Source of the DNA: Candidatus Latescibacterota bacterium
GTDB taxonomy: Bacteria > Latescibacterota > UBA2968 > UBA8231
Length of the DNA stretch: 64,000 nt
Assembly: GCA_965248265.1 (NCBI GenBank)
Contig: CBDFJF010000002.1
Coordinates: forward strand, 3,168,001-3,232,000
Direction: 5' to 3'
The number at the start of each line of letters is the position of its first letter. Position 1 is the stretch's first letter. The position numbers and the translations under genes are program-made. The notes under the pieces are model-generated. The model was not told the origin of the DNA. It did no database searches and saw only the letters and a program-made list of their open reading frames with translations. Positions 1 to 64,000 of this stretch are shown here, in pieces.

Positions 1-2
1 TG

Positions 3-689
3 GCCGGTGACGGCCTTTTCTGGGAGATGGTCGGCGACAACGATTTCCTGACCGAACCGCCAGACTCAACGGAACTGTTCATATACACGATTGATGGGAT
101 CGTCGTCGTCGTTGAACGGTTTGCCGAAGCGGAAGTGATCGCGCCTCAAATTCCGTTCAAGCGGCTCGTCACGCAGGTCTTGGGCAACGATTTGTGGTAT
201 GATCCAGAGGCACTGATGGAGATGGGGCCCCGTGACCGGGCCAACATGGAAAACACCGTTATCGTTTCGGGCCGAGGCGTCAAGGGAGAGGAGGCGACGC
301 GGTTCACGGCGAACTTTCGCAGGCGGTTCGAGACGGATCCAGGCTATGCCGCGTACGGGTATGACGCAGCCAGGATCCTCGGTGCGGCGTGGGACGAAGG
401 CTACCGAACGCGTGACAGCTTGCGGGCCTGGCTGTCAGCGTTGCGCGGCTTCGAGGGCGCATCCGGGCGCATAAGTTTCTCCGATGCACGTCGGGTTAAC
501 GGCGAGTTGATCCTTCTCAAGATCGGTGCCAACGGTGTCATCCGCCCAATGAGCACGGAGGATCTGCCCACGGTCAAAATTCCAGATGATGAGCTGCCGG
601 AGGCTGCCTTGGAGTTGGATCTCGACTATGACCTGGATTTCCTACCGGACCCGGCAGACACCAGCGGAATGACGGAACAAACCTTCTGA
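3..689 (+). CDS. Periplasmic-binding-protein-fold protein (LpoA/LppC or branched-chain amino acid binding-like), 5' truncated
   Basis: The frame is open from the window edge. Motifs YAAYGYDAARIL and FEGASGRISF resemble type I PBP C-termini. Confidence 0.6.
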   Translation, partial: AGDGLFWEMVGDNDFLTEPPDSTELFIYTIDGIVVVVERFAEAEVIAPQIPFKRLVTQVLGNDLWYDPEALMEMGPRDRANMENTVIVSGRGVKGEEATRFTANFRRRFETDPGYAAYGYDAARILGAAWDEGYRTRDSLRAWLSALRGFEGASGRISFSDARRVNGELILLKIGANGVIRPMSTEDLPTVKIPDDELPEAALELDLDYDLDFLPDPADTSGMTEQTF

Positions 690-873
690 CCCGGAGCCGG
701 CGCACGAATTCCGCCCATCCAGGGCGCAGGTGCCGTTGACAGGCCCTACTGCGCTTACCCGAGGATATTGCGTGGTGGTGCTAACGGGAGTATATTCAAG
801 ATTTTACCTGAGAAATGACGCAAAACTGAGATCCAAGACTATCCGGATAACGGCGAACTACACACCTGACGAT

Positions 874-1188
874 ATGCCGACCTACGATTACGAGTGCCCG
901 AAGTGCTCACACACCTTTGAGGCATTTCAAAGCATCACCGCGGAACCGCTTACGAAGTGCCCTCAAAAGGGGTGTCGAGGACGGATCAAGCGTCTGATTG
1001 GTACCGGCGGCGGGTTGTTGTTCAAGGGCTCTGGCTTCTACATCACTGACTACAGAAGCGACAGCTACAAGCAGGGTGAGAAGGCCGCAAAAAAGGATTC
1101 CAGCCCCAAGGTGGAGAGCAAAAGCGGGGAGGGAAAGGCCGAGTCGAAGTCTTCCCCCACAGAGAGCACTACCGGCAAGAGCAACTGA
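874..1188 (+). CDS. FmdB-family zinc-ribbon protein
   Basis: MPTYDYECPKCSHTFE...KCPQKGC...FKGSGFYITDY signature, followed by a Ser/Lys-rich tail. Confidence 0.9.
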   Translation: MPTYDYECPKCSHTFEAFQSITAEPLTKCPQKGCRGRIKRLIGTGGGLLFKGSGFYITDYRSDSYKQGEKAAKKDSSPKVESKSGEGKAESKSSPTESTTGKSN

Positions 1189-1203
1189 GCAAGGCAGTTT
1201 TAC

Positions 1204-1743
1204 GTGATGTCGTCGTTCTCAACGAGAATATTTCGAGGCCGCTTTCTCTTGAAGGGAGTCATGCTGCTTGCCGCGTTCGGTGTGGCGTCGGTGGCTTGTT
1301 CCTGTGACTCTGGCCCGCGGCGGTTGCTCGCCCAAGCCGACGGCCTTGCCAACACGGCGAATCCCGATTCTGCCGCGAAGGCGATCGATCTCTATACCTC
1401 GTTCATAACTCAGTACCCAGACCGCGAAGAGACTCCTCGTGCGCTCAGAACGCGAGCGCGACTGACGCAGCAGCTGGGAGACATGACCACGGCCCTAGCA
1501 ATGTATGAAGGGCTGCTCGACAAGTATCCTGAGTGTTCCTACGCCGCTGAGGCCCAGTTCATGGTCGGTTATATTTACGAAGAGCATGTGCGGGATCTGG
1601 ACCGAGCGCGGACGGCGTATCAAAGCGTGATTGACCATTATCCTGATTCTGAGCTGGCCCTGAGTGCCAGGCACCTGTTACCCCACGTTGGTCGAGCTGC
1701 TGAGGAATGGGTGGAGTTTCAGGAAGGGGTGACAACGCAATAA
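1204..1743 (+). CDS. TPR-repeat (BamD/YbgF-like) probable lipoprotein
   Basis: Hydrophobic signal with Cys (VACSC), then repeated YPxS/TPR-like helices (AQFMVGYIYE, AYQSVIDHYPDS). The start is uncertain. Confidence 0.7.
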   Translation: MMSSFSTRIFRGRFLLKGVMLLAAFGVASVACSCDSGPRRLLAQADGLANTANPDSAAKAIDLYTSFITQYPDREETPRALRTRARLTQQLGDMTTALAMYEGLLDKYPECSYAAEAQFMVGYIYEEHVRDLDRARTAYQSVIDHYPDSELALSARHLLPHVGRAAEEWVEFQEGVTTQ

Positions 1744-1981
1744 CCGAAGTGTAAATAATGTTTTCTTATCGTGCGTCTTCGCGACCCTCTCAAGTATCCG
1801 ATCACCACCCACCACCACTTAGTTTTCGCTCATCCTGGGTTCCCCCGGATTTTCGGCGGCCAGACGCCGCGGGAAATGTCGTCGAGTGGTTTCGGAAGGC
1901 GACGACCGCCGCGCAACCGCATTTTTCGGGATCCATCCGAATGGTATCTGCGTCGAATCTCTTACGCGCAATTCGAAGGCC

Positions 1982-2977
1982 ATGCAGACTAACACGGACA
2001 TCGAGGCGGTAACTCAAAAGATTCAGCAGGAGAGTTCCCGGATCGACCGAATTCTACAGGAAGTCGATCGGGTGATCGTGGGACAGCGCTACATGGTGGA
2101 GCGACTCATCATTGGCCTGCTGTGCAACGGACACATTCTGCTGGAAGGGGTCCCTGGGTTGGCGAAGACGCTGACCATCAGGACACTGACGCGCGCCGTG
2201 AAGGGCGCGTTCAGGCGATTGCAGTTCACACCGGATCTGCTGCCCGCCGATCTGACCGGCACCATGATTTACAATCAACGAACGGGTGAGTTCAACGCCA
2301 AGAAGGGCCCGATTTTTGCCAACATGATTCTCGCTGATGAGATCAATCGAGCTCCGGCCAAAGTGCAGAGCGCTCTATTGGAGGCCATGCAGGAGCGTCA
2401 AGTAACGATCGGTGACGACTCCTACCCACTCGAGGATCCCTTTCTGGTGATGGCGACCCAGAACCCGATAGAGCAGGAGGGGACTTACCCGCTTCCGGAG
2501 GCCCAGATCGACCGCTTCATGTTGAAGGTCAAGGTCGACTATCCAACCAGGGAGGAAGAGCGCCGCATCCTTGATCGCATGTTGGAAGAGCCGAATATCG
2601 AGGTCAGCCCGGTGATCACCCTCGACGACCTGCGCCAGCTGCGGGAGTCTGTGCGGCTGGTGTACACAGACGACAAGATCAAAGACTACATCGTCAATTT
2701 GATCCAGGCGACGAGGATTCCGGCCGATGCCGGTATGACGGATTTCGCCGAACTCATCGATTACGGGTCCTCACCGCGAGCCACCATATACCTGGCGCAG
2801 GCCGCGCGGGCCTACGCCTTTCTGCGTGGCCGCGGCTATGTCACGCCAGAAGACGTCAAGACCATGGCGCACGATGTCCTGCGGCATCGAATCGGTACGA
2901 GTTACGAGGCGGAAGCCGAAGAGATCGGTCCCGATGATCTGGTACAGCGGCTGCTGGACCATGTCGAGGTTCCGTAG
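1982..2977 (+). CDS. moxR: MoxR-family AAA+ ATPase
   Basis: Walker A GVPGLAKT, QFTPDLLPAD, DEINRAPAKVQSALLEAMQE and ATQNPIEQEGTYPLPEAQIDRF. Confidence 0.95.
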   Translation: MQTNTDIEAVTQKIQQESSRIDRILQEVDRVIVGQRYMVERLIIGLLCNGHILLEGVPGLAKTLTIRTLTRAVKGAFRRLQFTPDLLPADLTGTMIYNQRTGEFNAKKGPIFANMILADEINRAPAKVQSALLEAMQERQVTIGDDSYPLEDPFLVMATQNPIEQEGTYPLPEAQIDRFMLKVKVDYPTREEERRILDRMLEEPNIEVSPVITLDDLRQLRESVRLVYTDDKIKDYIVNLIQATRIPADAGMTDFAELIDYGSSPRATIYLAQAARAYAFLRGRGYVTPEDVKTMAHDVLRHRIGTSYEAEAEEIGPDDLVQRLLDHVEVP

Positions 2978-2993
2978 GGACGAGGACGGCGTA

Positions 2994-3878
2994 ATGATCC
3001 CGAAGGAAATCCTCAAGAAGGTCCATCTCATAGAGCTGCGCACGAGCAACATGGTAAACGCGCTGTTCGCGGGAGAATACCATTCGGTTTTCAAGGGACA
3101 GGGGATGGAATTCGCCGAAGTGCGCGAGTACCAGCATGGCGATGAAATCCGCAGCATCGATTGGAATGTTACGGCCCGGGTCGGGCGACCTTTCGTAAAA
3201 ATATTCGACGAAGAGCGCGAGCTCACCGTCATGCTCGTCGTCGATGCCAGCGCCTCGGGGTCGTTCGGCAGTCAGGCGCAGATGAAAGGAGAGATCGGCG
3301 TTGAGGTTTCGGCGGTGCTTGCTTTCGCCGCCATCAAGAACAACGATCGAGTAGGGTTGTTGATATTCACCGACGAGGTCGAGGTCTTCGTGCCGCCCAA
3401 GAAAGGCCGTCGCCACGTCCTTCGTGTTATCCGCGAATTGCTCTACTTCAAACCGCGTGGACGCAGGACCTCCATCGCCACCGCCCTCGAATACCTGGAC
3501 CGCGTCGTCCATCGGCGCAGTGTCGTTTTTGTACTGTCCGATTTTTTCGACACGGAGTACCAACAGGCTTTGCAGCGTCTGGCCCGCCGGCACGATCTGA
3601 TCGCCATACGGTTGTCGGATCCACGCGAGCGACAATTGCCGCCGGTTGGCCTTGTTGAGCTACACGATGCCGAGACAGGTGAGCACCTACTCGTCGACTC
3701 CGGCAGCTCGCTGGTGAGGGAGGCTTATGCGCTTGGTGAGCGTGAGGCTTCACAAGTGCGCAGTCGAATGTTCAGAAAACTTGGCATCGACGAAATTCGG
3801 TTGGATACAACGGGGTCATACGTGGAACCCCTGGTTCGCTTCTTTCAGACCCGCATGAGGCGGGCGGCCTACGCATGA
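2994..3878 (+). CDS. DUF58 (vWA-like) MoxR-associated protein
   Basis: FKGQGMEFAEVREYQHGDEIRSIDWNVTAR, DASAS, NDRVGL and SDF motifs; lies directly after moxR. Confidence 0.92.
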   Translation: MIPKEILKKVHLIELRTSNMVNALFAGEYHSVFKGQGMEFAEVREYQHGDEIRSIDWNVTARVGRPFVKIFDEERELTVMLVVDASASGSFGSQAQMKGEIGVEVSAVLAFAAIKNNDRVGLLIFTDEVEVFVPPKKGRRHVLRVIRELLYFKPRGRRTSIATALEYLDRVVHRRSVVFVLSDFFDTEYQQALQRLARRHDLIAIRLSDPRERQLPPVGLVELHDAETGEHLLVDSGSSLVREAYALGEREASQVRSRMFRKLGIDEIRLDTTGSYVEPLVRFFQTRMRRAAYA

Positions 3879-3926
3879 CAGGATCTGCAGGATCAGTAAC
3901 CAGGATCTATAAACAGGATCCGTAAA
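3879..3926 (+). repeat. Four CAGGATC direct repeats, the last three with a 13-bp period
   Basis: CAGGATC occurs at 3879, 3888, 3901 and 3914. The units are caggatcagtaac, caggatctataaa and caggatccgtaaa. Confidence 0.75.
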
Positions 3927-3937
3927 CGGGAGGTAGA

Positions 3938-4873
3938 TTGGTGATTGAGGTTAGGGAGCTTTCCAAACACTATGGCGACGTCGCCGCCGTTCAGGGTATC
4001 AGCTTTGATGCGGTCAAGGGGGAGATCCTCGGTTTTTTGGGACCGAACGGTGCCGGGAAGACGACGACGATGAGGATCATCACGGGATTTCTCCCCCCGA
4101 CCGCGGGCACGGTTACCGTCGCCGGGTTTGATGTGGTTGAGGAATCGATGGAGGTACGACGACGCATCGGGTATCTGCCGGAACTGCCACCCCTGTACCC
4201 GGACATGACCGTGGACAGCTACCTCCGCTTTGTGGCCAAGATCAAGGCGGTCCCATCCGCACGAATTCAAGACCGGCTCGAAGAGACGATGGAGCGCACG
4301 GCGATCACCCACGTGCGTCATACTGTTATCGGTCATCTGTCCAAGGGATATCGTCAGCGCGTCGGCCTCGCGCAGGCCCTGGTCCACGATCCGGATGTGC
4401 TGATTCTGGACGAGCCGACGGCCGGCCTCGACCCGAAGCAGATCATCGAGATCAGAGAGTTGATCACGGGCCTTGGTGGGGATCGCACGGTGATCCTGAG
4501 TACGCACATCCTGCCAGAGGTCAGCATGACCTGTGAAAAGGTCGTCATCATCAACAATGGACGGATCGTCGGATCGGGGACTCCTCAGAGTTTGACTGCC
4601 CAACTGGGTGAAGGGGAGATCTTGCGAGCGCAAATCGTCGGCCCGCAGGAGGAGGTCAAACAGCTGGTCTCCAGCGTCAGCGGAGTCGTCGATGTGCAGA
4701 CGGAAGGTGAACACGCTTTCCTGGTGACGACGGCTCCAGGAAGCGATGTGCGCGATCAGCTGGCGAGTGCGGTCGTCGGGGCGGGGCATGGGCTGAAGGA
4801 ACTGCGCTCCCAGGAAGTAAGCCTGGAGGACATCTTTTTGAAGTTGACGACTGAAGAAGGAGTGGGTAGCTGA
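3938..4873 (+). CDS. ABC transporter ATP-binding protein (GldA-like)
   Basis: GPNGAGKTT, LSKGYRQRVGLAQAL, ILDEPTAGLDP and STHIL motifs. RBS GGAGGT upstream; the start may be GTG 3941. Confidence 0.95.
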   Translation: MVIEVRELSKHYGDVAAVQGISFDAVKGEILGFLGPNGAGKTTTMRIITGFLPPTAGTVTVAGFDVVEESMEVRRRIGYLPELPPLYPDMTVDSYLRFVAKIKAVPSARIQDRLEETMERTAITHVRHTVIGHLSKGYRQRVGLAQALVHDPDVLILDEPTAGLDPKQIIEIRELITGLGGDRTVILSTHILPEVSMTCEKVVIINNGRIVGSGTPQSLTAQLGEGEILRAQIVGPQEEVKQLVSSVSGVVDVQTEGEHAFLVTTAPGSDVRDQLASAVVGAGHGLKELRSQEVSLEDIFLKLTTEEGVGS

Positions 4874-5656
4874 ATGCGAAACTTTCTGGCTCTTTACAAT
4901 AAAGAAATGCGGTCCTACTTCGTATCGCCCATCGCCTACGTGGTGGCCGGCCTGTTCCTGTTGATATCGGGATTTCTGTTCCGCAACATTCTGATGCAGT
5001 TCAATCTACTGTCCCTGCAATTGGGTCAGCGTGCGCAATACATGGGTGGTCAGATGCCGGCTCTGAATCTCAACGAGATGGTCGTAACCCAGTTTTTCGC
5101 GGTCATGTACTTCATCTGGCTGCTGTTGATGCCATTCCTGACGATGCGACTCTTTGCTGAAGAAAAGCGCAGTGGGACCATCGAGTTGCTGATGACGTCA
5201 CCGATCTCGACCATCCAACTCGTGCTGGGGAAGTTTTTCGCCTGCTTCAGCCTGTACACCTTGATCGTGGCGTTGACCCTGGTGTTCCTGTTGATCCTCG
5301 ACGCCTACGGAGATCCCGATTGGGGCCCGATCTGGTCTGCCTACCTGGGATACCTGCTGTTGGGCGGGACCTTCGTCGGCGTTGGCTTGCTGGCTTCCAC
5401 GTTGACCGAAAACCAGATCGTGGCTGGGGTCATCGCTTTCGTTGCCCTGCTCACGCTGTGGCTGATAGACTGGTCGGCAAGCTTCGCCGGGCCGACCGCA
5501 GCCAAGATCTTCCAATACCTGTCCATCATCGCGCACCTCAAGGATTTCCACAGAGGTGTCATCGATACCAGCGATGTCGTCTTCTACTTGAGTCTCACGT
5601 TTTTCTGTCTGTTCCTGACCGCACTGTCGATCAACTCGCGAAGGTGGAGAAGGTGA
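4874..5656 (+). CDS. ABC-2 permease (GldF-like)
   Basis: KEMRSYFVSPIAY, TMRLFAEEKRSGTIELLMTSP and TENQIVA motifs; about six TM helices. Confidence 0.92.
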   Translation: MRNFLALYNKEMRSYFVSPIAYVVAGLFLLISGFLFRNILMQFNLLSLQLGQRAQYMGGQMPALNLNEMVVTQFFAVMYFIWLLLMPFLTMRLFAEEKRSGTIELLMTSPISTIQLVLGKFFACFSLYTLIVALTLVFLLILDAYGDPDWGPIWSAYLGYLLLGGTFVGVGLLASTLTENQIVAGVIAFVALLTLWLIDWSASFAGPTAAKIFQYLSIIAHLKDFHRGVIDTSDVVFYLSLTFFCLFLTALSINSRRWRR

Positions 5657-5657
5657 G

Positions 5658-8600
5658 ATGAAGCGACATGCTGGAGCGATAAGCCTCCTCGGTGGATTCA
5701 TCCTGGTGGCCGGACTGCTGACGCTGGCGCTGGATTTTGTCCTCGATCGTGAGACTACCTGGATCCCGTTGGCGACCCTGGGTTGCGGCGCCGTGTTGGC
5801 TGCGATCTCAGGTGCACTCGAGCCCGGGCTGTTCCGCCACTACGGACGGTGGATCAACGCCTCACTCGGTGGCATCATGGTATTCCTCATCGTCGCCATG
5901 GTGAATTTCCTCAGTAATCGATATCACGATCGGATCGACTTGACGGAAGGACGGTTGCACAGTCTCGCCGATTTAACGGTGGAGACGCTGCAAGGGTTGG
6001 ATCGGGAGGTGCGGGCGCTTGGTTTCATGGAAGGCGGGGTGCACGAGGATCTCGAGATTCTACTCGAAGGCTATGCCTCACATAGTCCCAAGTTCAGCTT
6101 CGAGTTGATCGACCCTGACAAGGAACCTCAACGCACGGCCGACTACGGTGTACGCAGTTATGACGTCTTGCTCATCGAGGAAGAGAGTACCGGTGAGGTA
6201 CAGAATGTTAGTGAACGGACGGAGAAGGAGATCACGAACGCGCTATTGAAGGTTTTGCGCGAGGACACCCAGCAAATTTATTTGACGGTAGGGCATGGGG
6301 AAAGTGGGATGCAGGCAGGGGCCAAGTCTTATAGCCGTTTGATGGGCAGAATGAAGGAGATCTCGTTCGCCGTCGAGGATTCTCTGTTCCTCGCGCGCGC
6401 TGGAGAGGTACCGGAGGACTGCGCCGTCCTGGTGGTGGCCGGCCCCCGTTTCGCGTTCCTGGAAACCGAGGTCCAGGCGATCGAGCGCTATCTCCAAAGA
6501 GGCGGTGCCGCGCTGATCCTGCTCGATCCCGCCCATGAAGTCGGCTTGGGAACCCTGCTGGCGAGGTGGGGAATCGTAGTCGGTGATGATTTCGTCATCG
6601 ACACCAGCGGTGTCGGTAGCTTGTTCGGATTGGATTTCACCACGCCGGTAGCTGTGCAATATGACTCCGAACACCCGATCGTTCGCAAGCACCGGGGTGG
6701 CCTGATGACGCTGTTTGAATTAGCTCGCTCAGTCCGTTTCGAGTCGGATCGCGCTGCCGATTCTGGATTGACTGGGACCCCACTGGTGCTGACCAGTGAG
6801 CAGAGTTGGGCTGAGGCGGATGTCAGTGTGTTGTCTGCCGGACAAGGCAAGCGCGCGATCTCCCTGAATGAGGACGTCGATCGTGTTGGGCCAGTGGCAC
6901 TCGGCGTAGCCGTCCAGGCCGAGGGTGAATCTGGCGGCAGACTCGTCGTTTTTGGCGATTCCGATTTTGCCGCCGACAGTTACTTCGACGTTCAGGGCAA
7001 TGGCGATTTGGCGTTGAATGCCTTGAGTTGGTTGGCCGCCGACGAATCCCTGATTTCCATTCGACCGAAGGAGGCCGGGCACACTCCGATCGCGTTGACG
7101 GAAAGTGACTCCGGCACGATAAGCTGGCTGCTGGCTCTGTATCCGCTGGCCATCTTCGTCGCCGGCATGATCATTATCGGACGCGCCCGCGCAGTTAGTC
7201 CGTGGTTGTATTTCGGAATGTTTCTCAAAGCCCTCGTGCGCCGGATGTTCGCGCGAATGTACGTCGTTGTTCTGGTGTTTCTGGCCGCCCTGGGCACTGG
7301 GTTGCTGGATCGTCACGGGCTGAGGTTCGATCTCACCGAGGACAAGCTCTATACCCTCTCAGCCGACACCGAAAAGCTGCTGTCACGGGTGGATGCTGAA
7401 AACCGCTTCGTGACCGTCAAGACTTTCATGAGCATGGAAGAGGGATTGCGTTTTCAGGATACCATGGAAGAGTACAGCTATCTGTCGTCGAATTTCGACT
7501 ACGAGATCGTCGATCCTCAGAAGAACCGGCTGGAGGTCGAGCAGCTTGGCATTCGCCAACGCGGCACCTCCATAGTCGAGGTCCTGGCGGATGGCAAGGT
7601 CACGACAGAGCGCTTCGAGGAGCAGACGGAGGAGGCTCTCAGCAACGCCATTCAGAGCGCCCTGAGGGCTGACGAACGACGCATCGCCTCGATCGGTGGG
7701 CATGGCGAGGGACAACTGACCCTCGTCGACGGTCGGGGATACAGCATACTGAACGGCCGCCTCAAGGAGTTGAATTTTCAAATCGAAGAGGCGGTGGATC
7801 TGAGCCGGGACGAGCTGCGACGTGGACAGATTCTGTTGGCGTTGGCTCCTAAGCAGCCGTTCACCAGCAGCGAGGTCGATGTCCTGAGGGTACATCTCAA
7901 GCGAGGTGGTGACGCCCTGTTATTGCTGGATCCGGGTCCGCCAACGGGTCTCGAAGCACTCTTGCAGGAGTACTCCGTCGACCTCGGCCAGAACTTCATC
8001 GTCGATTTGAGTCCAGTTGGGCAACTGTTCGGCGCCGATGTTTCCATGCCCGTGGTGTTGCGTTACGGAGCGCATCCAATCACAGAGACGCTCACGGGGG
8101 GGACGATGAGTTTTTATCCGTTCGCGCGCTCGGTCGCCAAGGGGCTCAACCAACCCCCCGGCACGAAGGTCGATGAACTCGTACTCACCGATCAAAGTAG
8201 TTGGGGAGAGTCCGATCTGTCGCTGATTCTGGGTCAAGGTGGTAAGGTCGAATTCGATGAGATCGACGATCTCTCCGGGCCGCTATCGCTGGCCGTCGCC
8301 GTGCACGCTGACGCCGACACTGCGTCTGGTGGGGGAAGTGGCGACAAGGCGCGTCTGGTCGTTTTCGGTGACAGTGACTTCGCCACCAACGACTACTTCG
8401 GACAACATGCCAACGGAGCGCTGGTCATCAACAGCTTGAAGTGGCTCGTGGAGGGCGAAAACAAACTGACCATTCCTGTGAAAACTCCGCGCTCGAATCC
8501 AATCAATCTCATCGGCCACGAGGGAGACACCATTCTGTGGTTGTCGGTGTTTGTTCTGCCGCTGGCCGTCGCGCTCTGCGGTATGGTCGTGGTGTTGCGG

Positions 8601-8984
8601 AGGGGAGCAGCGGGTTACCTCGAGGGGTTCGTGACGTGGCAGATGTTCTGTTTCTACGCTGCCGGAGCGCTCTACCTGGGCATCCACCTGGTGGAATCAG
8701 GCACGGCGGAACCCGCGGTCACGCTCGGTTACCTGTTGGCTTCTATCGGCAACTTCGCCGTTGCCCGCAGTGTCAGAGAGGCGACTGGCCGTCATCGCAT
8801 CACCTGGGTCTCAGCTCTTGTCATCTGCTTGGCCAACGTGGGGTTGGCGTTTTCGGTCCTGCCGTTGCTGTGGCAGCAGGTCGTCTACGCCGCCATTTTC
8901 GCGGCCAACACCGCGATGTTGGTGTGGATGCACAGAGATTTTCTAGCGGGCGAAACTTCCGACGGTTTGGAAGTGAGTTCGTAG
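5658..8984 (+). CDS. GldG-like ABC auxiliary protein with two tandem GldG domains
   Basis: Two copies of DLTE..LxxL, GHGE, LLDP, HPI, SWxExD and RLVVFGDSDF, separated by TM helices. Confidence 0.88.
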   Translation: MKRHAGAISLLGGFILVAGLLTLALDFVLDRETTWIPLATLGCGAVLAAISGALEPGLFRHYGRWINASLGGIMVFLIVAMVNFLSNRYHDRIDLTEGRLHSLADLTVETLQGLDREVRALGFMEGGVHEDLEILLEGYASHSPKFSFELIDPDKEPQRTADYGVRSYDVLLIEEESTGEVQNVSERTEKEITNALLKVLREDTQQIYLTVGHGESGMQAGAKSYSRLMGRMKEISFAVEDSLFLARAGEVPEDCAVLVVAGPRFAFLETEVQAIERYLQRGGAALILLDPAHEVGLGTLLARWGIVVGDDFVIDTSGVGSLFGLDFTTPVAVQYDSEHPIVRKHRGGLMTLFELARSVRFESDRAADSGLTGTPLVLTSEQSWAEADVSVLSAGQGKRAISLNEDVDRVGPVALGVAVQAEGESGGRLVVFGDSDFAADSYFDVQGNGDLALNALSWLAADESLISIRPKEAGHTPIALTESDSGTISWLLALYPLAIFVAGMIIIGRARAVSPWLYFGMFLKALVRRMFARMYVVVLVFLAALGTGLLDRHGLRFDLTEDKLYTLSADTEKLLSRVDAENRFVTVKTFMSMEEGLRFQDTMEEYSYLSSNFDYEIVDPQKNRLEVEQLGIRQRGTSIVEVLADGKVTTERFEEQTEEALSNAIQSALRADERRIASIGGHGEGQLTLVDGRGYSILNGRLKELNFQIEEAVDLSRDELRRGQILLALAPKQPFTSSEVDVLRVHLKRGGDALLLLDPGPPTGLEALLQEYSVDLGQNFIVDLSPVGQLFGADVSMPVVLRYGAHPITETLTGGTMSFYPFARSVAKGLNQPPGTKVDELVLTDQSSWGESDLSLILGQGGKVEFDEIDDLSGPLSLAVAVHADADTASGGGSGDKARLVVFGDSDFATNDYFGQHANGALVINSLKWLVEGENKLTIPVKTPRSNPINLIGHEGDTILWLSVFVLPLAVALCGMVVVLRRGAAGYLEGFVTWQMFCFYAAGALYLGIHLVESGTAEPAVTLGYLLASIGNFAVARSVREATGRHRITWVSALVICLANVGLAFSVLPLLWQQVVYAAIFAANTAMLVWMHRDFLAGETSDGLEVSS

Positions 8985-9006
8985 TACTTGGAGAGGAAAG
9001 CAACCC

Positions 9007-10494
9007 ATGCGTCTCAAGACCAACCTGGTCATCGGCGTTCTGTTCGCGGCGTTGGCGGCCTATGTGTACCTGCATGAAATAAAGGGCGAGGAGGATCGCC
9101 GAGCCGAGGCAGAGCGTTCGAGTAAGCTGCTTGAGTTCTCTGATCATGAGGTTCAGCGCATCACCATCCAGCGTGAGGATGGTGATGACACCACCATCGA
9201 GCGGCGACTCGACGAGTGGTGGATCGTACAGCCGGTAGAAACCCTGGCGGACGAGGAAGCCATTGAGCGTTATCTGGGCAACATCGGTGAAACCACCACC
9301 GAACGCGTGATCGAAGACAGCAGTGCCCTTGCCGGCAGCGAGTCTGGCGAAATGGAGAGTCGCTATGGCCTGGCCGAACCCAGGCTGAGCCTGTATATGG
9401 AGTTGTCGGAGGGTTATCTGGACACGATTCGTTTTGGTGCTGACAGTCCGACCGAGCGCTTCGCCTATGCACAGAAGCGCGGGGCTAACCGTCAGGTGTT
9501 CACTGTACGTGCCTGGCGTTTCGACAATCTCGACAAGGGCCTTTTCGACTTGAGGGACAAGCGGCTGCTCGGTTTCGACAAGGAGGCGGTTCGCGAGATC
9601 AGCCTGAATCACTATGAGTTCGACAGCGGAGACGGCATTCAGCTGGTGAGAGCGCCCGAAGGCAGCGGTTGGCAGATCAAGTCGCCGGTGCGGGCTGACG
9701 CCGATAAGAGTGAGGTGGACGGCATCCTGAACAAGCTGTTCAATTCCACTGCCGAGTCGTTCGAAATGGAGACCCCTGCACAGGCCGATCTGGTGGAGGC
9801 CGGCCTGGCGCCGCGTCCGTTCCGAGAGGTGATCCTGACCGTGGGTGAGGACCGCGCCGTGAAGACCCTCCACATCGGCAACCCGTCGGGGAAGAAGGGT
9901 CATTTCCTGGCCAGAGACGTTGGTAGGAATCCTGTGTTCCTGATCGATTCCACCGTCGTCAGCACGGTGAGCAAATCTATGTTCACCCTGCGCGACAAGA
10001 GTCTGTTGTCCCTCGATGATGAGGATCGGATTCAACGCCTGGAATTGCACCGGGCCCCGGAGGGCCAGATTTTTGCTGCCGAGCGTGACAGCGTCGGCAG
10101 CTGGGTGGTGGTGGCCCCCGAGCGGCGGACGGCCAAGTCCTGGAAGATCAACGGCATCCTGACCGACATGCAGGAAGTCCAGATGAAGGAATTCGTCACC
10201 GACGTGGTCCCGGATGAGGCGCTCGATCTGGCGTCGTTCGGTCTGGATGCCCCTCAGGCTCGCCTGCGCCTGGACATTGACGACGGCACCGTGCTGGAGT
10301 TGCTGTTCGGTGCCCAGGCCGAAGACGGAGTCTACGCCACCGTCGCAGGTTCGGATGGTGGGGTGTCGAAGATTGACGCTGAGGTGTTGAAGACCCTCCA
10401 GGTGGCGTTGGACGAGATAGCTCAGCCACCGGCCCCCGAGCCGGTGACAGCCGATTCGGCAGGGTCTGGCGTCGATCCAACCGGTTCTCAATAG
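9007..10494 (+). CDS. DUF4340-domain protein with repeated domains
   Basis: N-terminal TM anchor, repeated WxIxxP..AD, YGLxxP and LRDK motifs; typical partner of GldG. Confidence 0.8.
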   Translation: MRLKTNLVIGVLFAALAAYVYLHEIKGEEDRRAEAERSSKLLEFSDHEVQRITIQREDGDDTTIERRLDEWWIVQPVETLADEEAIERYLGNIGETTTERVIEDSSALAGSESGEMESRYGLAEPRLSLYMELSEGYLDTIRFGADSPTERFAYAQKRGANRQVFTVRAWRFDNLDKGLFDLRDKRLLGFDKEAVREISLNHYEFDSGDGIQLVRAPEGSGWQIKSPVRADADKSEVDGILNKLFNSTAESFEMETPAQADLVEAGLAPRPFREVILTVGEDRAVKTLHIGNPSGKKGHFLARDVGRNPVFLIDSTVVSTVSKSMFTLRDKSLLSLDDEDRIQRLELHRAPEGQIFAAERDSVGSWVVVAPERRTAKSWKINGILTDMQEVQMKEFVTDVVPDEALDLASFGLDAPQARLRLDIDDGTVLELLFGAQAEDGVYATVAGSDGGVSKIDAEVLKTLQVALDEIAQPPAPEPVTADSAGSGVDPTGSQ

Positions 10495-10544
10495 CGCTCC
10501 AGCCACCGTCGTATTTGGCCATGCGACCGCGTTTTCGCAAGCCC

Positions 10545-11558
10545 ATGTTGGATCGAATGTTGCATCGACTGGTGGCCGTGGTGACGCTCATCAGCGGCGT
10601 CCTTACGCCAGTCAGTGCGGGCGATTCGGAACCGTCCGTGATCTCCTCGGTTGATCTTCCCCCATCCACGACGGTTACCCTTGGCGATCCGATCCTCTTC
10701 CGTCTCACACTCCGATACCAGGCCGATCAGCGTCCCGAGCGCGTGTCTCCGCCTGCCTTCGACACAGATGTCGATGTGACGGAATTGGCGTCAACTCCTG
10801 CACGCGCCATGGACGACGGTTTCTTCGAAACCGTTTTGAGCTGGGAGTTGCGCTTTTTCGAGCTCGGTGATCATCAGATCCCACCGATGGAGGTGATGCT
10901 GGTGTCCGGGTCGGGTGTGGCGGAGTCGTTGCGATCGGCGCCGGTAGAAATCACCATCGGCAGCGTTCGTGAAAGCGCCGATTCCGAGGAACTTCAGGAT
11001 ATCAAACCTCCAGTGGCCATCCCCGGCGGGGTGCCGTTGTGGTTGGCCGTAGTGGTACTCACCCTCATGCTCGCCATTCTGGTTGCCCTGCTGCGCTCGT
11101 TGCTGGGAAGGCGCAGGCGTTCCAGCGTGACCGCCCTGATACCGCCGAAGCCGACTGATTACATCGTCGAATTCAAAAGAATCGCGCGTATGGGCCTGGT
11201 TGAGAGACGGGCGTTTCTCGTCCACTACACCCTGCTCTCGGAAACGCTGCGCCGCTATCTAGAAGACCGGGTGGGTGTCGACGCCATGGAGCGGACGACG
11301 GAGGAGGTTGCTGAAGCCCTGCAGGATTCGATCGTCGATTCCGCTCAGACGGGACGCGTACTCGAGTTTCTGTATCAGGCCGACCTGGTGAAGTTTGCCT
11401 GCGCCGAACCCATCGCCGAGGACGCCCGGCATGCTCCTGAGACCGGCCAGCAAATCGTCCACGCGGTCGACGCTCTCCTGGTCGCTGAGCAAGAAGAGGT
11501 GAAATCGGAGTCCGCTTCGATGGACACATCCAGGACGTCACCAGGGGTCGGTAAATGA
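10545..11558 (+). CDS. Bat-operon membrane protein (BatD/DUF4381-like)
   Basis: Signal peptide, Ig-like domain, LQDIKPP before a TM helix, then LRRYLE..AMERTTEE and ADLVKFA. The start is uncertain (10521-10557). Confidence 0.75.
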   Translation: MLDRMLHRLVAVVTLISGVLTPVSAGDSEPSVISSVDLPPSTTVTLGDPILFRLTLRYQADQRPERVSPPAFDTDVDVTELASTPARAMDDGFFETVLSWELRFFELGDHQIPPMEVMLVSGSGVAESLRSAPVEITIGSVRESADSEELQDIKPPVAIPGGVPLWLAVVVLTLMLAILVALLRSLLGRRRRSSVTALIPPKPTDYIVEFKRIARMGLVERRAFLVHYTLLSETLRRYLEDRVGVDAMERTTEEVAEALQDSIVDSAQTGRVLEFLYQADLVKFACAEPIAEDARHAPETGQQIVHAVDALLVAEQEEVKSESASMDTSRTSPGVGK

Positions 11559-11577
11559 GGGCGGCGGGGTCATCCAC

Positions 11578-12549
11578 ATGTTCGGCCTGACGCGATTTGA
11601 GGATCCTCTCTGGTTGATCTGTTTAGTGGCTCTGCCGGTGATCTTGTACTGGTACCTTCTGGAGCGCCGACGAGGATCGGCAAGCATCCGGTTCACCCAA
11701 GTTAGTGAAGTGAAGAGCCGGGTGCCCGTGACCCTGCGCCGTCGTTTGCGTCCGACATTGCTGGCGCTGAAGCTGCTTGGCCTTGGTGTGCTCATCATTG
11801 CGATGGCCCGGCCTCAGGCCGGCACCCAGTTGATCGATCTGAGTGCTGAGGGCATCGATATCATGCTCACACTGGATGTGTCGAGCAGCATGGAAGCCAA
11901 GGATCTTGGAGCGGCCAGTCGCCTGGAGGTAGCGAAAAAGGTCGTCGCCGATTTCGTCTCGGGGAGGATCAGCGACAGGGTAGGCATGGTGGTGTTCGCG
12001 GCCCAGAGCTTCACGCAGTGTCCGCTGACCCTCGACTACGACATTCTGCTCGAGTTTCTCAAGGACATCCGCATCGCGGAGGAGGAGTGGGATGGGACTG
12101 CCATCGGCATGGCCCTGATCAACGCCTGCAACCGGCTCAAGGACTCGGACGCGGACAGCAAGGTGGTCATTCTATTGACCGATGGAGTAAACAACGCCGG
12201 AGAAATCGATCCGATGACGGCGGCGGATGCCGCCGCCGCTATCGGGGTTCGGGTGTATTCGATCGGAGTGGGTCGCCAGGTGTCGGCACGCGCACGCGGA
12301 AGGGTTGAATTCGATGAGCAGGCCCTCAGATCAATCGCCGATCGAACCGGTGGAAAGTACTACCATGCGCACAGTGAGGAGAAACTGCAGGAGATATACG
12401 CGGAAATCGGTGAACTCGAGAAAACCGAGGTAACCAGCCAGGTCCACGTCGACTACTCAGACCGTTTTGCCTCCTGGGTCTGGTTCGGCTTGGTCGTGTT
12501 GGTGGCCGAATTCACCCTGGCAAATACCGTTTTTCGAAAGGTTCCGTAA
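11578..12549 (+). CDS. batA: BatA vWA-domain protein
   Basis: N-terminal F..PxWL, ARPQ, MIDAS DVSSSM, GTAIG and LLTDG. Confidence 0.9.
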   Translation: MFGLTRFEDPLWLICLVALPVILYWYLLERRRGSASIRFTQVSEVKSRVPVTLRRRLRPTLLALKLLGLGVLIIAMARPQAGTQLIDLSAEGIDIMLTLDVSSSMEAKDLGAASRLEVAKKVVADFVSGRISDRVGMVVFAAQSFTQCPLTLDYDILLEFLKDIRIAEEEWDGTAIGMALINACNRLKDSDADSKVVILLTDGVNNAGEIDPMTAADAAAAIGVRVYSIGVGRQVSARARGRVEFDEQALRSIADRTGGKYYHAHSEEKLQEIYAEIGELEKTEVTSQVHVDYSDRFASWVWFGLVVLVAEFTLANTVFRKVP

Positions 12550-12550
12550 C

Positions 12551-13579
12551 GTGCGTTGGGGGAGTCCTGACAGCCTGCTGCTGTTGATGCCACTGATCGC
12601 GGTCTTGATCGCCTTCGCCTATTTCGTGCACGTGTCACGACGAGGCCTGTTGGCCCGGTTTGCTCGAAGTGCGATGCTGCCTCGGTTGACGCGCAGCGTC
12701 AACGAATCCCGCCACCGGACCAGGATGGTGTTGTTCCTGATCGGCATGGGATTTCTGTCCATCGCCCTGCTGGAGCCTCAGTTCGGCACCGTGCTGGAAA
12801 TGGTCAAGCGAAAGGGTGTGGATGTCGTCGTCGCCCTGGACGTATCCCGCAGCATGCTGGCCGAGGATGTCAGACCGAACAGACTGGAGCGTGCCCGCTA
12901 TCAGGTTGGGGAGCTGCTTGAGCGCCTGGAAGGGGATCGCGCCGGTCTGGTGCTGTTTGCCGGCAGTGCCTTCATCCAGTGTCCGCTGACCGTCGACTAC
13001 GGAGCTTTTCGCATGCTGCTGTCCATCGTCGGCGCAGGGAGTATTCCAGTGCAGGGCACCGCCATCGGAGATGCCATTCGTCTGGCCCTCAAATGCTTCG
13101 ATGACGGGGATCGCCAACACAAGGTCGTCGTCCTCTTCACCGACGGCGAGGATCACGAAACCGATCCCATGGCGGCGGCGGAGATGGCCATCGACCAGGG
13201 AGCACGGATTCTCGTTGTCGGGATGGGAACGCCCGAAGGGGAATTGATACCGCTACGGGATGAGGACGGCCAGGTCGACTACCATCAGGATGGCCAGGGA
13301 AACTACGTAAAGACGCGACTTGATGAGGCCACTCTGAGGCGAGTTGCACTAGCTACGGATGGGGCATACTTCCGGAGTTCCCTGAGCGGAATGGAAATGG
13401 ACTTGATGTACGACTTGATCGCCAACATGGACCAGAAGGAGTTCGGTTCCGAGCGCTTCTCGCAGCGTGAGCAGCGCTATCAATACCCCCTGTTCGCGGC
13501 CATTTTGTGTTTTGTACTCGCCACGATGTTGCCTGAGGGCAACAGGAAGGAAGAGGAATGGCGCGGCCGTTTCGCATGA
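12551..13579 (+). CDS. batB: BatB vWA-domain protein
   Basis: DVSRSMLAEDVRPNRLERAR, CPLTVDY, GTAIG, TDGEDH and TRLDEATL. GTG start directly after batA. Confidence 0.88.
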   Translation: MRWGSPDSLLLLMPLIAVLIAFAYFVHVSRRGLLARFARSAMLPRLTRSVNESRHRTRMVLFLIGMGFLSIALLEPQFGTVLEMVKRKGVDVVVALDVSRSMLAEDVRPNRLERARYQVGELLERLEGDRAGLVLFAGSAFIQCPLTVDYGAFRMLLSIVGAGSIPVQGTAIGDAIRLALKCFDDGDRQHKVVVLFTDGEDHETDPMAAAEMAIDQGARILVVGMGTPEGELIPLRDEDGQVDYHQDGQGNYVKTRLDEATLRRVALATDGAYFRSSLSGMEMDLMYDLIANMDQKEFGSERFSQREQRYQYPLFAAILCFVLATMLPEGNRKEEEWRGRFA

Positions 13580-14361
13580 AATCCTCGCCCGCCTGCCTGT
13601 TGGCTTTGATGCTGATTCTGTGGGCAGGAGATCATTCGCGGGCCGCCACGATCGGGGACAAGGTGGCCTCGCGCAGTGCCCAGGCGGAGGAGGCCTACCG
13701 CGGTGGAGCATTCGACGAGGCGCTGCGGCTCTACCGCGACGCTCAGCTCGAGGATCCCGATTCGCCCGCCCTGCACTTCAACATCGGGGATGCACTCTAC
13801 AAGCTGCAGCAGTACGATGCTGCGGCGGAAGAGTTCCAACGGGCGGCCGCTGCGGGGGAGGCCGTGACGCCGAATCTGGGTGCCGGGAGTTGGTACAACC
13901 TGGGCAACACGCTGTTCCAGAAGCAGCAGTACGCAGAGGCCGTGGAGGCCTATAAGAATGCGCTGACGCGGAATTCGGGCGATGTGGAGGCCAAGGCAAA
14001 CCTGGAGATGGCTCTGGCACGGTTGCAACAGCAGCAGCAACAACAACCGCAGCCATCCGAAGACGGCGAAGAGGGAGAGGAAAACCGAGAATCGCAACAG
14101 CAACAGCAGCAACCGGAAGAGGGCGAGCAGGAGCGGGAGAGTGAGGAATCTGCCGATTCAGGTGAAAATCAGCAGGAGCAGTTACCCGAGCCTACGCCGG
14201 AAAAGGAACCCGGAAACCCGGATCAGCCAATGGACGAAACCGCCGGCGAGATGGACGAGGAGGAGGCGGAGCAATTGCTTGAGGCCCTGCGCGACCGCGA
14301 GACGGAAGCTCAACGCAGGCGTTTTCGGGTCGTTCCTCGAGGCCGGACCCATGACTGGTAA
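13576..14361 (+). CDS. batC: BatC TPR protein with Gln/Glu-rich tail
   Basis: FNIGDALYK and YNLGNTLF TPR motifs, poly-Q, and a C-terminal AEQLLEAL...DW. ATGA overlap with batB. Confidence 0.85.
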   Translation: MKSSPACLLALMLILWAGDHSRAATIGDKVASRSAQAEEAYRGGAFDEALRLYRDAQLEDPDSPALHFNIGDALYKLQQYDAAAEEFQRAAAAGEAVTPNLGAGSWYNLGNTLFQKQQYAEAVEAYKNALTRNSGDVEAKANLEMALARLQQQQQQQPQPSEDGEEGEENRESQQQQQQPEEGEQERESEESADSGENQQEQLPEPTPEKEPGNPDQPMDETAGEMDEEEAEQLLEALRDRETEAQRRRFRVVPRGRTHDW

Positions 14362-16156
14362 GCCTGCCCTTCAGCTCTGGTTTCCGGTGTGGGTTGCCCT
14401 TCTGTTCCTGGTGCAGCCTGCTGTCCCAGAGCTTTCCTTCACCGCCAAGGTCGATCGCCAACGCACGACCCAGACCCAACCGGTCCGCCTGACATTGACC
14501 CTGTCGTCGACGCAGAACATAGCCCATGTCCCGGAGGTGAAGATCGATTTGCGGGCGTTCGACTACCAGGGTCCCTCGATTGGTACCCGTGTGGAAATGT
14601 CCACCAACGGCGGCACGACCTTCGCACGTGACCTGACCTATGCTCTGTACGCGCGCAAAGCAGGCAGGTTGACCATCCCGGCCGCGAGGATTGAGCTGCA
14701 GGGGCAGGTGCTGCAGACAAAACCGATCACGATCGAGGTGACGGCGAGAGGCCAGCGCGCCGGCAACGCCGTCGAGGACAATCTCTTCATCCGGGTCACC
14801 ACGGACCAAGAGCGGGTCTACGTCGGACAGCAACTGACCGTCACCTACGATTTGTGCTATCGATATCAACTGCGGGACATCGGCTTCAGCGAGATCCCAT
14901 CCTTCGCGGGCTTCTGGGTTAAGGATCTGTTCGTCGCCCAGACGCTCGATCCGAAACGAGAAGATATCGACCAACTCGCCTTTAACGTGTCGACGTTGCG
15001 TCAGGCCGCGTTGTTTCCAACACGGTCGGGGGCACACCGCATCGATCCGCTGGTCATGTCTTGCAATATTCCCAAGTCGGGACGCAGGCGCGGCAGTTTG
15101 TTCGACTCCATCTTCGACGATCCATTTTTCGGCCGCAGCCAAACCCATCTGGTGCGCAGTGAAGCCATCGAGATTGAGGCGCTGCCGCTGCCGAAGTTGA
15201 GGCAACCGGACGATTTTAGTGGTGCGGTCGGGCGTTTTGCGATCTCAGTCGAAGCGCAGCCACGCAGCGTGCCCGTGGGTGACCCCGTGACCGTGAGAGT
15301 GCGCGTGGAGGGCGAAGGAAATTTTCAAGCCGTCGGGGTTCCGGCGTTGGCGGATATCGATGGCTTCAAGGTGTACGACCCGAAGCAGATCGACGAGGAG
15401 GGCATCGTCGGGAATCTCTATGCGGGCAGTCGTACCCTGGAGTACATCCTCATACCGGAGCGAGTCGGATCCCTGAGAATTCCTGCGGTGTCGTTCTCCT
15501 ATTTCAATCCGTCGCAGGTGGTGTACGAAACCGTCGAGTCGGTTTCAATCGAGATCGACAGCCACGGCGAGGTGGAGGATGCCGGCGAGTCGCCGTTTCC
15601 ACTGACACGGACAGAGATAACCCAGGTGGGCAGTGACATACGCCACATCAAGCCGGATGCAACCGAGTTGAGCTTGGGGGGGCGTTTGTACAGCAGCATC
15701 TGGTTCTGGCTATTGCAAGGGTTGATTCCGTTGACCTATCTGGGTTTCCTGGTTGCCCACCGTCACCGCATGCGATTGCAGGGAGATGCCGCCTACGCCC
15801 GTCGCAAAAGAGCCCGCTCGCAGGCAACTCGACGCCTCGAGAAGGCCGGGCACTGCCTGGATGCGGCAGATGGTCCAGGCCTTTACGATGCCATTGACGA
15901 GGCGTTGCGCGCCTATCTGGCTGATAGCGCCAACGTCTCTGAAGCCGGATTGACCAAAGAAGAGTGTGCTTCCTTAGCAGCTGAAATCTGTGACTCCGAC
16001 GACGCGGACACCGTGGCAGCGCTCGTCGCCGTGATGGAGCGTTGCGAGTACGCCCGATACGCCCGCGCAGCTTCGACTCCGGAGGAGATGCGTTCGGCGT
16101 ATGACACGGCGGTGCAGATCATTGACACGCTCGCCAAGGGGAAGACGACGAAATGA
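14351..16156 (+). CDS. batD: BatD protein
   Basis: VYVGQQL, FSGAVGRF, VGDPVT..GEGN, FSYFNP and DIRHIK before a TM helix. Confidence 0.88.
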   Translation: MTGKPALQLWFPVWVALLFLVQPAVPELSFTAKVDRQRTTQTQPVRLTLTLSSTQNIAHVPEVKIDLRAFDYQGPSIGTRVEMSTNGGTTFARDLTYALYARKAGRLTIPAARIELQGQVLQTKPITIEVTARGQRAGNAVEDNLFIRVTTDQERVYVGQQLTVTYDLCYRYQLRDIGFSEIPSFAGFWVKDLFVAQTLDPKREDIDQLAFNVSTLRQAALFPTRSGAHRIDPLVMSCNIPKSGRRRGSLFDSIFDDPFFGRSQTHLVRSEAIEIEALPLPKLRQPDDFSGAVGRFAISVEAQPRSVPVGDPVTVRVRVEGEGNFQAVGVPALADIDGFKVYDPKQIDEEGIVGNLYAGSRTLEYILIPERVGSLRIPAVSFSYFNPSQVVYETVESVSIEIDSHGEVEDAGESPFPLTRTEITQVGSDIRHIKPDATELSLGGRLYSSIWFWLLQGLIPLTYLGFLVAHRHRMRLQGDAAYARRKRARSQATRRLEKAGHCLDAADGPGLYDAIDEALRAYLADSANVSEAGLTKEECASLAAEICDSDDADTVAALVAVMERCEYARYARAASTPEEMRSAYDTAVQIIDTLAKGKTTK

Positions 16157-16926
16157 TCAAGCCCGTGGTGTTGGTCATAATGTGCGCGGTGGCGGGGATC
16201 CTGGTTTGCTCGTCGCGAGCCGTTGACGCTGAGTCCGCTGCGGTCAGCGTTTTCAGCGAGGCCAATGCACTGTACCGGACGGGTGACTACGATGCAGCCA
16301 GGTTCGGTTACCTGGATATCATCGCGATGGGTGTCACGGATTTCCGTCTGTTCTACAACCTTGGCAATGCCTGTTTCAAATCCAACCGGATCGGCGAGGC
16401 CATCGTCTGGTACGAGCGAGCGCGGCGTTTGAGGCCTAGAGACGGAGATGTCCGTGCCAATTTGCGCTTCGCCCGCCACGTAAAGAAAGACCGTTCACCG
16501 CCCGACACCGACTCCGCCCTCTGGCGTGGGCTGGCACACGTCTACATGTATCCGACTGAGGACGAACTGTGTATCGCCTTGCTTGCGCTGTCGCTGGGCT
16601 TACTCGTGCTCTCGGTGCTGCGTTTGCGCGAGTTCGATACCAGAGACGTGTGGCAGGGCCTGTTCCGCGTGAGTTGTGTGCTGACGGTGGTCGCAGCGAT
16701 GTACCTGGGTGCTCGGGTCTATCAGCTCGAAGCCGATGCTTCCGCCGTCATCACCGTCGAACAGGCAACGGCACGCAGCGGACCCGATCTTGAGCAGACG
16801 GTCAACTTCATCGCACATGAGGGCACGACCGTTCACGTGGAGCGACAAGAAGGGGAGTGGTCGCGCATCCGGCTTCCTGGCGGCCTTGGGGGTTGGGTTT
16901 CCTCCGCGGACATGACGGAGATTTGA
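16153..16926 (+). CDS. batE: BatE TPR + SH3b protein
   Basis: YNLGNACFK..IGEAIVWYERA..PRD.D.RANL, plus a C-terminal HEGT..WSRIRL..GWV SH3 domain. Confidence 0.88.
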   Translation: MIKPVVLVIMCAVAGILVCSSRAVDAESAAVSVFSEANALYRTGDYDAARFGYLDIIAMGVTDFRLFYNLGNACFKSNRIGEAIVWYERARRLRPRDGDVRANLRFARHVKKDRSPPDTDSALWRGLAHVYMYPTEDELCIALLALSLGLLVLSVLRLREFDTRDVWQGLFRVSCVLTVVAAMYLGARVYQLEADASAVITVEQATARSGPDLEQTVNFIAHEGTTVHVERQEGEWSRIRLPGGLGGWVSSADMTEI

Positions 16927-16982
16927 CATTGTAGAGGGTCTCGGCGCCAGCCCTGCAACGATCAGAGCTTGTCGAGAAAGTC

Positions 16983-17144
16983 CCGGAAGGCTTATCATTA
17001 CAGTTAGTATTGAGTGCCGGAAGGCTTATCATTATGGTTAGTATTGAGTGCCGGAAGGCTTATCATTACAGTTAGTATTGAATGCCTAGAGGCTTATCAT
17101 TACAGTTAGTATTGAATTAGCATTGAATGCCTGAAGGCCTATCG
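16983..17144. repeat. AT-rich 34-bp tandem repeat, four copies plus a partial copy, with no spacers
   Basis: Unit CCGGAAGGCTTATCATTACAGTTAGTATTGAGTG starts at 16983, 17017, 17051 and 17085, with a degenerate partial copy at 17130. Confidence 0.95.
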
Positions 17145-17287
17145 TAGTAATGGATACAGCGCTCCCTTAGTCTGTTCCCTCCCTGGTTGTTCTTCACCCA
17201 CCACTCGAACAGCGTGATGCGCTGGTTCCGAGCCAAATGAGTGGTGTCCCCACAGTTCAAGTATTTGTACCCCTTTGCCGGACTTCG

Positions 17288-19339
17288 ATGAAATACCTAA
17301 TCACGGGCGGGGGCACCGGCGGGCATATCTATCCTGCTCTGGCCGTTGCCGATGAACTGCGGAGAAACGACCCACAGGCAGAGTTTCTGTACGTTGGCGT
17401 ACGCGGGCGCATCGAGGCGCGCATCGTCCCACGACGCGGTTATACCCTGCTCTACGTTCGCTCCAGACCGTTTCCGCGGCCTCTGTCGATAACAGCGCTC
17501 ATCGGCTTCGCCGCCACTCTGATGGTTGGTTGCACCAAAGCCGTGCACATTCTGCTGCGGTTTCGACCCCACGTCATCATCAGCACCGGGGGATTCGTGT
17601 CGGCACCGGTCATCTTCGCGAACGGGATGTTGCGGAATATCGGGCTCTCCAGCGCCAAGGTGTTCCTTTATGAGCCCAATGCACAGCCTGGCCTACTGAA
17701 CCAGGCTGCGGGCCGAATGGCCGATCGCATCGGAGTAGCCTTCGAAGAGGCTGCCCGCTGGTTCGACATGAAGCGGGTCTGTGTGGTCGGGCACCCCGTC
17801 CGCAGTGAGATTCTCAAGGCTGAGCGCCATGAAGCCCGTCGAGCATTGCAATTGGATGACACGGCCAAGGTCGTCCTCGTCGTCGGTGGCTCCGGAGGCT
17901 CCAGGTCCATGAATCGGGCCGTCGTAGATGCCCTACCCCGGTTGGAGCACATTCCCAACCTATTCATCCTCCACGTAACCGGGACGTACTGCGCCGCCGA
18001 CTACGACGCAGTCGCCGATACGGAAGCTCATCTGCAGCAAGCAGGTCTGTCCGGTGATGTCTCGTCGTGGTATCGCCGTTTTGATTACCTCGATGATATA
18101 GAGCATGCCTACGCGGCAGCAGACCTCGTCGTATGTCGCGCCGGTGCCGCGACCCTGACGGAAATCAGCGCTCGTAAGCTGCCTGGAATCCTGATACCGC
18201 TGCCGACCGCTGCCGAAGATCATCAGGCGGCGAATGCCCGCGATCTTGAGAATAGAGGGGGTGCCCAGATTCTGTATCAGCAGGCACGCTGGGATGCCCC
18301 GCGGGTGATCAGTTGCATCGATCCCGAGCGTCTGGCGCAGCTCATCGAGGAGGGTATCGGCAACGCGGGGGGTAGCAGCGGCGGGACACCGGCGTCCTCA
18401 CAGGCTTTCTATCGGGCCGATAGCCTCAAATTGATTCTCTCCGAGATCGGCAGTCTGGCCAACGCGCGACGACCATCACCGCTGCGGCTGGAGTTTCCGG
18501 TGCAGCAAGTGGGATTGCCGGGCAATCCCAACGCCCTGGTCCGACACGTGTCGCGGCGGGTGGAGGAAGCCGGCGGGCCTGCTGGGATGGGTGAGCTCGA
18601 GCGCGCCTACCTGTGCTACCAGGCCGATCGGCTGCTGTGCTCGGAAGGGTGGTTCGAAATACCTCTAGGCATGCGTAATGTCGGCGTCAAGCTCGTCGGT
18701 ATCCTGGAGAATCGCAGGTGTCTTCCGCTGTTGCTGAACATGCTCAACGATCGCACGCCCACCACGTTCGTGCGGCGACTTTCCGGCGGCGACTACCTGC
18801 ATCCCGGGATTCTGCGCCGCAATATCATCGAATACGGGCTGCGGCTGTTGCCGGATGATAGCGATGAAGTGTTCGCGGCGCTGACGCGTGCGCTGGCAGA
18901 AGATCCCTACTTTGAGGTGCGCGCGGCGGCAGCACAACTGCTCGGTGAACGCTTCGAAGGCAGCCAACTCGAATCCTTGATCAAACCAGCTCTGCGAGAT
19001 CGTTCACCACGTGTAGTGGTGCAAGCCATTCGCGCCCTTGGCAAGGTTGCCGTCAACGGGGATGTGATGGATGCACTGCGCCACCTCTACGAACATCCGG
19101 ACTGGCAATTCAGGCAGGAAGTCGTTGGCGCGATTGCCAACCTGCTGGACCGGGGTATCGTCAGCGCAGCGGATGTCGCCGGCGATGTGGATCAGATTCT
19201 GGCAACCGCTCCCAGTTTCGAGCCCACGTTCCCATTGCGCGACGGCTTACAAAGCCTGTCGTCCAAACTGCATCAATTGGAACATACTGGAGGCAACGTG
19301 ATCGACAATCGTAAAGGAGCGGGCGAGCGAGGTTCCTGA
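17288..19339 (+). CDS. murG: MurG-like glycosyltransferase fused to a C-terminal HEAT-repeat domain
   Basis: GGGTGGHIYPALA, TGGFVSAP, EPNAQPG, GGSGGS, CRAGAATLTE and HQAANA. The tail carries HEAT motifs (EDPYFEVRAAAA, HPDWQFRQEVV). Confidence 0.85.
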   Translation: MKYLITGGGTGGHIYPALAVADELRRNDPQAEFLYVGVRGRIEARIVPRRGYTLLYVRSRPFPRPLSITALIGFAATLMVGCTKAVHILLRFRPHVIISTGGFVSAPVIFANGMLRNIGLSSAKVFLYEPNAQPGLLNQAAGRMADRIGVAFEEAARWFDMKRVCVVGHPVRSEILKAERHEARRALQLDDTAKVVLVVGGSGGSRSMNRAVVDALPRLEHIPNLFILHVTGTYCAADYDAVADTEAHLQQAGLSGDVSSWYRRFDYLDDIEHAYAAADLVVCRAGAATLTEISARKLPGILIPLPTAAEDHQAANARDLENRGGAQILYQQARWDAPRVISCIDPERLAQLIEEGIGNAGGSSGGTPASSQAFYRADSLKLILSEIGSLANARRPSPLRLEFPVQQVGLPGNPNALVRHVSRRVEEAGGPAGMGELERAYLCYQADRLLCSEGWFEIPLGMRNVGVKLVGILENRRCLPLLLNMLNDRTPTTFVRRLSGGDYLHPGILRRNIIEYGLRLLPDDSDEVFAALTRALAEDPYFEVRAAAAQLLGERFEGSQLESLIKPALRDRSPRVVVQAIRALGKVAVNGDVMDALRHLYEHPDWQFRQEVVGAIANLLDRGIVSAADVAGDVDQILATAPSFEPTFPLRDGLQSLSSKLHQLEHTGGNVIDNRKGAGERGS

Positions 19340-19366
19340 CTCGCCTCAGACACAGGTCATACGTAC

Positions 19367-20473
19367 ATGCTCTACTATCTGGGAAGCTACCTCCATAGCA
19401 CTGTGGAGGCGCTGTCTTTTCTCCGGCTGCTGGAGTCGATCAGCTTCAGGGCGATCGGCGGAGCCATGACCGCGCTCATATTCACCATCCTGTTCGGTGG
19501 ACGCATCATCTTGTCCTTTTACCGGTCCGGTCAGCGGGATGCGTCACGCCGCTATGCCCACTTTCCTTCGTCTCAGCATCAGTCGAAGACGATAGGCGGG
19601 GGCTTGCTGGTTGCGGCCATCGTTCTCAGCTGCCTGCTGTGGTGCCAGCTCATCAATCCGTTCGTCGTCGCCTGCCTGGCCGCGCTGCTGTGGTTCGCCA
19701 GCCTCGGATTCGTCGATGACTTCCTCAAGGTTCGGCATGGCAGCAGTGATCGGGGTCTGAGCGAAACCGCCAAACTGTCGTTGCAGTTCCTCTTTAGCCT
19801 TGGATTCGCCCTCGTATTCGTAACCCCTGAACTTTCGCCGCTGCCGCCAGACCTGGCGACCAAGCTGTACCTGCCATTCCTAAAGAATCCGGTAATCGAC
19901 CTGTCCTGGGGATACGTTCCCTTCATCATATTCACGGTGATTGCAATCGCCAATTCCGTGAATATCACCGACGGCATCGACGGACTGGCCGTTGTCCCAA
20001 TCGCGTTCAGCATCATCGTCTACGGCGTTTTCGCGTACGTCGCCAGTCACGCGCAGATCGCAGGGTTTCTCATCTTCCCGTTCATGCCCGGAGCGGGAGA
20101 GATCGCCATCATCTGTGCCATCGTGTTCGGCGCATGCCTGGGTTTCCTGTGGTTCAACTCCTACCCGGCCAATGTCATTATGGGCGACACGGGGTCGATG
20201 GCCCTTGGTGGCTTGCTCGGCACTGTCGTCGTCCTCGCCAAACAGGAGTTTCTGTTTCTCATTGTCGGCGGCATATTCGTCGCTGAAGCTCTGTCCGTCG
20301 TGGTGCAAGAAAAGATTGGTATCCGCAAGCTGGGCAGACGCTTCATCCACGTAGCCCCCCTCCATCACCACTTTCAGTCGCGTGGCTTGGCGGATACCAA
20401 GATCGTCGTCAGGTTCTGGATTGTAGCCGGTATACTGGCCCTTGGCGGGTTGGCAACGCTAAAGATCCGCTGA
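19367..20473 (+). CDS. mraY: Phospho-N-acetylmuramoyl-pentapeptide transferase
   Basis: GFVDDFLK, NSVNITDGIDGLA, FNSYPA..MGDTGS and APLHHHF. Confidence 0.92.
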   Translation: MLYYLGSYLHSTVEALSFLRLLESISFRAIGGAMTALIFTILFGGRIILSFYRSGQRDASRRYAHFPSSQHQSKTIGGGLLVAAIVLSCLLWCQLINPFVVACLAALLWFASLGFVDDFLKVRHGSSDRGLSETAKLSLQFLFSLGFALVFVTPELSPLPPDLATKLYLPFLKNPVIDLSWGYVPFIIFTVIAIANSVNITDGIDGLAVVPIAFSIIVYGVFAYVASHAQIAGFLIFPFMPGAGEIAIICAIVFGACLGFLWFNSYPANVIMGDTGSMALGGLLGTVVVLAKQEFLFLIVGGIFVAEALSVVVQEKIGIRKLGRRFIHVAPLHHHFQSRGLADTKIVVRFWIVAGILALGGLATLKIR

Positions 20474-20558
20474 TCAACACCAGGCCGAACCTGAGGCAGC
20501 ATGGGTGCCTGCCGCGTCCGTGTATGGCCGATGTGGGTGGGATGGTCGATGGGGTTGG

Positions 20559-21047
20559 TTACAGCTGCAGCAACCGAACCCCATACAGGAACAGCAGGAT
20601 CAAGGTGCAGCCGATCGTCACGGTAATCCACAAGGGGACTCCGCTCTCATCACCGTCGTAGATTTCCCGCGTGAAGCGACGGTACTCGCGCGACAGCAGG
20701 AAGTAGCCGGAGGCCAGTCCGATGATGACGGATAGTACCAGGAAAGAGTACCCGACGAGACCAGGATCGATGGCCCGCCCGAGGCTGATGGCATAGGGGA
20801 GCACGTTGACGAGCAGGCCGTACTCCCGGGACAGGATGCTGTAAATTACGGCACCCAGGCTGAAGGAACTGATGGCTGTGGAGGTCAGGGCGTCCACGAG
20901 CGGAATCTGAAATGCGAAGACCAGGAGAGGCACGCTCAACAGCAGATGCAGCCACATCCCAGAATAAGCGTAGAAGAAGGATGGCCGCTCGAGTGAGGCG
21001 GTCCCGATTAAAAATTGCGAAAAGGATGGCCGGCGCTGCATCTCCAT
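20559..21047 (-). CDS. Hypothetical integral membrane protein
   Basis: 162 aa with about five hydrophobic segments; GGAG RBS upstream. Confidence 0.6.
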   Translation of the reverse strand: MEMQRRPSFSQFLIGTASLERPSFFYAYSGMWLHLLLSVPLLVFAFQIPLVDALTSTAISSFSLGAVIYSILSREYGLLVNVLPYAISLGRAIDPGLVGYSFLVLSVIIGLASGYFLLSREYRRFTREIYDGDESGVPLWITVTIGCTLILLFLYGVRLLQL

Positions 21048-21216
21048 TGTAGCTCCAGAGACGTCGGTAGATGATCAAGGGGAGATGAAGCGGAACGGTT
21101 CGTAGGTGCTTGAGAAGTAGCCAGTTACAGCAATTCATCCGGGGGAGGATAGACCCAATGATAGGGGCCAATGGCCGTCCCTGTCAAGGATCGGTGACGG
21201 CCGGGTGCCCGGATGA

Positions 21217-22109
21217 TCAGGCTGCTGGTGCCACCGGTGACATCGCGCTGGCACTGCCCTGACGGGGGGAAACGAACTCCAGGCTGACGGTACCTTCTCC
21301 ATCCTCGTTGAGTCCGCTTGGCGTACCAACCCCCTTCTTGATGGACTGGCGTTCGAGATGCCGTACCAGCTGATAGCAGGTTTCCTGTGACTCGAAGAAG
21401 GCCAGCGAGATGGCGGTGATGGCGCCCTTGCTGTCGTTGAGATGCAGGTGGGAGCTGACGATCTGGGCTTCGATGCCTGACAGACGCTCCTGAAGGCGCT
21501 GGCGAACCTTCAGGAACGGATCCAGTGACAGGGTGCGATGTTCCGTCAATTTGGCCGATCCGCGCCGACTCCGAACCGTCTCTTCGATGAAGCTATTCGG
21601 CACGGTCAGAGCCAGTCGCAGGTCTTCGCTGCGAGGACTATAACGGGCAAAAACCTGGGCGCCTCCACCGCTGAGATTGGTGGCAACGCATGGCTTGGAG
21701 ATCAGTCGTTCTCCATCATTAGTCAATTCGATGCACTCGATCTGAGCTCGGAGGCAGACGGAGATGCGATAGGCAGATCGGCGCTGCCGTTCTTCGACCT
21801 CCACAGGCGGGCGCAGCAGTAGCACGGGCAATCGCCCCTTGAGCCGCCCGCGGCCCTGAATCTCGCTGGCGAAGCTGAAGTCGCCGGCCTCACTGCGGAT
21901 GCTGTGAACGGTGACGGCGGTTCCCCGAGGGGGCCGTACGTCCAACGGTGCGTCAACGCAAAGCAGTCCATCCTTGCTGAAGTCCTGAAGCCGGCCCTGA
22001 TAGGAGGTTCGGCAGCCAGATCCGGGTCATCGAACGAGAGCAAGAACCGCTCGCCAATCCGAATGCCATTCGGGAGATCGGGTCTGATACGTCGGTGAGA
22101 AAGCTTCAT
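21217..22109 (-). pseudogene. YcgR/PilZ c-di-GMP receptor-like gene with a 1-nt frameshift near 22005-22010
   Basis: ATG 22109 has a GAGGAG RBS. The downstream frame reads SYQGRLQD...RQRRSAYRI (RxxxR)...NLSGGG (N/DxSxxG). The frameshift may be an assembly indel. Confidence 0.65.
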
Positions 22110-22439
22110 GTTTCGTCTCCTCGAAGAGGCGCTTTCACGCGGTACAATCGGTTTTATAGAATGGGGCCATTATTTGGCTTTTTATGTGTTGGCCTCTATG
22201 AGATTGATCGGACGCTCCGGCAAGTTCTTTAGTAGTAATTTATATCAAATACTACTATATCAGGAAGGCGGGCGTGATTTGATACACTGGCAAACTTTGT
22301 GCCCCTTGGTTTTGTTAGGCGAGGGGAGGAAAGTTGGCTGATGGAGGTGACTCGAATTGGCAACATCAATGGGACAAAGCAACCACACACCACGGGAACA
22401 GGATCTTCGCCGCAGACTCGATGAACTGGGAATACGGGG

Positions 22440-24572
22440 ATGGCATCTGGGGTGATGGGACCCGAGTGGAGTGGTGGACAACATTATTGGGCCTGGTTGT
22501 TGCCGGTATCGATCGTCGAACTCGAGGGTGTGGGGCCGCGCCGAGCGGCCACGCTGGGTCAGTGTGGCATCCAAACCGTCGGCCAGTTCCTGCTGCGGTT
22601 ACCTCGCAGGTACATCGATCGCAGCCGCGTCCTGCCGATTTGGGAGGCCCCGCTCGGAGAGGAAGTCACTCTCGTCGTCTCGGTGCTGGATTCGGGGCAG
22701 CAGTCGGGTGGGCGCCGGGGTTCCAGCCGCAATCGAGCCCCGACGCGGGCACGTGTGGGGGATCACTCAGGTGAGTTGGACTGTGTCTGGTTTCACGGAC
22801 ACTATCAGAGCATGAATGACGGTGACACCGTCGCCGTTAGTGGCAAGATCGAGAGGTACGGATCTCGTCTGCAGATCGTTCATCCGGAGATCGAGCCTGT
22901 TGGCGAAGGACGCGCGCGCAATGGGGGGGAGGATGGATCGAGTGCAGGCACCATTCATACCGGAACCATCGTTCCCGTGTATGGCTCGGGTGAGGAACTC
23001 AAGTCCGCCGGCCTGACGAGCCGCCGCTGGCGCTCCCTGGTACGCGCTGCACTGGATCGCTTCGGTCCGGACATCCAAGATCCACTGCCCTCTGAGGTGT
23101 GCGAAAGCATCGGTCTGCCGGGCCTGGGTCCGAGCCTGCAGGCCGTTCACGCACCGGCATCGCTTGAAGAGGCAGAGCTGGGGCGTCGCCGCTTGGCGTT
23201 CGACGAGCTCCTGGGCATGCAGTTGGAGTTGGCGCGTCGCAGGCAAGCTCGTCTGCGGGGGCGGGGCATACAGCACAAAGCCAGGTCGCTGGTGGCGCGG
23301 TTCGTCGCCTCGATGCCTTTTTCCCTTACTCTCGCACAGGAGCGGGTCAAGGCGGAGATCCTCGACGACATGGCCGCCCCAAGTCCGATGCGACGGCTGT
23401 TGCATGGGGAGGTCGGCTCGGGCAAAACGGTAGTAGCTCTGTGCGCGGCAATGGCTGCTGTGGAGAATGATTGCCAGGTCGCCCTGATGGTTCCGACAGA
23501 AGTGCTGGCAGAGCAACACTTCGCCACCATACAAGACATTCCTTCATTCGAGGAGATCTCGACTGTCCTTCTTCTTGGCGGCCAGGGGAGTAGAGCCCGC
23601 CGGCAGCTGTTGGCGGCAGTGCAGTCGGGCAGTGCTCGCGTCGTCGTCGGCACCCACGCGCTGTTCCAGAGTGATGTGCACTTTGAGCGCCTTGGTTTGA
23701 TTATCGTTGACGAGCAACACCGCTTTGGCGTAACGCAGCGTGATGCGCTGGGCTTGAAGGGCTCTGACGCTGACGTGCTGGTGATGACGGCGACGCCGAT
23801 ACCTCGGTCGCTGGCCCTGACCCTGTACGGCGATCTGGACATTTCGACCTTGGATGAGTTGCCCAGTGGGCGGTGCCCGGTGCGTACTGTGGTGCGTGGT
23901 TCCGCTCAGCGTCCCCAGATATTGGAGTTTGTGGCGCGCGAGTTGAAACAGGGACGTCAGGCCTACTTCGTCTATCCCATGATCGACGAGTCGGAAAACG
24001 CTGGTCTGCTCCTCACCTCTGCCAGCGCTGCATTCGAGGCTTTGAGCGCGGGACCGCTGGCCGAGTTCGATCTCAGGATCCTGCACGGGCGCATGCCATC
24101 GGTGGAAAAGTCGGAGGCCATGGAAGCCTTCAGCCGCGGAGAATGCCAGGCTCTAGTCTGTACCAGTGTCGTGGAGGTTGGGCTGGATGTCCCCGGGGCC
24201 ACGATCATGGTGGTCGAGAATGCCGACCGTTTTGGACTGGCTCAGTTACACCAGCTGCGCGGTCGCGTCGGACGGGGTACGGTAGACGTCCAGGCATACT
24301 GCATCCTGATCGCCGACCATCATCACCAAGACGACCTTGCCGCGCAGCGACTTCGGGTACTCTGCGAGACTTCCGACGGCTTCGAGATCGCACAGCAGGA
24401 TCTCGAGTTGCGCGGTCCGGGTGAACTGCACGGGACGCGGCAGTCCGGCATGCCGGATTTTCTCGTGGCGGGACCGGCGGACGAGGACCTTCTGCTTGTG
24501 GCTCGAGATCAGGCTGCCCAGATGTTGATTGCCGTGCCGGCCGAGACCGGAGGGGGGTATCGGAATGAGTGA
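22440..24572 (+). CDS. recG: ATP-dependent DNA helicase RecG
   Basis: GVGPRRA, RRRLAFDEL, GEVGSGKT, DEQHRFG, MTATPIPRSL, AQLHQLRGRVGRG and DLELRGPGE. The start is 22440 or 22455. Confidence 0.95.
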   Translation: MASGVMGPEWSGGQHYWAWLLPVSIVELEGVGPRRAATLGQCGIQTVGQFLLRLPRRYIDRSRVLPIWEAPLGEEVTLVVSVLDSGQQSGGRRGSSRNRAPTRARVGDHSGELDCVWFHGHYQSMNDGDTVAVSGKIERYGSRLQIVHPEIEPVGEGRARNGGEDGSSAGTIHTGTIVPVYGSGEELKSAGLTSRRWRSLVRAALDRFGPDIQDPLPSEVCESIGLPGLGPSLQAVHAPASLEEAELGRRRLAFDELLGMQLELARRRQARLRGRGIQHKARSLVARFVASMPFSLTLAQERVKAEILDDMAAPSPMRRLLHGEVGSGKTVVALCAAMAAVENDCQVALMVPTEVLAEQHFATIQDIPSFEEISTVLLLGGQGSRARRQLLAAVQSGSARVVVGTHALFQSDVHFERLGLIIVDEQHRFGVTQRDALGLKGSDADVLVMTATPIPRSLALTLYGDLDISTLDELPSGRCPVRTVVRGSAQRPQILEFVARELKQGRQAYFVYPMIDESENAGLLLTSASAAFEALSAGPLAEFDLRILHGRMPSVEKSEAMEAFSRGECQALVCTSVVEVGLDVPGATIMVVENADRFGLAQLHQLRGRVGRGTVDVQAYCILIADHHHQDDLAAQRLRVLCETSDGFEIAQQDLELRGPGELHGTRQSGMPDFLVAGPADEDLLLVARDQAAQMLIAVPAETGGGYRNE

Positions 24573-26163
24573 GGGAAGACGCTGGATGTACACTGGACTG
24601 TCGATAGCCGGGGGCATGATCGCCGTGATCACGCTCTTTGTTTGGAATGAGTACGCCCTGGTCGGTCACATCGGCTTTCCGCTGGACGACTCCTGGATTC
24701 ACCTGCAGATGGCCCGCAATCTAAGCCTGGGTCACGGCATGTATTTCAACACCGGAGAACCGGTGTCGGCTTCGTCCGCGCCGCTGTGGACGTTGTTGCT
24801 GGCGGCTCTGCATCTGCTGCCATGGGACACCATACTGGCCGTAAAGCTCAGCGCGGTGGCCCTGTTGTGGGGTGCCGGGTTGGTGACGGCAGTTGCTGGT
24901 CGCAGCCTTGGACTGTCGCCAATCTGGGCAGCGGGAGCAGGCATGGCGCTGGCATTGAGTCCGAGGATGATTTGGGGCGGACTCTCGGGCATGGAGATCC
25001 CTCTTTATACACTATTGGCGACGGCAGGCATCTGGCTGCACATCCGATCATTCGGGAGCAGTCCATCATTGGGGTCGACGGCGTTGTTTGCCTGTGCTTC
25101 GCTGGCTCGCCCCGACTGTTTGGTGCTGTTGCCGTTGGCGTTGCTGGACCGCTGGCGCCGGGCATCGCTGATATCTGTTTGGCGCGATTATCGCAGGCAC
25201 CTGCTGTTGTTCACCGGCATCCTGGCCCCGGCTGTCGCCTTCAACCTGGCTACCATCGGCCGCCTATTGCCGAACACGTATTACGCCAAGGTCGGCGATT
25301 TCGGGTTGCCGGGAGCACTGAATGATGGCAATTACATACAGGTTCTTAAAACGTTGGGGTACTATCCCTTACAGCAATTACAAGAATTGGCTCAGCTGGC
25401 CGCATCAGAGAACCTGGTGTTGGCCTGTTTCGTTCCAATCGGCCTGCTTCACCTGATTTCTGAAAGCTCTGGGGGGGGAAAGTCAAAGCCTGTCGGTCAG
25501 TCCGCTTTTTTGTTGCTGATTCTGGTGGGCTATCCGGTGATTCGCGGCCTGCTGGCGCCATTTCACGGACCGCTATTCCAGCACGGGCGGTACGTCGGAT
25601 TTCTGTTTCCCCTTTTCATACTGGTTGGTGTTGTCGGCATGCGCCAGGCGATTCTTCAGTTTGCCAAACTGGGCGATTTTCCCAGGGTGCGTCGTACTGT
25701 CACCTGGGGTCCAGCATTGCTGTGGGGGATACTGGCGATCAATATGATGGGATCGCAGTTGCAGTACGCCCGCACTTATGCCGCCAACGTGGCTAACATT
25801 GAGCATATGCACGTGGCCATGGGGCATTGGCTGGCGCGGAACACGGGTGAGGACGCGGTTATCGCCACCCACGACATCGGTGCCATCGGCTATTTTTCGG
25901 GCCGCCGTGTGGTGGATACGTCTGGCTTGATTACTCCTGAAATTCTGCCGCATCTTCGACCGGGACGGATGGCCGATATCGGGGTGCTGGAATTTCTTGA
26001 GCGAGAGAGGCCGGATTACCTGGTGGTGATGCCCACCTGGTACCCCGAACTCGTGCGGCGAAAGGACCTCTTTGAGTCAATGTACGAGATCGAACTGGGG
26101 GTTCGATCGATTGCTGCGGGTGATCGCTTCGTGGTGTATCGGACAAAATGGACTGGTGGGTGA
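24565..26163 (+). CDS. GT-C-fold (ArnT/AftD-like) membrane glycosyltransferase-like protein
   Basis: PLDDSWIH..ARNL, SAPLW, GMEIPL, RPD, NTYYAK and DIGAIGYFS..D..GL; many TM helices. Confidence 0.65.
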   Translation: MSEGRRWMYTGLSIAGGMIAVITLFVWNEYALVGHIGFPLDDSWIHLQMARNLSLGHGMYFNTGEPVSASSAPLWTLLLAALHLLPWDTILAVKLSAVALLWGAGLVTAVAGRSLGLSPIWAAGAGMALALSPRMIWGGLSGMEIPLYTLLATAGIWLHIRSFGSSPSLGSTALFACASLARPDCLVLLPLALLDRWRRASLISVWRDYRRHLLLFTGILAPAVAFNLATIGRLLPNTYYAKVGDFGLPGALNDGNYIQVLKTLGYYPLQQLQELAQLAASENLVLACFVPIGLLHLISESSGGGKSKPVGQSAFLLLILVGYPVIRGLLAPFHGPLFQHGRYVGFLFPLFILVGVVGMRQAILQFAKLGDFPRVRRTVTWGPALLWGILAINMMGSQLQYARTYAANVANIEHMHVAMGHWLARNTGEDAVIATHDIGAIGYFSGRRVVDTSGLITPEILPHLRPGRMADIGVLEFLERERPDYLVVMPTWYPELVRRKDLFESMYEIELGVRSIAAGDRFVVYRTKWTGG

Positions 26164-26184
26164 GGGGAATTGTGTGGTCGGAGC

Positions 26185-26213
26185 TTGACAAGTGCACACT
26201 TGTATAGTATACT
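26185..26213 (+). promoter_or_regulatory. Sigma70 promoter overlapped by a palindromic operator
   Basis: TTGACA (26185-90), 17-bp spacer, TATACT (26208-13). Palindrome ACAAGTG-CA-CACTTGT at 26188-26203. Confidence 0.8.
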
Positions 26214-26252
26214 TTTGTGCAGTAATAACGACCACGAATGCAGGAGGGTGAG

Positions 26253-26432
26253 ATGATGGAGAAGTTTGACAAGAATCGGGTAGAGAGAGCGGCGAGAATC
26301 TATGCCAGCAATCGAGATGCTGGTCAGGCACTGGGCATAGCACCAGGCAGCTTCGGGCGATTATGCCGGCGATTCGGGATTGAGACGCCGAAGGCTCGAC
26401 GACAGCGCACCCGAACCTTGAGCATGAACTGA
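26253..26432 (+). CDS. Small Fis-like HTH protein
   Basis: NRDAGQALGIAPGSFGRLCRRFGI resembles an AAxxLGI HTH; GGAGGG RBS upstream. Confidence 0.7.
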   Translation: MMEKFDKNRVERAARIYASNRDAGQALGIAPGSFGRLCRRFGIETPKARRQRTRTLSMN

Positions 26433-26451
26433 GAGTTAAGAGTGGGGACTG

Positions 26452-26922
26452 ATGATGCCGCGAAACAGTAGTATCAACAAGGTAATTCTGGTCGGCAATC
26501 TGGGGGCAGATGCAGAAACCCGGTTCACGCCGAGTGGGACACAGGTGACCACGGCGAGGCTGGCCACGGATGATCGCTGGACAGACAATGAAGGCAATAC
26601 CCAATCCAGAACGGAATGGCACAAGCTCGTGTTCTGGCGTCGTCTGGCCGAAATCGCCAGCCAGTACTTCAAGAAGGGCAGTCGTGTCCACATAGAGGGC
26701 AGGCTGCAGACCAGCAGCTGGAACGATTCATCGGGAACCAGGGCATCGGGAAAAAGGCGTTACATCACCGAAGTCGTCGTCAGTGATGTGAAGCTGCTCG
26801 ATGCGGCTGGAGGCCCGGCAGATCTGGATATGATGTACGCCCGGGCAGAGGGTAGGCGCCTGCGGCAACACGATGGAAGGACGGAGGCTCTGGAAGTGGG
26901 CGAGGACGGCTTGCCTTTCTGA
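26452..26922 (+). CDS. ssb: Single-stranded DNA-binding protein
   Basis: INKVILVGNLGAD, TEWH, KKGSRVHIEGRLQT and a C-terminal EDGLPF. Confidence 0.93.
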   Translation: MMPRNSSINKVILVGNLGADAETRFTPSGTQVTTARLATDDRWTDNEGNTQSRTEWHKLVFWRRLAEIASQYFKKGSRVHIEGRLQTSSWNDSSGTRASGKRRYITEVVVSDVKLLDAAGGPADLDMMYARAEGRRLRQHDGRTEALEVGEDGLPF

Positions 26923-27083
26923 TCTCTCCTTCCCTACCCGGCGTTACGCGCTCCATCGGCCATCGTCCACCAATTGCGTGAACGGTGGCCTTCGTATTTG
27001 ATGGCCAATCCCTTGACGGGTCGATGCCCCGCCACTATGTCTGACTGCCTCCCCGTTCTCGTCATCAACACAACCATTGAGGT

Positions 27084-27950
27084 ATGGTCATGAGAGTGAA
27101 GGCACTCGCCGTTGGCGTGCTCATAGTGCTGTTGGGACCCGCATCACTGACGGCCTGGTGGTGCGACGGCCACACGGTGCTTACCCAGGCGTCCTTTGTC
27201 GCGCTCCCCGAAGGCGTGCCCGCCTTCTTTCGTGCCGGTGCCGCTGAAGCCGGCCACTACGTGTGCGATCCAGACCTCTTCAAGAACAATCAGGTGCCCG
27301 AGATCTCGGCCGCGGAGTTGCCTGAGCATTATTTCGATATCGAGTTACTCGACGGTCATACGGTGCCGTCCCATCGAAACCAGTTGCTCTCCTTGTGCGA
27401 TAGTCTGGGGGTTGAGCCATCCAAGGTTGGGTACGCGCCGTACGCCACCACAGAGTGGACGCAACGCCTGACGATTGCCTTTGCTGAGCATCGTCGTTGG
27501 CCGGCGAACGAGGCCATCAAGGCCAAGTGCCTGGTGTATTCAGGAATCCTCGCACACTACGCCCAGGATTTGTGTCAACCGCTGCACGTCACCGTCCACT
27601 TCGACGGCCGCGCGGATGCACACGGCAAGGTGCCGCATACGGGTATCCACGAGAGTGTGGATTCACTCATCGAGCGTTTGGGCTTGAGCGATTCCGCGAT
27701 CGCGACCAATGTTTCCCCGACCTCCTTCGATGACATCCGAGCTGCCGTTCAGGAAGAATTGCGTCGATCTCATGCGCTCGTCGACGTGATATACGACCAT
27801 GAGCAGGAGATGCGAACAGCTTCGGGAGACCATGCGAAGTCGTTCGCCACTGAGCGCTCCGAGGCGGCCGCCCAATTCACGGCGTCGTTGCTTGTGAGTG
27901 CCTGGGAGTTGTCCGAAAGCGTCGAATTGCCGGGCTGGCTGCGTCGCTGA
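27084..27950 (+). CDS. Secreted S1/P1 nuclease or Zn-phospholipase C-like protein
   Basis: Signal peptide followed by WWCDGH (N-terminal Trp/His Zn ligands), HYFD, HYAQDLCQPLH and GIHE. Confidence 0.75.
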   Translation: MVMRVKALAVGVLIVLLGPASLTAWWCDGHTVLTQASFVALPEGVPAFFRAGAAEAGHYVCDPDLFKNNQVPEISAAELPEHYFDIELLDGHTVPSHRNQLLSLCDSLGVEPSKVGYAPYATTEWTQRLTIAFAEHRRWPANEAIKAKCLVYSGILAHYAQDLCQPLHVTVHFDGRADAHGKVPHTGIHESVDSLIERLGLSDSAIATNVSPTSFDDIRAAVQEELRRSHALVDVIYDHEQEMRTASGDHAKSFATERSEAAAQFTASLLVSAWELSESVELPGWLRR

Positions 27951-27978
27951 TCGTCGACGAACGGTCGCGCCGGGGGCG

Positions 27979-28592
27979 CTACCGTTGGAAGAATTCCTGT
28001 AGTTGGACTCGATCGAGGGTGTTTGATGACGTCTTCTGGACGCAACCAGCCCTTGCGCGCGATGCCGACGCCCAGCCGGAGGTTGTCCAGGTCGCTCAGA
28101 CGATGGGCGTCCGTGTCAAGGGCGCCGGGAACGGGCAATGGATTCGAGCAGGCGTTGGCTGGTTTTTCCGCCGAAGCCGGGCAGGGCATCCAGCGCGCCG
28201 CTGCCGCAAGCATCCTCGAGTTCCGCGACGGAGGTGATTTGGAGGGCCTGGTGTATGGCCATGACTTTCTTGTGGCCCAGCCCCGGCAGGCGCAGCAGAT
28301 CCAGCAGGCCTTCGGGCACGACCTGTTTCAGCTCTTCGTAGGTCGTGGTGGTGCCACTGTCGATGAACTCCGCCACCAGTTCGGCGATGCCTTTGCCTAC
28401 GCCCTCGATCTCCGTCAGGGTCTCCTGTCGCGACAGTTCGACGACATCGACATCCTCCACCTCCTCGATCATGCGGGCGCCATTGGCCAGGGCTCTGATG
28501 CGGAATGCATTGTCGCCGTTGAGCTGCATGAGCTCGCTGAGGCGATGGAGAAAGCTGGCGACCTCCGTATTCGTGGGCGCTGGCGCGGACAT
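27979..28592 (-). pseudogene. polX: Internally deleted DNA polymerase X (HhH N-terminus plus the last residues of the PHP domain)
   Basis: The N-terminus reads NAFRIRA..GVGKGIA..LPGLGHKK..LPGFGGKT. It is followed out of frame by TDAH..LDNLRLGVGIARKGWL..DVI, and after a second shift by NTLDRVQLQEFFQR*. Confidence 0.8.
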
Positions 28593-29455
28593 TAGTAGAG
28601 GTCGGAGATCAGGTTGAGTAACGCATCCGAGAGCGTGGGGTTGCCAGCCACCAGTCCTCCGCGGATCAGGGGATCTGACTGGTTGTACAGGCGCTCACGA
28701 CCGTCCAGATCGACCATGTGTCCGCCCGCTTCACACACAAGCAAGTCGCCGGCACATACATCCCATTCGTTCTTAGGCTGCACACTGACATTGACGTCGC
28801 ACAAGCCAGCGCTGATCACGGCCAGTTTGTAGGCGACGCTGCCGACTTCGCGAACTTCGTGCAGGTGGGGGCGCAGGGGATCCACCTCTCCCCGCGCTGC
28901 TTCACTGCGGCTGACAGTCAGCGAGGCGGTATCCAGGCGTTGACAGTCCGTGCAAAAGACGCGCTTGCCATTGAGGAAGGTGCCGCCGCCGCTGACGGCG
29001 CTGAACAGCTCGTCGGTGACCGGATTGAACATGGCAGCCACGGTAGGGCGGCCGGATTCCACCAGGGCGATGGAAACAGCAAATTCTCCAATGTGAGAGA
29101 CGAATTCCTTGGTGCCATCCAGCGGGTCCACGATCCAAACAGCGTCCCTGTCGAGTCGCTCGGGTGAATCGACGGTCTCCTCCGAAAGCCAACCATAGTC
29201 CGGGTGCGGACGGCGCAACATCTCCTCAAGACACTGGTTGGCAGCCAGATCAGCACTGGTGAGCGGGTCGTACTCGAGGTCGCGCAAGGCAGGCTGTCCA
29301 CCCTGGGATTCTTTGCCTTCCTTGATGGATTTCTTGTTTTCGACTTCGTAGGCGGACTCATAGAACCTGAGTAGCTGGGAGCCTGCCTCACGAGCGGCTT
29401 CCATGGCGAGCGTCAATTCGGGTCTCATGAGGTTGGAATATGGTGGGCCATTCAC
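28592..29455 (-). CDS. cysQ: 3'(2'),5'-bisphosphate nucleotidase (inositol monophosphatase family)
   Basis: PLTSADLAA, LSEE, WIVDPLDGTKEF and EWDVCAG. Alternative ATG start at 29428. Confidence 0.85.
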   Translation of the reverse strand: MNGPPYSNLMRPELTLAMEAAREAGSQLLRFYESAYEVENKKSIKEGKESQGGQPALRDLEYDPLTSADLAANQCLEEMLRRPHPDYGWLSEETVDSPERLDRDAVWIVDPLDGTKEFVSHIGEFAVSIALVESGRPTVAAMFNPVTDELFSAVSGGGTFLNGKRVFCTDCQRLDTASLTVSRSEAARGEVDPLRPHLHEVREVGSVAYKLAVISAGLCDVNVSVQPKNEWDVCAGDLLVCEAGGHMVDLDGRERLYNQSDPLIRGGLVAGNPTLSDALLNLISDLY

Positions 29456-29463
29456 AGGTAGGC

Positions 29464-29490
29464 AAAAAAAAACCCCACATCCTTGTGGGG
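29464..29490 (-). terminator. Intrinsic terminator immediately upstream of cysQ
   Basis: Minus strand reads CCCCACA-AGGA-TGTGGGG followed by T9. Confidence 0.85.
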
Positions 29491-29602
29491 ATTAGCGAGA
29501 CGTCCCTGTCCGGCGGAACGACAGAGCAAGGCTCATCATTCCACCCTGTATTATCGGCTCCGTAATCGATTGCTTGAGGAGATAGTCGCTGCGGAGCCTG
29601 AT
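29464..29602 (-). ncRNA. Candidate structured leader RNA or sRNA
   Basis: Hairpin GGCTCCG/CGGAGCC (29556-29598), then a second hairpin CTGTC/GACAG, then the terminator. Confidence 0.4.
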
Positions 29603-29731
29603 CTTGACAATGCTTGACAATGCTCCCGTTATCAGTAACCTAGGCTGTGTTCCATGACACAGCGTAGAACGTCCCGCGAGCGTGCACAGCGTTGCCCTTT
29701 CGGTGCTCAACCCAAAATCAAATTGGATACC

Positions 29732-30364
29732 ATGTCTTCACGCCGCATCACAATCGCACTCGTATTCTCAGTCGCCATCGGATCAATCCCAAGCTCCTGG
29801 GCCGAAAACGAAGCCGCTGATCAACGCGTCGTCGACACCCTCATCAGACTCGACCGCGACGATCTGTGGGGGGAAGCCGTGATGAAACAGGGTGGGGTAC
29901 GTCCGATCAGAGTGGTATCCATAAAAGGCGACACCGTGGACGTGCGCGAAGTGATAGGGGCGCTCCAAGAGCGCCCCGCGACCTACGCGATCTCTGAGTT
30001 CCGGTCGCTCCGTGAGCTCGGTGAGCACAGGATCCCGATGCGACGGGCACCTTATCGATCAAGCCGTTCGATGGTCAGGGCGTTGGGTCTGGAGTTGGTG
30101 GTACCGGGCGGTGGGTATTTCTATGTCGGCGAGTCCCGCCAGGGCTTGGCCATGCTCGGTTTCTCGGCCCTGGCCGTGGCTACCGCCTTCACCACCGGTG
30201 AATCCGGTGTTGCGGGATGGGTGCCCATTGCCACCTGGTTCAAGATCGCTTCACTGGTTCATCTCGCCGATGAAGTGCAAGCCATGAATGCGGCTCACGC
30301 CACAGCTGCAACCACGTCGTCGTCATCGCCACCGCTCCTGTTGGGGCTCACGCACCGCTTTTAG
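29732..30364 (+). CDS. Hypothetical secreted/membrane protein
   Basis: Signal peptide and an LxxVVPGGGYFYVG motif before hydrophobic helices. Confidence 0.65.
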   Translation: MSSRRITIALVFSVAIGSIPSSWAENEAADQRVVDTLIRLDRDDLWGEAVMKQGGVRPIRVVSIKGDTVDVREVIGALQERPATYAISEFRSLRELGEHRIPMRRAPYRSSRSMVRALGLELVVPGGGYFYVGESRQGLAMLGFSALAVATAFTTGESGVAGWVPIATWFKIASLVHLADEVQAMNAAHATAATTSSSSPPLLLGLTHRF

Positions 30365-30460
30365 TGCCCTGTCACGAAAGTATTCTTGTATTCGGCCGCC
30401 GATTCATCCCGACCTGCTGCGCCCTCATTTCACAAGCCTACTTCCATGACAGGGCACTAA
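30361..30460. mobile_element. 100-bp MITE-like element with terminal inverted repeats
   Basis: TTAGTGCCCTGTCA and TGACAGGGCACTAA form a perfect 14-bp IR, extending to 22 bp with 2 mismatches. Confidence 0.65.
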
Positions 30461-33405
30461 TCTGCCGTAGATCCAAAGGCATCCGCGAACAGGAAGAAGT
30501 CGTCGAAGTCGACGATCAGGCTGGCATCAAGGTCGAAGTCGGGGTCCCACCCAAGATTCTCGTCCGTAGTTCCGAAGGCATCCGCGAACAGGAAGAAGTC
30601 CTCGAGGTCGACCCGGCCGCTGCTGTCAAAGTCAGCCGGGAGCTCGGGTCCCGGAGGCTCCTCGCCGGGGGCCAGAACGAGTACCTCGACATTCTCTGAG
30701 TCGGCTCCGTCTTGCGCGTCCGTGGCGGTAAAGGCCAGGGAGGAGGCGCCCACGAATCCCGGGATGGGGTTGATGGTGAGGGTGCGTTCCTGGGCATTCA
30801 CGATGACGGACAACCCACTGCCCGCCAATACGTTCCAGCTGATCTGGCCGACGTCTTCGTCATCCGTTACCAGGGTGTCCAGATCCAACTGTGTGGGTGA
30901 ACCGGCCTCCAGGAACAATCGCGTTAGGTCGACAATTTGAGGCGGATCATCTATGTCCAGGATCAGCACGTCAATGGTATCTGCGACACTGGAGAGATCG
31001 TCGTTGACGGCGATGATGACGGTAAACGATCCTGAGCTGTCCGGTGCAGTCCAAAGCCGTAAAACTCCCGTTTCCTGGTTGAAGTCACTGATCAGGTCGG
31101 CCGACGGTGAAATGACGAATTCCAGGTCGCCGACGTCATCGTCCGAGTCCTCGACCAGGGCATGCAGGTCCAGTTCGAGGCTGTCGTCCTCAGAGATTGT
31201 CAGCGATTGCGGCAACGTAAGCACGGGTGAATCATTGACCGCGATAACCTCAATGGTGGCCGTGTCCTGGCTCTGAGCACCGAAGGCGTCCTCGGCGCTG
31301 ATGGTGAGACTGGCGTTGCCGGAAAAGTCAGCGTCCGGTACCAGGGTAATCTGTTCGCCATCGAAGGCGATCTGCAGGCGGTCACTGGTTACCTCGATGG
31401 TCAATTCTGTATCGTCGACATCGGTGACGAATGCACTCAGTGGCCTGATGGATGTTCCATCCTCGAACATCGTGAACGGCGTTATGGCGACGACCGGCGG
31501 GTCGTTCACGGAGCTTGAAGTGATCAGGTCCGAAGACACCGTCCCAAGATCACCCTCGTCGCCAATGGTTTCGTCGTCAGCCGTAAGGGAAAACGACTCC
31601 TCATCTACGGTCGGGAAGTAGGTCAGATTGGGGAAGGTGGCGACCGCGTTCACGGCCGTCGCCGTGTTGAACTGGAGGGTCCCTGGGGCGTTCGTCGTCA
31701 GTGTGATGGCGTCGTCGAAGTCCGTGTCGAGGAAATCCAGATCATCTCGGGCTTCGACGACTGGCGGAACGTCCAACGCGATGCCGCTGATGGATCCTGC
31801 CGGCTGCGTGGTGAAGGCCAGATGGGTGGCGACAACGTCGATCTCGAGCACTCCCATAGTATCGGAATTGGCCCTTACCATTCCTCTGCCGCCCGTGGAG
31901 GTCAGCAAATCACCGGTGGCAAATGATACCCAAATCGAGTCATGCTCCGTCGCCGTCGTTTCCACCAGCGCGGAGACCAGATAGTGCCGCTCGACCCCTG
32001 AAGCGGGAGTACTAGGCGACTCCAATCCGATCGTGAAAGGGATGCCAAGCATCACATCCGAGCTGCCGATGCTGCCCACCAACTCGTCAGGGACCCCTGA
32101 GGTATCCAGGGTGGCATCCGTGCTCTCGAACAAACGGAACTCCACGAAGTTCCCAGCCACGTCAAGGTCATCGGGAAAGCCGAAAAGAGTCAATGCCAAC
32201 GAGTCGACGCTGGTGGTTCCATCGCCGGTGAAAGCGATGCTGAACAGCTGCGTCTCTCGCTGAGGGGCGCCGATGCCTCCCTGCACGGCGGAATTGTCAG
32301 GATCGATCAGGCGAATGCGGTGGTTGTCCCGGTCCGCTATGAGAATCTGGCCGAGTGAGTCGACGGTGACATCGACCGGGCTGCGTACCTGGGCATGATT
32401 GGCGGGACCACCGTCGCCGGCGTAGTCGAAGATGCCGTCGCCGGCAATGGTCGTCACGTTGCCGCGCGCGTTCACCCGGCGGACGCGTTGATTGAAGGTA
32501 TCGGCGATATACAGGTTGCCTTCTGCATCCACGAACAGGCCCCTGGGGAAGGCGAGTCCGGCGTCCGCGGGGGCACCGCCATCACCACCGAAATTTGGCA
32601 GGGAGCTGCCGGCGAGGGTGTGCATTTTGCCGTCCGAGGAAACGTAGCGAATGCGATGATTGTTGGTATCTGTTATGTACAACCGGCCTGAAGTCGAGTC
32701 GCTGAAGACACCCGAGGGACCATCGAGTTGGGCCTTTACTGCCAGGCTGTCGTCGCCGAAGAAGCCGGCCTCGCCGGTTCCGGCGAAGGTTGAGATCGAA
32801 CTGCCCGTGATCACCCGGATGCGGTGATTTCCCGTGTCGGCGACAAAGATGCTGTCCCCGTTCCCACTCACAAACAGCTGCGTTGGTGCTGACAGCCGCG
32901 CCTCGATTGCGGCACCATCGTCGCCTGAGGCCCCCGCTACTCCGGTGCCGGCGATCGTGGTGATATCGCCGTTGGCAATCAAACGAATTCGGTGGTTGCC
33001 CGAGTCAGCTACGTAGACGTTCCCGGACGGGGTCACGAATACCCCTATGGGGGCGTTGAGCTGCGCCAACGATGCCGCTGCGCCATCCCCTGAGAATCCG
33101 GCAACACCGGTGCCGGCGATGACCGCAGGGATGCCGGTGGATTCGTCGATGAAGAGGATGCGGTTGTTCCCGGTATCGGCGATATAGAGTCCGAACGGAT
33201 CGACATGGACGGCTCCGGGGAGGTCGAGGCTGGTCGTGATCCCGGTCGCGCCCACACTGCTGCCCTGGGAGCCGGTGCCGACGTTGGTCGTCATGGTCTG
33301 GGACAGGACTACGCTATAGCTCCCAACCGTGGCGGCGGCGATCAGCAGCAGCACTCCTACGGAGGATCGCCATGGTGACTTTCGAAGGCCTGCGGGAACC
33401 ATCAT
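30457..33405 (-). CDS. Secreted protein with NHL propeller, cadherin/Ig-like repeats and a C-terminal dockerin-like module
   Basis: Repeated IADTGNxRIR / AGTG.AG..GDG motifs, VNDPP/VNDSP repeats and a duplicated DFDxxGxVDxxDFFLFADAFG. The start is uncertain. Confidence 0.85.
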   Translation of the reverse strand: MMVPAGLRKSPWRSSVGVLLLIAAATVGSYSVVLSQTMTTNVGTGSQGSSVGATGITTSLDLPGAVHVDPFGLYIADTGNNRILFIDESTGIPAVIAGTGVAGFSGDGAAASLAQLNAPIGVFVTPSGNVYVADSGNHRIRLIANGDITTIAGTGVAGASGDDGAAIEARLSAPTQLFVSGNGDSIFVADTGNHRIRVITGSSISTFAGTGEAGFFGDDSLAVKAQLDGPSGVFSDSTSGRLYITDTNNHRIRYVSSDGKMHTLAGSSLPNFGGDGGAPADAGLAFPRGLFVDAEGNLYIADTFNQRVRRVNARGNVTTIAGDGIFDYAGDGGPANHAQVRSPVDVTVDSLGQILIADRDNHRIRLIDPDNSAVQGGIGAPQRETQLFSIAFTGDGTTSVDSLALTLFGFPDDLDVAGNFVEFRLFESTDATLDTSGVPDELVGSIGSSDVMLGIPFTIGLESPSTPASGVERHYLVSALVETTATEHDSIWVSFATGDLLTSTGGRGMVRANSDTMGVLEIDVVATHLAFTTQPAGSISGIALDVPPVVEARDDLDFLDTDFDDAITLTTNAPGTLQFNTATAVNAVATFPNLTYFPTVDEESFSLTADDETIGDEGDLGTVSSDLITSSSVNDPPVVAITPFTMFEDGTSIRPLSAFVTDVDDTELTIEVTSDRLQIAFDGEQITLVPDADFSGNASLTISAEDAFGAQSQDTATIEVIAVNDSPVLTLPQSLTISEDDSLELDLHALVEDSDDDVGDLEFVISPSADLISDFNQETGVLRLWTAPDSSGSFTVIIAVNDDLSSVADTIDVLILDIDDPPQIVDLTRLFLEAGSPTQLDLDTLVTDDEDVGQISWNVLAGSGLSVIVNAQERTLTINPIPGFVGASSLAFTATDAQDGADSENVEVLVLAPGEEPPGPELPADFDSSGRVDLEDFFLFADAFGTTDENLGWDPDFDLDASLIVDFDDFFLFADAFGSTAD

Positions 33406-33777
33406 CGACTTAAAAGCCCCAAACATTAAAGGAATCCGAGCAAACGTGCGATAAGTACTAGGAATAGCAACGACTACTACCTCATTTATCGTTGGCAAAC
33501 CGGAAAACCTGAGAATTAACTCAGTGATTCAAGGTCAGGCGCGGGAAATTCCGGATTCCAGGGCACGGACGAGGTGGAACGAGGTTTGCTCTCTGTGCCA
33601 GAGAGTGTGCCGCCCTGAGCGAAAATCCGCGTGGCGAGCAGACCGGTACAGGGATGCTGACAGTGAGTTGTGACAATTTACGGCTCTCGAGTGGGAATAT
33701 ATTTCCACTCGAGAGCGTCTGATAGTGTAACGGTAGGGAATGTGTGTGACATTATCTGGGAAGAATCCGTTGGCTGA

Positions 33778-36700
33778 ATGCTGCGTCTAGTCACCATCAC
33801 GGTTGTCGTCCTAGCACTCGCGGGTATGTGTGGGGCCCAATCCGTCCAGGTTTCACCCTCCGAGCTGGGCCAGGTGCCCTCCTTCTCGGCAGTGCCATAC
33901 TGGCAGCAGTTGGTGATCACCTTCGACCAGGCGGACGTGGCCAGCGACTCCACGGTGACGATCAACATGCCGCTCACGCTGCTGATCTACGACGTCAACG
34001 GTGACGGTTCGGTTCAGGATGACATCCGTTTGATGTACCAACCGGCGGGCGCGGAAACTCCAGGATTCTTCGTGTCCAGTGAATCCGCAAGCGGGCGTGT
34101 CGTCATCGGCAGCATTGCGGAGGCCGCCTTCGGTGGCCGTCTGTACGTCCAGATTCCGATTCTTATTTTCACTCCGCTGCCGGGCTCGATCCTGCGTTAC
34201 GGGGCGATAGAATTTGGCGATCCACGTGAGCGCGATCTGATCGAGGGTCCGTTTTTGACCGTGCTCTCGAACGACGAGTTCGCTCTTCTTGGCTCGATGG
34301 ATATCGCCAAGTTTGCCCCCCTGTTTGCGGCCACCGGCTCCGATACCACCACGTCGACCCTAGGGACCCTCTTTCCCGACGATGCCGGTGAAGTCCTGGC
34401 GGTCCTGCCGGATCTGGTTTTCGATGGCGGCGGCTTGAACTCCAGTGATCTACTGGGGTTTGGCAACGGAGATGACTCCGACGATACAGAATACTCCTTC
34501 CACTTCTCGAATGATGGCTCGCTTAAAGCAGTCGACTCGAGTGTGGCCACGCCTGCTCGGGCCTCGACTGGCGAGGTGTACCGCTTGACGGAGGGAGACG
34601 CCGGCGCAACGGTTCAATTCTTGACCCAGGTACTGGATGCTGGCACCTACTACCTCTACGTGACCAGCAACGTTACTGGTAGTATCCCTCTGGCTCGCAG
34701 TCGAGCCATCAGCGTGCGTCATCAACCTCAAGTGCTGTTGGCTGAACCGAGCCTCGATCTGACTCTCGACACCGGCGATCTGTACGACCTCAGCGGCGAT
34801 CCGAACGGTAACTCGGCACAGGAGGTCACGCTGTCCTACGCCGCGTTGGATCACGACGACGAGGTTTCCGTCCATCTATTCTACAGTGAACAGGCCGACC
34901 TGACGAGCAGTGATGCCAGTGTAGTGGCTGAAGGCCAGGCGCAATTGGCCGGAGCCACAGCCATCACTGAAGAGGCCCTGGTCGAAACAGAGGGCAGTCT
35001 ATCGTGGCACATCTTGGAACCGACGCCAGTGGCAGCTGGAGATTACTGGATCTACACCATGGCCGTGGGGGGCTCCGAGATTGGGCTCAAGCGCAGTGAT
35101 GGCCAGGTCCATGTCAGACACGCTCCATCCTTGAGGCTGGATGCCCTCGATGATGCGGTGCTGAGCGGTGCCAATGCCATCATCACCGGCGGCACTCGTC
35201 CACAGTCCTTCATCACCTTTACATGGGGTCGAGGAGGCAGCGATGGGGATGACGATTTCGACGGCGACGCCGAGATCGCACTGTATTACAGCAATCATGG
35301 CGCCGGTTTGGCCCCACCAGCCGAGAATGTTGAAGAGGAAACCTTTTGGGTACCGGGTGGAGCAGAAGCACTGCTGGCAGACGTTGGCGTCAACACCCAT
35401 TTGATCGTCGCCGGCCTGAACGAAGATCCAGATCAGCGGGAGGATAACCAGTTCGTCTGGGATCTGGCGAATTTGACCGACACCGCTGTACCGGAAGCCG
35501 ATCGCACCTACTACATCTATGGCATCATCTCCGATGGTGATGATGAGCGCCTGGTGCAGATGAATGGTGGTCGTCTCAATGACGCGGCCTCCCGCATCGT
35601 TTTTGAACATCCTCCGACCGTGCGTCCTCTGCAACCGGTCTCCGACATGGACGTCGCGATCGGGCGGAGTGGGCGAGTGAGTTGGCAGGATACCGATCTC
35701 GACACCCAGGCCTGGATAAGGATCATTCTCACCCAAGAGGATCACGGCGAATTTTCCGACTACGGTACCGTCACGTCCGCACCGTCCGCCTACGTGGCCA
35801 ATTCGAGTGATGGACGGGCAAGTCCCGAGGTCGATGTCGAATTCGATCTGGACGAGGACAGCGACACGGACTTCTTCGACGTCGAACCGGATAAGCTACA
35901 ACTCGGTGTCAGTGCGGACGTACCGCTGCCGCCCGGATCCTATCAGGTGTACGTCGCCATTACCGAATCGCAGACGTTTACCGATTCACCGGCATGGCGT
36001 TGCGCCGGGATCATAGAAATTGTCGAAGCGGGGGAAGGGGGCAACCAGGAGGCGGTGTTCAACCTGGCACCCCAACACTTCACACTCGGGACCAACACAC
36101 CACAACTCGTGAACGTCCGGATTGATGACGCCGATGAGTCAGTCGATCTCGTCGTCGTCCATCTCGAGATAGATGGCACCCATTTGTCGGTCGCCGACTT
36201 GGATTCGGAGACAGAAGGGATTCAGCCCTTCGCCGTGTCGCCTGGATTCAGCGCTTCGAACATGGTAATGAACACCCTCACCAATGGAAATGAGGGGGAG
36301 CTCTTTCTCGCCTTCGAGTACTTCGAGGCGACTTCGGCGCGAATCGCCGGGTTGGATGGTGTTACGTCAATAGCCTCCTTCGAGTTGGTCGCTCTGGATA
36401 ATGAGGGTGACGCCGATGTCGAACTGGTAAGCGATCCGCTCATGGATCGCCTGTCGAGGCTCGATCGTGATGGAGTCACCGTTTCCTCAGGCAGTGAATC
36501 AAGCCTGGCGACAGCTCGCATCGTCTCCGGTCGGGCACTGGTTCGGGGCACGCTGCGGCTTGAAGGACGAGACAGCTTGATCGACTCCGTCGACTTCTCC
36601 CTGCGCCCGTGGGCTAGTTACGAGAAACTCGATGACGACGTCTTCAGCGCCGCGAACGACATCGACCCCGTCAAGAGTGGAGTGCAGGTCCAGATTGCCG

Positions 36701-37830
36701 CCGACGGAGTCTTCGAGCTCATGGAGGTGCCGACCGGTCGCCTGGACATCTACGCCCACATGGACGGTTACCTGGATGCCTGGCATTCAGGTTTGGATCT
36801 GCTGCCGGCACAGGTTGTCGAGGACATCCGTCCGGTGACGCCAACCGGGGCTGTCGTTGCCGACGATTCACTGATGCTGGGTGGTGATGTGGCCGGCTAC
36901 ACTGACTTGAGCGGTCGAAGTCTTCCAGACAACGAGGTTACACTGGCCGACTGGGATTTCACCGCCGCCTTGTTCGATCGCACGGCAGCCAGTGTGGGAG
37001 ACAGCGCGAGAGCCGACATCACCGGGGATGGTTTCATCAACGTTAGAGATCTGGCTCTGGTCGGAGCAAACTTCCTGCGCCGAGGACCTCGACCGGTTTA
37101 CAAGGTGGCGCCCCAATCCGAATCATCGCCTCATGCGCTGCTGCGAGTCGAATACAGATCGGGCACGGATGACAACGCTTTTGTGGAGCTGTGGGGGGAT
37201 CGAATATCCGCCGTGGCTGCCTGTCAGTTCGATCTGGCATTCTTACCTGGTGCCTGGAAGATCCTGGAGGTGGTGCCTGGAGCCAGGGGCTCCATGGCGG
37301 TGCACAGGCACAATGCCAATGGTCACAAGGTAGCAGCCGTACTCATGGACGGACATCTGTCAACGGATGTTCCACTGATGAGCTGGCGACTGCAGGCTCT
37401 ACAGGCCGAGCCGAGTCCACCGACACTTGCCGGTGCGCTCTTACTGGATCGCTCCCACCGAGAAATCGTTGCTGAAGTGGTTTCGACGCCAGCCGGGCAG
37501 ACTGAGCCCCAACCCCTCCACTTCGGGCTGAGTCAGAACTTTCCAAACCCGTTCAACCCGGAAACGACCATTGGCTTCACTGTTCCGGCGATGGTGGGGA
37601 GGGTGGCATCCGAGCCGCACGTGCAACTCGAAGTGTATAACTCGGTGGGACAGTTGGTTGCCCAGCTCGTCGACGGAGCGTTCGCGCCCGGGCCGCACAC
37701 CGTGCACTGGGATGGACATGACAGGGACGGTTTGACCGCCGGCAGCGGCGTCTATTTCTATCGTCTGCATATCGTCAGTGATGATGCCGGCAGCCGCACC
37801 CTGGTGCGGCGCATGCTGCTGCTAAGGTGA
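33778..37830 (+). CDS. Giant secreted protein with cohesin-like, dockerin-like and FlgD/T9SS-like C-terminal domains
   Basis: Signal peptide, DNEVTLADW...ADITGDGFINVRDLALVGANF, and QNFPNPFNPETTI..VYNSVGQ..WDG..SGVYFYRL. Confidence 0.85.
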   Translation: MLRLVTITVVVLALAGMCGAQSVQVSPSELGQVPSFSAVPYWQQLVITFDQADVASDSTVTINMPLTLLIYDVNGDGSVQDDIRLMYQPAGAETPGFFVSSESASGRVVIGSIAEAAFGGRLYVQIPILIFTPLPGSILRYGAIEFGDPRERDLIEGPFLTVLSNDEFALLGSMDIAKFAPLFAATGSDTTTSTLGTLFPDDAGEVLAVLPDLVFDGGGLNSSDLLGFGNGDDSDDTEYSFHFSNDGSLKAVDSSVATPARASTGEVYRLTEGDAGATVQFLTQVLDAGTYYLYVTSNVTGSIPLARSRAISVRHQPQVLLAEPSLDLTLDTGDLYDLSGDPNGNSAQEVTLSYAALDHDDEVSVHLFYSEQADLTSSDASVVAEGQAQLAGATAITEEALVETEGSLSWHILEPTPVAAGDYWIYTMAVGGSEIGLKRSDGQVHVRHAPSLRLDALDDAVLSGANAIITGGTRPQSFITFTWGRGGSDGDDDFDGDAEIALYYSNHGAGLAPPAENVEEETFWVPGGAEALLADVGVNTHLIVAGLNEDPDQREDNQFVWDLANLTDTAVPEADRTYYIYGIISDGDDERLVQMNGGRLNDAASRIVFEHPPTVRPLQPVSDMDVAIGRSGRVSWQDTDLDTQAWIRIILTQEDHGEFSDYGTVTSAPSAYVANSSDGRASPEVDVEFDLDEDSDTDFFDVEPDKLQLGVSADVPLPPGSYQVYVAITESQTFTDSPAWRCAGIIEIVEAGEGGNQEAVFNLAPQHFTLGTNTPQLVNVRIDDADESVDLVVVHLEIDGTHLSVADLDSETEGIQPFAVSPGFSASNMVMNTLTNGNEGELFLAFEYFEATSARIAGLDGVTSIASFELVALDNEGDADVELVSDPLMDRLSRLDRDGVTVSSGSESSLATARIVSGRALVRGTLRLEGRDSLIDSVDFSLRPWASYEKLDDDVFSAANDIDPVKSGVQVQIAADGVFELMEVPTGRLDIYAHMDGYLDAWHSGLDLLPAQVVEDIRPVTPTGAVVADDSLMLGGDVAGYTDLSGRSLPDNEVTLADWDFTAALFDRTAASVGDSARADITGDGFINVRDLALVGANFLRRGPRPVYKVAPQSESSPHALLRVEYRSGTDDNAFVELWGDRISAVAACQFDLAFLPGAWKILEVVPGARGSMAVHRHNANGHKVAAVLMDGHLSTDVPLMSWRLQALQAEPSPPTLAGALLLDRSHREIVAEVVSTPAGQTEPQPLHFGLSQNFPNPFNPETTIGFTVPAMVGRVASEPHVQLEVYNSVGQLVAQLVDGAFAPGPHTVHWDGHDRDGLTAGSGVYFYRLHIVSDDAGSRTLVRRMLLLR

Positions 37831-37846
37831 GGGAAGGGGGGAGTCG

Positions 37847-40800
37847 ATGATGGGTTTACGCACTGACATGGCGCCTGCAAGCGCAAGAGGATTGATCCTC
37901 ACGGCCGTGATCGCCTTGTTGTCCTTCTCCCCGGCGTTGGTGGATGCCGCACAGATTGATCTGCGTGTCCAGGGATTGCCACCCGGGGCCGATCTCACCC
38001 ACGATATTGAGCTTGGAGATGAACTCGTCGTGGACGTCGTGATCGAAGCAGGTAGCGAGGAAGAGATCACCGGGTTTTCCCTCTTCATTTCCTACGACAA
38101 CGAAGTATTTGCCCTGATGCCGGCAGTGGAAGCCAGCGATCAAGAGACCTTGCAGCCCTTCGAGCCTGGTGGGTACCTCAACGGCGTTCCCTTGTTGAAT
38201 CGCCTCGAGGAAGTGGAGGGGGACACCGAGTCCTTCATCGCTTACGCCGAAGCCTCCGGGGTCTCGCGAGAGGTCGCCACCGGCAGTGGTGTGGCAGCTA
38301 GATTTCGCCTCGAGGTTCTGCGCCGGCCGTTGGGTGATCTCTCCCAGATCGTCGTGGAGGAGCGTGGTCACGATCGGTTTTCCCACTATGTCACCGCCGC
38401 GACCCCAGGAACGGAGAGGCGCTTCGACCAACCAGGAACCCTGTCATTCCGAGTAACCGGATTCCGCGTCAAGTCGCTTCCGGATCAAGTGCTCGTAGAA
38501 GGTGAGGCCTCTTCCGTATTCATCCTGAATGATTTCGTCGACCAGGAGGGAGGACGCATCCTCTGGTCGGCCACCCGACTGAGTGAATTGCCGACGTCGA
38601 TCGACGAAGAGTCCACGCAGGTCACGATCACCCCTCAGATAGGCGGCTTTGGTTCAGGTCCCAATCGCAATGCCAGTCGTCGCATGATCTTTACCGCCTT
38701 CGAGACCGGTGAGGGGCTGACAGCCGCCGACACCATCGACATCGTCGTCAACGCGCGTCCGCAGATCGGTGAAGCCATGCGTGACACCGTCCGCTTTGCC
38801 GAAGACGGCTCGACCACGCGGGACCTCGATGGATTCGTCGCCGATGCCGACGACCTGAACGCGGACCTGTCCTGGACGGCCACGACTTCCGGAAATGTCA
38901 TGGTGTCGATCAACCCGGAGACCAGAGTGGCGACCTTTACGGCCGCGCCCGACTGGTACGGCAATGAAGAGGTGGTCTTTCGGGTCGCCGATGGGGATGC
39001 ACTTGATGACGTGGGCACTACCGTCGTTTCCGTAGCGCCCGTAAACGATCCACCGGTGGCTGGTCGCCTCGAGCCAGTCTACCCGCCCAGCGGTTCATCC
39101 GGGGTGGCCATCCCGTTGTCTGATCTGATCAGCGACCGGGATGATGAGCTAACCGACTTGGAGATCACGCCTGAAGTCGAGGGGTCGGCCACAGCGCGGA
39201 TATCACCAGACGGCACAGCGCTTATAGTCAGTGGGGACGAAGCGGGTCGCAGCGTCATTCGCTTGACGGTCACCGACACCTCGGGTGCCACTGCCCAGAC
39301 TCGACAGGTTGCGGTAGTTCTGGGGCCGAATGAGCAGGTTGCACCGGAGATTCTCAGTCTGCCACAGGTGCAGCTGCGCGCCGGCACATTCACCACCTTG
39401 AGTCTGAACCCATTCGCGCGAGATGATCAGCCCGTGAGCAATCTGATCTGGGCTAGCGTAGCGCCCGACGAGTTGCTGGATACCATCGGCTCAGATAATG
39501 TTTTGCGGGTTGACGCGGACGCCTCGTTCTCGGGGGAGTCGGTCGTCGTGTTGGTGGCGACAGACCAGGCAGGGCTCACCGACACGGCGACGCTGCCCGT
39601 GCAGGTGGCGGGTGAGGGTCAAGACCTTCCACCCCTGATATCGCTACCGGGCAAGATCGGTGTGGTCGGGGAGGACGAATCATCAACTCCGACTGAAGTC
39701 GCGTTGGATCCTCTCGTCATCGACCTCGATGATGTTGACAGCCAGATTCAGTGGGAGGTGTTCACGTCGAGTCCGGGACTCGTCATCAATATTGACGAAG
39801 ATAGAACGCTGATGGTCAGTGCCGGCGCTGATTTTGCTCAGGGCGGATCTGGAATAGGGTCCATCTCGCTGATCGCCCGCAACACCAAGGATCTTGCAGA
39901 TACGGCTGCCGTTCCAGTGATCGTCTCCGTCCCAGGGCAAGAGCCGCAGATGGCACCGTTGCCCGACGTCACCCTGGACAGCCTGGCCGCCGAGGTACGC
40001 GTCGATCTGGATGAGTTCGTCTTTGACGCGGACGACTTCGATTCAGAGGTCTTCATGGTGACGGATCATGATCCGGGCGTCGTCGTCGATGTCGATCCGG
40101 TGACTCACGAAATTACGGTACGTCGCGTGGAGGAGAGCGGACGACCCCTTCCCAGTACGTCCGTGCGAGTTTCCGCCGTTGACACGGATGGTGGCTCCTC
40201 GGTAACCCGCATATTGACTATTCAACTGCCGCCGATCTTCAGCTTGAGTGCCATCCCGGACATTGAATTCTTCGAAGGGGAGGACGCCAGCCTGGATCTT
40301 GACGATCATGTGGCTCAACCCGATCCACCTCCACCGCTGTCCTGGTCCGTCGGTCCGACACAGCATCTTGAAGTCCGTATTGATCCGTTGACGCACCGGG
40401 CATTCATCGAGCCCTCCAATGCCGATTTCGTCGGCAGTGAGGTGTTGACCTTCGACGCCATGGACGAGACTGGACGCACCCGCAGCGGCACGGTCAAAGT
40501 CACCGTCAAAAGCCGCGGCCTGGCCCCCGAGATTCGCGACCTGCCAACGATAGAACTGCAGGCAGGCGGCACTGATCGCAGCATTGATCTGGATCAGTTT
40601 GTCTTCGACGATGATCCGGACGACGCACTTCGGTGGACCTTTACGCAGCCTCCGAGCCTGGAGGTCTTCGTCGATCCGGCCACGAACGAGGTCACGATAA
40701 CGGCGCAGGAGGCCGCGGTCGGGCTCGAGCAGGTGCAATTTGCCGTCCAGGATCCAGCCGGGAACACCGACATCGGCGTGCTCGAGGTTATGGTCGTCAG

Positions 40801-42034
40801 AGGCGGCCTGCCGCCGCAGATCAGCGGCCTGCCGCAGATCACCCTGCTGGCGGGAGCTCCGGAGCAATCGTTGTCACTGGATCTGTACGTGACTGACACG
40901 GACACGCCGGACGATCAAATAGTCTGGGTGGTTCGCAGTGAACCCGGAGTGAACGCCCGCATCCAGGACCGACGCCTGTTCCTCTCGGTTCCAGCAGGGC
41001 AGGAAGGTGGGCGACAGCTCACGCTGACGGCCACCGACCCTCAGGGCAACGAGGCTGAGGCTGTCCTCCAGCTTACGATCGAGTTGGATGCTCAAGCACC
41101 TCGATTGAGCCTGGAGATCAAACGCAATCCTGTGGTAGCGGATCTGATAGAGGTCATCGTGACTTCGGACGAATCCTTACCGCAGGCGCCTGGGGTGCGG
41201 ATCAATGGCGCTGAGGTCGAGGTCTTGACGCTCGCCGATGACAGCCTCTTTGTGGCGGCTACGACGATATCTCCCTCAGGGGAGTTGCAGTTGCTCGAAG
41301 TGCTGGCCGAAGGCGCTGACCGAGCCGGAAATGTGAGTACCCGCGAATTGACGGTGGCTTTACGGTGGATGATCGACGAAGGAGGGACGGTACCGTACAC
41401 GGATGGCGTGGCGATCGCCAACGTTCCCGATGCCGCTGCCGGACCGAGACGCCTGGCCATCCTCTACCGCCTGGGAGAAGAGGAGACCCCCCCGGAGAGT
41501 GCGGGTGAGCCGGTCTACGCGATCGATCTGGACAGTGGCGAGCCAGTCATGGATCCCTACACCATCAACCTGTTCCAAGGCGAACGGTCGGGTCAGGGGC
41601 GCGGCCTGCTGCGTTGGGAGCCCTCGAGGCAGGTGTGGGAGGAAGTTCCGACGATCGTGGATGAGGCTGCCGGATGGCTGACGGCTTCCATTCGCGAATC
41701 AGGCCTTTATCGCCCAGGGGCGGTCGCCAGCACCAACACGCGGCCAACCCAGAAGCTGGCCAATCATCCCAATCCGTTTCCTTCTGCCGGGAGCGACAAC
41801 ACGCAGATCGAGTACGAGATGTCCGTCGCCGGACCAGTCCGACTGGAAGTCTTCAACGTTCTCGGGCAGCGGGTGCGCCTGCTGGTCGATGAGTCGTTCC
41901 AGGATGTCGGCGTGTGGACGGTAGTTTGGAACGGAAGAGACGACGCCGGGAGAACGCTCGGCAGTGGCGTCTATTTCTATGAACTCGCGGAACAGCAGGG
42001 AGTCCAGTGTCGTTCGCTGGTGTTGTTCCGTTAG
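37847..42034 (+). CDS. Giant secreted protein with an N-terminal cohesin-like domain, cadherin-like repeats and a FlgD-like C-terminal domain
   Basis: GDELVVDV..ITGFSLFISYD..GSGVAARFRL, many LDxxVxDxD..LxW repeats, and NHPNPF..WNGRD..SGVYFY. Confidence 0.85.
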   Translation: MMGLRTDMAPASARGLILTAVIALLSFSPALVDAAQIDLRVQGLPPGADLTHDIELGDELVVDVVIEAGSEEEITGFSLFISYDNEVFALMPAVEASDQETLQPFEPGGYLNGVPLLNRLEEVEGDTESFIAYAEASGVSREVATGSGVAARFRLEVLRRPLGDLSQIVVEERGHDRFSHYVTAATPGTERRFDQPGTLSFRVTGFRVKSLPDQVLVEGEASSVFILNDFVDQEGGRILWSATRLSELPTSIDEESTQVTITPQIGGFGSGPNRNASRRMIFTAFETGEGLTAADTIDIVVNARPQIGEAMRDTVRFAEDGSTTRDLDGFVADADDLNADLSWTATTSGNVMVSINPETRVATFTAAPDWYGNEEVVFRVADGDALDDVGTTVVSVAPVNDPPVAGRLEPVYPPSGSSGVAIPLSDLISDRDDELTDLEITPEVEGSATARISPDGTALIVSGDEAGRSVIRLTVTDTSGATAQTRQVAVVLGPNEQVAPEILSLPQVQLRAGTFTTLSLNPFARDDQPVSNLIWASVAPDELLDTIGSDNVLRVDADASFSGESVVVLVATDQAGLTDTATLPVQVAGEGQDLPPLISLPGKIGVVGEDESSTPTEVALDPLVIDLDDVDSQIQWEVFTSSPGLVINIDEDRTLMVSAGADFAQGGSGIGSISLIARNTKDLADTAAVPVIVSVPGQEPQMAPLPDVTLDSLAAEVRVDLDEFVFDADDFDSEVFMVTDHDPGVVVDVDPVTHEITVRRVEESGRPLPSTSVRVSAVDTDGGSSVTRILTIQLPPIFSLSAIPDIEFFEGEDASLDLDDHVAQPDPPPPLSWSVGPTQHLEVRIDPLTHRAFIEPSNADFVGSEVLTFDAMDETGRTRSGTVKVTVKSRGLAPEIRDLPTIELQAGGTDRSIDLDQFVFDDDPDDALRWTFTQPPSLEVFVDPATNEVTITAQEAAVGLEQVQFAVQDPAGNTDIGVLEVMVVRGGLPPQISGLPQITLLAGAPEQSLSLDLYVTDTDTPDDQIVWVVRSEPGVNARIQDRRLFLSVPAGQEGGRQLTLTATDPQGNEAEAVLQLTIELDAQAPRLSLEIKRNPVVADLIEVIVTSDESLPQAPGVRINGAEVEVLTLADDSLFVAATTISPSGELQLLEVLAEGADRAGNVSTRELTVALRWMIDEGGTVPYTDGVAIANVPDAAAGPRRLAILYRLGEEETPPESAGEPVYAIDLDSGEPVMDPYTINLFQGERSGQGRGLLRWEPSRQVWEEVPTIVDEAAGWLTASIRESGLYRPGAVASTNTRPTQKLANHPNPFPSAGSDNTQIEYEMSVAGPVRLEVFNVLGQRVRLLVDESFQDVGVWTVVWNGRDDAGRTLGSGVYFYELAEQQGVQCRSLVLFR

Positions 42035-42045
42035 GTGATTTGACC

Positions 42046-45000
42046 ATGAATACCGAATCGAAATTCGAGCCGGGAACGGCCAGACGCGTAGCCGGACAGT
42101 GTCTGCTGGTGTTGCTATGGCTGGCGGGGTGGGCCGCGGCGGGGCAGAATACCTGGACGGCCACCGGCAGTCTGGGCTCCGACATCAACGCCATTGTACC
42201 GCATCCGCAGGATGCGGGTACCCTGTACGCGGTTGGTGAAGACGGTGTTTTCCGGTCCATCGACGGCGGTGAGTGGGTCTCCATCAGCGAAGGCCTTGCC
42301 GCCTCGACGGTATTGAGCCTGGCTATCGACGGGCAAGATGCCAACCGTCTGTACGCTGGCTTGAATGCCGGTCTCTACACCAGCGGTGATGGCGGTCAAA
42401 CATGGACCCTCGTCGACGCCGTGGGGCCGGGTGTGCTGTCCTTGGCGATCGGACCAGAGGGGTTGGTGTACGCAGGCACCCTGGGGCGCGGCATCTACGT
42501 CAGCGAGAATGCCGGCGTTGATTGGCGCATCCCGGTTGAGCTCTCATCCTCGTTGATCTTCGATCTCACGGCATCACCGGTTGACGGTACGGCCTACGCC
42601 GCAACCGCGTCCGGTCTGTACCGTACCCAGGATGGTGGTTTGAGCTGGAATCTTGTGGGATTTGATCTGGCTGAGTTGAGCATTCGTGACATCGATCTGT
42701 CGAAGGAGGATGTCGAGACTCTGTTCGTTGCGACCTTTGGAGGGGGTGTTTTCAAAAGCCTGGATTTCGGTGTTCACTGGACGGCCCTCAATCAAGGGCT
42801 GGATGATCTGTCCGTTCGCTCCATCGAGGTGGCTCGCCGGGACCGGCTGCTGTACGCGGCGACGTCGACGGGGGGGTTCTACCGTTCGTCGGACGCCGGC
42901 CAATCCTGGAACCCGGTCAACGACGGACTATCCTCGCTCACGGCACGCACGACCTACCACGCTGACGATCCGGATCAAGACCGGCTATTCGGGGCAGGAC
43001 CGGCACCGGGCGTGTTCGAGATCACCTTCGCTCCAGAGCCAGACATTCAGGTAGATTCGGCGATCCTCGATTTTGGCGAAATCTCGGTGGGTGTCGTGCA
43101 ACAGCTAGCCGTATCGATTTCGAATTCCGGGGACGCAGATCTACAGATCTCGAGCTTGAGTACTATCAGAAACGGACCGTTCGTGCCACAGGCGGATGCA
43201 GTCCCGTTCGTGATTCCGGCAGGGGGAAGCATAGACCTGGCGATCACCTTTCAACCCCAGGAGGGCGGTGACGAGGCTGACACGCTGACCATTCGCAGCG
43301 ACGATCTGGACAGTCCCGAACTGGAGGTTGCCCTGCGGGGAATCGGCGTCCGCGCTGATTTGCGAGTAGGGGGATCGGGGACGGGGATGGATTTTGGTGA
43401 GGTGCGGGTGGGCGATACCGCAGACACGACCATCGTCATCAACAATATTGGCAACGCAGCTGTCGTCCTCTCGGGCGCCTCGGTCGATGACGACACCTTC
43501 CAGGTGCTCTCATTCGAGGTCGTGGAGGTTCAGGCGCTTGGCAGTGTCTTTGTCCGACTTCGTTACTCTCCGGTGCAACCGCAGGCCAATGCCACCACCC
43601 TCGTAATCTTGACTACCGAGCCGAGCCAGCCGCGTTTCGAGTTACCCCTGCTAGGCACCGGCACCTCTCCCGCGATCGAAGTGCTGCCCGATGAACTGCT
43701 ATTCGGCAACGTCAACCTCGGTCGAGAGACCCGCTTGCTGTTGTCGGTAGCCAACAACGGTAACGCGGACCTGCAGGTGACAGGCCTCGAGATCGACGGA
43801 GATGCCTTCAGGCTGGAGCGCTCGGTCTCAGAGGCGAATCCGATCGTGGTGGCGCCAGGAGGAGCACAGCTTCTGGACGTCGTATTCCTGCCGTTGATCA
43901 GTGGCGCCCATCGGGGCACCCTGACCGTCGTCAGCGATGCACCCGAATCCCCCATCGAGATCTCTTTGTTGGGAACGGGCGGTGCCCTCGACCTGACGCC
44001 AAAGAATCCTGTGGAGGCCGGGACGGATCCCGTGGACTTGATCGTCCTGGATGTGGATGCGGATGGAGATCACGACCTGACCACCATCGACGAAACCTCC
44101 ATCCATGTTCTGCTCAATGATGGAACAGGGGCGTTTCCGCAAGTCGATCGCGTTGCCTACCCGGCTGCGGACTCGCCGTATTCCGAGTGGGATGCCCCGG
44201 TCGCGATAGCCGCAGCGCCCGTGTTCGGCCAGTCTCCTGATTTGATCGTCGCCGACCAGGCGGGACAGGTCGTTTCCATCGTCGCCAACGACGCTCAGGG
44301 TGGCTTCAGCCTGGAACGACAAGACGTGTTCATCGGCCATGCCATAACCGCCGTGATGCCGCTGGACGTTGACGCGGACGGCGACATCGACATAGCCGTT
44401 GCCGATGGGGACAGCCCCAGTATCACGATTCTGCTCAACAATGATGAGGCTGGATTCAACGCCCGCACCTCCATAGCCGTGGAGGACGGCCCGAGAGCCC
44501 TGACGGCCGCCAACCTGAACGACGACGGTCACATCGATCTCGTCGTCGCCAATGAAGACGCCGGAACGGTGTCCATATTACTGTCAGATCGCCAGGGCGG
44601 CTTTTCCGTGCCAAGGCAAGACATCCTCGTCGGCATCGCCCCCATTGCTCTGGGTGTCGTCGACTACGATGCGGACGGAGACAACGACATATTCAGTGCC
44701 AATGCAGGCTCACGCGACGTCTCCATCGTCGAGAGCGACGGGGATGGGGTTTTCGCCCTGGGTTCGCGCATCTCCACGGTGATGCAGCCAACGGGGTTGT
44801 CCTTGTCTGATTTAACCCGTGACGTCTTCGCTGATCTGGTGGTCTCCGGGGATGGTGATCCATTCCTGAGCTTCTTCGAGAATGATGCCGGAGCTGCGTT
44901 CACGGCAAAAGACGTGGTGCCGGCCAGTGCAGCCGCACTGCGAGTCGTCATCGCTGACATGAATGGTGATGGCAACAACGACATCGTCTCTCTCAGCCAA

Positions 45001-47055
45001 GCGACGGTCCGCGTTTTCATCAACGAAGACACCCGCGTCATGGATCCCCCGCGTCCGCCAACGCAGGTCACGGCAGACGATGTTGCCCGTGATTTGGGTC
45101 GCCAGATTGAGATAACCTGGGACGCTCCCGAGTTGGACGAGCAGATCGGCCGGACTACTGAATACCTGATTTTTCGCGCAGAGGACGAGGATGGTCCTTT
45201 CGTCGAGTTGGGTCGTCGGTCCGCTGGTGAGAGAGACTTCATCGATGACGCGGCGACCTTGTCTCAGACCTTCTACTATTTTGTCCAGGCTGGTAACGCC
45301 GCCCTTCAGTCGGGCAACTCAGATACCGTATCCGCCGCATCCAGGCCGGCGCCGTTCTTTGAGCTCGAACTGATCAACGAACCCCGCATCAGCGTCGGTG
45401 ACACTCTCAAGGTGCGGGCTTTGCTGACTCCGGCGGTGCATGACGTTGCCGGGATCTCCCTCTATCTGACCTACGATGACAGCGCCCTGACCCTCATCGA
45501 CGCTGACTCCACCTCCGCAGCCCTGGTGCCGTTCAGATTGGACACCACCCTGACGGCCGGCAGTCTCGTGGAGAACCGGCTTCATCCCAGCACGAGCGAC
45601 AAGATCGATATCTCGTTGACCTCACTGCAGATTTCAAACGGCGTACAACCCGTATCGCTCGGCGAGATTTGGTTCCGTACGTTGAAAGACAGGACGACAC
45701 CGCTGACCATCGACGATGAGGACGCCCTCAACCGTCGCAGCGCCGTGGTCGAGCAGGTGACGGGAAACTGGATTCTGCCTTTCATCCCGAGCCGTCAGAC
45801 TCAGGTTTCCATCAGAGATTTCCAGGTCAGCGGCAGCCTTGAACTGGAGGGCCGGGCGGCCGATAACCTGGGATTGCAGGCGACGATCACCCTCGTCGAC
45901 TCCGCCGGTGGCAGGCTGGAGTCACCGCTGAACGACGAAGATGCCGAGCGGCCTCTGATTCAGTCCACCCTCACCGTCGACGGACAGTTCGAACTCAACC
46001 AGATTCCGCGTGGCAGCTATCGGATTTTTGCCAAGACGCCGAGTCATCTACAGGGGCAGGTCGTAGGGGACACAGTCACCATCGGTGACTCCCTGCGCAC
46101 GATGCTGAGGTTTGCCTGGATGCGCTCGGACTCGACGGTCACGTCCATTCTCCCCGCGGGTGATGCCAACGACGACAATCGGGTCAATCTGGCGGATTAC
46201 GGGCTGCTGGTAAGGCATTTCGACTCCAATTCGTCTGACATCAGCGTTTGGGATGAAGCGCAGATGGTGGACTTCAATGGCGACAATTTCGTCAACGCCA
46301 CCGACTTCTTCCTGCTGGCGCAAAACTTCGGTGAGATCGGCATGGGTTTTTCCGTCACAGCGGCCAAGCGTTCAGCCAGGGGTTGGGTCTCCTTCGACGA
46401 CGATCGGGAGGCGATCGCAGTCGGTGAGGTCGGCGCCATTCGAGGATACTCGCTGAAAGTCCTCATCGGCGGTTCGCCCCGACATGCCGGGCAGCAGGTC
46501 ATCGATGCGCTTGGAGGGAGCCTGTTCTCCGGCGATGATTCGATGGCACATGTGTGGCCGGTGGATGGAGGATCTGCCATCATCGTGGCCGTGGCCATGC
46601 GAGATCCAACCAGGACGATCGACGCTACGGAAGGAGTTCTTGCGCGCTTCAACGAAGCGATATCAGGAGGCGAAGCACCGAGTCTCCGGATCCTGGATGC
46701 GGAAGTTCTGCTTTCGGATTGGAGTGTGGCCAACCCGGAGATCCGGCAATCACGGGCGCTGCCGACTTCGACCTTCCTGCTCCAGAATTACCCCAATCCG
46801 TTCAATCCCTCGACCGTCATTCCGTTTGAGCTGGCCGCGGGAGACGGGTCGGCGAGGGTCACGCTGGAGGTATTCAATTTGCTCGGGCAACGGATTCGGA
46901 CCCTCGTTGATGCGAGGGTGCGTCCGGGGGCGCATGAAGTCGTCTGGGATGGCAGGGACCGTGAAGGACGTGCCGCCGCTTCCGGCATCTACATCTATCG
47001 TCTTTCGATCGGGGGGAGTCAATTGCTCTCCCGCCGCCTGCTGCTAGTACACTGA
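42046..47055 (+). CDS. Giant secreted protein: BNR propeller, three ASH/choice-of-anchor-D domains, FG-GAP, FN3, cohesin-like, dockerin-like and FlgD-like C-terminal domain
   Basis: SxDGGxTW repeats, DFG.V..NxGxA repeats, DVDADGD repeats, GDANDDNRVNLAD...DFNGDNFVNATDFFLLAQNFG and QNYPNPFNPST. Confidence 0.88.
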   Translation: MNTESKFEPGTARRVAGQCLLVLLWLAGWAAAGQNTWTATGSLGSDINAIVPHPQDAGTLYAVGEDGVFRSIDGGEWVSISEGLAASTVLSLAIDGQDANRLYAGLNAGLYTSGDGGQTWTLVDAVGPGVLSLAIGPEGLVYAGTLGRGIYVSENAGVDWRIPVELSSSLIFDLTASPVDGTAYAATASGLYRTQDGGLSWNLVGFDLAELSIRDIDLSKEDVETLFVATFGGGVFKSLDFGVHWTALNQGLDDLSVRSIEVARRDRLLYAATSTGGFYRSSDAGQSWNPVNDGLSSLTARTTYHADDPDQDRLFGAGPAPGVFEITFAPEPDIQVDSAILDFGEISVGVVQQLAVSISNSGDADLQISSLSTIRNGPFVPQADAVPFVIPAGGSIDLAITFQPQEGGDEADTLTIRSDDLDSPELEVALRGIGVRADLRVGGSGTGMDFGEVRVGDTADTTIVINNIGNAAVVLSGASVDDDTFQVLSFEVVEVQALGSVFVRLRYSPVQPQANATTLVILTTEPSQPRFELPLLGTGTSPAIEVLPDELLFGNVNLGRETRLLLSVANNGNADLQVTGLEIDGDAFRLERSVSEANPIVVAPGGAQLLDVVFLPLISGAHRGTLTVVSDAPESPIEISLLGTGGALDLTPKNPVEAGTDPVDLIVLDVDADGDHDLTTIDETSIHVLLNDGTGAFPQVDRVAYPAADSPYSEWDAPVAIAAAPVFGQSPDLIVADQAGQVVSIVANDAQGGFSLERQDVFIGHAITAVMPLDVDADGDIDIAVADGDSPSITILLNNDEAGFNARTSIAVEDGPRALTAANLNDDGHIDLVVANEDAGTVSILLSDRQGGFSVPRQDILVGIAPIALGVVDYDADGDNDIFSANAGSRDVSIVESDGDGVFALGSRISTVMQPTGLSLSDLTRDVFADLVVSGDGDPFLSFFENDAGAAFTAKDVVPASAAALRVVIADMNGDGNNDIVSLSQATVRVFINEDTRVMDPPRPPTQVTADDVARDLGRQIEITWDAPELDEQIGRTTEYLIFRAEDEDGPFVELGRRSAGERDFIDDAATLSQTFYYFVQAGNAALQSGNSDTVSAASRPAPFFELELINEPRISVGDTLKVRALLTPAVHDVAGISLYLTYDDSALTLIDADSTSAALVPFRLDTTLTAGSLVENRLHPSTSDKIDISLTSLQISNGVQPVSLGEIWFRTLKDRTTPLTIDDEDALNRRSAVVEQVTGNWILPFIPSRQTQVSIRDFQVSGSLELEGRAADNLGLQATITLVDSAGGRLESPLNDEDAERPLIQSTLTVDGQFELNQIPRGSYRIFAKTPSHLQGQVVGDTVTIGDSLRTMLRFAWMRSDSTVTSILPAGDANDDNRVNLADYGLLVRHFDSNSSDISVWDEAQMVDFNGDNFVNATDFFLLAQNFGEIGMGFSVTAAKRSARGWVSFDDDREAIAVGEVGAIRGYSLKVLIGGSPRHAGQQVIDALGGSLFSGDDSMAHVWPVDGGSAIIVAVAMRDPTRTIDATEGVLARFNEAISGGEAPSLRILDAEVLLSDWSVANPEIRQSRALPTSTFLLQNYPNPFNPSTVIPFELAAGDGSARVTLEVFNLLGQRIRTLVDARVRPGAHEVVWDGRDREGRAAASGIYIYRLSIGGSQLLSRRLLLVH

Positions 47056-47056
47056 C

Positions 47057-47075
47057 GATCGCCTCCCTGGCGATC
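47057..47075. terminator. Hairpin between convergent genes
   Basis: GATCGCC-TCCCT-GGCGATC, with no U-tract. Confidence 0.35.
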
Positions 47076-47091
47076 CCGGCCCGCTCCTGCA

Positions 47092-47871
47092 TCATAAATC
47101 ACCGCTCACATCCGCGCCTTCCTGCCCCGCATGGCGGCGAAAGTCGATGACTCGCTTCTGCGGCGACAGGTTGATCTCGTCGACGACGGTGCCCTCGCGT
47201 GCCTGTAGCGCGCTGCAAACGACGACGGCCACATCCTCGGGGAGAACATGATTGTCCGCGGCATCTCCGGGCTCGAAATCGAGTTCGTCGAAGAACGGGG
47301 TTTGTACCATTCCCGGGTTAACGAGGCAAACACGGATACCCGCGGCTGACGATTCCTCCCTCAGCGCCTGGGCGAAGCCGCGCAAAGCGAATTTGCTGGC
47401 ACAGTACAGACTACCCTTGCGCGATCCGCGCAATGCGGCTTCGGAACCAATGATGACAATGTCTCCACGACCGGATCTTTTCATCCTGGGCAAAAATGCG
47501 CGCACGGCAAAGGCCTGGCTGGTGAAGTTCAGGTCGAGGAGTTCACGTATCTGGGTATAGGAGAATTGCTCCAGGTGACCGAATCGTCCCATTCCCGTGC
47601 AACATATCAAGGCATCGACTTCCTCATACTGCCGCGCGACATCCTCTAGGCGGCCTGGAAGATGGTCGAGTTGACTCATGTCCAGAGACAGGGAGGTGAA
47701 GTCGGGGTGATCGCGGGAAGGGAACTTGGTGAAGTCTCGAGCCAACCCGACAACACGCCACCCGTTTCGCAGCAGCTGTTCACAGATCGCTCTGCCGATA
47801 CCGGAACTGGCGCCGGTCACGACCGCCGTTTGGTGCTTTCCGATCTGACTGTTACCAGCCGATGTGTCCAT
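47092..47871 (-). CDS. SDR-family oxidoreductase
   Basis: TGASSGIG, YCASKFAL and NPGMVQT. Confidence 0.92.
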   Translation of the reverse strand: MDTSAGNSQIGKHQTAVVTGASSGIGRAICEQLLRNGWRVVGLARDFTKFPSRDHPDFTSLSLDMSQLDHLPGRLEDVARQYEEVDALICCTGMGRFGHLEQFSYTQIRELLDLNFTSQAFAVRAFLPRMKRSGRGDIVIIGSEAALRGSRKGSLYCASKFALRGFAQALREESSAAGIRVCLVNPGMVQTPFFDELDFEPGDAADNHVLPEDVAVVVCSALQAREGTVVDEINLSPQKRVIDFRRHAGQEGADVSGDL

Positions 47872-47876
47872 TGCTC

Positions 47877-48500
47877 TTAAGCTCCCTCCGGCGAAGCTAC
47901 GTCAGGAGAGGTGGCCATAGTATTCAACACCAAATCCACGGCCTCAGCGCATGAACCGACAAGCTCCTCAATCACACTAGCGGACAGCTCTTTCCACGAG
48001 CGCGTTGGCCCATCCGAGACGATCTTCAAGCACTGCACGGGTCCAGTATCGCTGATTCCGATGGCCGCTTCCAGAAAGCCACTTCCTTCCATGTCATAGG
48101 CCCAATCCGGCTGGTAGGTAGCTTCGGGCTCGTCTACCGTGCACAGACATGTCGTCGCCAACCCTGGGGGAACGGCTCCACGGGGAAACAACCGACGGCC
48201 ACTCGCGCGTTCCAGGACTTCGTGGGCGAGCAGGGCGGTGCCAGGCAGGGCGGTGCCGTGGCCGGCGACGCCGACATTCAACCAGGCCGCCGGAGCGTCG
48301 TCGACGCAGGTACGATGGATCCGTTCCACGGCACGGCTGGCATTGACCCGGCCAACGCCGCAGATCACCAGTGCGAGGTCATTGCTGCTGCTGGCGTAGA
48401 AACCTCGGCTTCTGGTTGATTTGAGGTCGTACCTGGCTATCAGTGGTGTGGCCTCGGCTAAGAGTGCGACCACCATGTTGACGCGAACGCGCGAGGACAT
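47877..48500 (-). CDS. Nucleoside phosphorylase-like protein
   Basis: VAL.AEA, GVG..NA, LNVGVAG, DMEGSGF and KIVSD. Confidence 0.7.
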   Translation of the reverse strand: MSSRVRVNMVVALLAEATPLIARYDLKSTRSRGFYASSSNDLALVICGVGRVNASRAVERIHRTCVDDAPAAWLNVGVAGHGTALPGTALLAHEVLERASGRRLFPRGAVPPGLATTCLCTVDEPEATYQPDWAYDMEGSGFLEAAIGISDTGPVQCLKIVSDGPTRSWKELSASVIEELVGSCAEAVDLVLNTMATSPDVASPEGA

Positions 48501-48630
48501 CCGATTCCCATGTGTTTGGAGGGCTCAGGTTCGTTGACCCTCCAAATGTATCTGGCTACCTTCAGTTGAAACAACACCCTTCAATTGAACCCCGATTTGG
48601 AATGGGGCTCGACACCTCTCCACCGCCTTT

Positions 48631-49509
48631 ATGAGAAACCGCTTTTTCAAAGGGCATGGTCTGGGCAACGACTACATCGCCCTCGATCCCTCGGACCTGA
48701 ATTTTTCTTTGACGCCGGCCGCAATTCGGGCGGTCTGTGACCGCCATTGGGGACTTGGAAGCGACGGCATTCTGGCCCGCACGGCTTCCTCGAAGGCAGA
48801 TTTCGGGTTGCGCATCTATAATCCCGATGGCAGCGAGGCCGAGAAATCGGGAAACGGCTTGCGCATCTTCGGTCGCTATCTCTACAGTACGAAACAGACC
48901 AGACGGAAGCAGTTCACGGTGGAAACTCCCGGTGGAATCGTCGAAATCCTCCTTCACATCGATGGTTCGGGCCATGCCAGTTCGGCCACCGTAGAAATGG
49001 GGCCGGCCACCTTCGATCCGAAGGCGCTGCCGTGTACGGTGCCGGTGGAGGAGCTAGTCGATACGCCGATTCGCGTCGGCAAGAAGACCCACAAGTTCTG
49101 TGGCGTCAGCGTCGGCAATCCCCACTGTATCCTGTTCCGGGAAAAGGGCAGTTCGTGGACTCGGGAGGAATTGCTAGAACTGGGGCCCGCATTGGAGAAC
49201 CACGAGCTGTTTCCACGACGCACCAACGTTCAGCTGGCTGTCCCCACCGGCCCAAAGAGTATCTATATCCTGATCTGGGAGAGGGGTGCTGGAGAGACCC
49301 AAGCTTCAGGATCTTCATCGTGTGCGGCCGCGAGTGCAGCGATCAAGCTCGGTCTGGTCAAGAGCCCGGTAACCGTCAAGGCCCCCGGGGGTACGTTGCA
49401 GATTCAGGTTAGCGAGGACTATGAACTGACGATGAAGGGACCGGTAGCTGAAGTAGCGACCGGTGTATTCACCTCCGCGTTCGTGGAATCCCTTCCCCGG
49501 CGCCGGTGA
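48631..49509 (+). CDS. dapF: Diaminopimelate epimerase-like protein with both catalytic Cys replaced by Ser
   Basis: KGHGLGNDY, GSDG, NPDGSEAEKSGNG, GNPH, TNVQ and ERGAGETQASGS. Confidence 0.85.
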   Translation: MRNRFFKGHGLGNDYIALDPSDLNFSLTPAAIRAVCDRHWGLGSDGILARTASSKADFGLRIYNPDGSEAEKSGNGLRIFGRYLYSTKQTRRKQFTVETPGGIVEILLHIDGSGHASSATVEMGPATFDPKALPCTVPVEELVDTPIRVGKKTHKFCGVSVGNPHCILFREKGSSWTREELLELGPALENHELFPRRTNVQLAVPTGPKSIYILIWERGAGETQASGSSSCAAASAAIKLGLVKSPVTVKAPGGTLQIQVSEDYELTMKGPVAEVATGVFTSAFVESLPRRR

Positions 49510-49522
49510 GGATCCTACCGTC

Positions 49523-50608
49523 ATGAGGCGTTCCCACGCGCTCGAGGCGGAGCTCCACAACACCTGGAACCGCAAGCTCTATATCTGGTACCAGTACTAC
49601 AATGATCAGTACACCGCAGGTGTTCTGAAGACGCCTCTACTGACCATCGATCGATCGACGATTAATTTCGGGCAATGGAGTTCCTCGCGGCGCACGATCT
49701 CCATCGCCATCTCGCACATCGAGCGCGACCCCTGGTTGGCGGTCATGGACACCCTACGCCACGAAATGGCCCACCAGTACGTCGACGAGGTGCTGCTCGA
49801 GGATGGGGCACAGCGTCCACACGGACCCGCCTTTCAAAAAGCATGCGAACGCCTGCGTTGCTCCGCGGCCGCCAGTGCTGATCCGGACGATCCCGTCACC
49901 GGGGACCCCACGGCAACGCAGGATGACCGTGTATTGGCCCGGCTCAAGAAGGTCCTGTCGCTGGCTTCCAGTCCCAACGAGCACGAGGCTGAAGCCGCGG
50001 TCAAGAAGGCCCGGCGGCTGTTGTTGCAATACAATATCGATGTGGTCGAGCTCGACCGCCGGCGCGCGTACAGCTCCCGGGCGTTGGGTCCGGTGAAGGC
50101 CAGACGGGCATCGTGGGAACTCTGGCTGGCGATGATCCTGAACGAGTTTTTCTTCGTCGAGGTCTTATGGGGATTGTCCTATGATACCGCCCGCGACCGC
50201 GATGGTACGGTGCTTCAGATTTTCGGAACCGATGCCAACCTGGATATGTCCGAATACGTGTATGAGTATTTCTCACATCTGCTCGGTGCGCTCTGGGTCT
50301 CTTACAGAGCGGCCGAGGGCCTGCCGGACAATCGTGAGCGGCAGCGATATTTCGCCGGTGTCACTCAGGGGTTCTACGGAAAACTCCAGGAGCAGGAACG
50401 ATCCCTTGGACAGGAGACGGCACTCGTCTGGAAGGGGGACGGTCAGCTTCGTGAGTACTACCGGTACGTCAATCCGCAGGTCCACACCCGGACCTGCTCC
50501 GGGGTGAGTGCCAGTGCTGCGTTTAAAGACGGATTGGTCGAGGGGCGGCGCCTGACCATCCACCAACCCCTGGAGACTCGGGACGGTTTCGGGGGGTACC
50601 TCAAATAG
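49523..50608 (+). CDS. SprT-like metalloprotease domain plus DUF2786
   Basis: LRHEMAHQ..HGPAF, then KKVLSLASSPNEHEAEAA. Confidence 0.8.
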   Translation: MRRSHALEAELHNTWNRKLYIWYQYYNDQYTAGVLKTPLLTIDRSTINFGQWSSSRRTISIAISHIERDPWLAVMDTLRHEMAHQYVDEVLLEDGAQRPHGPAFQKACERLRCSAAASADPDDPVTGDPTATQDDRVLARLKKVLSLASSPNEHEAEAAVKKARRLLLQYNIDVVELDRRRAYSSRALGPVKARRASWELWLAMILNEFFFVEVLWGLSYDTARDRDGTVLQIFGTDANLDMSEYVYEYFSHLLGALWVSYRAAEGLPDNRERQRYFAGVTQGFYGKLQEQERSLGQETALVWKGDGQLREYYRYVNPQVHTRTCSGVSASAAFKDGLVEGRRLTIHQPLETRDGFGGYLK

Positions 50609-50610
50609 CG

Positions 50611-53469
50611 ATGATCAGCGCGAGAGTGGCATCCGGCTTGTTGGCCCTCCTCCTTCTCCTCTTCTTGTGTACCCCCGGGAATAGTCAGCTCTACCGTTTC
50701 GGCAAGAACAAAGTTCAGTTCGACCGTTTTGAGTGGCAGAAGATGGAGACGGAGCATTTCGATCTTTACTTCTATCCCGAGGAAACCGAACTGGCTTCCT
50801 TCACCGCCCCCATGGCGGAGGCTGGTTTCCGTCATGCCGAGAGCAAATTCGGCTACACGGTGCAGCGTCGTATTCCCCTGATTATCTATTCCTCCCATGT
50901 CTATTTCGAGCAGACCAACATCATCCCTGGCTATTTGCCCGAGGGGGTGGCGGGGTTTACGGAGTTTCTCAAGGGGCGCGTGGCGTTGCCGCTGAGTGGC
51001 TCTCTGCCGGAATTCGAACGCGTCCTCTACCACGAACTCATTCACGTCTTCATGTTCGACCTGGTACGCCATGTCCTGCGCAGCAGAGGGATCACTGAGT
51101 ATCGCCCTGGCCCCCTCTGGTTCTCGGAGGGACTGGCCGAGTACTGGTCGAGCGAGTGGGACAGCCGAGCCAGCATGATCGTGCGCGATGCTCTGTTCTC
51201 CCAGCGGTTGGTACCGATTTCCCAGATGTACCAAATCAACGGCACCTTCCAGATGTACAAGGAAGGACAATCGATATGCGAGTACATGGCTCGCGAGTAC
51301 GGCGAGGACGTATTTGAGCGAATCCTGCACAACTGGTGGAAAGCGGAGACCTTCGGCGAAGTCTTCGAGATGACGACGGGGGAAACCCTTGACGCGTTGG
51401 ACGAGAGCTGGCAGTACGACCTGAATAAGAGGATCCTCCCCGTCATCGAGGATGCGGATCCACCGAGCCAAATGGCAACCGCGCTCACGCACTCTGGCTT
51501 CAACCTCAAGCCCAGCGTCGCGATGCCCAGCAGCGCGACCACAGAGGCCGATAGCCAACACGTCCTGTATTTCAGCAACACCCAAGGGTACACACAGATC
51601 GTCCGTCAGGCGGTGGTTGGCGGTGAAGTGGATGTTGTCGTCGAAGGAGAACGTTCAGCAGCATTCGAGTCGCTGCATGCTTTCTTCAGCGGCCTGGCCG
51701 TATCCGAAGACGGGGATGCTCTGGCATTCGCTGCCAAGCGCAATGGGCGCGATCACCTGGTTACCTGGGATCTGAGACAGGGGAAGGAAAGCGGTCGATT
51801 CAGTTTTCCTTCCATTGTCGCAATAACCTCACCCTCATGGTCACCAGATAACGAGATGCTGGTGTTTTCCGGGGCAGAGCGAGGTGGTATCACCGATCTC
51901 TACACCGTTGACGTGCGCACGGGTGAGTTGAACGGGTTGACCCGGGATGTTTACCACGACAGCGATCCCACCTGGCACCCCGAAGGGGACCGCATTGCCT
52001 TCAGCTCCGATCGTTGGCAGGGGGGACGGCAGGGGTTATACAATCTTTTTCAGTACGAGCTGACGAGCGGACGGATCATCCAGCTCACGCGCGGCAACCA
52101 CAACGATGTGCAACCTCAATGGGCACCCGACGGCCGGTCGATGGTCTTCAGCTCTGACCGGGACGGCATCTACAATCTTCACAGGCTGGGTTTTGGGGTT
52201 GACCCTGCCGCGGCTCAGGCTCACGTGGACCGCATCAGTTCGACCTTGACGGGATCCTTTGACCCGAGCTGGTTGCCCGATCAAAGCGGAGTCCTGTTCA
52301 CCGGATTCGAGGCCGGGCGTTTCAATATTTACCGAATGGCGCTCGATTCCACGCAAACCGGCAGCACGGCCGCGGACACGATGGCGATGGTCTCCTATCG
52401 CGTCCAGGATCTGTCTGTAGAGGGGGATCAATGGCAGCTGGAAGGCAATGAACTCGAGTCGAGTTTGCTGACGCGCAGGTCCTACAAGCGCAAGCTCTCC
52501 CTCGATGTTGCTCAGAGCCAGATCTCGCAGGATCCACTTTTCGGCACTTCCGGCGGCATCCAAATCGGTCTCAGCGATGTGCTTGGGAATGACCAGTACT
52601 ATTTCGTTCTCTCCCATATTTCCGGTGGTAATTCCAACCTGTTCAACGGCCTCAACCTCGCTTTCGCCCGTGTGTACTTGGCGCAGCAGCTCAACATCGG
52701 CTGGGGTGTTTTTCGATTGAATGACCGGTTTACGAGGCGATTCGGTCGCCAGGTGAGAGAGCGCCGAACCGGGGCGTACCTTGAATTGAGCTATCCTTTT
52801 ACGCGCAACGATCGCCTCGAAACCAGGATGACGATGCGTCACTCGGACATTGACCGTCAGTTCGAGGGGCGGCAGCTCAAAGGTTGGTTGATGTCCAATC
52901 ACATCAGCTACACGCACGACAGCAGCTTGTGGATTCCGACCGGTCCGTTGGAGGGCACCCGGTACAGCGTGGGGGTCGGGCAGGACATCGATTTCAAGAG
53001 CTCCAGGCGCTACAACACCACCGTGTTCGGAGACTACCGACACTACTTCCGCCTGTCACGCCGCTCCAGCCTTGCCCAGCGTTACATGGCTCGTCACAGC
53101 CGGGGCGACGTTCCCGAGTTTTTCTCCATGGGCGGTAGTTGGACCTTGCGTGGTTATCCGTGGCGCTCCATCTGGGGGCGCAATCTGGTGTTGGTCAACT
53201 ACGAGTTGCGTTTTCCGCTGCTCGACCGCATGGTCCTGGCCTTTCCCTTCGGCAACATCGATTTCTCAGCTTTCAGAGGCGCTCTGTTCGTCGACGCCGG
53301 CAATGCTTGGAACGACGAGTTCGGCGAATGGCTGGGTAGCTTCGGGGGAGGCACCCGACTCGGGCTCGGGGGCTTCTTCGTCTTCAGGCTGGATGCGTCC
53401 AGGCGTACTGACTTCAAGTCAGTCGACAACAACACCCGATGGGACTTTTTCTTTGGCTGGGACTTCTAA
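50611..53469 (+). CDS. Gluzincin (MA) peptidase domain, TolB-like PD40 propeller and Omp85/BamA-type beta-barrel
   Basis: FGKNKVQ, HELIH..WFSEGLAEY, PxWxPDG repeats, GG..TLRGY, ELRFPL, FVDAG and a terminal FFFGWDF. Confidence 0.85.
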   Translation: MISARVASGLLALLLLLFLCTPGNSQLYRFGKNKVQFDRFEWQKMETEHFDLYFYPEETELASFTAPMAEAGFRHAESKFGYTVQRRIPLIIYSSHVYFEQTNIIPGYLPEGVAGFTEFLKGRVALPLSGSLPEFERVLYHELIHVFMFDLVRHVLRSRGITEYRPGPLWFSEGLAEYWSSEWDSRASMIVRDALFSQRLVPISQMYQINGTFQMYKEGQSICEYMAREYGEDVFERILHNWWKAETFGEVFEMTTGETLDALDESWQYDLNKRILPVIEDADPPSQMATALTHSGFNLKPSVAMPSSATTEADSQHVLYFSNTQGYTQIVRQAVVGGEVDVVVEGERSAAFESLHAFFSGLAVSEDGDALAFAAKRNGRDHLVTWDLRQGKESGRFSFPSIVAITSPSWSPDNEMLVFSGAERGGITDLYTVDVRTGELNGLTRDVYHDSDPTWHPEGDRIAFSSDRWQGGRQGLYNLFQYELTSGRIIQLTRGNHNDVQPQWAPDGRSMVFSSDRDGIYNLHRLGFGVDPAAAQAHVDRISSTLTGSFDPSWLPDQSGVLFTGFEAGRFNIYRMALDSTQTGSTAADTMAMVSYRVQDLSVEGDQWQLEGNELESSLLTRRSYKRKLSLDVAQSQISQDPLFGTSGGIQIGLSDVLGNDQYYFVLSHISGGNSNLFNGLNLAFARVYLAQQLNIGWGVFRLNDRFTRRFGRQVRERRTGAYLELSYPFTRNDRLETRMTMRHSDIDRQFEGRQLKGWLMSNHISYTHDSSLWIPTGPLEGTRYSVGVGQDIDFKSSRRYNTTVFGDYRHYFRLSRRSSLAQRYMARHSRGDVPEFFSMGGSWTLRGYPWRSIWGRNLVLVNYELRFPLLDRMVLAFPFGNIDFSAFRGALFVDAGNAWNDEFGEWLGSFGGGTRLGLGGFFVFRLDASRRTDFKSVDNNTRWDFFFGWDF

Positions 53470-53491
53470 ACTCCGTACTCGCCAAACGCCG

Positions 53492-54640
53492 ATGCTGCGA
53501 TCCTTCGCGCAGGTTTGGGCGTGGGTCAGTATCTACACGGCTGTCGTCAGCTGCGGGGGAGCGAACCTGCCATACTTTCCGCCTACCACTCAGGATCACC
53601 GGGACCAGGACTGGAATCAGAGTGGTGGGGGGCATTCGGGTCGCTCCTTCAGGCCTCTTGGCGTCGAGCCACCGCTGAGATTGCTGTGGGAACAGCGACT
53701 GAACAGCTCGCCCCTTGGCGGTGGCCTGGTTTCCGGGCCATTGCTGTTCCAGATGACGAAGACCTCGTCACTCTATTCCTTCGATCTGGTCGGACGCGAG
53801 CTTGGCAAGCGGGGTTACGGGGAAATACCATGTGCTCCGCCGGCCATCGCCGGTTCGGCCTCTGAGGTGCTCGTGGTCGCCGAATTCTTCCCTGATCCAC
53901 TCATCAAGGGCGTGTCGCGCCTCGACGGCTCGACCCTGTGGTCCCGCAAAAGCACCGTGTGTGTCCCGACCGTTTCTCGTGCCGACACCATCGTCTTCAT
54001 CGACGATGCGGGCACGGCGACCGCGCTGACAGCAAGTGAAGGCGAAACACTGTGGGAGTTGCACGGCGAGGAGCGCCATGCCAGTGGTCCGTCCATGTTC
54101 GGAGACCTCGTCATATTTGGAGACTCAGCCGGAGCCTTGAGAGCACTGGGCGTACGGGATGGTAAACAGAGGTGGTTGAGCCAGCTGGGAACAGGACTGC
54201 GTTCACGACCGGCCGTTTCCGCAAAGGGTGTTTTCGCCGGTACGGGGGCGGGGGAGATCATCGCCTTGTCCGCCGACACCGGGGATGAGCTGTGGCGCAC
54301 TGCTCTGGGCAGCCTGCTGACCCCCGGCTTGACTCTGTCACAGGACCTGGTCGTAGCCGGCTGTGTGGACCGCCACGTGTATGCCGTGGACGTTGACACC
54401 GGCGACATTGTCTGGAGATTCGAGACCGGCGGCGTGGTCCGCGGTACGCCGGTGTCGACGGAGTCGGTCGTCTACTGTGGCAGCGGCGATGGTTTCATCT
54501 ACGCCCTGGAACTCAGATCAGGGAGCCTGCTGTGGAAGTATCGTCTCGATGGCCCATCGCTTGAGGGGCTTGCGTTGGGACCGCGAACACTGATCGTGAC
54601 GACGGAGAGCGGCAGTATCTACGTCTTCGGAAGGGGTTGA
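53492..54640 (+). CDS. PQQ-like beta-propeller lipoprotein (BamB-like)
   Basis: Lipobox VVSC and repeated AL...G..LW blades. Confidence 0.8.
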   Translation: MLRSFAQVWAWVSIYTAVVSCGGANLPYFPPTTQDHRDQDWNQSGGGHSGRSFRPLGVEPPLRLLWEQRLNSSPLGGGLVSGPLLFQMTKTSSLYSFDLVGRELGKRGYGEIPCAPPAIAGSASEVLVVAEFFPDPLIKGVSRLDGSTLWSRKSTVCVPTVSRADTIVFIDDAGTATALTASEGETLWELHGEERHASGPSMFGDLVIFGDSAGALRALGVRDGKQRWLSQLGTGLRSRPAVSAKGVFAGTGAGEIIALSADTGDELWRTALGSLLTPGLTLSQDLVVAGCVDRHVYAVDVDTGDIVWRFETGGVVRGTPVSTESVVYCGSGDGFIYALELRSGSLLWKYRLDGPSLEGLALGPRTLIVTTESGSIYVFGRG

Positions 54641-54643
54641 GGA

Positions 54644-55129
54644 GTGAATGGCCGCTTGACAATCCTGTTGATGCTGACTCTGGCAGCGTCACACACAATG
54701 GCTGAGGCAGCAGAGGAGAGCGCTGAAGCACCAGCATGGAGTCCTCTGCCCAGCATGTTGGCTGGAGTACTGCAGGCCCAGCCAGTCAGCTTTTCAAGAT
54801 CGAGACTCCCCGTCCAGCAGGCCGGGAAGAACTCGCGCATAGATGCGCAGCGGCAAGATGGAGAGGACGACGGTCAGCTGGAGGAGCGGCGTTTTCATCC
54901 CGGTAAAGCGGCGTACTTGAGCGCTGGTCTGGCGCTCTCCAGTGGTGTGATGGCCTGGCTCAGCAAGCGGGAAGCAGACGATGCCTACGATCACTATCTG
55001 CATGCAGCCGGCAGCGAGCGTCAAAAGACACAATTCGATCGGGCTGAGCGTTACGACCGACTCTCCGGGGCGGCCTTCGCCGCGATGGAGGCGGGGATCC
55101 TGATGACGGCCTACTTCACCTTCTTCTAG
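54644..55129 (+). CDS. Hypothetical secreted/membrane protein
   Basis: Signal peptide, ADDAYDHYL motif and C-terminal hydrophobic helices. Confidence 0.6.
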   Translation: MNGRLTILLMLTLAASHTMAEAAEESAEAPAWSPLPSMLAGVLQAQPVSFSRSRLPVQQAGKNSRIDAQRQDGEDDGQLEERRFHPGKAAYLSAGLALSSGVMAWLSKREADDAYDHYLHAAGSERQKTQFDRAERYDRLSGAAFAAMEAGILMTAYFTFF

Positions 55130-55220
55130 CATGTCGGATACAACCACACATCGATCCGCCAGACTGGGCTGGCTATGGTGTCCAGACGTTGGTCCTGGTC
55201 GTCCTGCCACGCCATCGCGG

Positions 55221-56525
55221 ATGGTCTCATTCTTAGCGATCGCGCTTCTGGCAAGTGCCTGTACCGATCGCCAGCATCGAAACCCCCTCGACCCGCTGAC
55301 GACGAATCCTGTCGACAACTCCACCCCGATCGATGCAGTCGCCGGCGACGGAGTGGTGTCGCTGGCATGGGATTACAGTCAATTCCAGGACCTGTTCGGC
55401 TACCGCCTGCAGCGCACGGCCTTCGGTGCCGATGGGGCGTCTCAGCAGTTGACACTCCATGATCTGTCGGCGTCGACGCTGCAATTCGAGGACGTGGAAG
55501 TCGACAACGGCCACACATACCAGTATCGACTGTCTCTGGTAGTCGACGGTGACGGTGAGCTTGAGTTGGCCGACATTCAATTGGCAACACCCGGACCGGA
55601 GATCGCCTGGGCCGCAGATCGCGGCTCCGGTCTGGTTTGGAAGTTGAGCCCCGATGGCCGCAATGGGTTGTTCGCGAGCGGTCGCTTCAGCATTGGCGGG
55701 ATGGCGGTGAGCCAGCACGATCGTTCGTGTTGGGTCAGTGATGTCAACACCGGCTTGCACCGGATTGACCCCGAAGGCCAGGTCGACGCGATCGAGAGCG
55801 AGTTGATGGCAGCCGGCGCTCTGAGCTTCGATCCAGACGGAACCACTGGTTGGGTGGCCGATCGTGAAGATGGTGCCGTTTATTCCTTTTCTGCCAACAG
55901 AATCGACTCTCTGGATCTGGTGCAAGTGGATGCCAGCTTCCTGGACCCGTTTCAGCTGGCGCCTATCGAGGGTGGCTGTTGGGTCGCGGATCGCGGGGTT
56001 GCGGATCGCGGGGTCGCGGATCGCGGGGCCGCGGATCGCGAGCAAGGGAGGATCCTGCTGTACAGCGTCGAAGGCAGCCGCATCGTCGATTGGCGCGGAA
56101 TGAGCGACTTGCTGGCAATTGCGGCCTCGGATGCTCCGCTGCTGGCTGAGGGCGGCAACGTCATCTGGGTCATAGCGGATGCGGGAGAGACCCTGCTTCG
56201 GCTCGAGGTTGGCGCTGGAGAAGGACAGGAACTCGACCTGCCCTTCGATCGGGCCATTGACGTGGATGTGGATGATCGTACCGGGGATTGCTGGGTGCTG
56301 GGTGAGCGTGACATCGCTCTGTTCAGCGTGGACGGCACCCAGATCATGCACAGGAGTCAATTCGATCTCGGAGCCGTCTCTTTGACCGTCGACGGTATCA
56401 ATCAGAGCGTTTGGATCGCGGCCGCCAACGCCGTTTGGAAGCTGAGCATCGAGCTCGAAGGCCAGACCCGATTAGGCGGGTTCACCTCAACGCTCGGGAT
56501 TGCAGTGGACCCCGGATCCCGGTAA
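55221..56525 (+). CDS. Lipoprotein with an FN3 domain and an NHL-like propeller
   Basis: LASAC lipobox, RNPLDP, VSLAW..YQYRL and WVAD repeats. Confidence 0.72.
   Translation: MVSFLAIALLASACTDRQHRNPLDPLTTNPVDNSTPIDAVAGDGVVSLAWDYSQFQDLFGYRLQRTAFGADGASQQLTLHDLSASTLQFEDVEVDNGHTYQYRLSLVVDGDGELELADIQLATPGPEIAWAADRGSGLVWKLSPDGRNGLFASGRFSIGGMAVSQHDRSCWVSDVNTGLHRIDPEGQVDAIESELMAAGALSFDPDGTTGWVADREDGAVYSFSANRIDSLDLVQVDASFLDPFQLAPIEGGCWVADRGVADRGVADRGAADREQGRILLYSVEGSRIVDWRGMSDLLAIAASDAPLLAEGGNVIWVIADAGETLLRLEVGAGEGQELDLPFDRAIDVDVDDRTGDCWVLGERDIALFSVDGTQIMHRSQFDLGAVSLTVDGINQSVWIAAANAVWKLSIELEGQTRLGGFTSTLGIAVDPGSR
55981..56040 (+). repeat. In-frame 15-bp tandem repeat, four copies (VADRG)
   Basis: GGGYYGCGGATCGCG repeated four times. 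Confidence 0.9.
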
Positions 56526-56548
56526 ATGGGAGGTAACGAGTAAACAAG

Positions 56549-57439
56549 ATGGCGAAGATTACCAGCATGACTGGATTCGGTACCGGTACCGCCGAGGTCG
56601 ATGGCTACCGGCTTCGAGTGCTGATTCGCTCGGTGAACGGCCGCTTTCTCGATGTGCAGATCCGTTGTCAGAGCGGCTTGGTGGATTTCGAGCAGACCGT
56701 GCGGGAACGTTTACAGGGAAGCGGAATATCCCGTGGCAAGGTCAACGTGACGCTGGAATGGGAGGAGACACCGCAGTCAGGGTCCCTGCCCATTTTGAAC
56801 CAGGAGGTCGCGGACCAGTACATCGGTGAGCTAAAGCGCCTCGGTGACATCGCCGGGGTCACGCTCGAGCCGGACCTGCACCAGCTCGCCCGCCTGCCGG
56901 GGTTGTTTCGCACTCAGGAGACCGTGGCCTTGGAGCCAGAGCGGACCGCCGCGTTGGTGTCTGAAGCATTGGAGGAAGCCATTGCCGAGTTCGAGCGCAT
57001 GCGCACGGCTGAGGGAGAGGCCCTGCTGGCAGATCTAAAGGGCCGACTATCCAAGATCGAACGTTGCATCGAAGAGATCGCCGTCAAGGCCGATGGCTCC
57101 AAGGAACAAATCCACGCCCGATTACGGGAGCGTGTTGACGTCCTGTTGAGACCGGGCGAACTGGATGAGTCCCGCCTGGCGATGGAGGTAGCTCTGCTCG
57201 CCGATCGCAGCGATATTACTGAGGAGATCGTCCGCTTTCGCAGCCACAATGTCCAATTCACAAACACCTTGGACGAAGGGGGCGATGTGGGGAAGCGACT
57301 CAACTTCCTGCTGCAGGAAATGAACAGAGAAGCCAACACCATTAGCTCGAAGGCATCCGATGCCGACTTGATTCACCAGTCCGTGGAAATCAAGGAGGAG
57401 GTCGAGCGCTTGAGAGAGCAGATCCAGAATCTTGCATGA
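56549..57439 (+). CDS. yicC: YicC/YloC-family endoribonuclease
   Basis: SMTGFG, RSVNGRFLD, DITEE and GKRLNFLLQEMNREANTISSK. Confidence 0.93.
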   Translation: MAKITSMTGFGTGTAEVDGYRLRVLIRSVNGRFLDVQIRCQSGLVDFEQTVRERLQGSGISRGKVNVTLEWEETPQSGSLPILNQEVADQYIGELKRLGDIAGVTLEPDLHQLARLPGLFRTQETVALEPERTAALVSEALEEAIAEFERMRTAEGEALLADLKGRLSKIERCIEEIAVKADGSKEQIHARLRERVDVLLRPGELDESRLAMEVALLADRSDITEEIVRFRSHNVQFTNTLDEGGDVGKRLNFLLQEMNREANTISSKASDADLIHQSVEIKEEVERLREQIQNLA

Positions 57440-58002
57440 GCAGCCACTCCACACAAGCATCGGCTCACCGCCTTGTATCCGTGAGCGGACTGCCAGGCAG
57501 CGGCACGAGTACGGCGTGTAGCCTTCTGGCTGAGATGATTGACTGGCGTTACATCAACGTCGGCGAGATTTTCAGAGACATGGCTCAAGAGCAGGGGATA
57601 TCCCTCAGCTCCTACGGGGCGCAGGCGGAACAGGATGGGGAAATCGACCGTCAGTTGGATGCCCGGGTCATCGCCCTGGCCCAAGCATCAACGGGCGGCG
57701 TCATCCTGGAAGGAAGGCTGACCGGTTGGATGGCCCGGCGCCATAACCTGCCCACCCTCAAGGTATGGCTGCAGGCATCGGTTTCGGCTCGTGCGGAGCG
57801 GGTCGGTCAGCGTGACGGGCAGACTTCGCAGGAAGCAGCAGCAACCATGAGTGAGCGTGAGGCTTCGGAAGCTAAGCGCTATGCCGATCACCACGATATC
57901 GACATCGGTGATCTGACTATCTACGACCTCGTCATCGACTCAGCCGAACACACGGCGGCACAGATCGCTCAGCTCATCGCTGATTCCCTGGACGCCACCT
58001 GA
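57436..58002 (+). CDS. cmk: Archaeal-type (d)CMP kinase
   Basis: SGLPGSGTST, GEIFRDMA, IDRQLD, EGRL, RE.SE.KRY and YDLVIDS. Confidence 0.82.
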   Translation: MSSHSTQASAHRLVSVSGLPGSGTSTACSLLAEMIDWRYINVGEIFRDMAQEQGISLSSYGAQAEQDGEIDRQLDARVIALAQASTGGVILEGRLTGWMARRHNLPTLKVWLQASVSARAERVGQRDGQTSQEAAATMSEREASEAKRYADHHDIDIGDLTIYDLVIDSAEHTAAQIAQLIADSLDAT

Positions 58003-59240
58003 TGGCGCCATCCGCGCGGGGAAAGAAAATCCTGATCGCCGTCACCGGAGGTATCGCCGCCTACAAGATTCCGTCCTTGATTCGCCTACTGGTCAAGGAG
58101 GGGGTCGACGTGCGGGTGGTAACGACGGCATCGGCGCGTCAGTTCGTCACCGTGACCACGCTGGAGACACTGTCCGGTCATCCGACCTACTCCTATCTGT
58201 TCGAGGCCACCGACGAGTTTCCGGTCCTTCACGTCGGCCTTGCCGATTGGCCGGACTTGATCGTGCTGGCGCCTGCGACGGCCAATCTGATCGCCAAGAT
58301 GGCTCATGGCATTGCTGATGATCTCGTGACGACCCTGATGCTGGCGACCAAAGCACCCGCGTTGGTCGTCCCGGCCATGGAAGAGGGCATGCTCGACCAT
58401 CCTCAGGTGACGGCCAATGTTCGCCGCTTGAAGGAGCAGGGCTTCGAGTGGGTGGAGGCTGAAAAAGGAGAGCTGGCTTCGGGCAAGGTTGGCCGAGGGC
58501 GCATGGCTGAACCGGAACGGATAACCGAACGGGTGTGCGGATTACTGAGTGATGGAGACAACCTCGATCTGGCGGGTTTGAATATCGTCGTCACCGCTGG
58601 CCCGACCTATGAGGACATCGACCCGGTGCGTTTCATCGGCAACCACTCGAGTGGCAAGATGGGGTTTGCCATTGCCCGTCGCGCTCATGCGCGCGGCGCT
58701 TTCGTGCATCTGGTGACGGGGCCCACGGCGCTGGAAGATCCTCAGGGAATCGAAGTCACGCATGTGCGTTCGACCGAACAAATGCTCGCGGCAACGAAGG
58801 CAGTTTTCGAGGATGCTGATGTACTCATCATGGCTGCGGCCGTGGCCGATTTTCGTCCACGCCAGGTTGCTGCCGCCAAGATGCGCAGATCGGATTCCGG
58901 ATCCGCCACGCTCGAGTTGGTACCGAATCCGGACATCTCCCAGACCCTGGGCAGACGCAAGGAGGGGCGCATCACCATCGGATTTGCCCTGGAGACCGAG
59001 GCTGATGTCAGCGCCGCCCAGGCCAAGCTGCGTCGCAAGCACATGGATCTGATCGTCCTCAACAGTCTCAGTGACGAGGGTGCCGGTTTTAGCGTCGACA
59101 CCAACGTTGTCACCCTGGTTGCAGAGGATGGGGAGGCAACCCAACTGCCGAGAATGCACAAAGAGGAAGTTGCCGACCATCTTCTGGATCGCGCACACGA
59201 TCTGGCAGCTCTCTCAGACAGAGGTCGATTACAGAGCTAG
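58002..59240 (+). CDS. coaBC: Phosphopantothenoylcysteine decarboxylase/ligase
   Basis: TGGIAAYK, APATAN, TAGPTYEDIDPVRFIGNHSSGKMG, AAVADF and GFALET. Confidence 0.95.
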   Translation: MAPSARGKKILIAVTGGIAAYKIPSLIRLLVKEGVDVRVVTTASARQFVTVTTLETLSGHPTYSYLFEATDEFPVLHVGLADWPDLIVLAPATANLIAKMAHGIADDLVTTLMLATKAPALVVPAMEEGMLDHPQVTANVRRLKEQGFEWVEAEKGELASGKVGRGRMAEPERITERVCGLLSDGDNLDLAGLNIVVTAGPTYEDIDPVRFIGNHSSGKMGFAIARRAHARGAFVHLVTGPTALEDPQGIEVTHVRSTEQMLAATKAVFEDADVLIMAAAVADFRPRQVAAAKMRRSDSGSATLELVPNPDISQTLGRRKEGRITIGFALETEADVSAAQAKLRRKHMDLIVLNSLSDEGAGFSVDTNVVTLVAEDGEATQLPRMHKEEVADHLLDRAHDLAALSDRGRLQS

Positions 59241-59341
59241 TGTCCAGTTGACAGGGGTCTATCGGCGCGGCATCTTCGCCCGCACGTGCCTTTGCATCTG
59301 CGTCGGCATCCGACCAACCCAATCTGCCCTGCTGTGTGCCC

Positions 59342-60070
59342 ATGACCTCCGCCCATCAACGAGCATCCGTTGACGACGACGTCGAACCCCTAGTCCGGCG
59401 CTACCTGGATGACCTGGTCGCCTTCGAGGGGCCGAATTTCCTGCTACCGGAAGATACTCCTGATCCGGTCCAAAGCGGATTGCCAGAGATTGAGGTAGCT
59501 GCTGAGCCCGGTACCGATCTCGAGCATTTCCACCAGCAGATCTGCGAATGTCAGGCCTGTCCATTGGGACAGACGCGTCAGCGTTTCGTCTTCGGTTCCG
59601 GAGCAGCCAACGCCGGCATCATGTTCATCGGCGAAGCCCCGGGCGCCGACGAGGATCGTCAGGGATTGCCGTTCGTCGGCAAGGCCGGTCAGTTGCTGAC
59701 CAAGATCATCGAAGCCATGCAGCTGCGACGTGAGGATGTTTATATCTGCAACATGTTGAAGTGTCGTCCGCCGAACAACCGCGATCCGCTGCCCGAAGAG
59801 ATCGCTACCTGCGAGCCCTACCTGAAGAAACAGATTGAGATCGTGCAGCCTGTGATCATCTGCACCCTCGGCCGGATCGCCACCCAGGCACTGCTCAAGA
59901 CCACGCTATCCATGGGGCGCCTGCGCGGCACCCTGCATAAGTACGAGGGGATCCCCGTCATAGCCACCTACCATCCAGCCGCACTGCTGCGCAACGCCAG
60001 CTGGAAGCGGGATACCTGGGAAGATGTCAAGTGGCTTCGCCGAGAATTTGACGGAACGGAGCTCTCCTGA
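59342..60070 (+). CDS. udg: Family 4 (Fe-S) uracil-DNA glycosylase
   Basis: CQACPL, GEAPGADED..PFVG.AG, KCRPP.NR and TYHPA. Confidence 0.92.
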   Translation: MTSAHQRASVDDDVEPLVRRYLDDLVAFEGPNFLLPEDTPDPVQSGLPEIEVAAEPGTDLEHFHQQICECQACPLGQTRQRFVFGSGAANAGIMFIGEAPGADEDRQGLPFVGKAGQLLTKIIEAMQLRREDVYICNMLKCRPPNNRDPLPEEIATCEPYLKKQIEIVQPVIICTLGRIATQALLKTTLSMGRLRGTLHKYEGIPVIATYHPAALLRNASWKRDTWEDVKWLRREFDGTELS

Positions 60071-61479
60071 TGTCCCAATCTTCTCCTCCTCCGTCCCCGA
60101 GCAATGGTCGCAGCCTGGAGCGCATGCCGCCCCATGCGCTCGAAGTCGAGCGCGCCGTACTGGGCGCGACCCTGATCGATCAGCGCGCTGTCGGTCGAGC
60201 GATCGAGCTGCTGGATGAGCGTTATTTCTACCACGCGGCGCACAGCAAGATTTTTCAGGCCGTCGTGGCGCTGTACGAACGCAACGAGCCCGTGGATCAG
60301 CTGACCCTGGGTGAGGAGCTGAAGCGACGCGGGCAACTGCAGGAAGTCGGAGACGTCATTTACCTGGCCACCCTGGCGTCGGAGGTGGCCACAGCCGCGA
60401 ACATCGATCACCACGCCAAGATCGTCCTGGAGAAGGCACTGCAACGAGCCCTCATCGATACATCTTCTGCAGTGGCGGAGCGCGCCTATGAAGGTGCTAC
60501 CGAGATTCAGGAGCTCATCGACTGGACCGAACAGCGCATTTTCTCGATTTCGGAACGGCGCTTGTCGGCGGGATTCGAGCCCATCGACAGCGTGCTGCAC
60601 GAGACCTTCGAGTACCTGGAGCGGGCCAACAATCGCGTCAGCTCGGTGTCCGGAGTCGATACCGGCTACGCCGACATGAACGACATGACATCCGGTTTTC
60701 AGTCGGGCGACCTGATCATCCTGGCGGCACGGCCCAGTGTGGGCAAGACCGCGCTGGCTCTGTGTATGGCCCGCAACGCCGCGGTTGAGGCGGGCGTCGG
60801 GGTCGCCATCATGAGCCTGGAAATGTCGAAGCAGCAGGTCGCCCAGCGCCTGTTGTGCATTGAGACCAGAGTGGATCTGCACAAGATGCGCACCGGTCGG
60901 CTGCGTGAGGATGACTGGCTCCACCTGACTCGCAACGTCAACCGGCTTGCTCAGGCGCCGATCTATATCGATGACACTCCGGGGATCTCGGTGCTGGAAG
61001 CCCGTGCGAAGGCGCGACGTCTCAAGCGCGAGCACGGGATCGGACTGGTCATCATCGATTACCTGCAGTTGATGTCATCGCACGAACGCGTCAACAGCCG
61101 GGAGCAGGAAGTATCGCAGATATCCAGAGGAATGAAAGGGCTGGCGAAGGAGCTGGACGTTCCGGTGTTGGCGCTGTCCCAGCTATCGCGAGCGACCGAA
61201 TCCAGAACCGACCGTCGGCCCCAGCTCTCCGACCTGCGCGAGAGCGGCTCGTTGGAGCAGGATGCCGATGTCGTCATGTTCATCTACCGTTCCGACTACT
61301 ACGGAGCCAAGGTCGAAGACGAACCCGAGATGGAGGGCGTCGCCGAGATCATCATCGGCAAGCAGCGCAATGGGCCGACCGGTTCCGTGAAGCTGATGTG
61401 GAATGCAGCATGCGCCAGTTTCGAGAATCTAGCCCCAGAATTCCGAATCGAGCAGGAAACCGAGTTTCCGACTCCCTAG
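60070..61479 (+). CDS. dnaB: Replicative DNA helicase
   Basis: AARPSVGKT, SLEM, IDYLQL, SQLSR, DLRESGSLEQDAD and KQRNGPTG. Confidence 0.97.
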   Translation: MSQSSPPPSPSNGRSLERMPPHALEVERAVLGATLIDQRAVGRAIELLDERYFYHAAHSKIFQAVVALYERNEPVDQLTLGEELKRRGQLQEVGDVIYLATLASEVATAANIDHHAKIVLEKALQRALIDTSSAVAERAYEGATEIQELIDWTEQRIFSISERRLSAGFEPIDSVLHETFEYLERANNRVSSVSGVDTGYADMNDMTSGFQSGDLIILAARPSVGKTALALCMARNAAVEAGVGVAIMSLEMSKQQVAQRLLCIETRVDLHKMRTGRLREDDWLHLTRNVNRLAQAPIYIDDTPGISVLEARAKARRLKREHGIGLVIIDYLQLMSSHERVNSREQEVSQISRGMKGLAKELDVPVLALSQLSRATESRTDRRPQLSDLRESGSLEQDADVVMFIYRSDYYGAKVEDEPEMEGVAEIIIGKQRNGPTGSVKLMWNAACASFENLAPEFRIEQETEFPTP

Positions 61480-61510
61480 GCCGAAGCCTACTCTGGTGAT
61501 GTGTGCGTGA

Positions 61511-62137
61511 ATGCCAGCCTCCGGTTATCCTGTTCCGGCCAGTACGTGCGAAGCGGAAACACGTTTCAAAAACTCCCGCTTCATCGGCACGGCAGGTCCG
61601 ACCGCCAGCGTTGAGGCCGCCCAGGAATTCATCGATTCGATCCGCAGTCGCTTTCCCGACGCCTCTCATCATGTGTACGCCTTCTCGATCGGCTACGGCG
61701 CAACCGTGACCGAGGGCATGAGTGACGACGGCGAACCCCCGGGCACAGCAGGCCGTCCTGTTCTGGCCGTCGTCAAAGGCTCCGGTCTGGGCGACGTGGC
61801 CGTTGTCATTACCAGGTTCTTCGGTGGCACCAAGTTGGGAACGGGGGGACTGGTGAGGGCCTACACCCAGACGGCACAGCAGGTACTGGGTGAACTCGAG
61901 ACCACTCGCAAGATTGAGCGTATCGGCGCCACCCTGCATGTTTCCTACAGACTGCACGCCGCCTGTCGCCGCGCCCTGGAAGAGGTCGGTGCCATCATAC
62001 ACAATGAGGTGTTCGACTCCCAGGTAACGATCGAACTGCTGTTCGCCGAAGAAGACCGACAGGCAGTGGTCGAGGCCGTCACCGAAGCCAGCGCCGGCGC
62101 TGCTGATCTGACCCTTGCTGGTGGCAACATCCCATGA
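61511..62137 (+). CDS. yigZ: YigZ/IMPACT-family protein
   Basis: KNSRF, ASHH, SDDGEPPGTAG and RFFGGTKLGTGGLVRAY. Confidence 0.92.
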   Translation: MPASGYPVPASTCEAETRFKNSRFIGTAGPTASVEAAQEFIDSIRSRFPDASHHVYAFSIGYGATVTEGMSDDGEPPGTAGRPVLAVVKGSGLGDVAVVITRFFGGTKLGTGGLVRAYTQTAQQVLGELETTRKIERIGATLHVSYRLHAACRRALEEVGAIIHNEVFDSQVTIELLFAEEDRQAVVEAVTEASAGAADLTLAGGNIP

Positions 62138-62171
62138 CACATCGAAACACGAACCGAAAAGGAATTCCCGG

Positions 62172-63176
62172 ATGGCCGACAACCCGCGTGTGATCATCAG
62201 CGGCTTCGCCGACGAGGGCCCACTGGACAAGAAAGCTGAGTCCCAGCTTGTCATGTTGGCAGCGCTGGGAATGTCCTACTACAGCCTGCGCTTCACCGAC
62301 GTGGGGGGTGGTGTGAAGAACGTGATGCAGCTCAACAACCGTGAAGTGAAGCGGCTGTGCCGGTTGCACGCCGAGTTCGGGATCCGCGTTTCATCCATCG
62401 GCTCGCCGATAGGCAAGGTGAAACTCTTCGATGTCGATGACGGTACATCCAACGCCTTCGTCCCCTTCGACAGGTACCTGGAGCGGGAGGTGGCACGGGC
62501 GATCGAACTGGCGCAAGCGTTCGATACCAAGTTGATTCGCGGCTTCTCCTTCTATCACCCTAAGGGTACGGCTCCCGAAGATCACCTCGACGAGGCCACC
62601 GAGCGCCTCAGTCGCATTGCCGATGCCTGCTCCAACGCAGGTGTCTACTTCGGTCTGGAGGTCGAGGCCAACCTGGTTGGCCAGAGTGGTCGGCTGCTGC
62701 AGAAACTCTACCGCGGCGTGGATGATCCCCATCTGTGTCTGATCTTTGACGGCGGCAATCTCAGCACCCAGAACATGGACGTGACACAGATTCTCGCCGA
62801 GTACCGCGCCATGCGGGAAGGCATAGGTTGGATTCACATCAAAGACTACAAAATCGATCCGAATCTGAAGTGGAAGGGACACGTGGATGAAGATCGACTG
62901 CGCAACTTCGTACCGTCGGATCGCGGTGATTCCGGCCATGAGGCGATTCTCAGTGACTTCAGGAGCAAGCTACCTGCCCTGGAACGAAAGCTGAAGCGTC
63001 GCGGCATACCCGGAGTGTTCCTGGATCTTGAGCCTCACCTCAAGGGTGGGGGGCAGTTTGGCGGGTTCAGCGGTCCGGATGGATTCGGTGTGGCCCTGCG
63101 GGCGCTGTTGAAGCTGCTCGACTACGTCAACATCAGCTACGATCTCACTCAATACGACCAGTTGGGCTCCCCATGA
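62172..63176 (+). CDS. Sugar-phosphate isomerase/epimerase-like TIM-barrel protein
   Basis: SGFADE, IGSPIGK, IRGFSF, FDGGN, HIKD and LEPHL. Confidence 0.8.
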   Translation: MADNPRVIISGFADEGPLDKKAESQLVMLAALGMSYYSLRFTDVGGGVKNVMQLNNREVKRLCRLHAEFGIRVSSIGSPIGKVKLFDVDDGTSNAFVPFDRYLEREVARAIELAQAFDTKLIRGFSFYHPKGTAPEDHLDEATERLSRIADACSNAGVYFGLEVEANLVGQSGRLLQKLYRGVDDPHLCLIFDGGNLSTQNMDVTQILAEYRAMREGIGWIHIKDYKIDPNLKWKGHVDEDRLRNFVPSDRGDSGHEAILSDFRSKLPALERKLKRRGIPGVFLDLEPHLKGGGQFGGFSGPDGFGVALRALLKLLDYVNISYDLTQYDQLGSP

Positions 63177-64000
63177 CTGATTCGTACGAGCAATTCCTCT
63201 CGCTGGCCAGGGAACTCAACGACCTGGGACACGCACAGACCCTCCTGAGCTGGGATCAGGAAACCTACATGCCCCGCAAAGCGGCTCAACAGCGAGCCAG
63301 TACCCTCGGAGCCATGGCCGGCGTCTTACACGAAAAGCTGGTGGCTCCGAGCTTGGTCGAACTGGTGGGCGAGTTGAGCGAGTCCCGGCTTGAGGGTGAT
63401 CGCGGCGTCAATGTCCGTGAACTCAAGCGCGAACAGGATCGAGCCGTCAAGGTGCCACAGGAATTGGTGGTGAAGTTGACGGAGACCGAGTCGCTGGCCC
63501 ACGAAGCCTGGGTGGACGCACGGGAGAAGTCCGAATTCGACCTCTTCCGCCCCTGGTTGGACAAGGTGCTGGAACTCCAACTCGAGGTCGCTCATCTGAT
63601 CGGATTTGAAGGGTCGATCTACAACGCCTTCCTCGATATCTACGAGCCCGACGCCCGCGTGGAGGAGGTCTGGCCCGTACTCGAAGATTTGGGGCGCCGC
63701 CTGGTTCCGCTGGTGGAACGGATCGGTCAAACCGGAAAGACCCCCGGGTATGTGTTCGGGGAGGGCAAGGAGTTCCCAGTGAAACAGCAGGAGGCGTTCG
63801 GCAAGAGGGTACTCGGCGAACTCGGTTTCGACATGGAGGCCGGGCGCTTGGACGTTTCCGTGCATCCGTTCTGTACCAGCATGTCTGCCAGTGATGTCCG
63901 TCTGACCACTCGTTATGGCACGGACGAGTTCACACAGTCCCTGTTCGGCATCATTCACGAGTGCGGGCACGGACTCTACGAACAAGGACTGCCCCCGGAG
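63173..64000 (+). CDS. Carboxypeptidase, M32 family (3' truncated)
   Basis: Translated from ATG 63173: LSWDQETYMP, GRLDVSVHPF, DVRLTTRY and IHECGHGLYEQG. Confidence 0.92.
   Translation, partial: MTDSYEQFLSLARELNDLGHAQTLLSWDQETYMPRKAAQQRASTLGAMAGVLHEKLVAPSLVELVGELSESRLEGDRGVNVRELKREQDRAVKVPQELVVKLTETESLAHEAWVDAREKSEFDLFRPWLDKVLELQLEVAHLIGFEGSIYNAFLDIYEPDARVEEVWPVLEDLGRRLVPLVERIGQTGKTPGYVFGEGKEFPVKQQEAFGKRVLGELGFDMEAGRLDVSVHPFCTSMSASDVRLTTRYGTDEFTQSLFGIIHECGHGLYEQGLPPE

Follow-up and report, generated by a model that had tools for sequence, protein, structure and literature searches.

A conserved four-gene locus of a Latescibacterota-like bacterium may encode a cohesin–dockerin surface complex anchored by type IX secretion

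Four neighbouring genes (A to D), located in a 64-kb stretch of DNA (hereafter the window) from a Latescibacterota-like, uncultured organism, encode giant proteins that, judging from their modular composition, probably interlock at the cell surface to form a binding apparatus. Cohesin-like modules in B, C and D and dockerin-like modules in A, B and D had been proposed in a preliminary description of this DNA, and this inventory holds by profile and PDB sequence comparison. By sequence statistics, these dockerin and cohesin modules appear real. The reading that we favour, with confidence somewhat better than even, is a Ca-dependent cohesin–dockerin adhesion complex anchored by a secretion system of type IX (T9SS), which would hold protein A, devoid of a C-terminal sorting domain (CTD), on the cell.

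The ORF map of the window displays A as a 1013-aa ORF on the reverse strand (30457..33498) and three co-directional ORFs on the forward strand, B (1350 aa, 33778..37830), C (1395 aa, 37847..42034) and D (1682 aa from a GTG at 42007, 42007..47055), exactly at the positions and in the one-to-three divergent layout announced beforehand. Because database copy P0342 is 989 aa long, A probably starts at M25 (33426), which gives this length, while the start of D is probably the ATG at 42046. The spacers between B and C (16 nt) and between C and D (11 nt, counted from this ATG) resemble those of an operon, to which A is divergent. The A-B intergenic region contains a near-perfect palindrome of 34 nt (33683..33716; folding z = -6.05) lying 62 nt upstream of the B ATG, a possible operator or hairpin. 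All four proteins have a basic and then hydrophobic N-terminus (putative signal peptide), and their composition is very acidic (pI about 4.1) and almost cysteine-free. Among the 559 window ORFs of at least 60 aa, a profile search found cohesin, dockerin and CTD modules confined to A-D.

In protein A (all features on the reverse strand), the signal peptide is followed by a six-bladed NHL beta-propeller (32179..33276, aa ~75-440 of the 1013-aa ORF; Pfam NHL 1e-33), whose family profile matches solved NHL propellers, teneurin-like and PknD-derived ones among them. Next come a middle domain that belongs to no known family (31507..32178, aa 441-664), with neither a Pfam match at E<=10 nor an hhalign link to the other modules, and three cadherin-like/Big_9 ('tandem-95') repeats recognised by domain models and profiles (30667..31506). 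The extreme C-terminus is a dockerin made of two 12-residue Ca-loop and helix repeats (30460..30642). This module has no match in a Pfam search, aligns through both repeats with the solved dockerin 2y3n_B (E 5.6e-4, 14-72 onto 5-63) and is linked by hhalign to the D dockerin family (97.6%). A CTD profile search found no CTD in A, and the earlier idea that such a CTD-less protein depends on a dockerin to be held on the cell is supported.

Protein B (forward strand) starts with a unique N-terminal domain of no known family (33838..34377, aa 21-200), succeeded by a tandem array of four homologous repeats, each about 120-160 aa long (34378..36033). These repeats are mutually related by hhalign (BN1~BN2 96.8%, BN2~BN3 97.2%, BN3~BN4 87.9%) and belong to no known family, the array having no Pfam and no PDB sequence match. 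Cohesin-like module 1 (36049..36522) aligns onto the Pfam-passing cohesin of the distant family member P0157, is matched by HMM to P0157 (6.6e-8) and P0100 (8e-14), and resembles the C module (88%) and D module 1 (87%) by hhalign. It has no direct Pfam match, its profile reaches just 0.6% by hhalign directly against the reference cohesin set, and it is tied to cohesins only through C, D and P0157. Directly before the dockerin stands an X-like beta-sandwich (36538..36849; weak CarboxypepD_reg match, hhalign 99% to the D counterpart). The dockerin itself (36880..37080), identified by family profiles and hhalign (97.1% to D), scores 18.7-19.0 bits in Pfam, below the 22.9 cut-off and for the second repeat only; its first loop carries an insertion and is non-canonical, its second is canonical, and as a single sequence it finds no significant PDB match. 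Cohesin-like module 2, behind the dockerin (37093..37527), occupies a position at which distant homologues have a Pfam-passing cohesin, in agreement with hhalign (96.8% to eight Pfam-passing cohesin segments) and HMM matches to P0100 (1.1e-12), P0095 (1.3e-7) and P0092 (2.1e-7). The protein ends with a T9SS-type CTD (37528..37827; FlgD_ig 32.6 bits, cut-off 27).

Protein C (forward strand) has its cohesin-like module at the N-terminus (37958..38461; hhalign 95.0% to Pfam-passing cohesins). At E<=1, Pfam Cohesin matches 13 of the 36 members of the family, at best with 5.1e-4, the window copy obtaining E 0.17 and 12.5 bits. The module precedes a stalk of about eight or nine cadherin-like/Big_9 repeats seen with domain models and profiles (38762..41122), a domain without family match in Pfam, PDB and hhalign comparisons (41123..41761) and a T9SS-type CTD (41762..42031) detected with the B-family CTD profile at 5.3e-23. 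FlgD_ig gives 19.4 bits for this CTD (below the cut-off of 27) and matches 35 of the 36 family members.

Protein D (forward strand) displays a single BNR/Asp-box propeller of the sortilin/Ycf48/GH74-like kind (42139..43026; domain models, family profile against PDB), three ASH/HYDIN-type Ig domains (choice-of-anchor D; 43027..43986) and an FG-GAP repeat region with an Fn3-like domain (43987..45291), the latter two assigned by domain models and family profile. Its cohesin-like module 1 (45349..45810) remains below the Pfam Cohesin cut-off (E 0.0064, 17.1 bits), reaches 94.2% by hhalign against the eight Pfam-passing cohesin segments and matches P0157 by HMM at 3.6e-7. The adjoining X-like beta-sandwich (45832..46128) belongs to a region (family positions 1301-1422) matching the X-Doc chains 4wi0_B (4.3e-7) and 4u3s_B (1.2e-5), with 1.2e-3 for the single D sequence. 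In the dockerin (46150..46341; 2y3n_B at 1.6e-4) both loops are canonical, and Dockerin_1 exceeds its cut-off of 22.9 with the whole protein (28.1 bits) and with the segment (36.1 bits). This model is matched by 20 of the 22 rows of the D alignment, composed of 18 D orthologues and four shorter paralogues. The domain after the dockerin (46357..46782) sits at the same position as B module 2 and is possibly a second cohesin by this placement; hhalign yields just 41.5% to B module 2 and 15.9% to reference cohesins, and an HMM search gave no matches. A T9SS-type CTD terminates the protein (46783..47052; FlgD_ig 34.1 bits).

HMM searches had been suggested for the cohesin-like (aa 758-915 of B, 38-205 of C, 1115-1268 of D) and dockerin-like ranges (aa 953-1013 of A, 1035-1101 of B, 1382-1445 of D), and their outcome is mixed. 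With Dockerin_1 (PF00404, 22.9 bits), D passes, B falls below the cut-off and A has no match, while profile or PDB links exist for all three. With Cohesin (PF00963, 24.1 bits), no window module reaches the cut-off, D module 1 and C staying below it and B module 1 and both second modules giving no score; what stands is remote homology of the C module, D module 1 and the two B modules to recognised or solved cohesins. Relatives do pass at equivalent positions, namely P0157 for module 1 (25.6 bits) and P0092, P0100 and P0095 for module 2 (42.8, 32.2 and 30.7 bits). Moreover, when the cluster's cohesin-like modules (from B, C and D) are built into one profile with two relatives and this is compared with PDB, cohesins are the five best of seven matches, headed by the anchoring-protein cohesin 5g5d_A (E 0.002). 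Whole-protein profiles of the C and B families retrieve no significant solved cohesin from PDB, and Cohesin is absent from the 25 Pfam families most matched by the 22-row D alignment.

Dockerins are defined by two Ca-loops with D/N at positions 1, 3, 5, 9 and 12, each with a helix. Both loops of A and D align with those of 2y3n_B, B shows this pattern in part, and the acidic loop positions are kept in the dockerin family consensus. The match of X-Doc to solved scaffoldin chains extends across both modules in the B and D families, with marginal E-values; for B (family positions 975-1100), they range from 7e-4 to 1.5e-3 against 4u3s_B, 5g5d_B, 4wi0_B and 2b59_B. The preliminary description had correctly given B and D one cohesin, one dockerin and one CTD each, and had missed the X-like sandwich and the second cohesin-like domain, with which both proteins therefore present a putative Coh-X-Doc-Coh-CTD cassette.

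The distribution of T9SS-type CTDs, present in B, C and D and missing from A as initially claimed, is supported by Pfam FlgD_ig, which passes its cut-off in B and D, and by the B-family CTD profile. The TIGR04183 scores of B, C and D (18.6, 20.9 and 21.5 bits) are all below 23, and the B family profile hits the PorU CTD 6za2_A at 0.0064. Besides, relatives carry PF18962, and some orthologues are named 'T9SS type A sorting domain-containing protein' by NCBI. As for the T9SS machinery, neither Por nor Spr genes could be recognised within the 64-kb window, which contains only GldA/GldF/GldG-like ABC genes below cut-offs. Since B and D have their own anchor, their dockerins are dispensable for the retention of these two proteins, an observation that speaks against the complex.

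Searches with Pfam, NCBIfam and family profiles against PDB found no complete catalytic domain in A-D. The earlier statement that glycoside hydrolase motifs are missing stands in this respect and needs qualification for the GH74-like propeller of D and for the score of A on the lactonase-type SGL model of Pfam (29.1 bits, cut-off 26.3). In GH74 xyloglucanases, the catalytic cleft lies between two propellers of seven blades each, in solved chains of 715-789 aa. Only ~290 aa of D (positions 39-320) align with such chains, onto either the first or the second propeller, and NCBIfam F510_1955 gives 96.8 bits versus a cut-off of 175; with a match to one propeller only, D was rejected as a GH74 xyloglucanase. 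Membership of the cluster in a cellulosome was likewise discarded, each protein having just one or two cohesin-like modules and the window containing no catalytic domain on a dockerin protein and no CBM.

Full-length orthologues of A-D, at about 40-88% identity, are mostly labelled Latescibacterota and often lie on the same contigs. Among the matches listed, B has at least 86 rows (32-84% identity) and A has 23 at >=83% coverage, none of them with a precomputed CTD family; C has 41 orthologue rows, and D orthologues share 38-88% identity. A synteny check had been recommended, and relatives display direct B-C adjacency (L001) as well as C-D adjacency with a common downstream neighbourhood (L066). 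Longest contigs of equal length, an indirect sign of a shared contig, were obtained for the pairs B/C (13), A/B (12), B/D (5), C/D (4) and A/D (1), and adjoining NCBI locus tags occur (ACI8PG_003862/3 and HN712_21175/21190). In the explanation that we prefer, the four-gene locus is vertically inherited. Analogous architectures occur elsewhere: L041 combines a Pfam-passing cohesin, cadherin-like domains and a CTD, and L022 has a CTD-less M14 peptidase that ends in a dockerin.

In the adhesion complex that we propose, B, C and D would be exported and then fixed to the outer surface by the T9SS. With Ca2+ bound, the dockerins of A, B and D would plug into the cohesins of C, B and D, and one hetero-complex of the four proteins would retain A on the cell. 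C carries its cohesin-like module at the tip of the cadherin-like stalk, and the ligand-binding heads on display would be the NHL propeller (A), the BNR/FG-GAP propellers together with the ASH Ig domains (D) and the novel repeat array (B). The complex would likely serve to attach the cell to particles, polymers or other cells rather than to catalyse reactions. How dockerins and cohesins are wired is a guess modelled on CipA and its anchoring proteins: the X-Doc dyads (B and D) would most likely bind the C cohesin, and the plain A dockerin would bind cohesin 1 of B or D.

Among the closest known systems is the clostridial anchoring pair, in which a Coh-X-DocII scaffoldin binds the type II cohesin of an anchoring protein (solved entries 2b59, 3kcp, 5g5d, 4wi0, 4u3s), a type of pair serving cell-surface attachment according to a review (PMC12484212). 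B and D have the same module order, their family profiles match X-Doc chains, the cluster cohesin profile best matches the partner chain 5g5d_A, and C, with its cohesin, spacer and surface anchor, follows the logic of an anchoring scaffoldin. The sequence resemblance is marginal, with E-values from 1e-3 to 1e-7. A-D differ by their Gram-negative FCB host, an anchor that is a T9SS-type CTD and not SLH or sortase, and the lack of enzymes, CBM and tandem cohesin array; in addition, B and D are anchored by themselves and continue past the dockerin with another cohesin-like domain.

The claim of an undescribed system goes too far, as three in-silico models are already in print. In Ca. Stygibacter (Cloacimonadota; PMC8542988), a cellulosome-like complex is built on a 3755-aa scaffoldin with tandem cohesins and CBMs, its dockerin partners being enzymes (GH18, GH57, S8, C25). 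It shares with A-D its origin in a candidate phylum of the FCB group, a cohesin protein without catalytic function that bears a T9SS CTD, and CTD-less proteins with a C-terminal dockerin, whereas A-D are four co-conserved neighbouring genes without enzymes that unite cohesin and dockerin in the same chains. The 'planctosome' of freshwater Planctomycetes (PMC6461901) is, similarly, a hypothetical non-cellulosomal model with a cohesin anchoring protein and a dockerin-cohesin adaptor; it differs by its phylum, a lamin-tail anchor and its purpose, peptidase recruitment. Finally, a surface pairing was proposed from a structure model for Cag_2037 and Cag_2038 from the green sulfur bacterium that lives as epibiont in a phototrophic consortium (bioRxiv 10.64898/2026.03.19.712371). 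Compared by description, these neighbouring FCB genes combine a giant protein with an N-terminal cohesin and Ig-like stalk (as C) and another with an Ig-like stalk and C-terminal dockerin (as A). They differ by T1SS export with an RTX domain, an epimerase/lyase head, a two-gene format and the absence of a Coh-X-Doc-Coh-CTD cassette. A-D are thus a variant on published in-silico cohesin–dockerin analogues.

Two of these models, for Cloacimonadota (PMC8542988) and Planctomycetes (PMC6461901), lend weight to the first alternative, an anchoring scaffold akin to cellulosomes or the 'planctosome', whose B, C and D cohesins would mainly capture dockerin hydrolases encoded elsewhere. Dockerin genes are attributed to Latescibacteria in PMC7424252, citing Farag 2017, and in a related FCB MAG (L022) the M14 carboxypeptidase that ends in a dockerin and lacks a CTD adjoins CTD proteins. 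The cluster itself has four or five cohesin-like modules for three dockerins, and a C-terminal (X-)Doc tail is found in 62 of the 150 best representatives matched by the D cassette. However, neither the cluster nor the window encodes a dockerin-bearing enzyme or a CBM, each protein has one or two cohesins without tandem array, and the three dockerins reside on non-enzymatic proteins and are conserved together with the cohesins. We regard such recruitment as unlikely, though the most serious competitor of the adhesion complex.

Somewhat less probable still are four independent adhesins, in which the modules would act in cis as Ca-stabilised spacers or as an intramolecular clasp, A being simply secreted. 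Outside cellulosomes, cohesins and dockerins whose role is unknown are reportedly widespread (Peer et al. 2009). In B and D the dockerin is flanked in-chain by cohesin-like domains with short linkers, so that intramolecular pairing is possible, and the cohesin scores are weak. Yet the CTD-less A retains its conserved dockerin in 24/24 family rows, linkage of the four genes persists on many contigs, and within B and D no module is better conserved than the dockerin (mean pairwise identity of 0.65 and 0.67 versus 0.49 and 0.51 for the whole proteins). Least probable is the head-to-tail polymer of B and D put forward initially, a lattice or sheath in which C would be the spacer and A the passenger, to which the presence of both module types in each of B and D and the recurrence of the Coh-X-Doc-Coh-CTD cassette in 25 of the 150 best representatives matched by the D cassette would be suited, but separate CTD anchoring limits free polymerisation and the dockerin helices differ among A, B and D.

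To conclude, beyond the adhesion complex itself, we advance as a speculative extension that A-D are building blocks of an enzyme-free, Ca-dependent, T9SS-anchored 'adhesome' or envelope layer, which would be a core Latescibacterota-type feature, and that the cassette may serve as a general self-linking anchor of T9SS cargo across FCB candidate phyla. If this were true, cohesin–dockerin pairing would be a primary means of building Gram-negative surfaces and not an accessory of polysaccharide degradation.

The four long open reading frames considered here were found in the ORF listing at exactly the coordinates that the preliminary description had assigned to them: gene A at 30457-33498 on the minus strand (1013 aa) and, on the plus strand, B at 33778-37830 (1350 aa), C at 37847-42034 (1395 aa) and D at 42007-47055 (1682 aa). 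A is 989 aa long in its database copy, which starts at M25 (nt 33426); the most likely start of D is the ATG at 42046. With this start, B and C are separated by 16 nt and C and D by 11 nt, so that these three genes look like one transcription unit, from which A is transcribed divergently. The G+C content is flat over the region, scans for tRNAs, Rfam families and tandem DNA repeats found none, and those for promoters and terminators remained at chance level. Between the divergent genes A and B, 62 nt 5' of the B ATG, there is a near-perfect 34-nt palindrome (33683-33716; arms of 17 nt, 94% complementary). The corresponding RNA folds much better than shuffled sequences (z -6.05). No copy of the half-site is present upstream of other genes, and elsewhere the window contains one chance-like match. 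This element is a candidate operator or leader hairpin. All four proteins begin with a basic and then hydrophobic N-terminus, are very acidic (pI 4.05-4.18, 14-16% D+E) and contain only 0-3 cysteines each.

Dockerin modules are found in A, B and D with unequal individual scores. The D segment passes the Pfam model (36.1 bits for a cut-off of 22.9) and, as a single sequence compared with solved dockerins, retrieves 2y3n_B at 1.6e-4 with both Ca loops aligned. The module of A has no Pfam match; its last 74 residues align to 2y3n_B across both repeats (E 5.6e-4), its family profile matches that of D at 97.6% (hhalign), and the motif is retained in 24 of 24 family rows. The weakest of the three is the dockerin of B, which carries an insertion in its first loop, reaches 18.7-19 bits in Pfam for the second repeat alone, and retrieves nothing significant from the PDB as a single sequence. 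Its family profile matches that of D at 97.1% (hhalign) and solved X-Doc chains, in which an X-type beta-sandwich precedes the dockerin, at 7e-4 to 1.5e-3. The dockerin is also the best conserved module within B and D, with a mean pairwise identity of 0.65 and 0.67, respectively.

The case for cohesins rests on consistency across methods and on no single score, the E-values being modest. No module of the window reaches the Pfam cohesin cut-off: module 1 of D (the domain preceding X-Doc in B and D) scores 17.1 bits (E 0.0064), C is at E 0.17, and B has no match. In the C family, the Pfam model is found in 13 of 36 members at E≤1 (best 5.1e-4); it is absent from the 25 top Pfam families of the D family, and whole-protein profiles of the C and B families retrieve no significant solved cohesin from the PDB. 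Profile-profile comparison (hhalign) with eight Pfam-passing cohesin segments as reference gave 95.0% for C, 94.2% for D module 1 and 96.8% for B module 2, the domain between dockerin and CTD (T9SS-type C-terminal sorting domain), and cross-class controls among the 66 comparisons were all at or below 5.1%. Module 1 of B does not match this reference (0.6%); it matches C at 88% and D at 87% (hhalign) and aligns with the Pfam-passing cohesin of P0157, a distant member of the B family. When a profile built solely from the modules of C, B and D and from the equivalent modules of two related loci was compared with the PDB, the five best of seven matches were solved cohesins, including 5g5d_A (0.002), 1g1k_A (0.03) and 2vn5_A (0.037). 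Adding one Pfam-passing cohesin from L041, a locus of an FCB-group MAG, made cohesins the nine best of 15 matches (best 4.1e-4). The database protein P0104, which carries a Pfam cohesin, matched only dockerins in the PDB.

In B and D, these modules belong to a larger cassette. The preliminary description had correctly listed a cohesin-like module, a dockerin-like module and a CTD for both proteins and had missed two further domains, namely the X sandwich and module 2. The beta-sandwiches preceding the dockerins of B and D have weak CarboxypepD_reg similarity and are homologous to each other (99%, hhalign); taken with the dockerin, they match X-Doc dyads solved from clostridial scaffoldins. As for module 2, distant B homologues display a Pfam-passing cohesin after the dockerin and directly before the CTD, and the corresponding domain of B (aa 1106-1250) matches these cohesins both in hhalign (96.8%) and by HMM (E down to 1e-12). 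The equivalent domain of D (aa 1451-1592) shows no tie to cohesins, with 41.5% and 15.9% in hhalign and no HMM matches. This second cohesin-like domain is the least conserved module in both proteins (mean pairwise identity of 0.29 in B and 0.36 in D). The X sandwich and the domain following the dockerin thus define a Coh-X-Doc-Coh(-like)-CTD cassette. Among the 150 best cluster representatives matched by the cassette of D (P0125-P0273), 25 contain it in full and a further 62 end with a C-terminal X-Doc or Doc tail, a census that is biased since its profiles were built from the families themselves. By their sequences, these counts suggest a general division between anchors and passengers among the secreted proteins of these phyla. 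Elsewhere, in an FCB-group MAG, locus L022 encodes an M14 carboxypeptidase (10673-12277) with a C-terminal Pfam-passing dockerin and without CTD, flanked by CTD proteins. The 812-aa protein of L041 (9548-11983) combines an N-terminal Pfam-passing cohesin, cadherin-like domains and a CTD, and so resembles the architecture of C in miniature; it was rejected as a C orthologue, as the CTDs alone align, and is considered an architectural analogue.

The remaining parts of the four proteins include propellers, Ig domains and repeats. A consists of an NHL propeller, a middle domain (aa 441-664) without known family (no Pfam match over aa 440-660), three cadherin-like/Big_9 repeats and a C-terminal duplicated 60-aa motif, and it lacks a CTD. 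The stalk of C is made of about eight or nine Big_9-type repeats, and Pfam gives no match over aa 1080-1310. D contains one BNR/sortilin-like propeller, three ASH/HYDIN Ig domains ('choice-of-anchor D'), FG-GAP repeats and an Fn3-like domain. Neither Pfam at E≤10 (query aa 20-749) nor the PDB, searched by sequence, gave a match to the N-terminal 730 residues of B, in which a unique domain (aa 21-200) is followed by four mutually homologous repeats (hhalign 79-97%). Throughout the B family, these tandem repeats (aa 201-752; 34378-36033), of ~120-160 aa each, show strong conservation and numerous invariant residues (D, W, Y and G), and a V-R-H-x-P motif recurs at their boundaries. Judged on sequence, they form a repeat family that has no name and no Pfam or PDB sequence relative. 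The CTD is common to B, C and D at 44-48% identity; those of B and D pass Pfam FlgD_ig and all three score just below the cut-off of TIGR04183 ('T9SS type A sorting domain'). When 559 ORFs of the window were scanned, matches to the profiles of the CTD and of the cohesin-like, dockerin-like and X-like modules came from A-D only.

That these proteins have no catalytic domain, as initially proposed, holds in that Pfam, NCBIfam and PDB profile searches found no complete enzyme domain in A-D, with caveats for the propellers of D and A. The first propeller of D resembles GH74 enzymes (8e-29) and is also matched by Ycf48, DAIP and sortilin. An assignment of D to GH74 was rejected, as the similarity is confined to a single propeller of ~290 aa, a stretch to which each of the two GH74 propellers can be aligned. 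The propeller of A scores 29.1 with the SGL lactonase-type model, above its threshold of 26.3; its NHL score of 114 bits is far higher, and its solved matches are binding propellers. An activity could be hidden in B 21-752, A 441-664 or C 1093-1305, and surplus cohesins may recruit enzymes.

The four families are conserved well beyond this genome. Among the matches listed, B has 86 relatives (32-84% identity), of which 82 cover at least 90% of its length, and A has 23 full-length-type relatives, none with a CTD family. C has 41 orthologue rows, and D orthologues are 38-88% identical. Where named, the relatives are mostly labelled Candidatus Latescibacteria/Latescibacterota, some being assigned by name to Gemmatimonadota, Planctomycetota or Handelsmanbacteria, and some cluster members are marine metagenome fragments. 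A genome contig scan gave 79 loci, of which L001 and L066 alone contain true orthologues and the others match by the CTD only; another genome contig scan found no relative. Synteny, which had been suggested as a check, was recovered as B-C adjacency in L001 (C 5 nt after B; 42% identity over 772 aa) and C-D adjacency in L066, where partly shared downstream genes follow: SDR, DapF (70%), SprT-like and TolB/Omp85-like (60%). Wider synteny is indirect and rests on coinciding sizes of the longest contigs, which pair B/C 13 times, A/B 12, B/D 5, C/D 4 and A/D once. NCBI locus tags are consecutive for a B-like and a C-like gene (ACI8PG_003863/003862) and three steps apart for a B-like and an A-like gene (HN712_21175/21190).

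Several neighbours deserve mention. Downstream, 50611-53469 encodes a 952-aa protein with a peptidase-MA-like region, TolB-like PD40 repeats and an Omp85-type barrel, whose 60% identical counterpart occupies the same place in L066. Five flanking ORFs have no Pfam family (24529-26163, 27084-27950, 28023-28595, 29654-30364 and 47877-48500); only the first has an NCBIfam match, weak and GT-C-like, and for the last, L066 has a counterpart at 32% identity. Farther away, 3938-10494 holds GldA-, GldF- and GldG-like ABC transporter genes, all below NCBIfam equivalog cut-offs, with a DUF4340 gene after them; at 1108 aa, the GldG-like protein is of unusual length and includes additional DUF7088 and DUF4350 domains. 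Around them lies a MoxR/DUF58/BatA-BatD-type (aerotolerance-like) set with VWA and TPR proteins (1886-16926), and 17237-19339 encodes a 700-aa MurG-like GT28 glycosyltransferase fused to C-terminal HEAT repeats.

While the module inventory and co-conservation of A-D are established from sequence, with no further such genes in the window, their joint working can be proposed from profiles and analogy. B, C and D would be exported and surface-anchored by T9SS, Ca-dependent docking would take place among the four proteins, A would be kept on the cell through its dockerin, and the propeller, Ig and repeat heads would be displayed for adhesion. The nearest solved analogues, 5g5d_B for the X-Doc dyads and 5g5d_A for the cohesin profile, are two chains of type II anchoring complexes, which attach the scaffoldin to the cell in cellulosomes (PMC12484212). 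By analogy with these complexes, we favour a conjectural wiring in which the X-Doc of B/D docks onto the distal cohesin of C, and the plain dockerin of A onto cohesin 1 of B/D. Alternatively, B and D, each endowed with both partner modules, may assemble head-to-tail into a lattice as in the preliminary description, or pairing may be purely intramolecular.

Under the favoured wiring, A-D would work like the anchoring tier of a cellulosome. The cluster and the window differ from such a system by having no dockerin enzymes, CBM or tandem cohesins, which places the set outside cellulosomes. Close in-silico precedents are in print: in Ca. Stygibacter, a scaffoldin with a T9SS CTD together with dockerin-bearing enzymes (PMC8542988), the 'planctosome' (PMC6461901), and a neighbouring gene pair of a green sulfur epibiont with modelled cohesin-dockerin binding, one protein carrying an N-terminal cohesin and an Ig stalk and its partner an Ig stalk and a C-terminal dockerin (bioRxiv 10.64898/2026.03.19.712371). 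PMC7424252 and PMC7081726 cite Farag et al. 2017 for dockerin genes in Latescibacteria. Our search found no literature on cohesin plus dockerin in Latescibacteria or on Latescibacter plus T9SS, Farag et al. 2017 and Peer et al. 2009 standing outside this comparison. Given these precedents, the kind of system is already known, and what appears new at the sequence level is the conserved, enzyme-free four-gene set with its distinctive Coh-X-Doc-Coh-CTD cassette.

To our knowledge, what is understood of cohesin-dockerin pairs comes almost wholly from the cellulosomes of Gram-positive bacteria. Across a widespread, uncultured phylum, the A-D set remains linked and its members full-length; it is enzyme-free and has T9SS-type anchors and a recurrent cassette. 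Should the modules not bind, it would still be a conserved set of giant adhesin-like proteins, including the repeat family of B (aa 201-752) without known relatives. Should they bind, protein assembly work would gain new cohesin-dockerin pairs that are probably orthogonal, the type-II-like X-Doc anchoring logic would extend to T9SS organisms, and there would be a concrete, testable model of how an adhesive surface is built and an anchor-less protein held on it.
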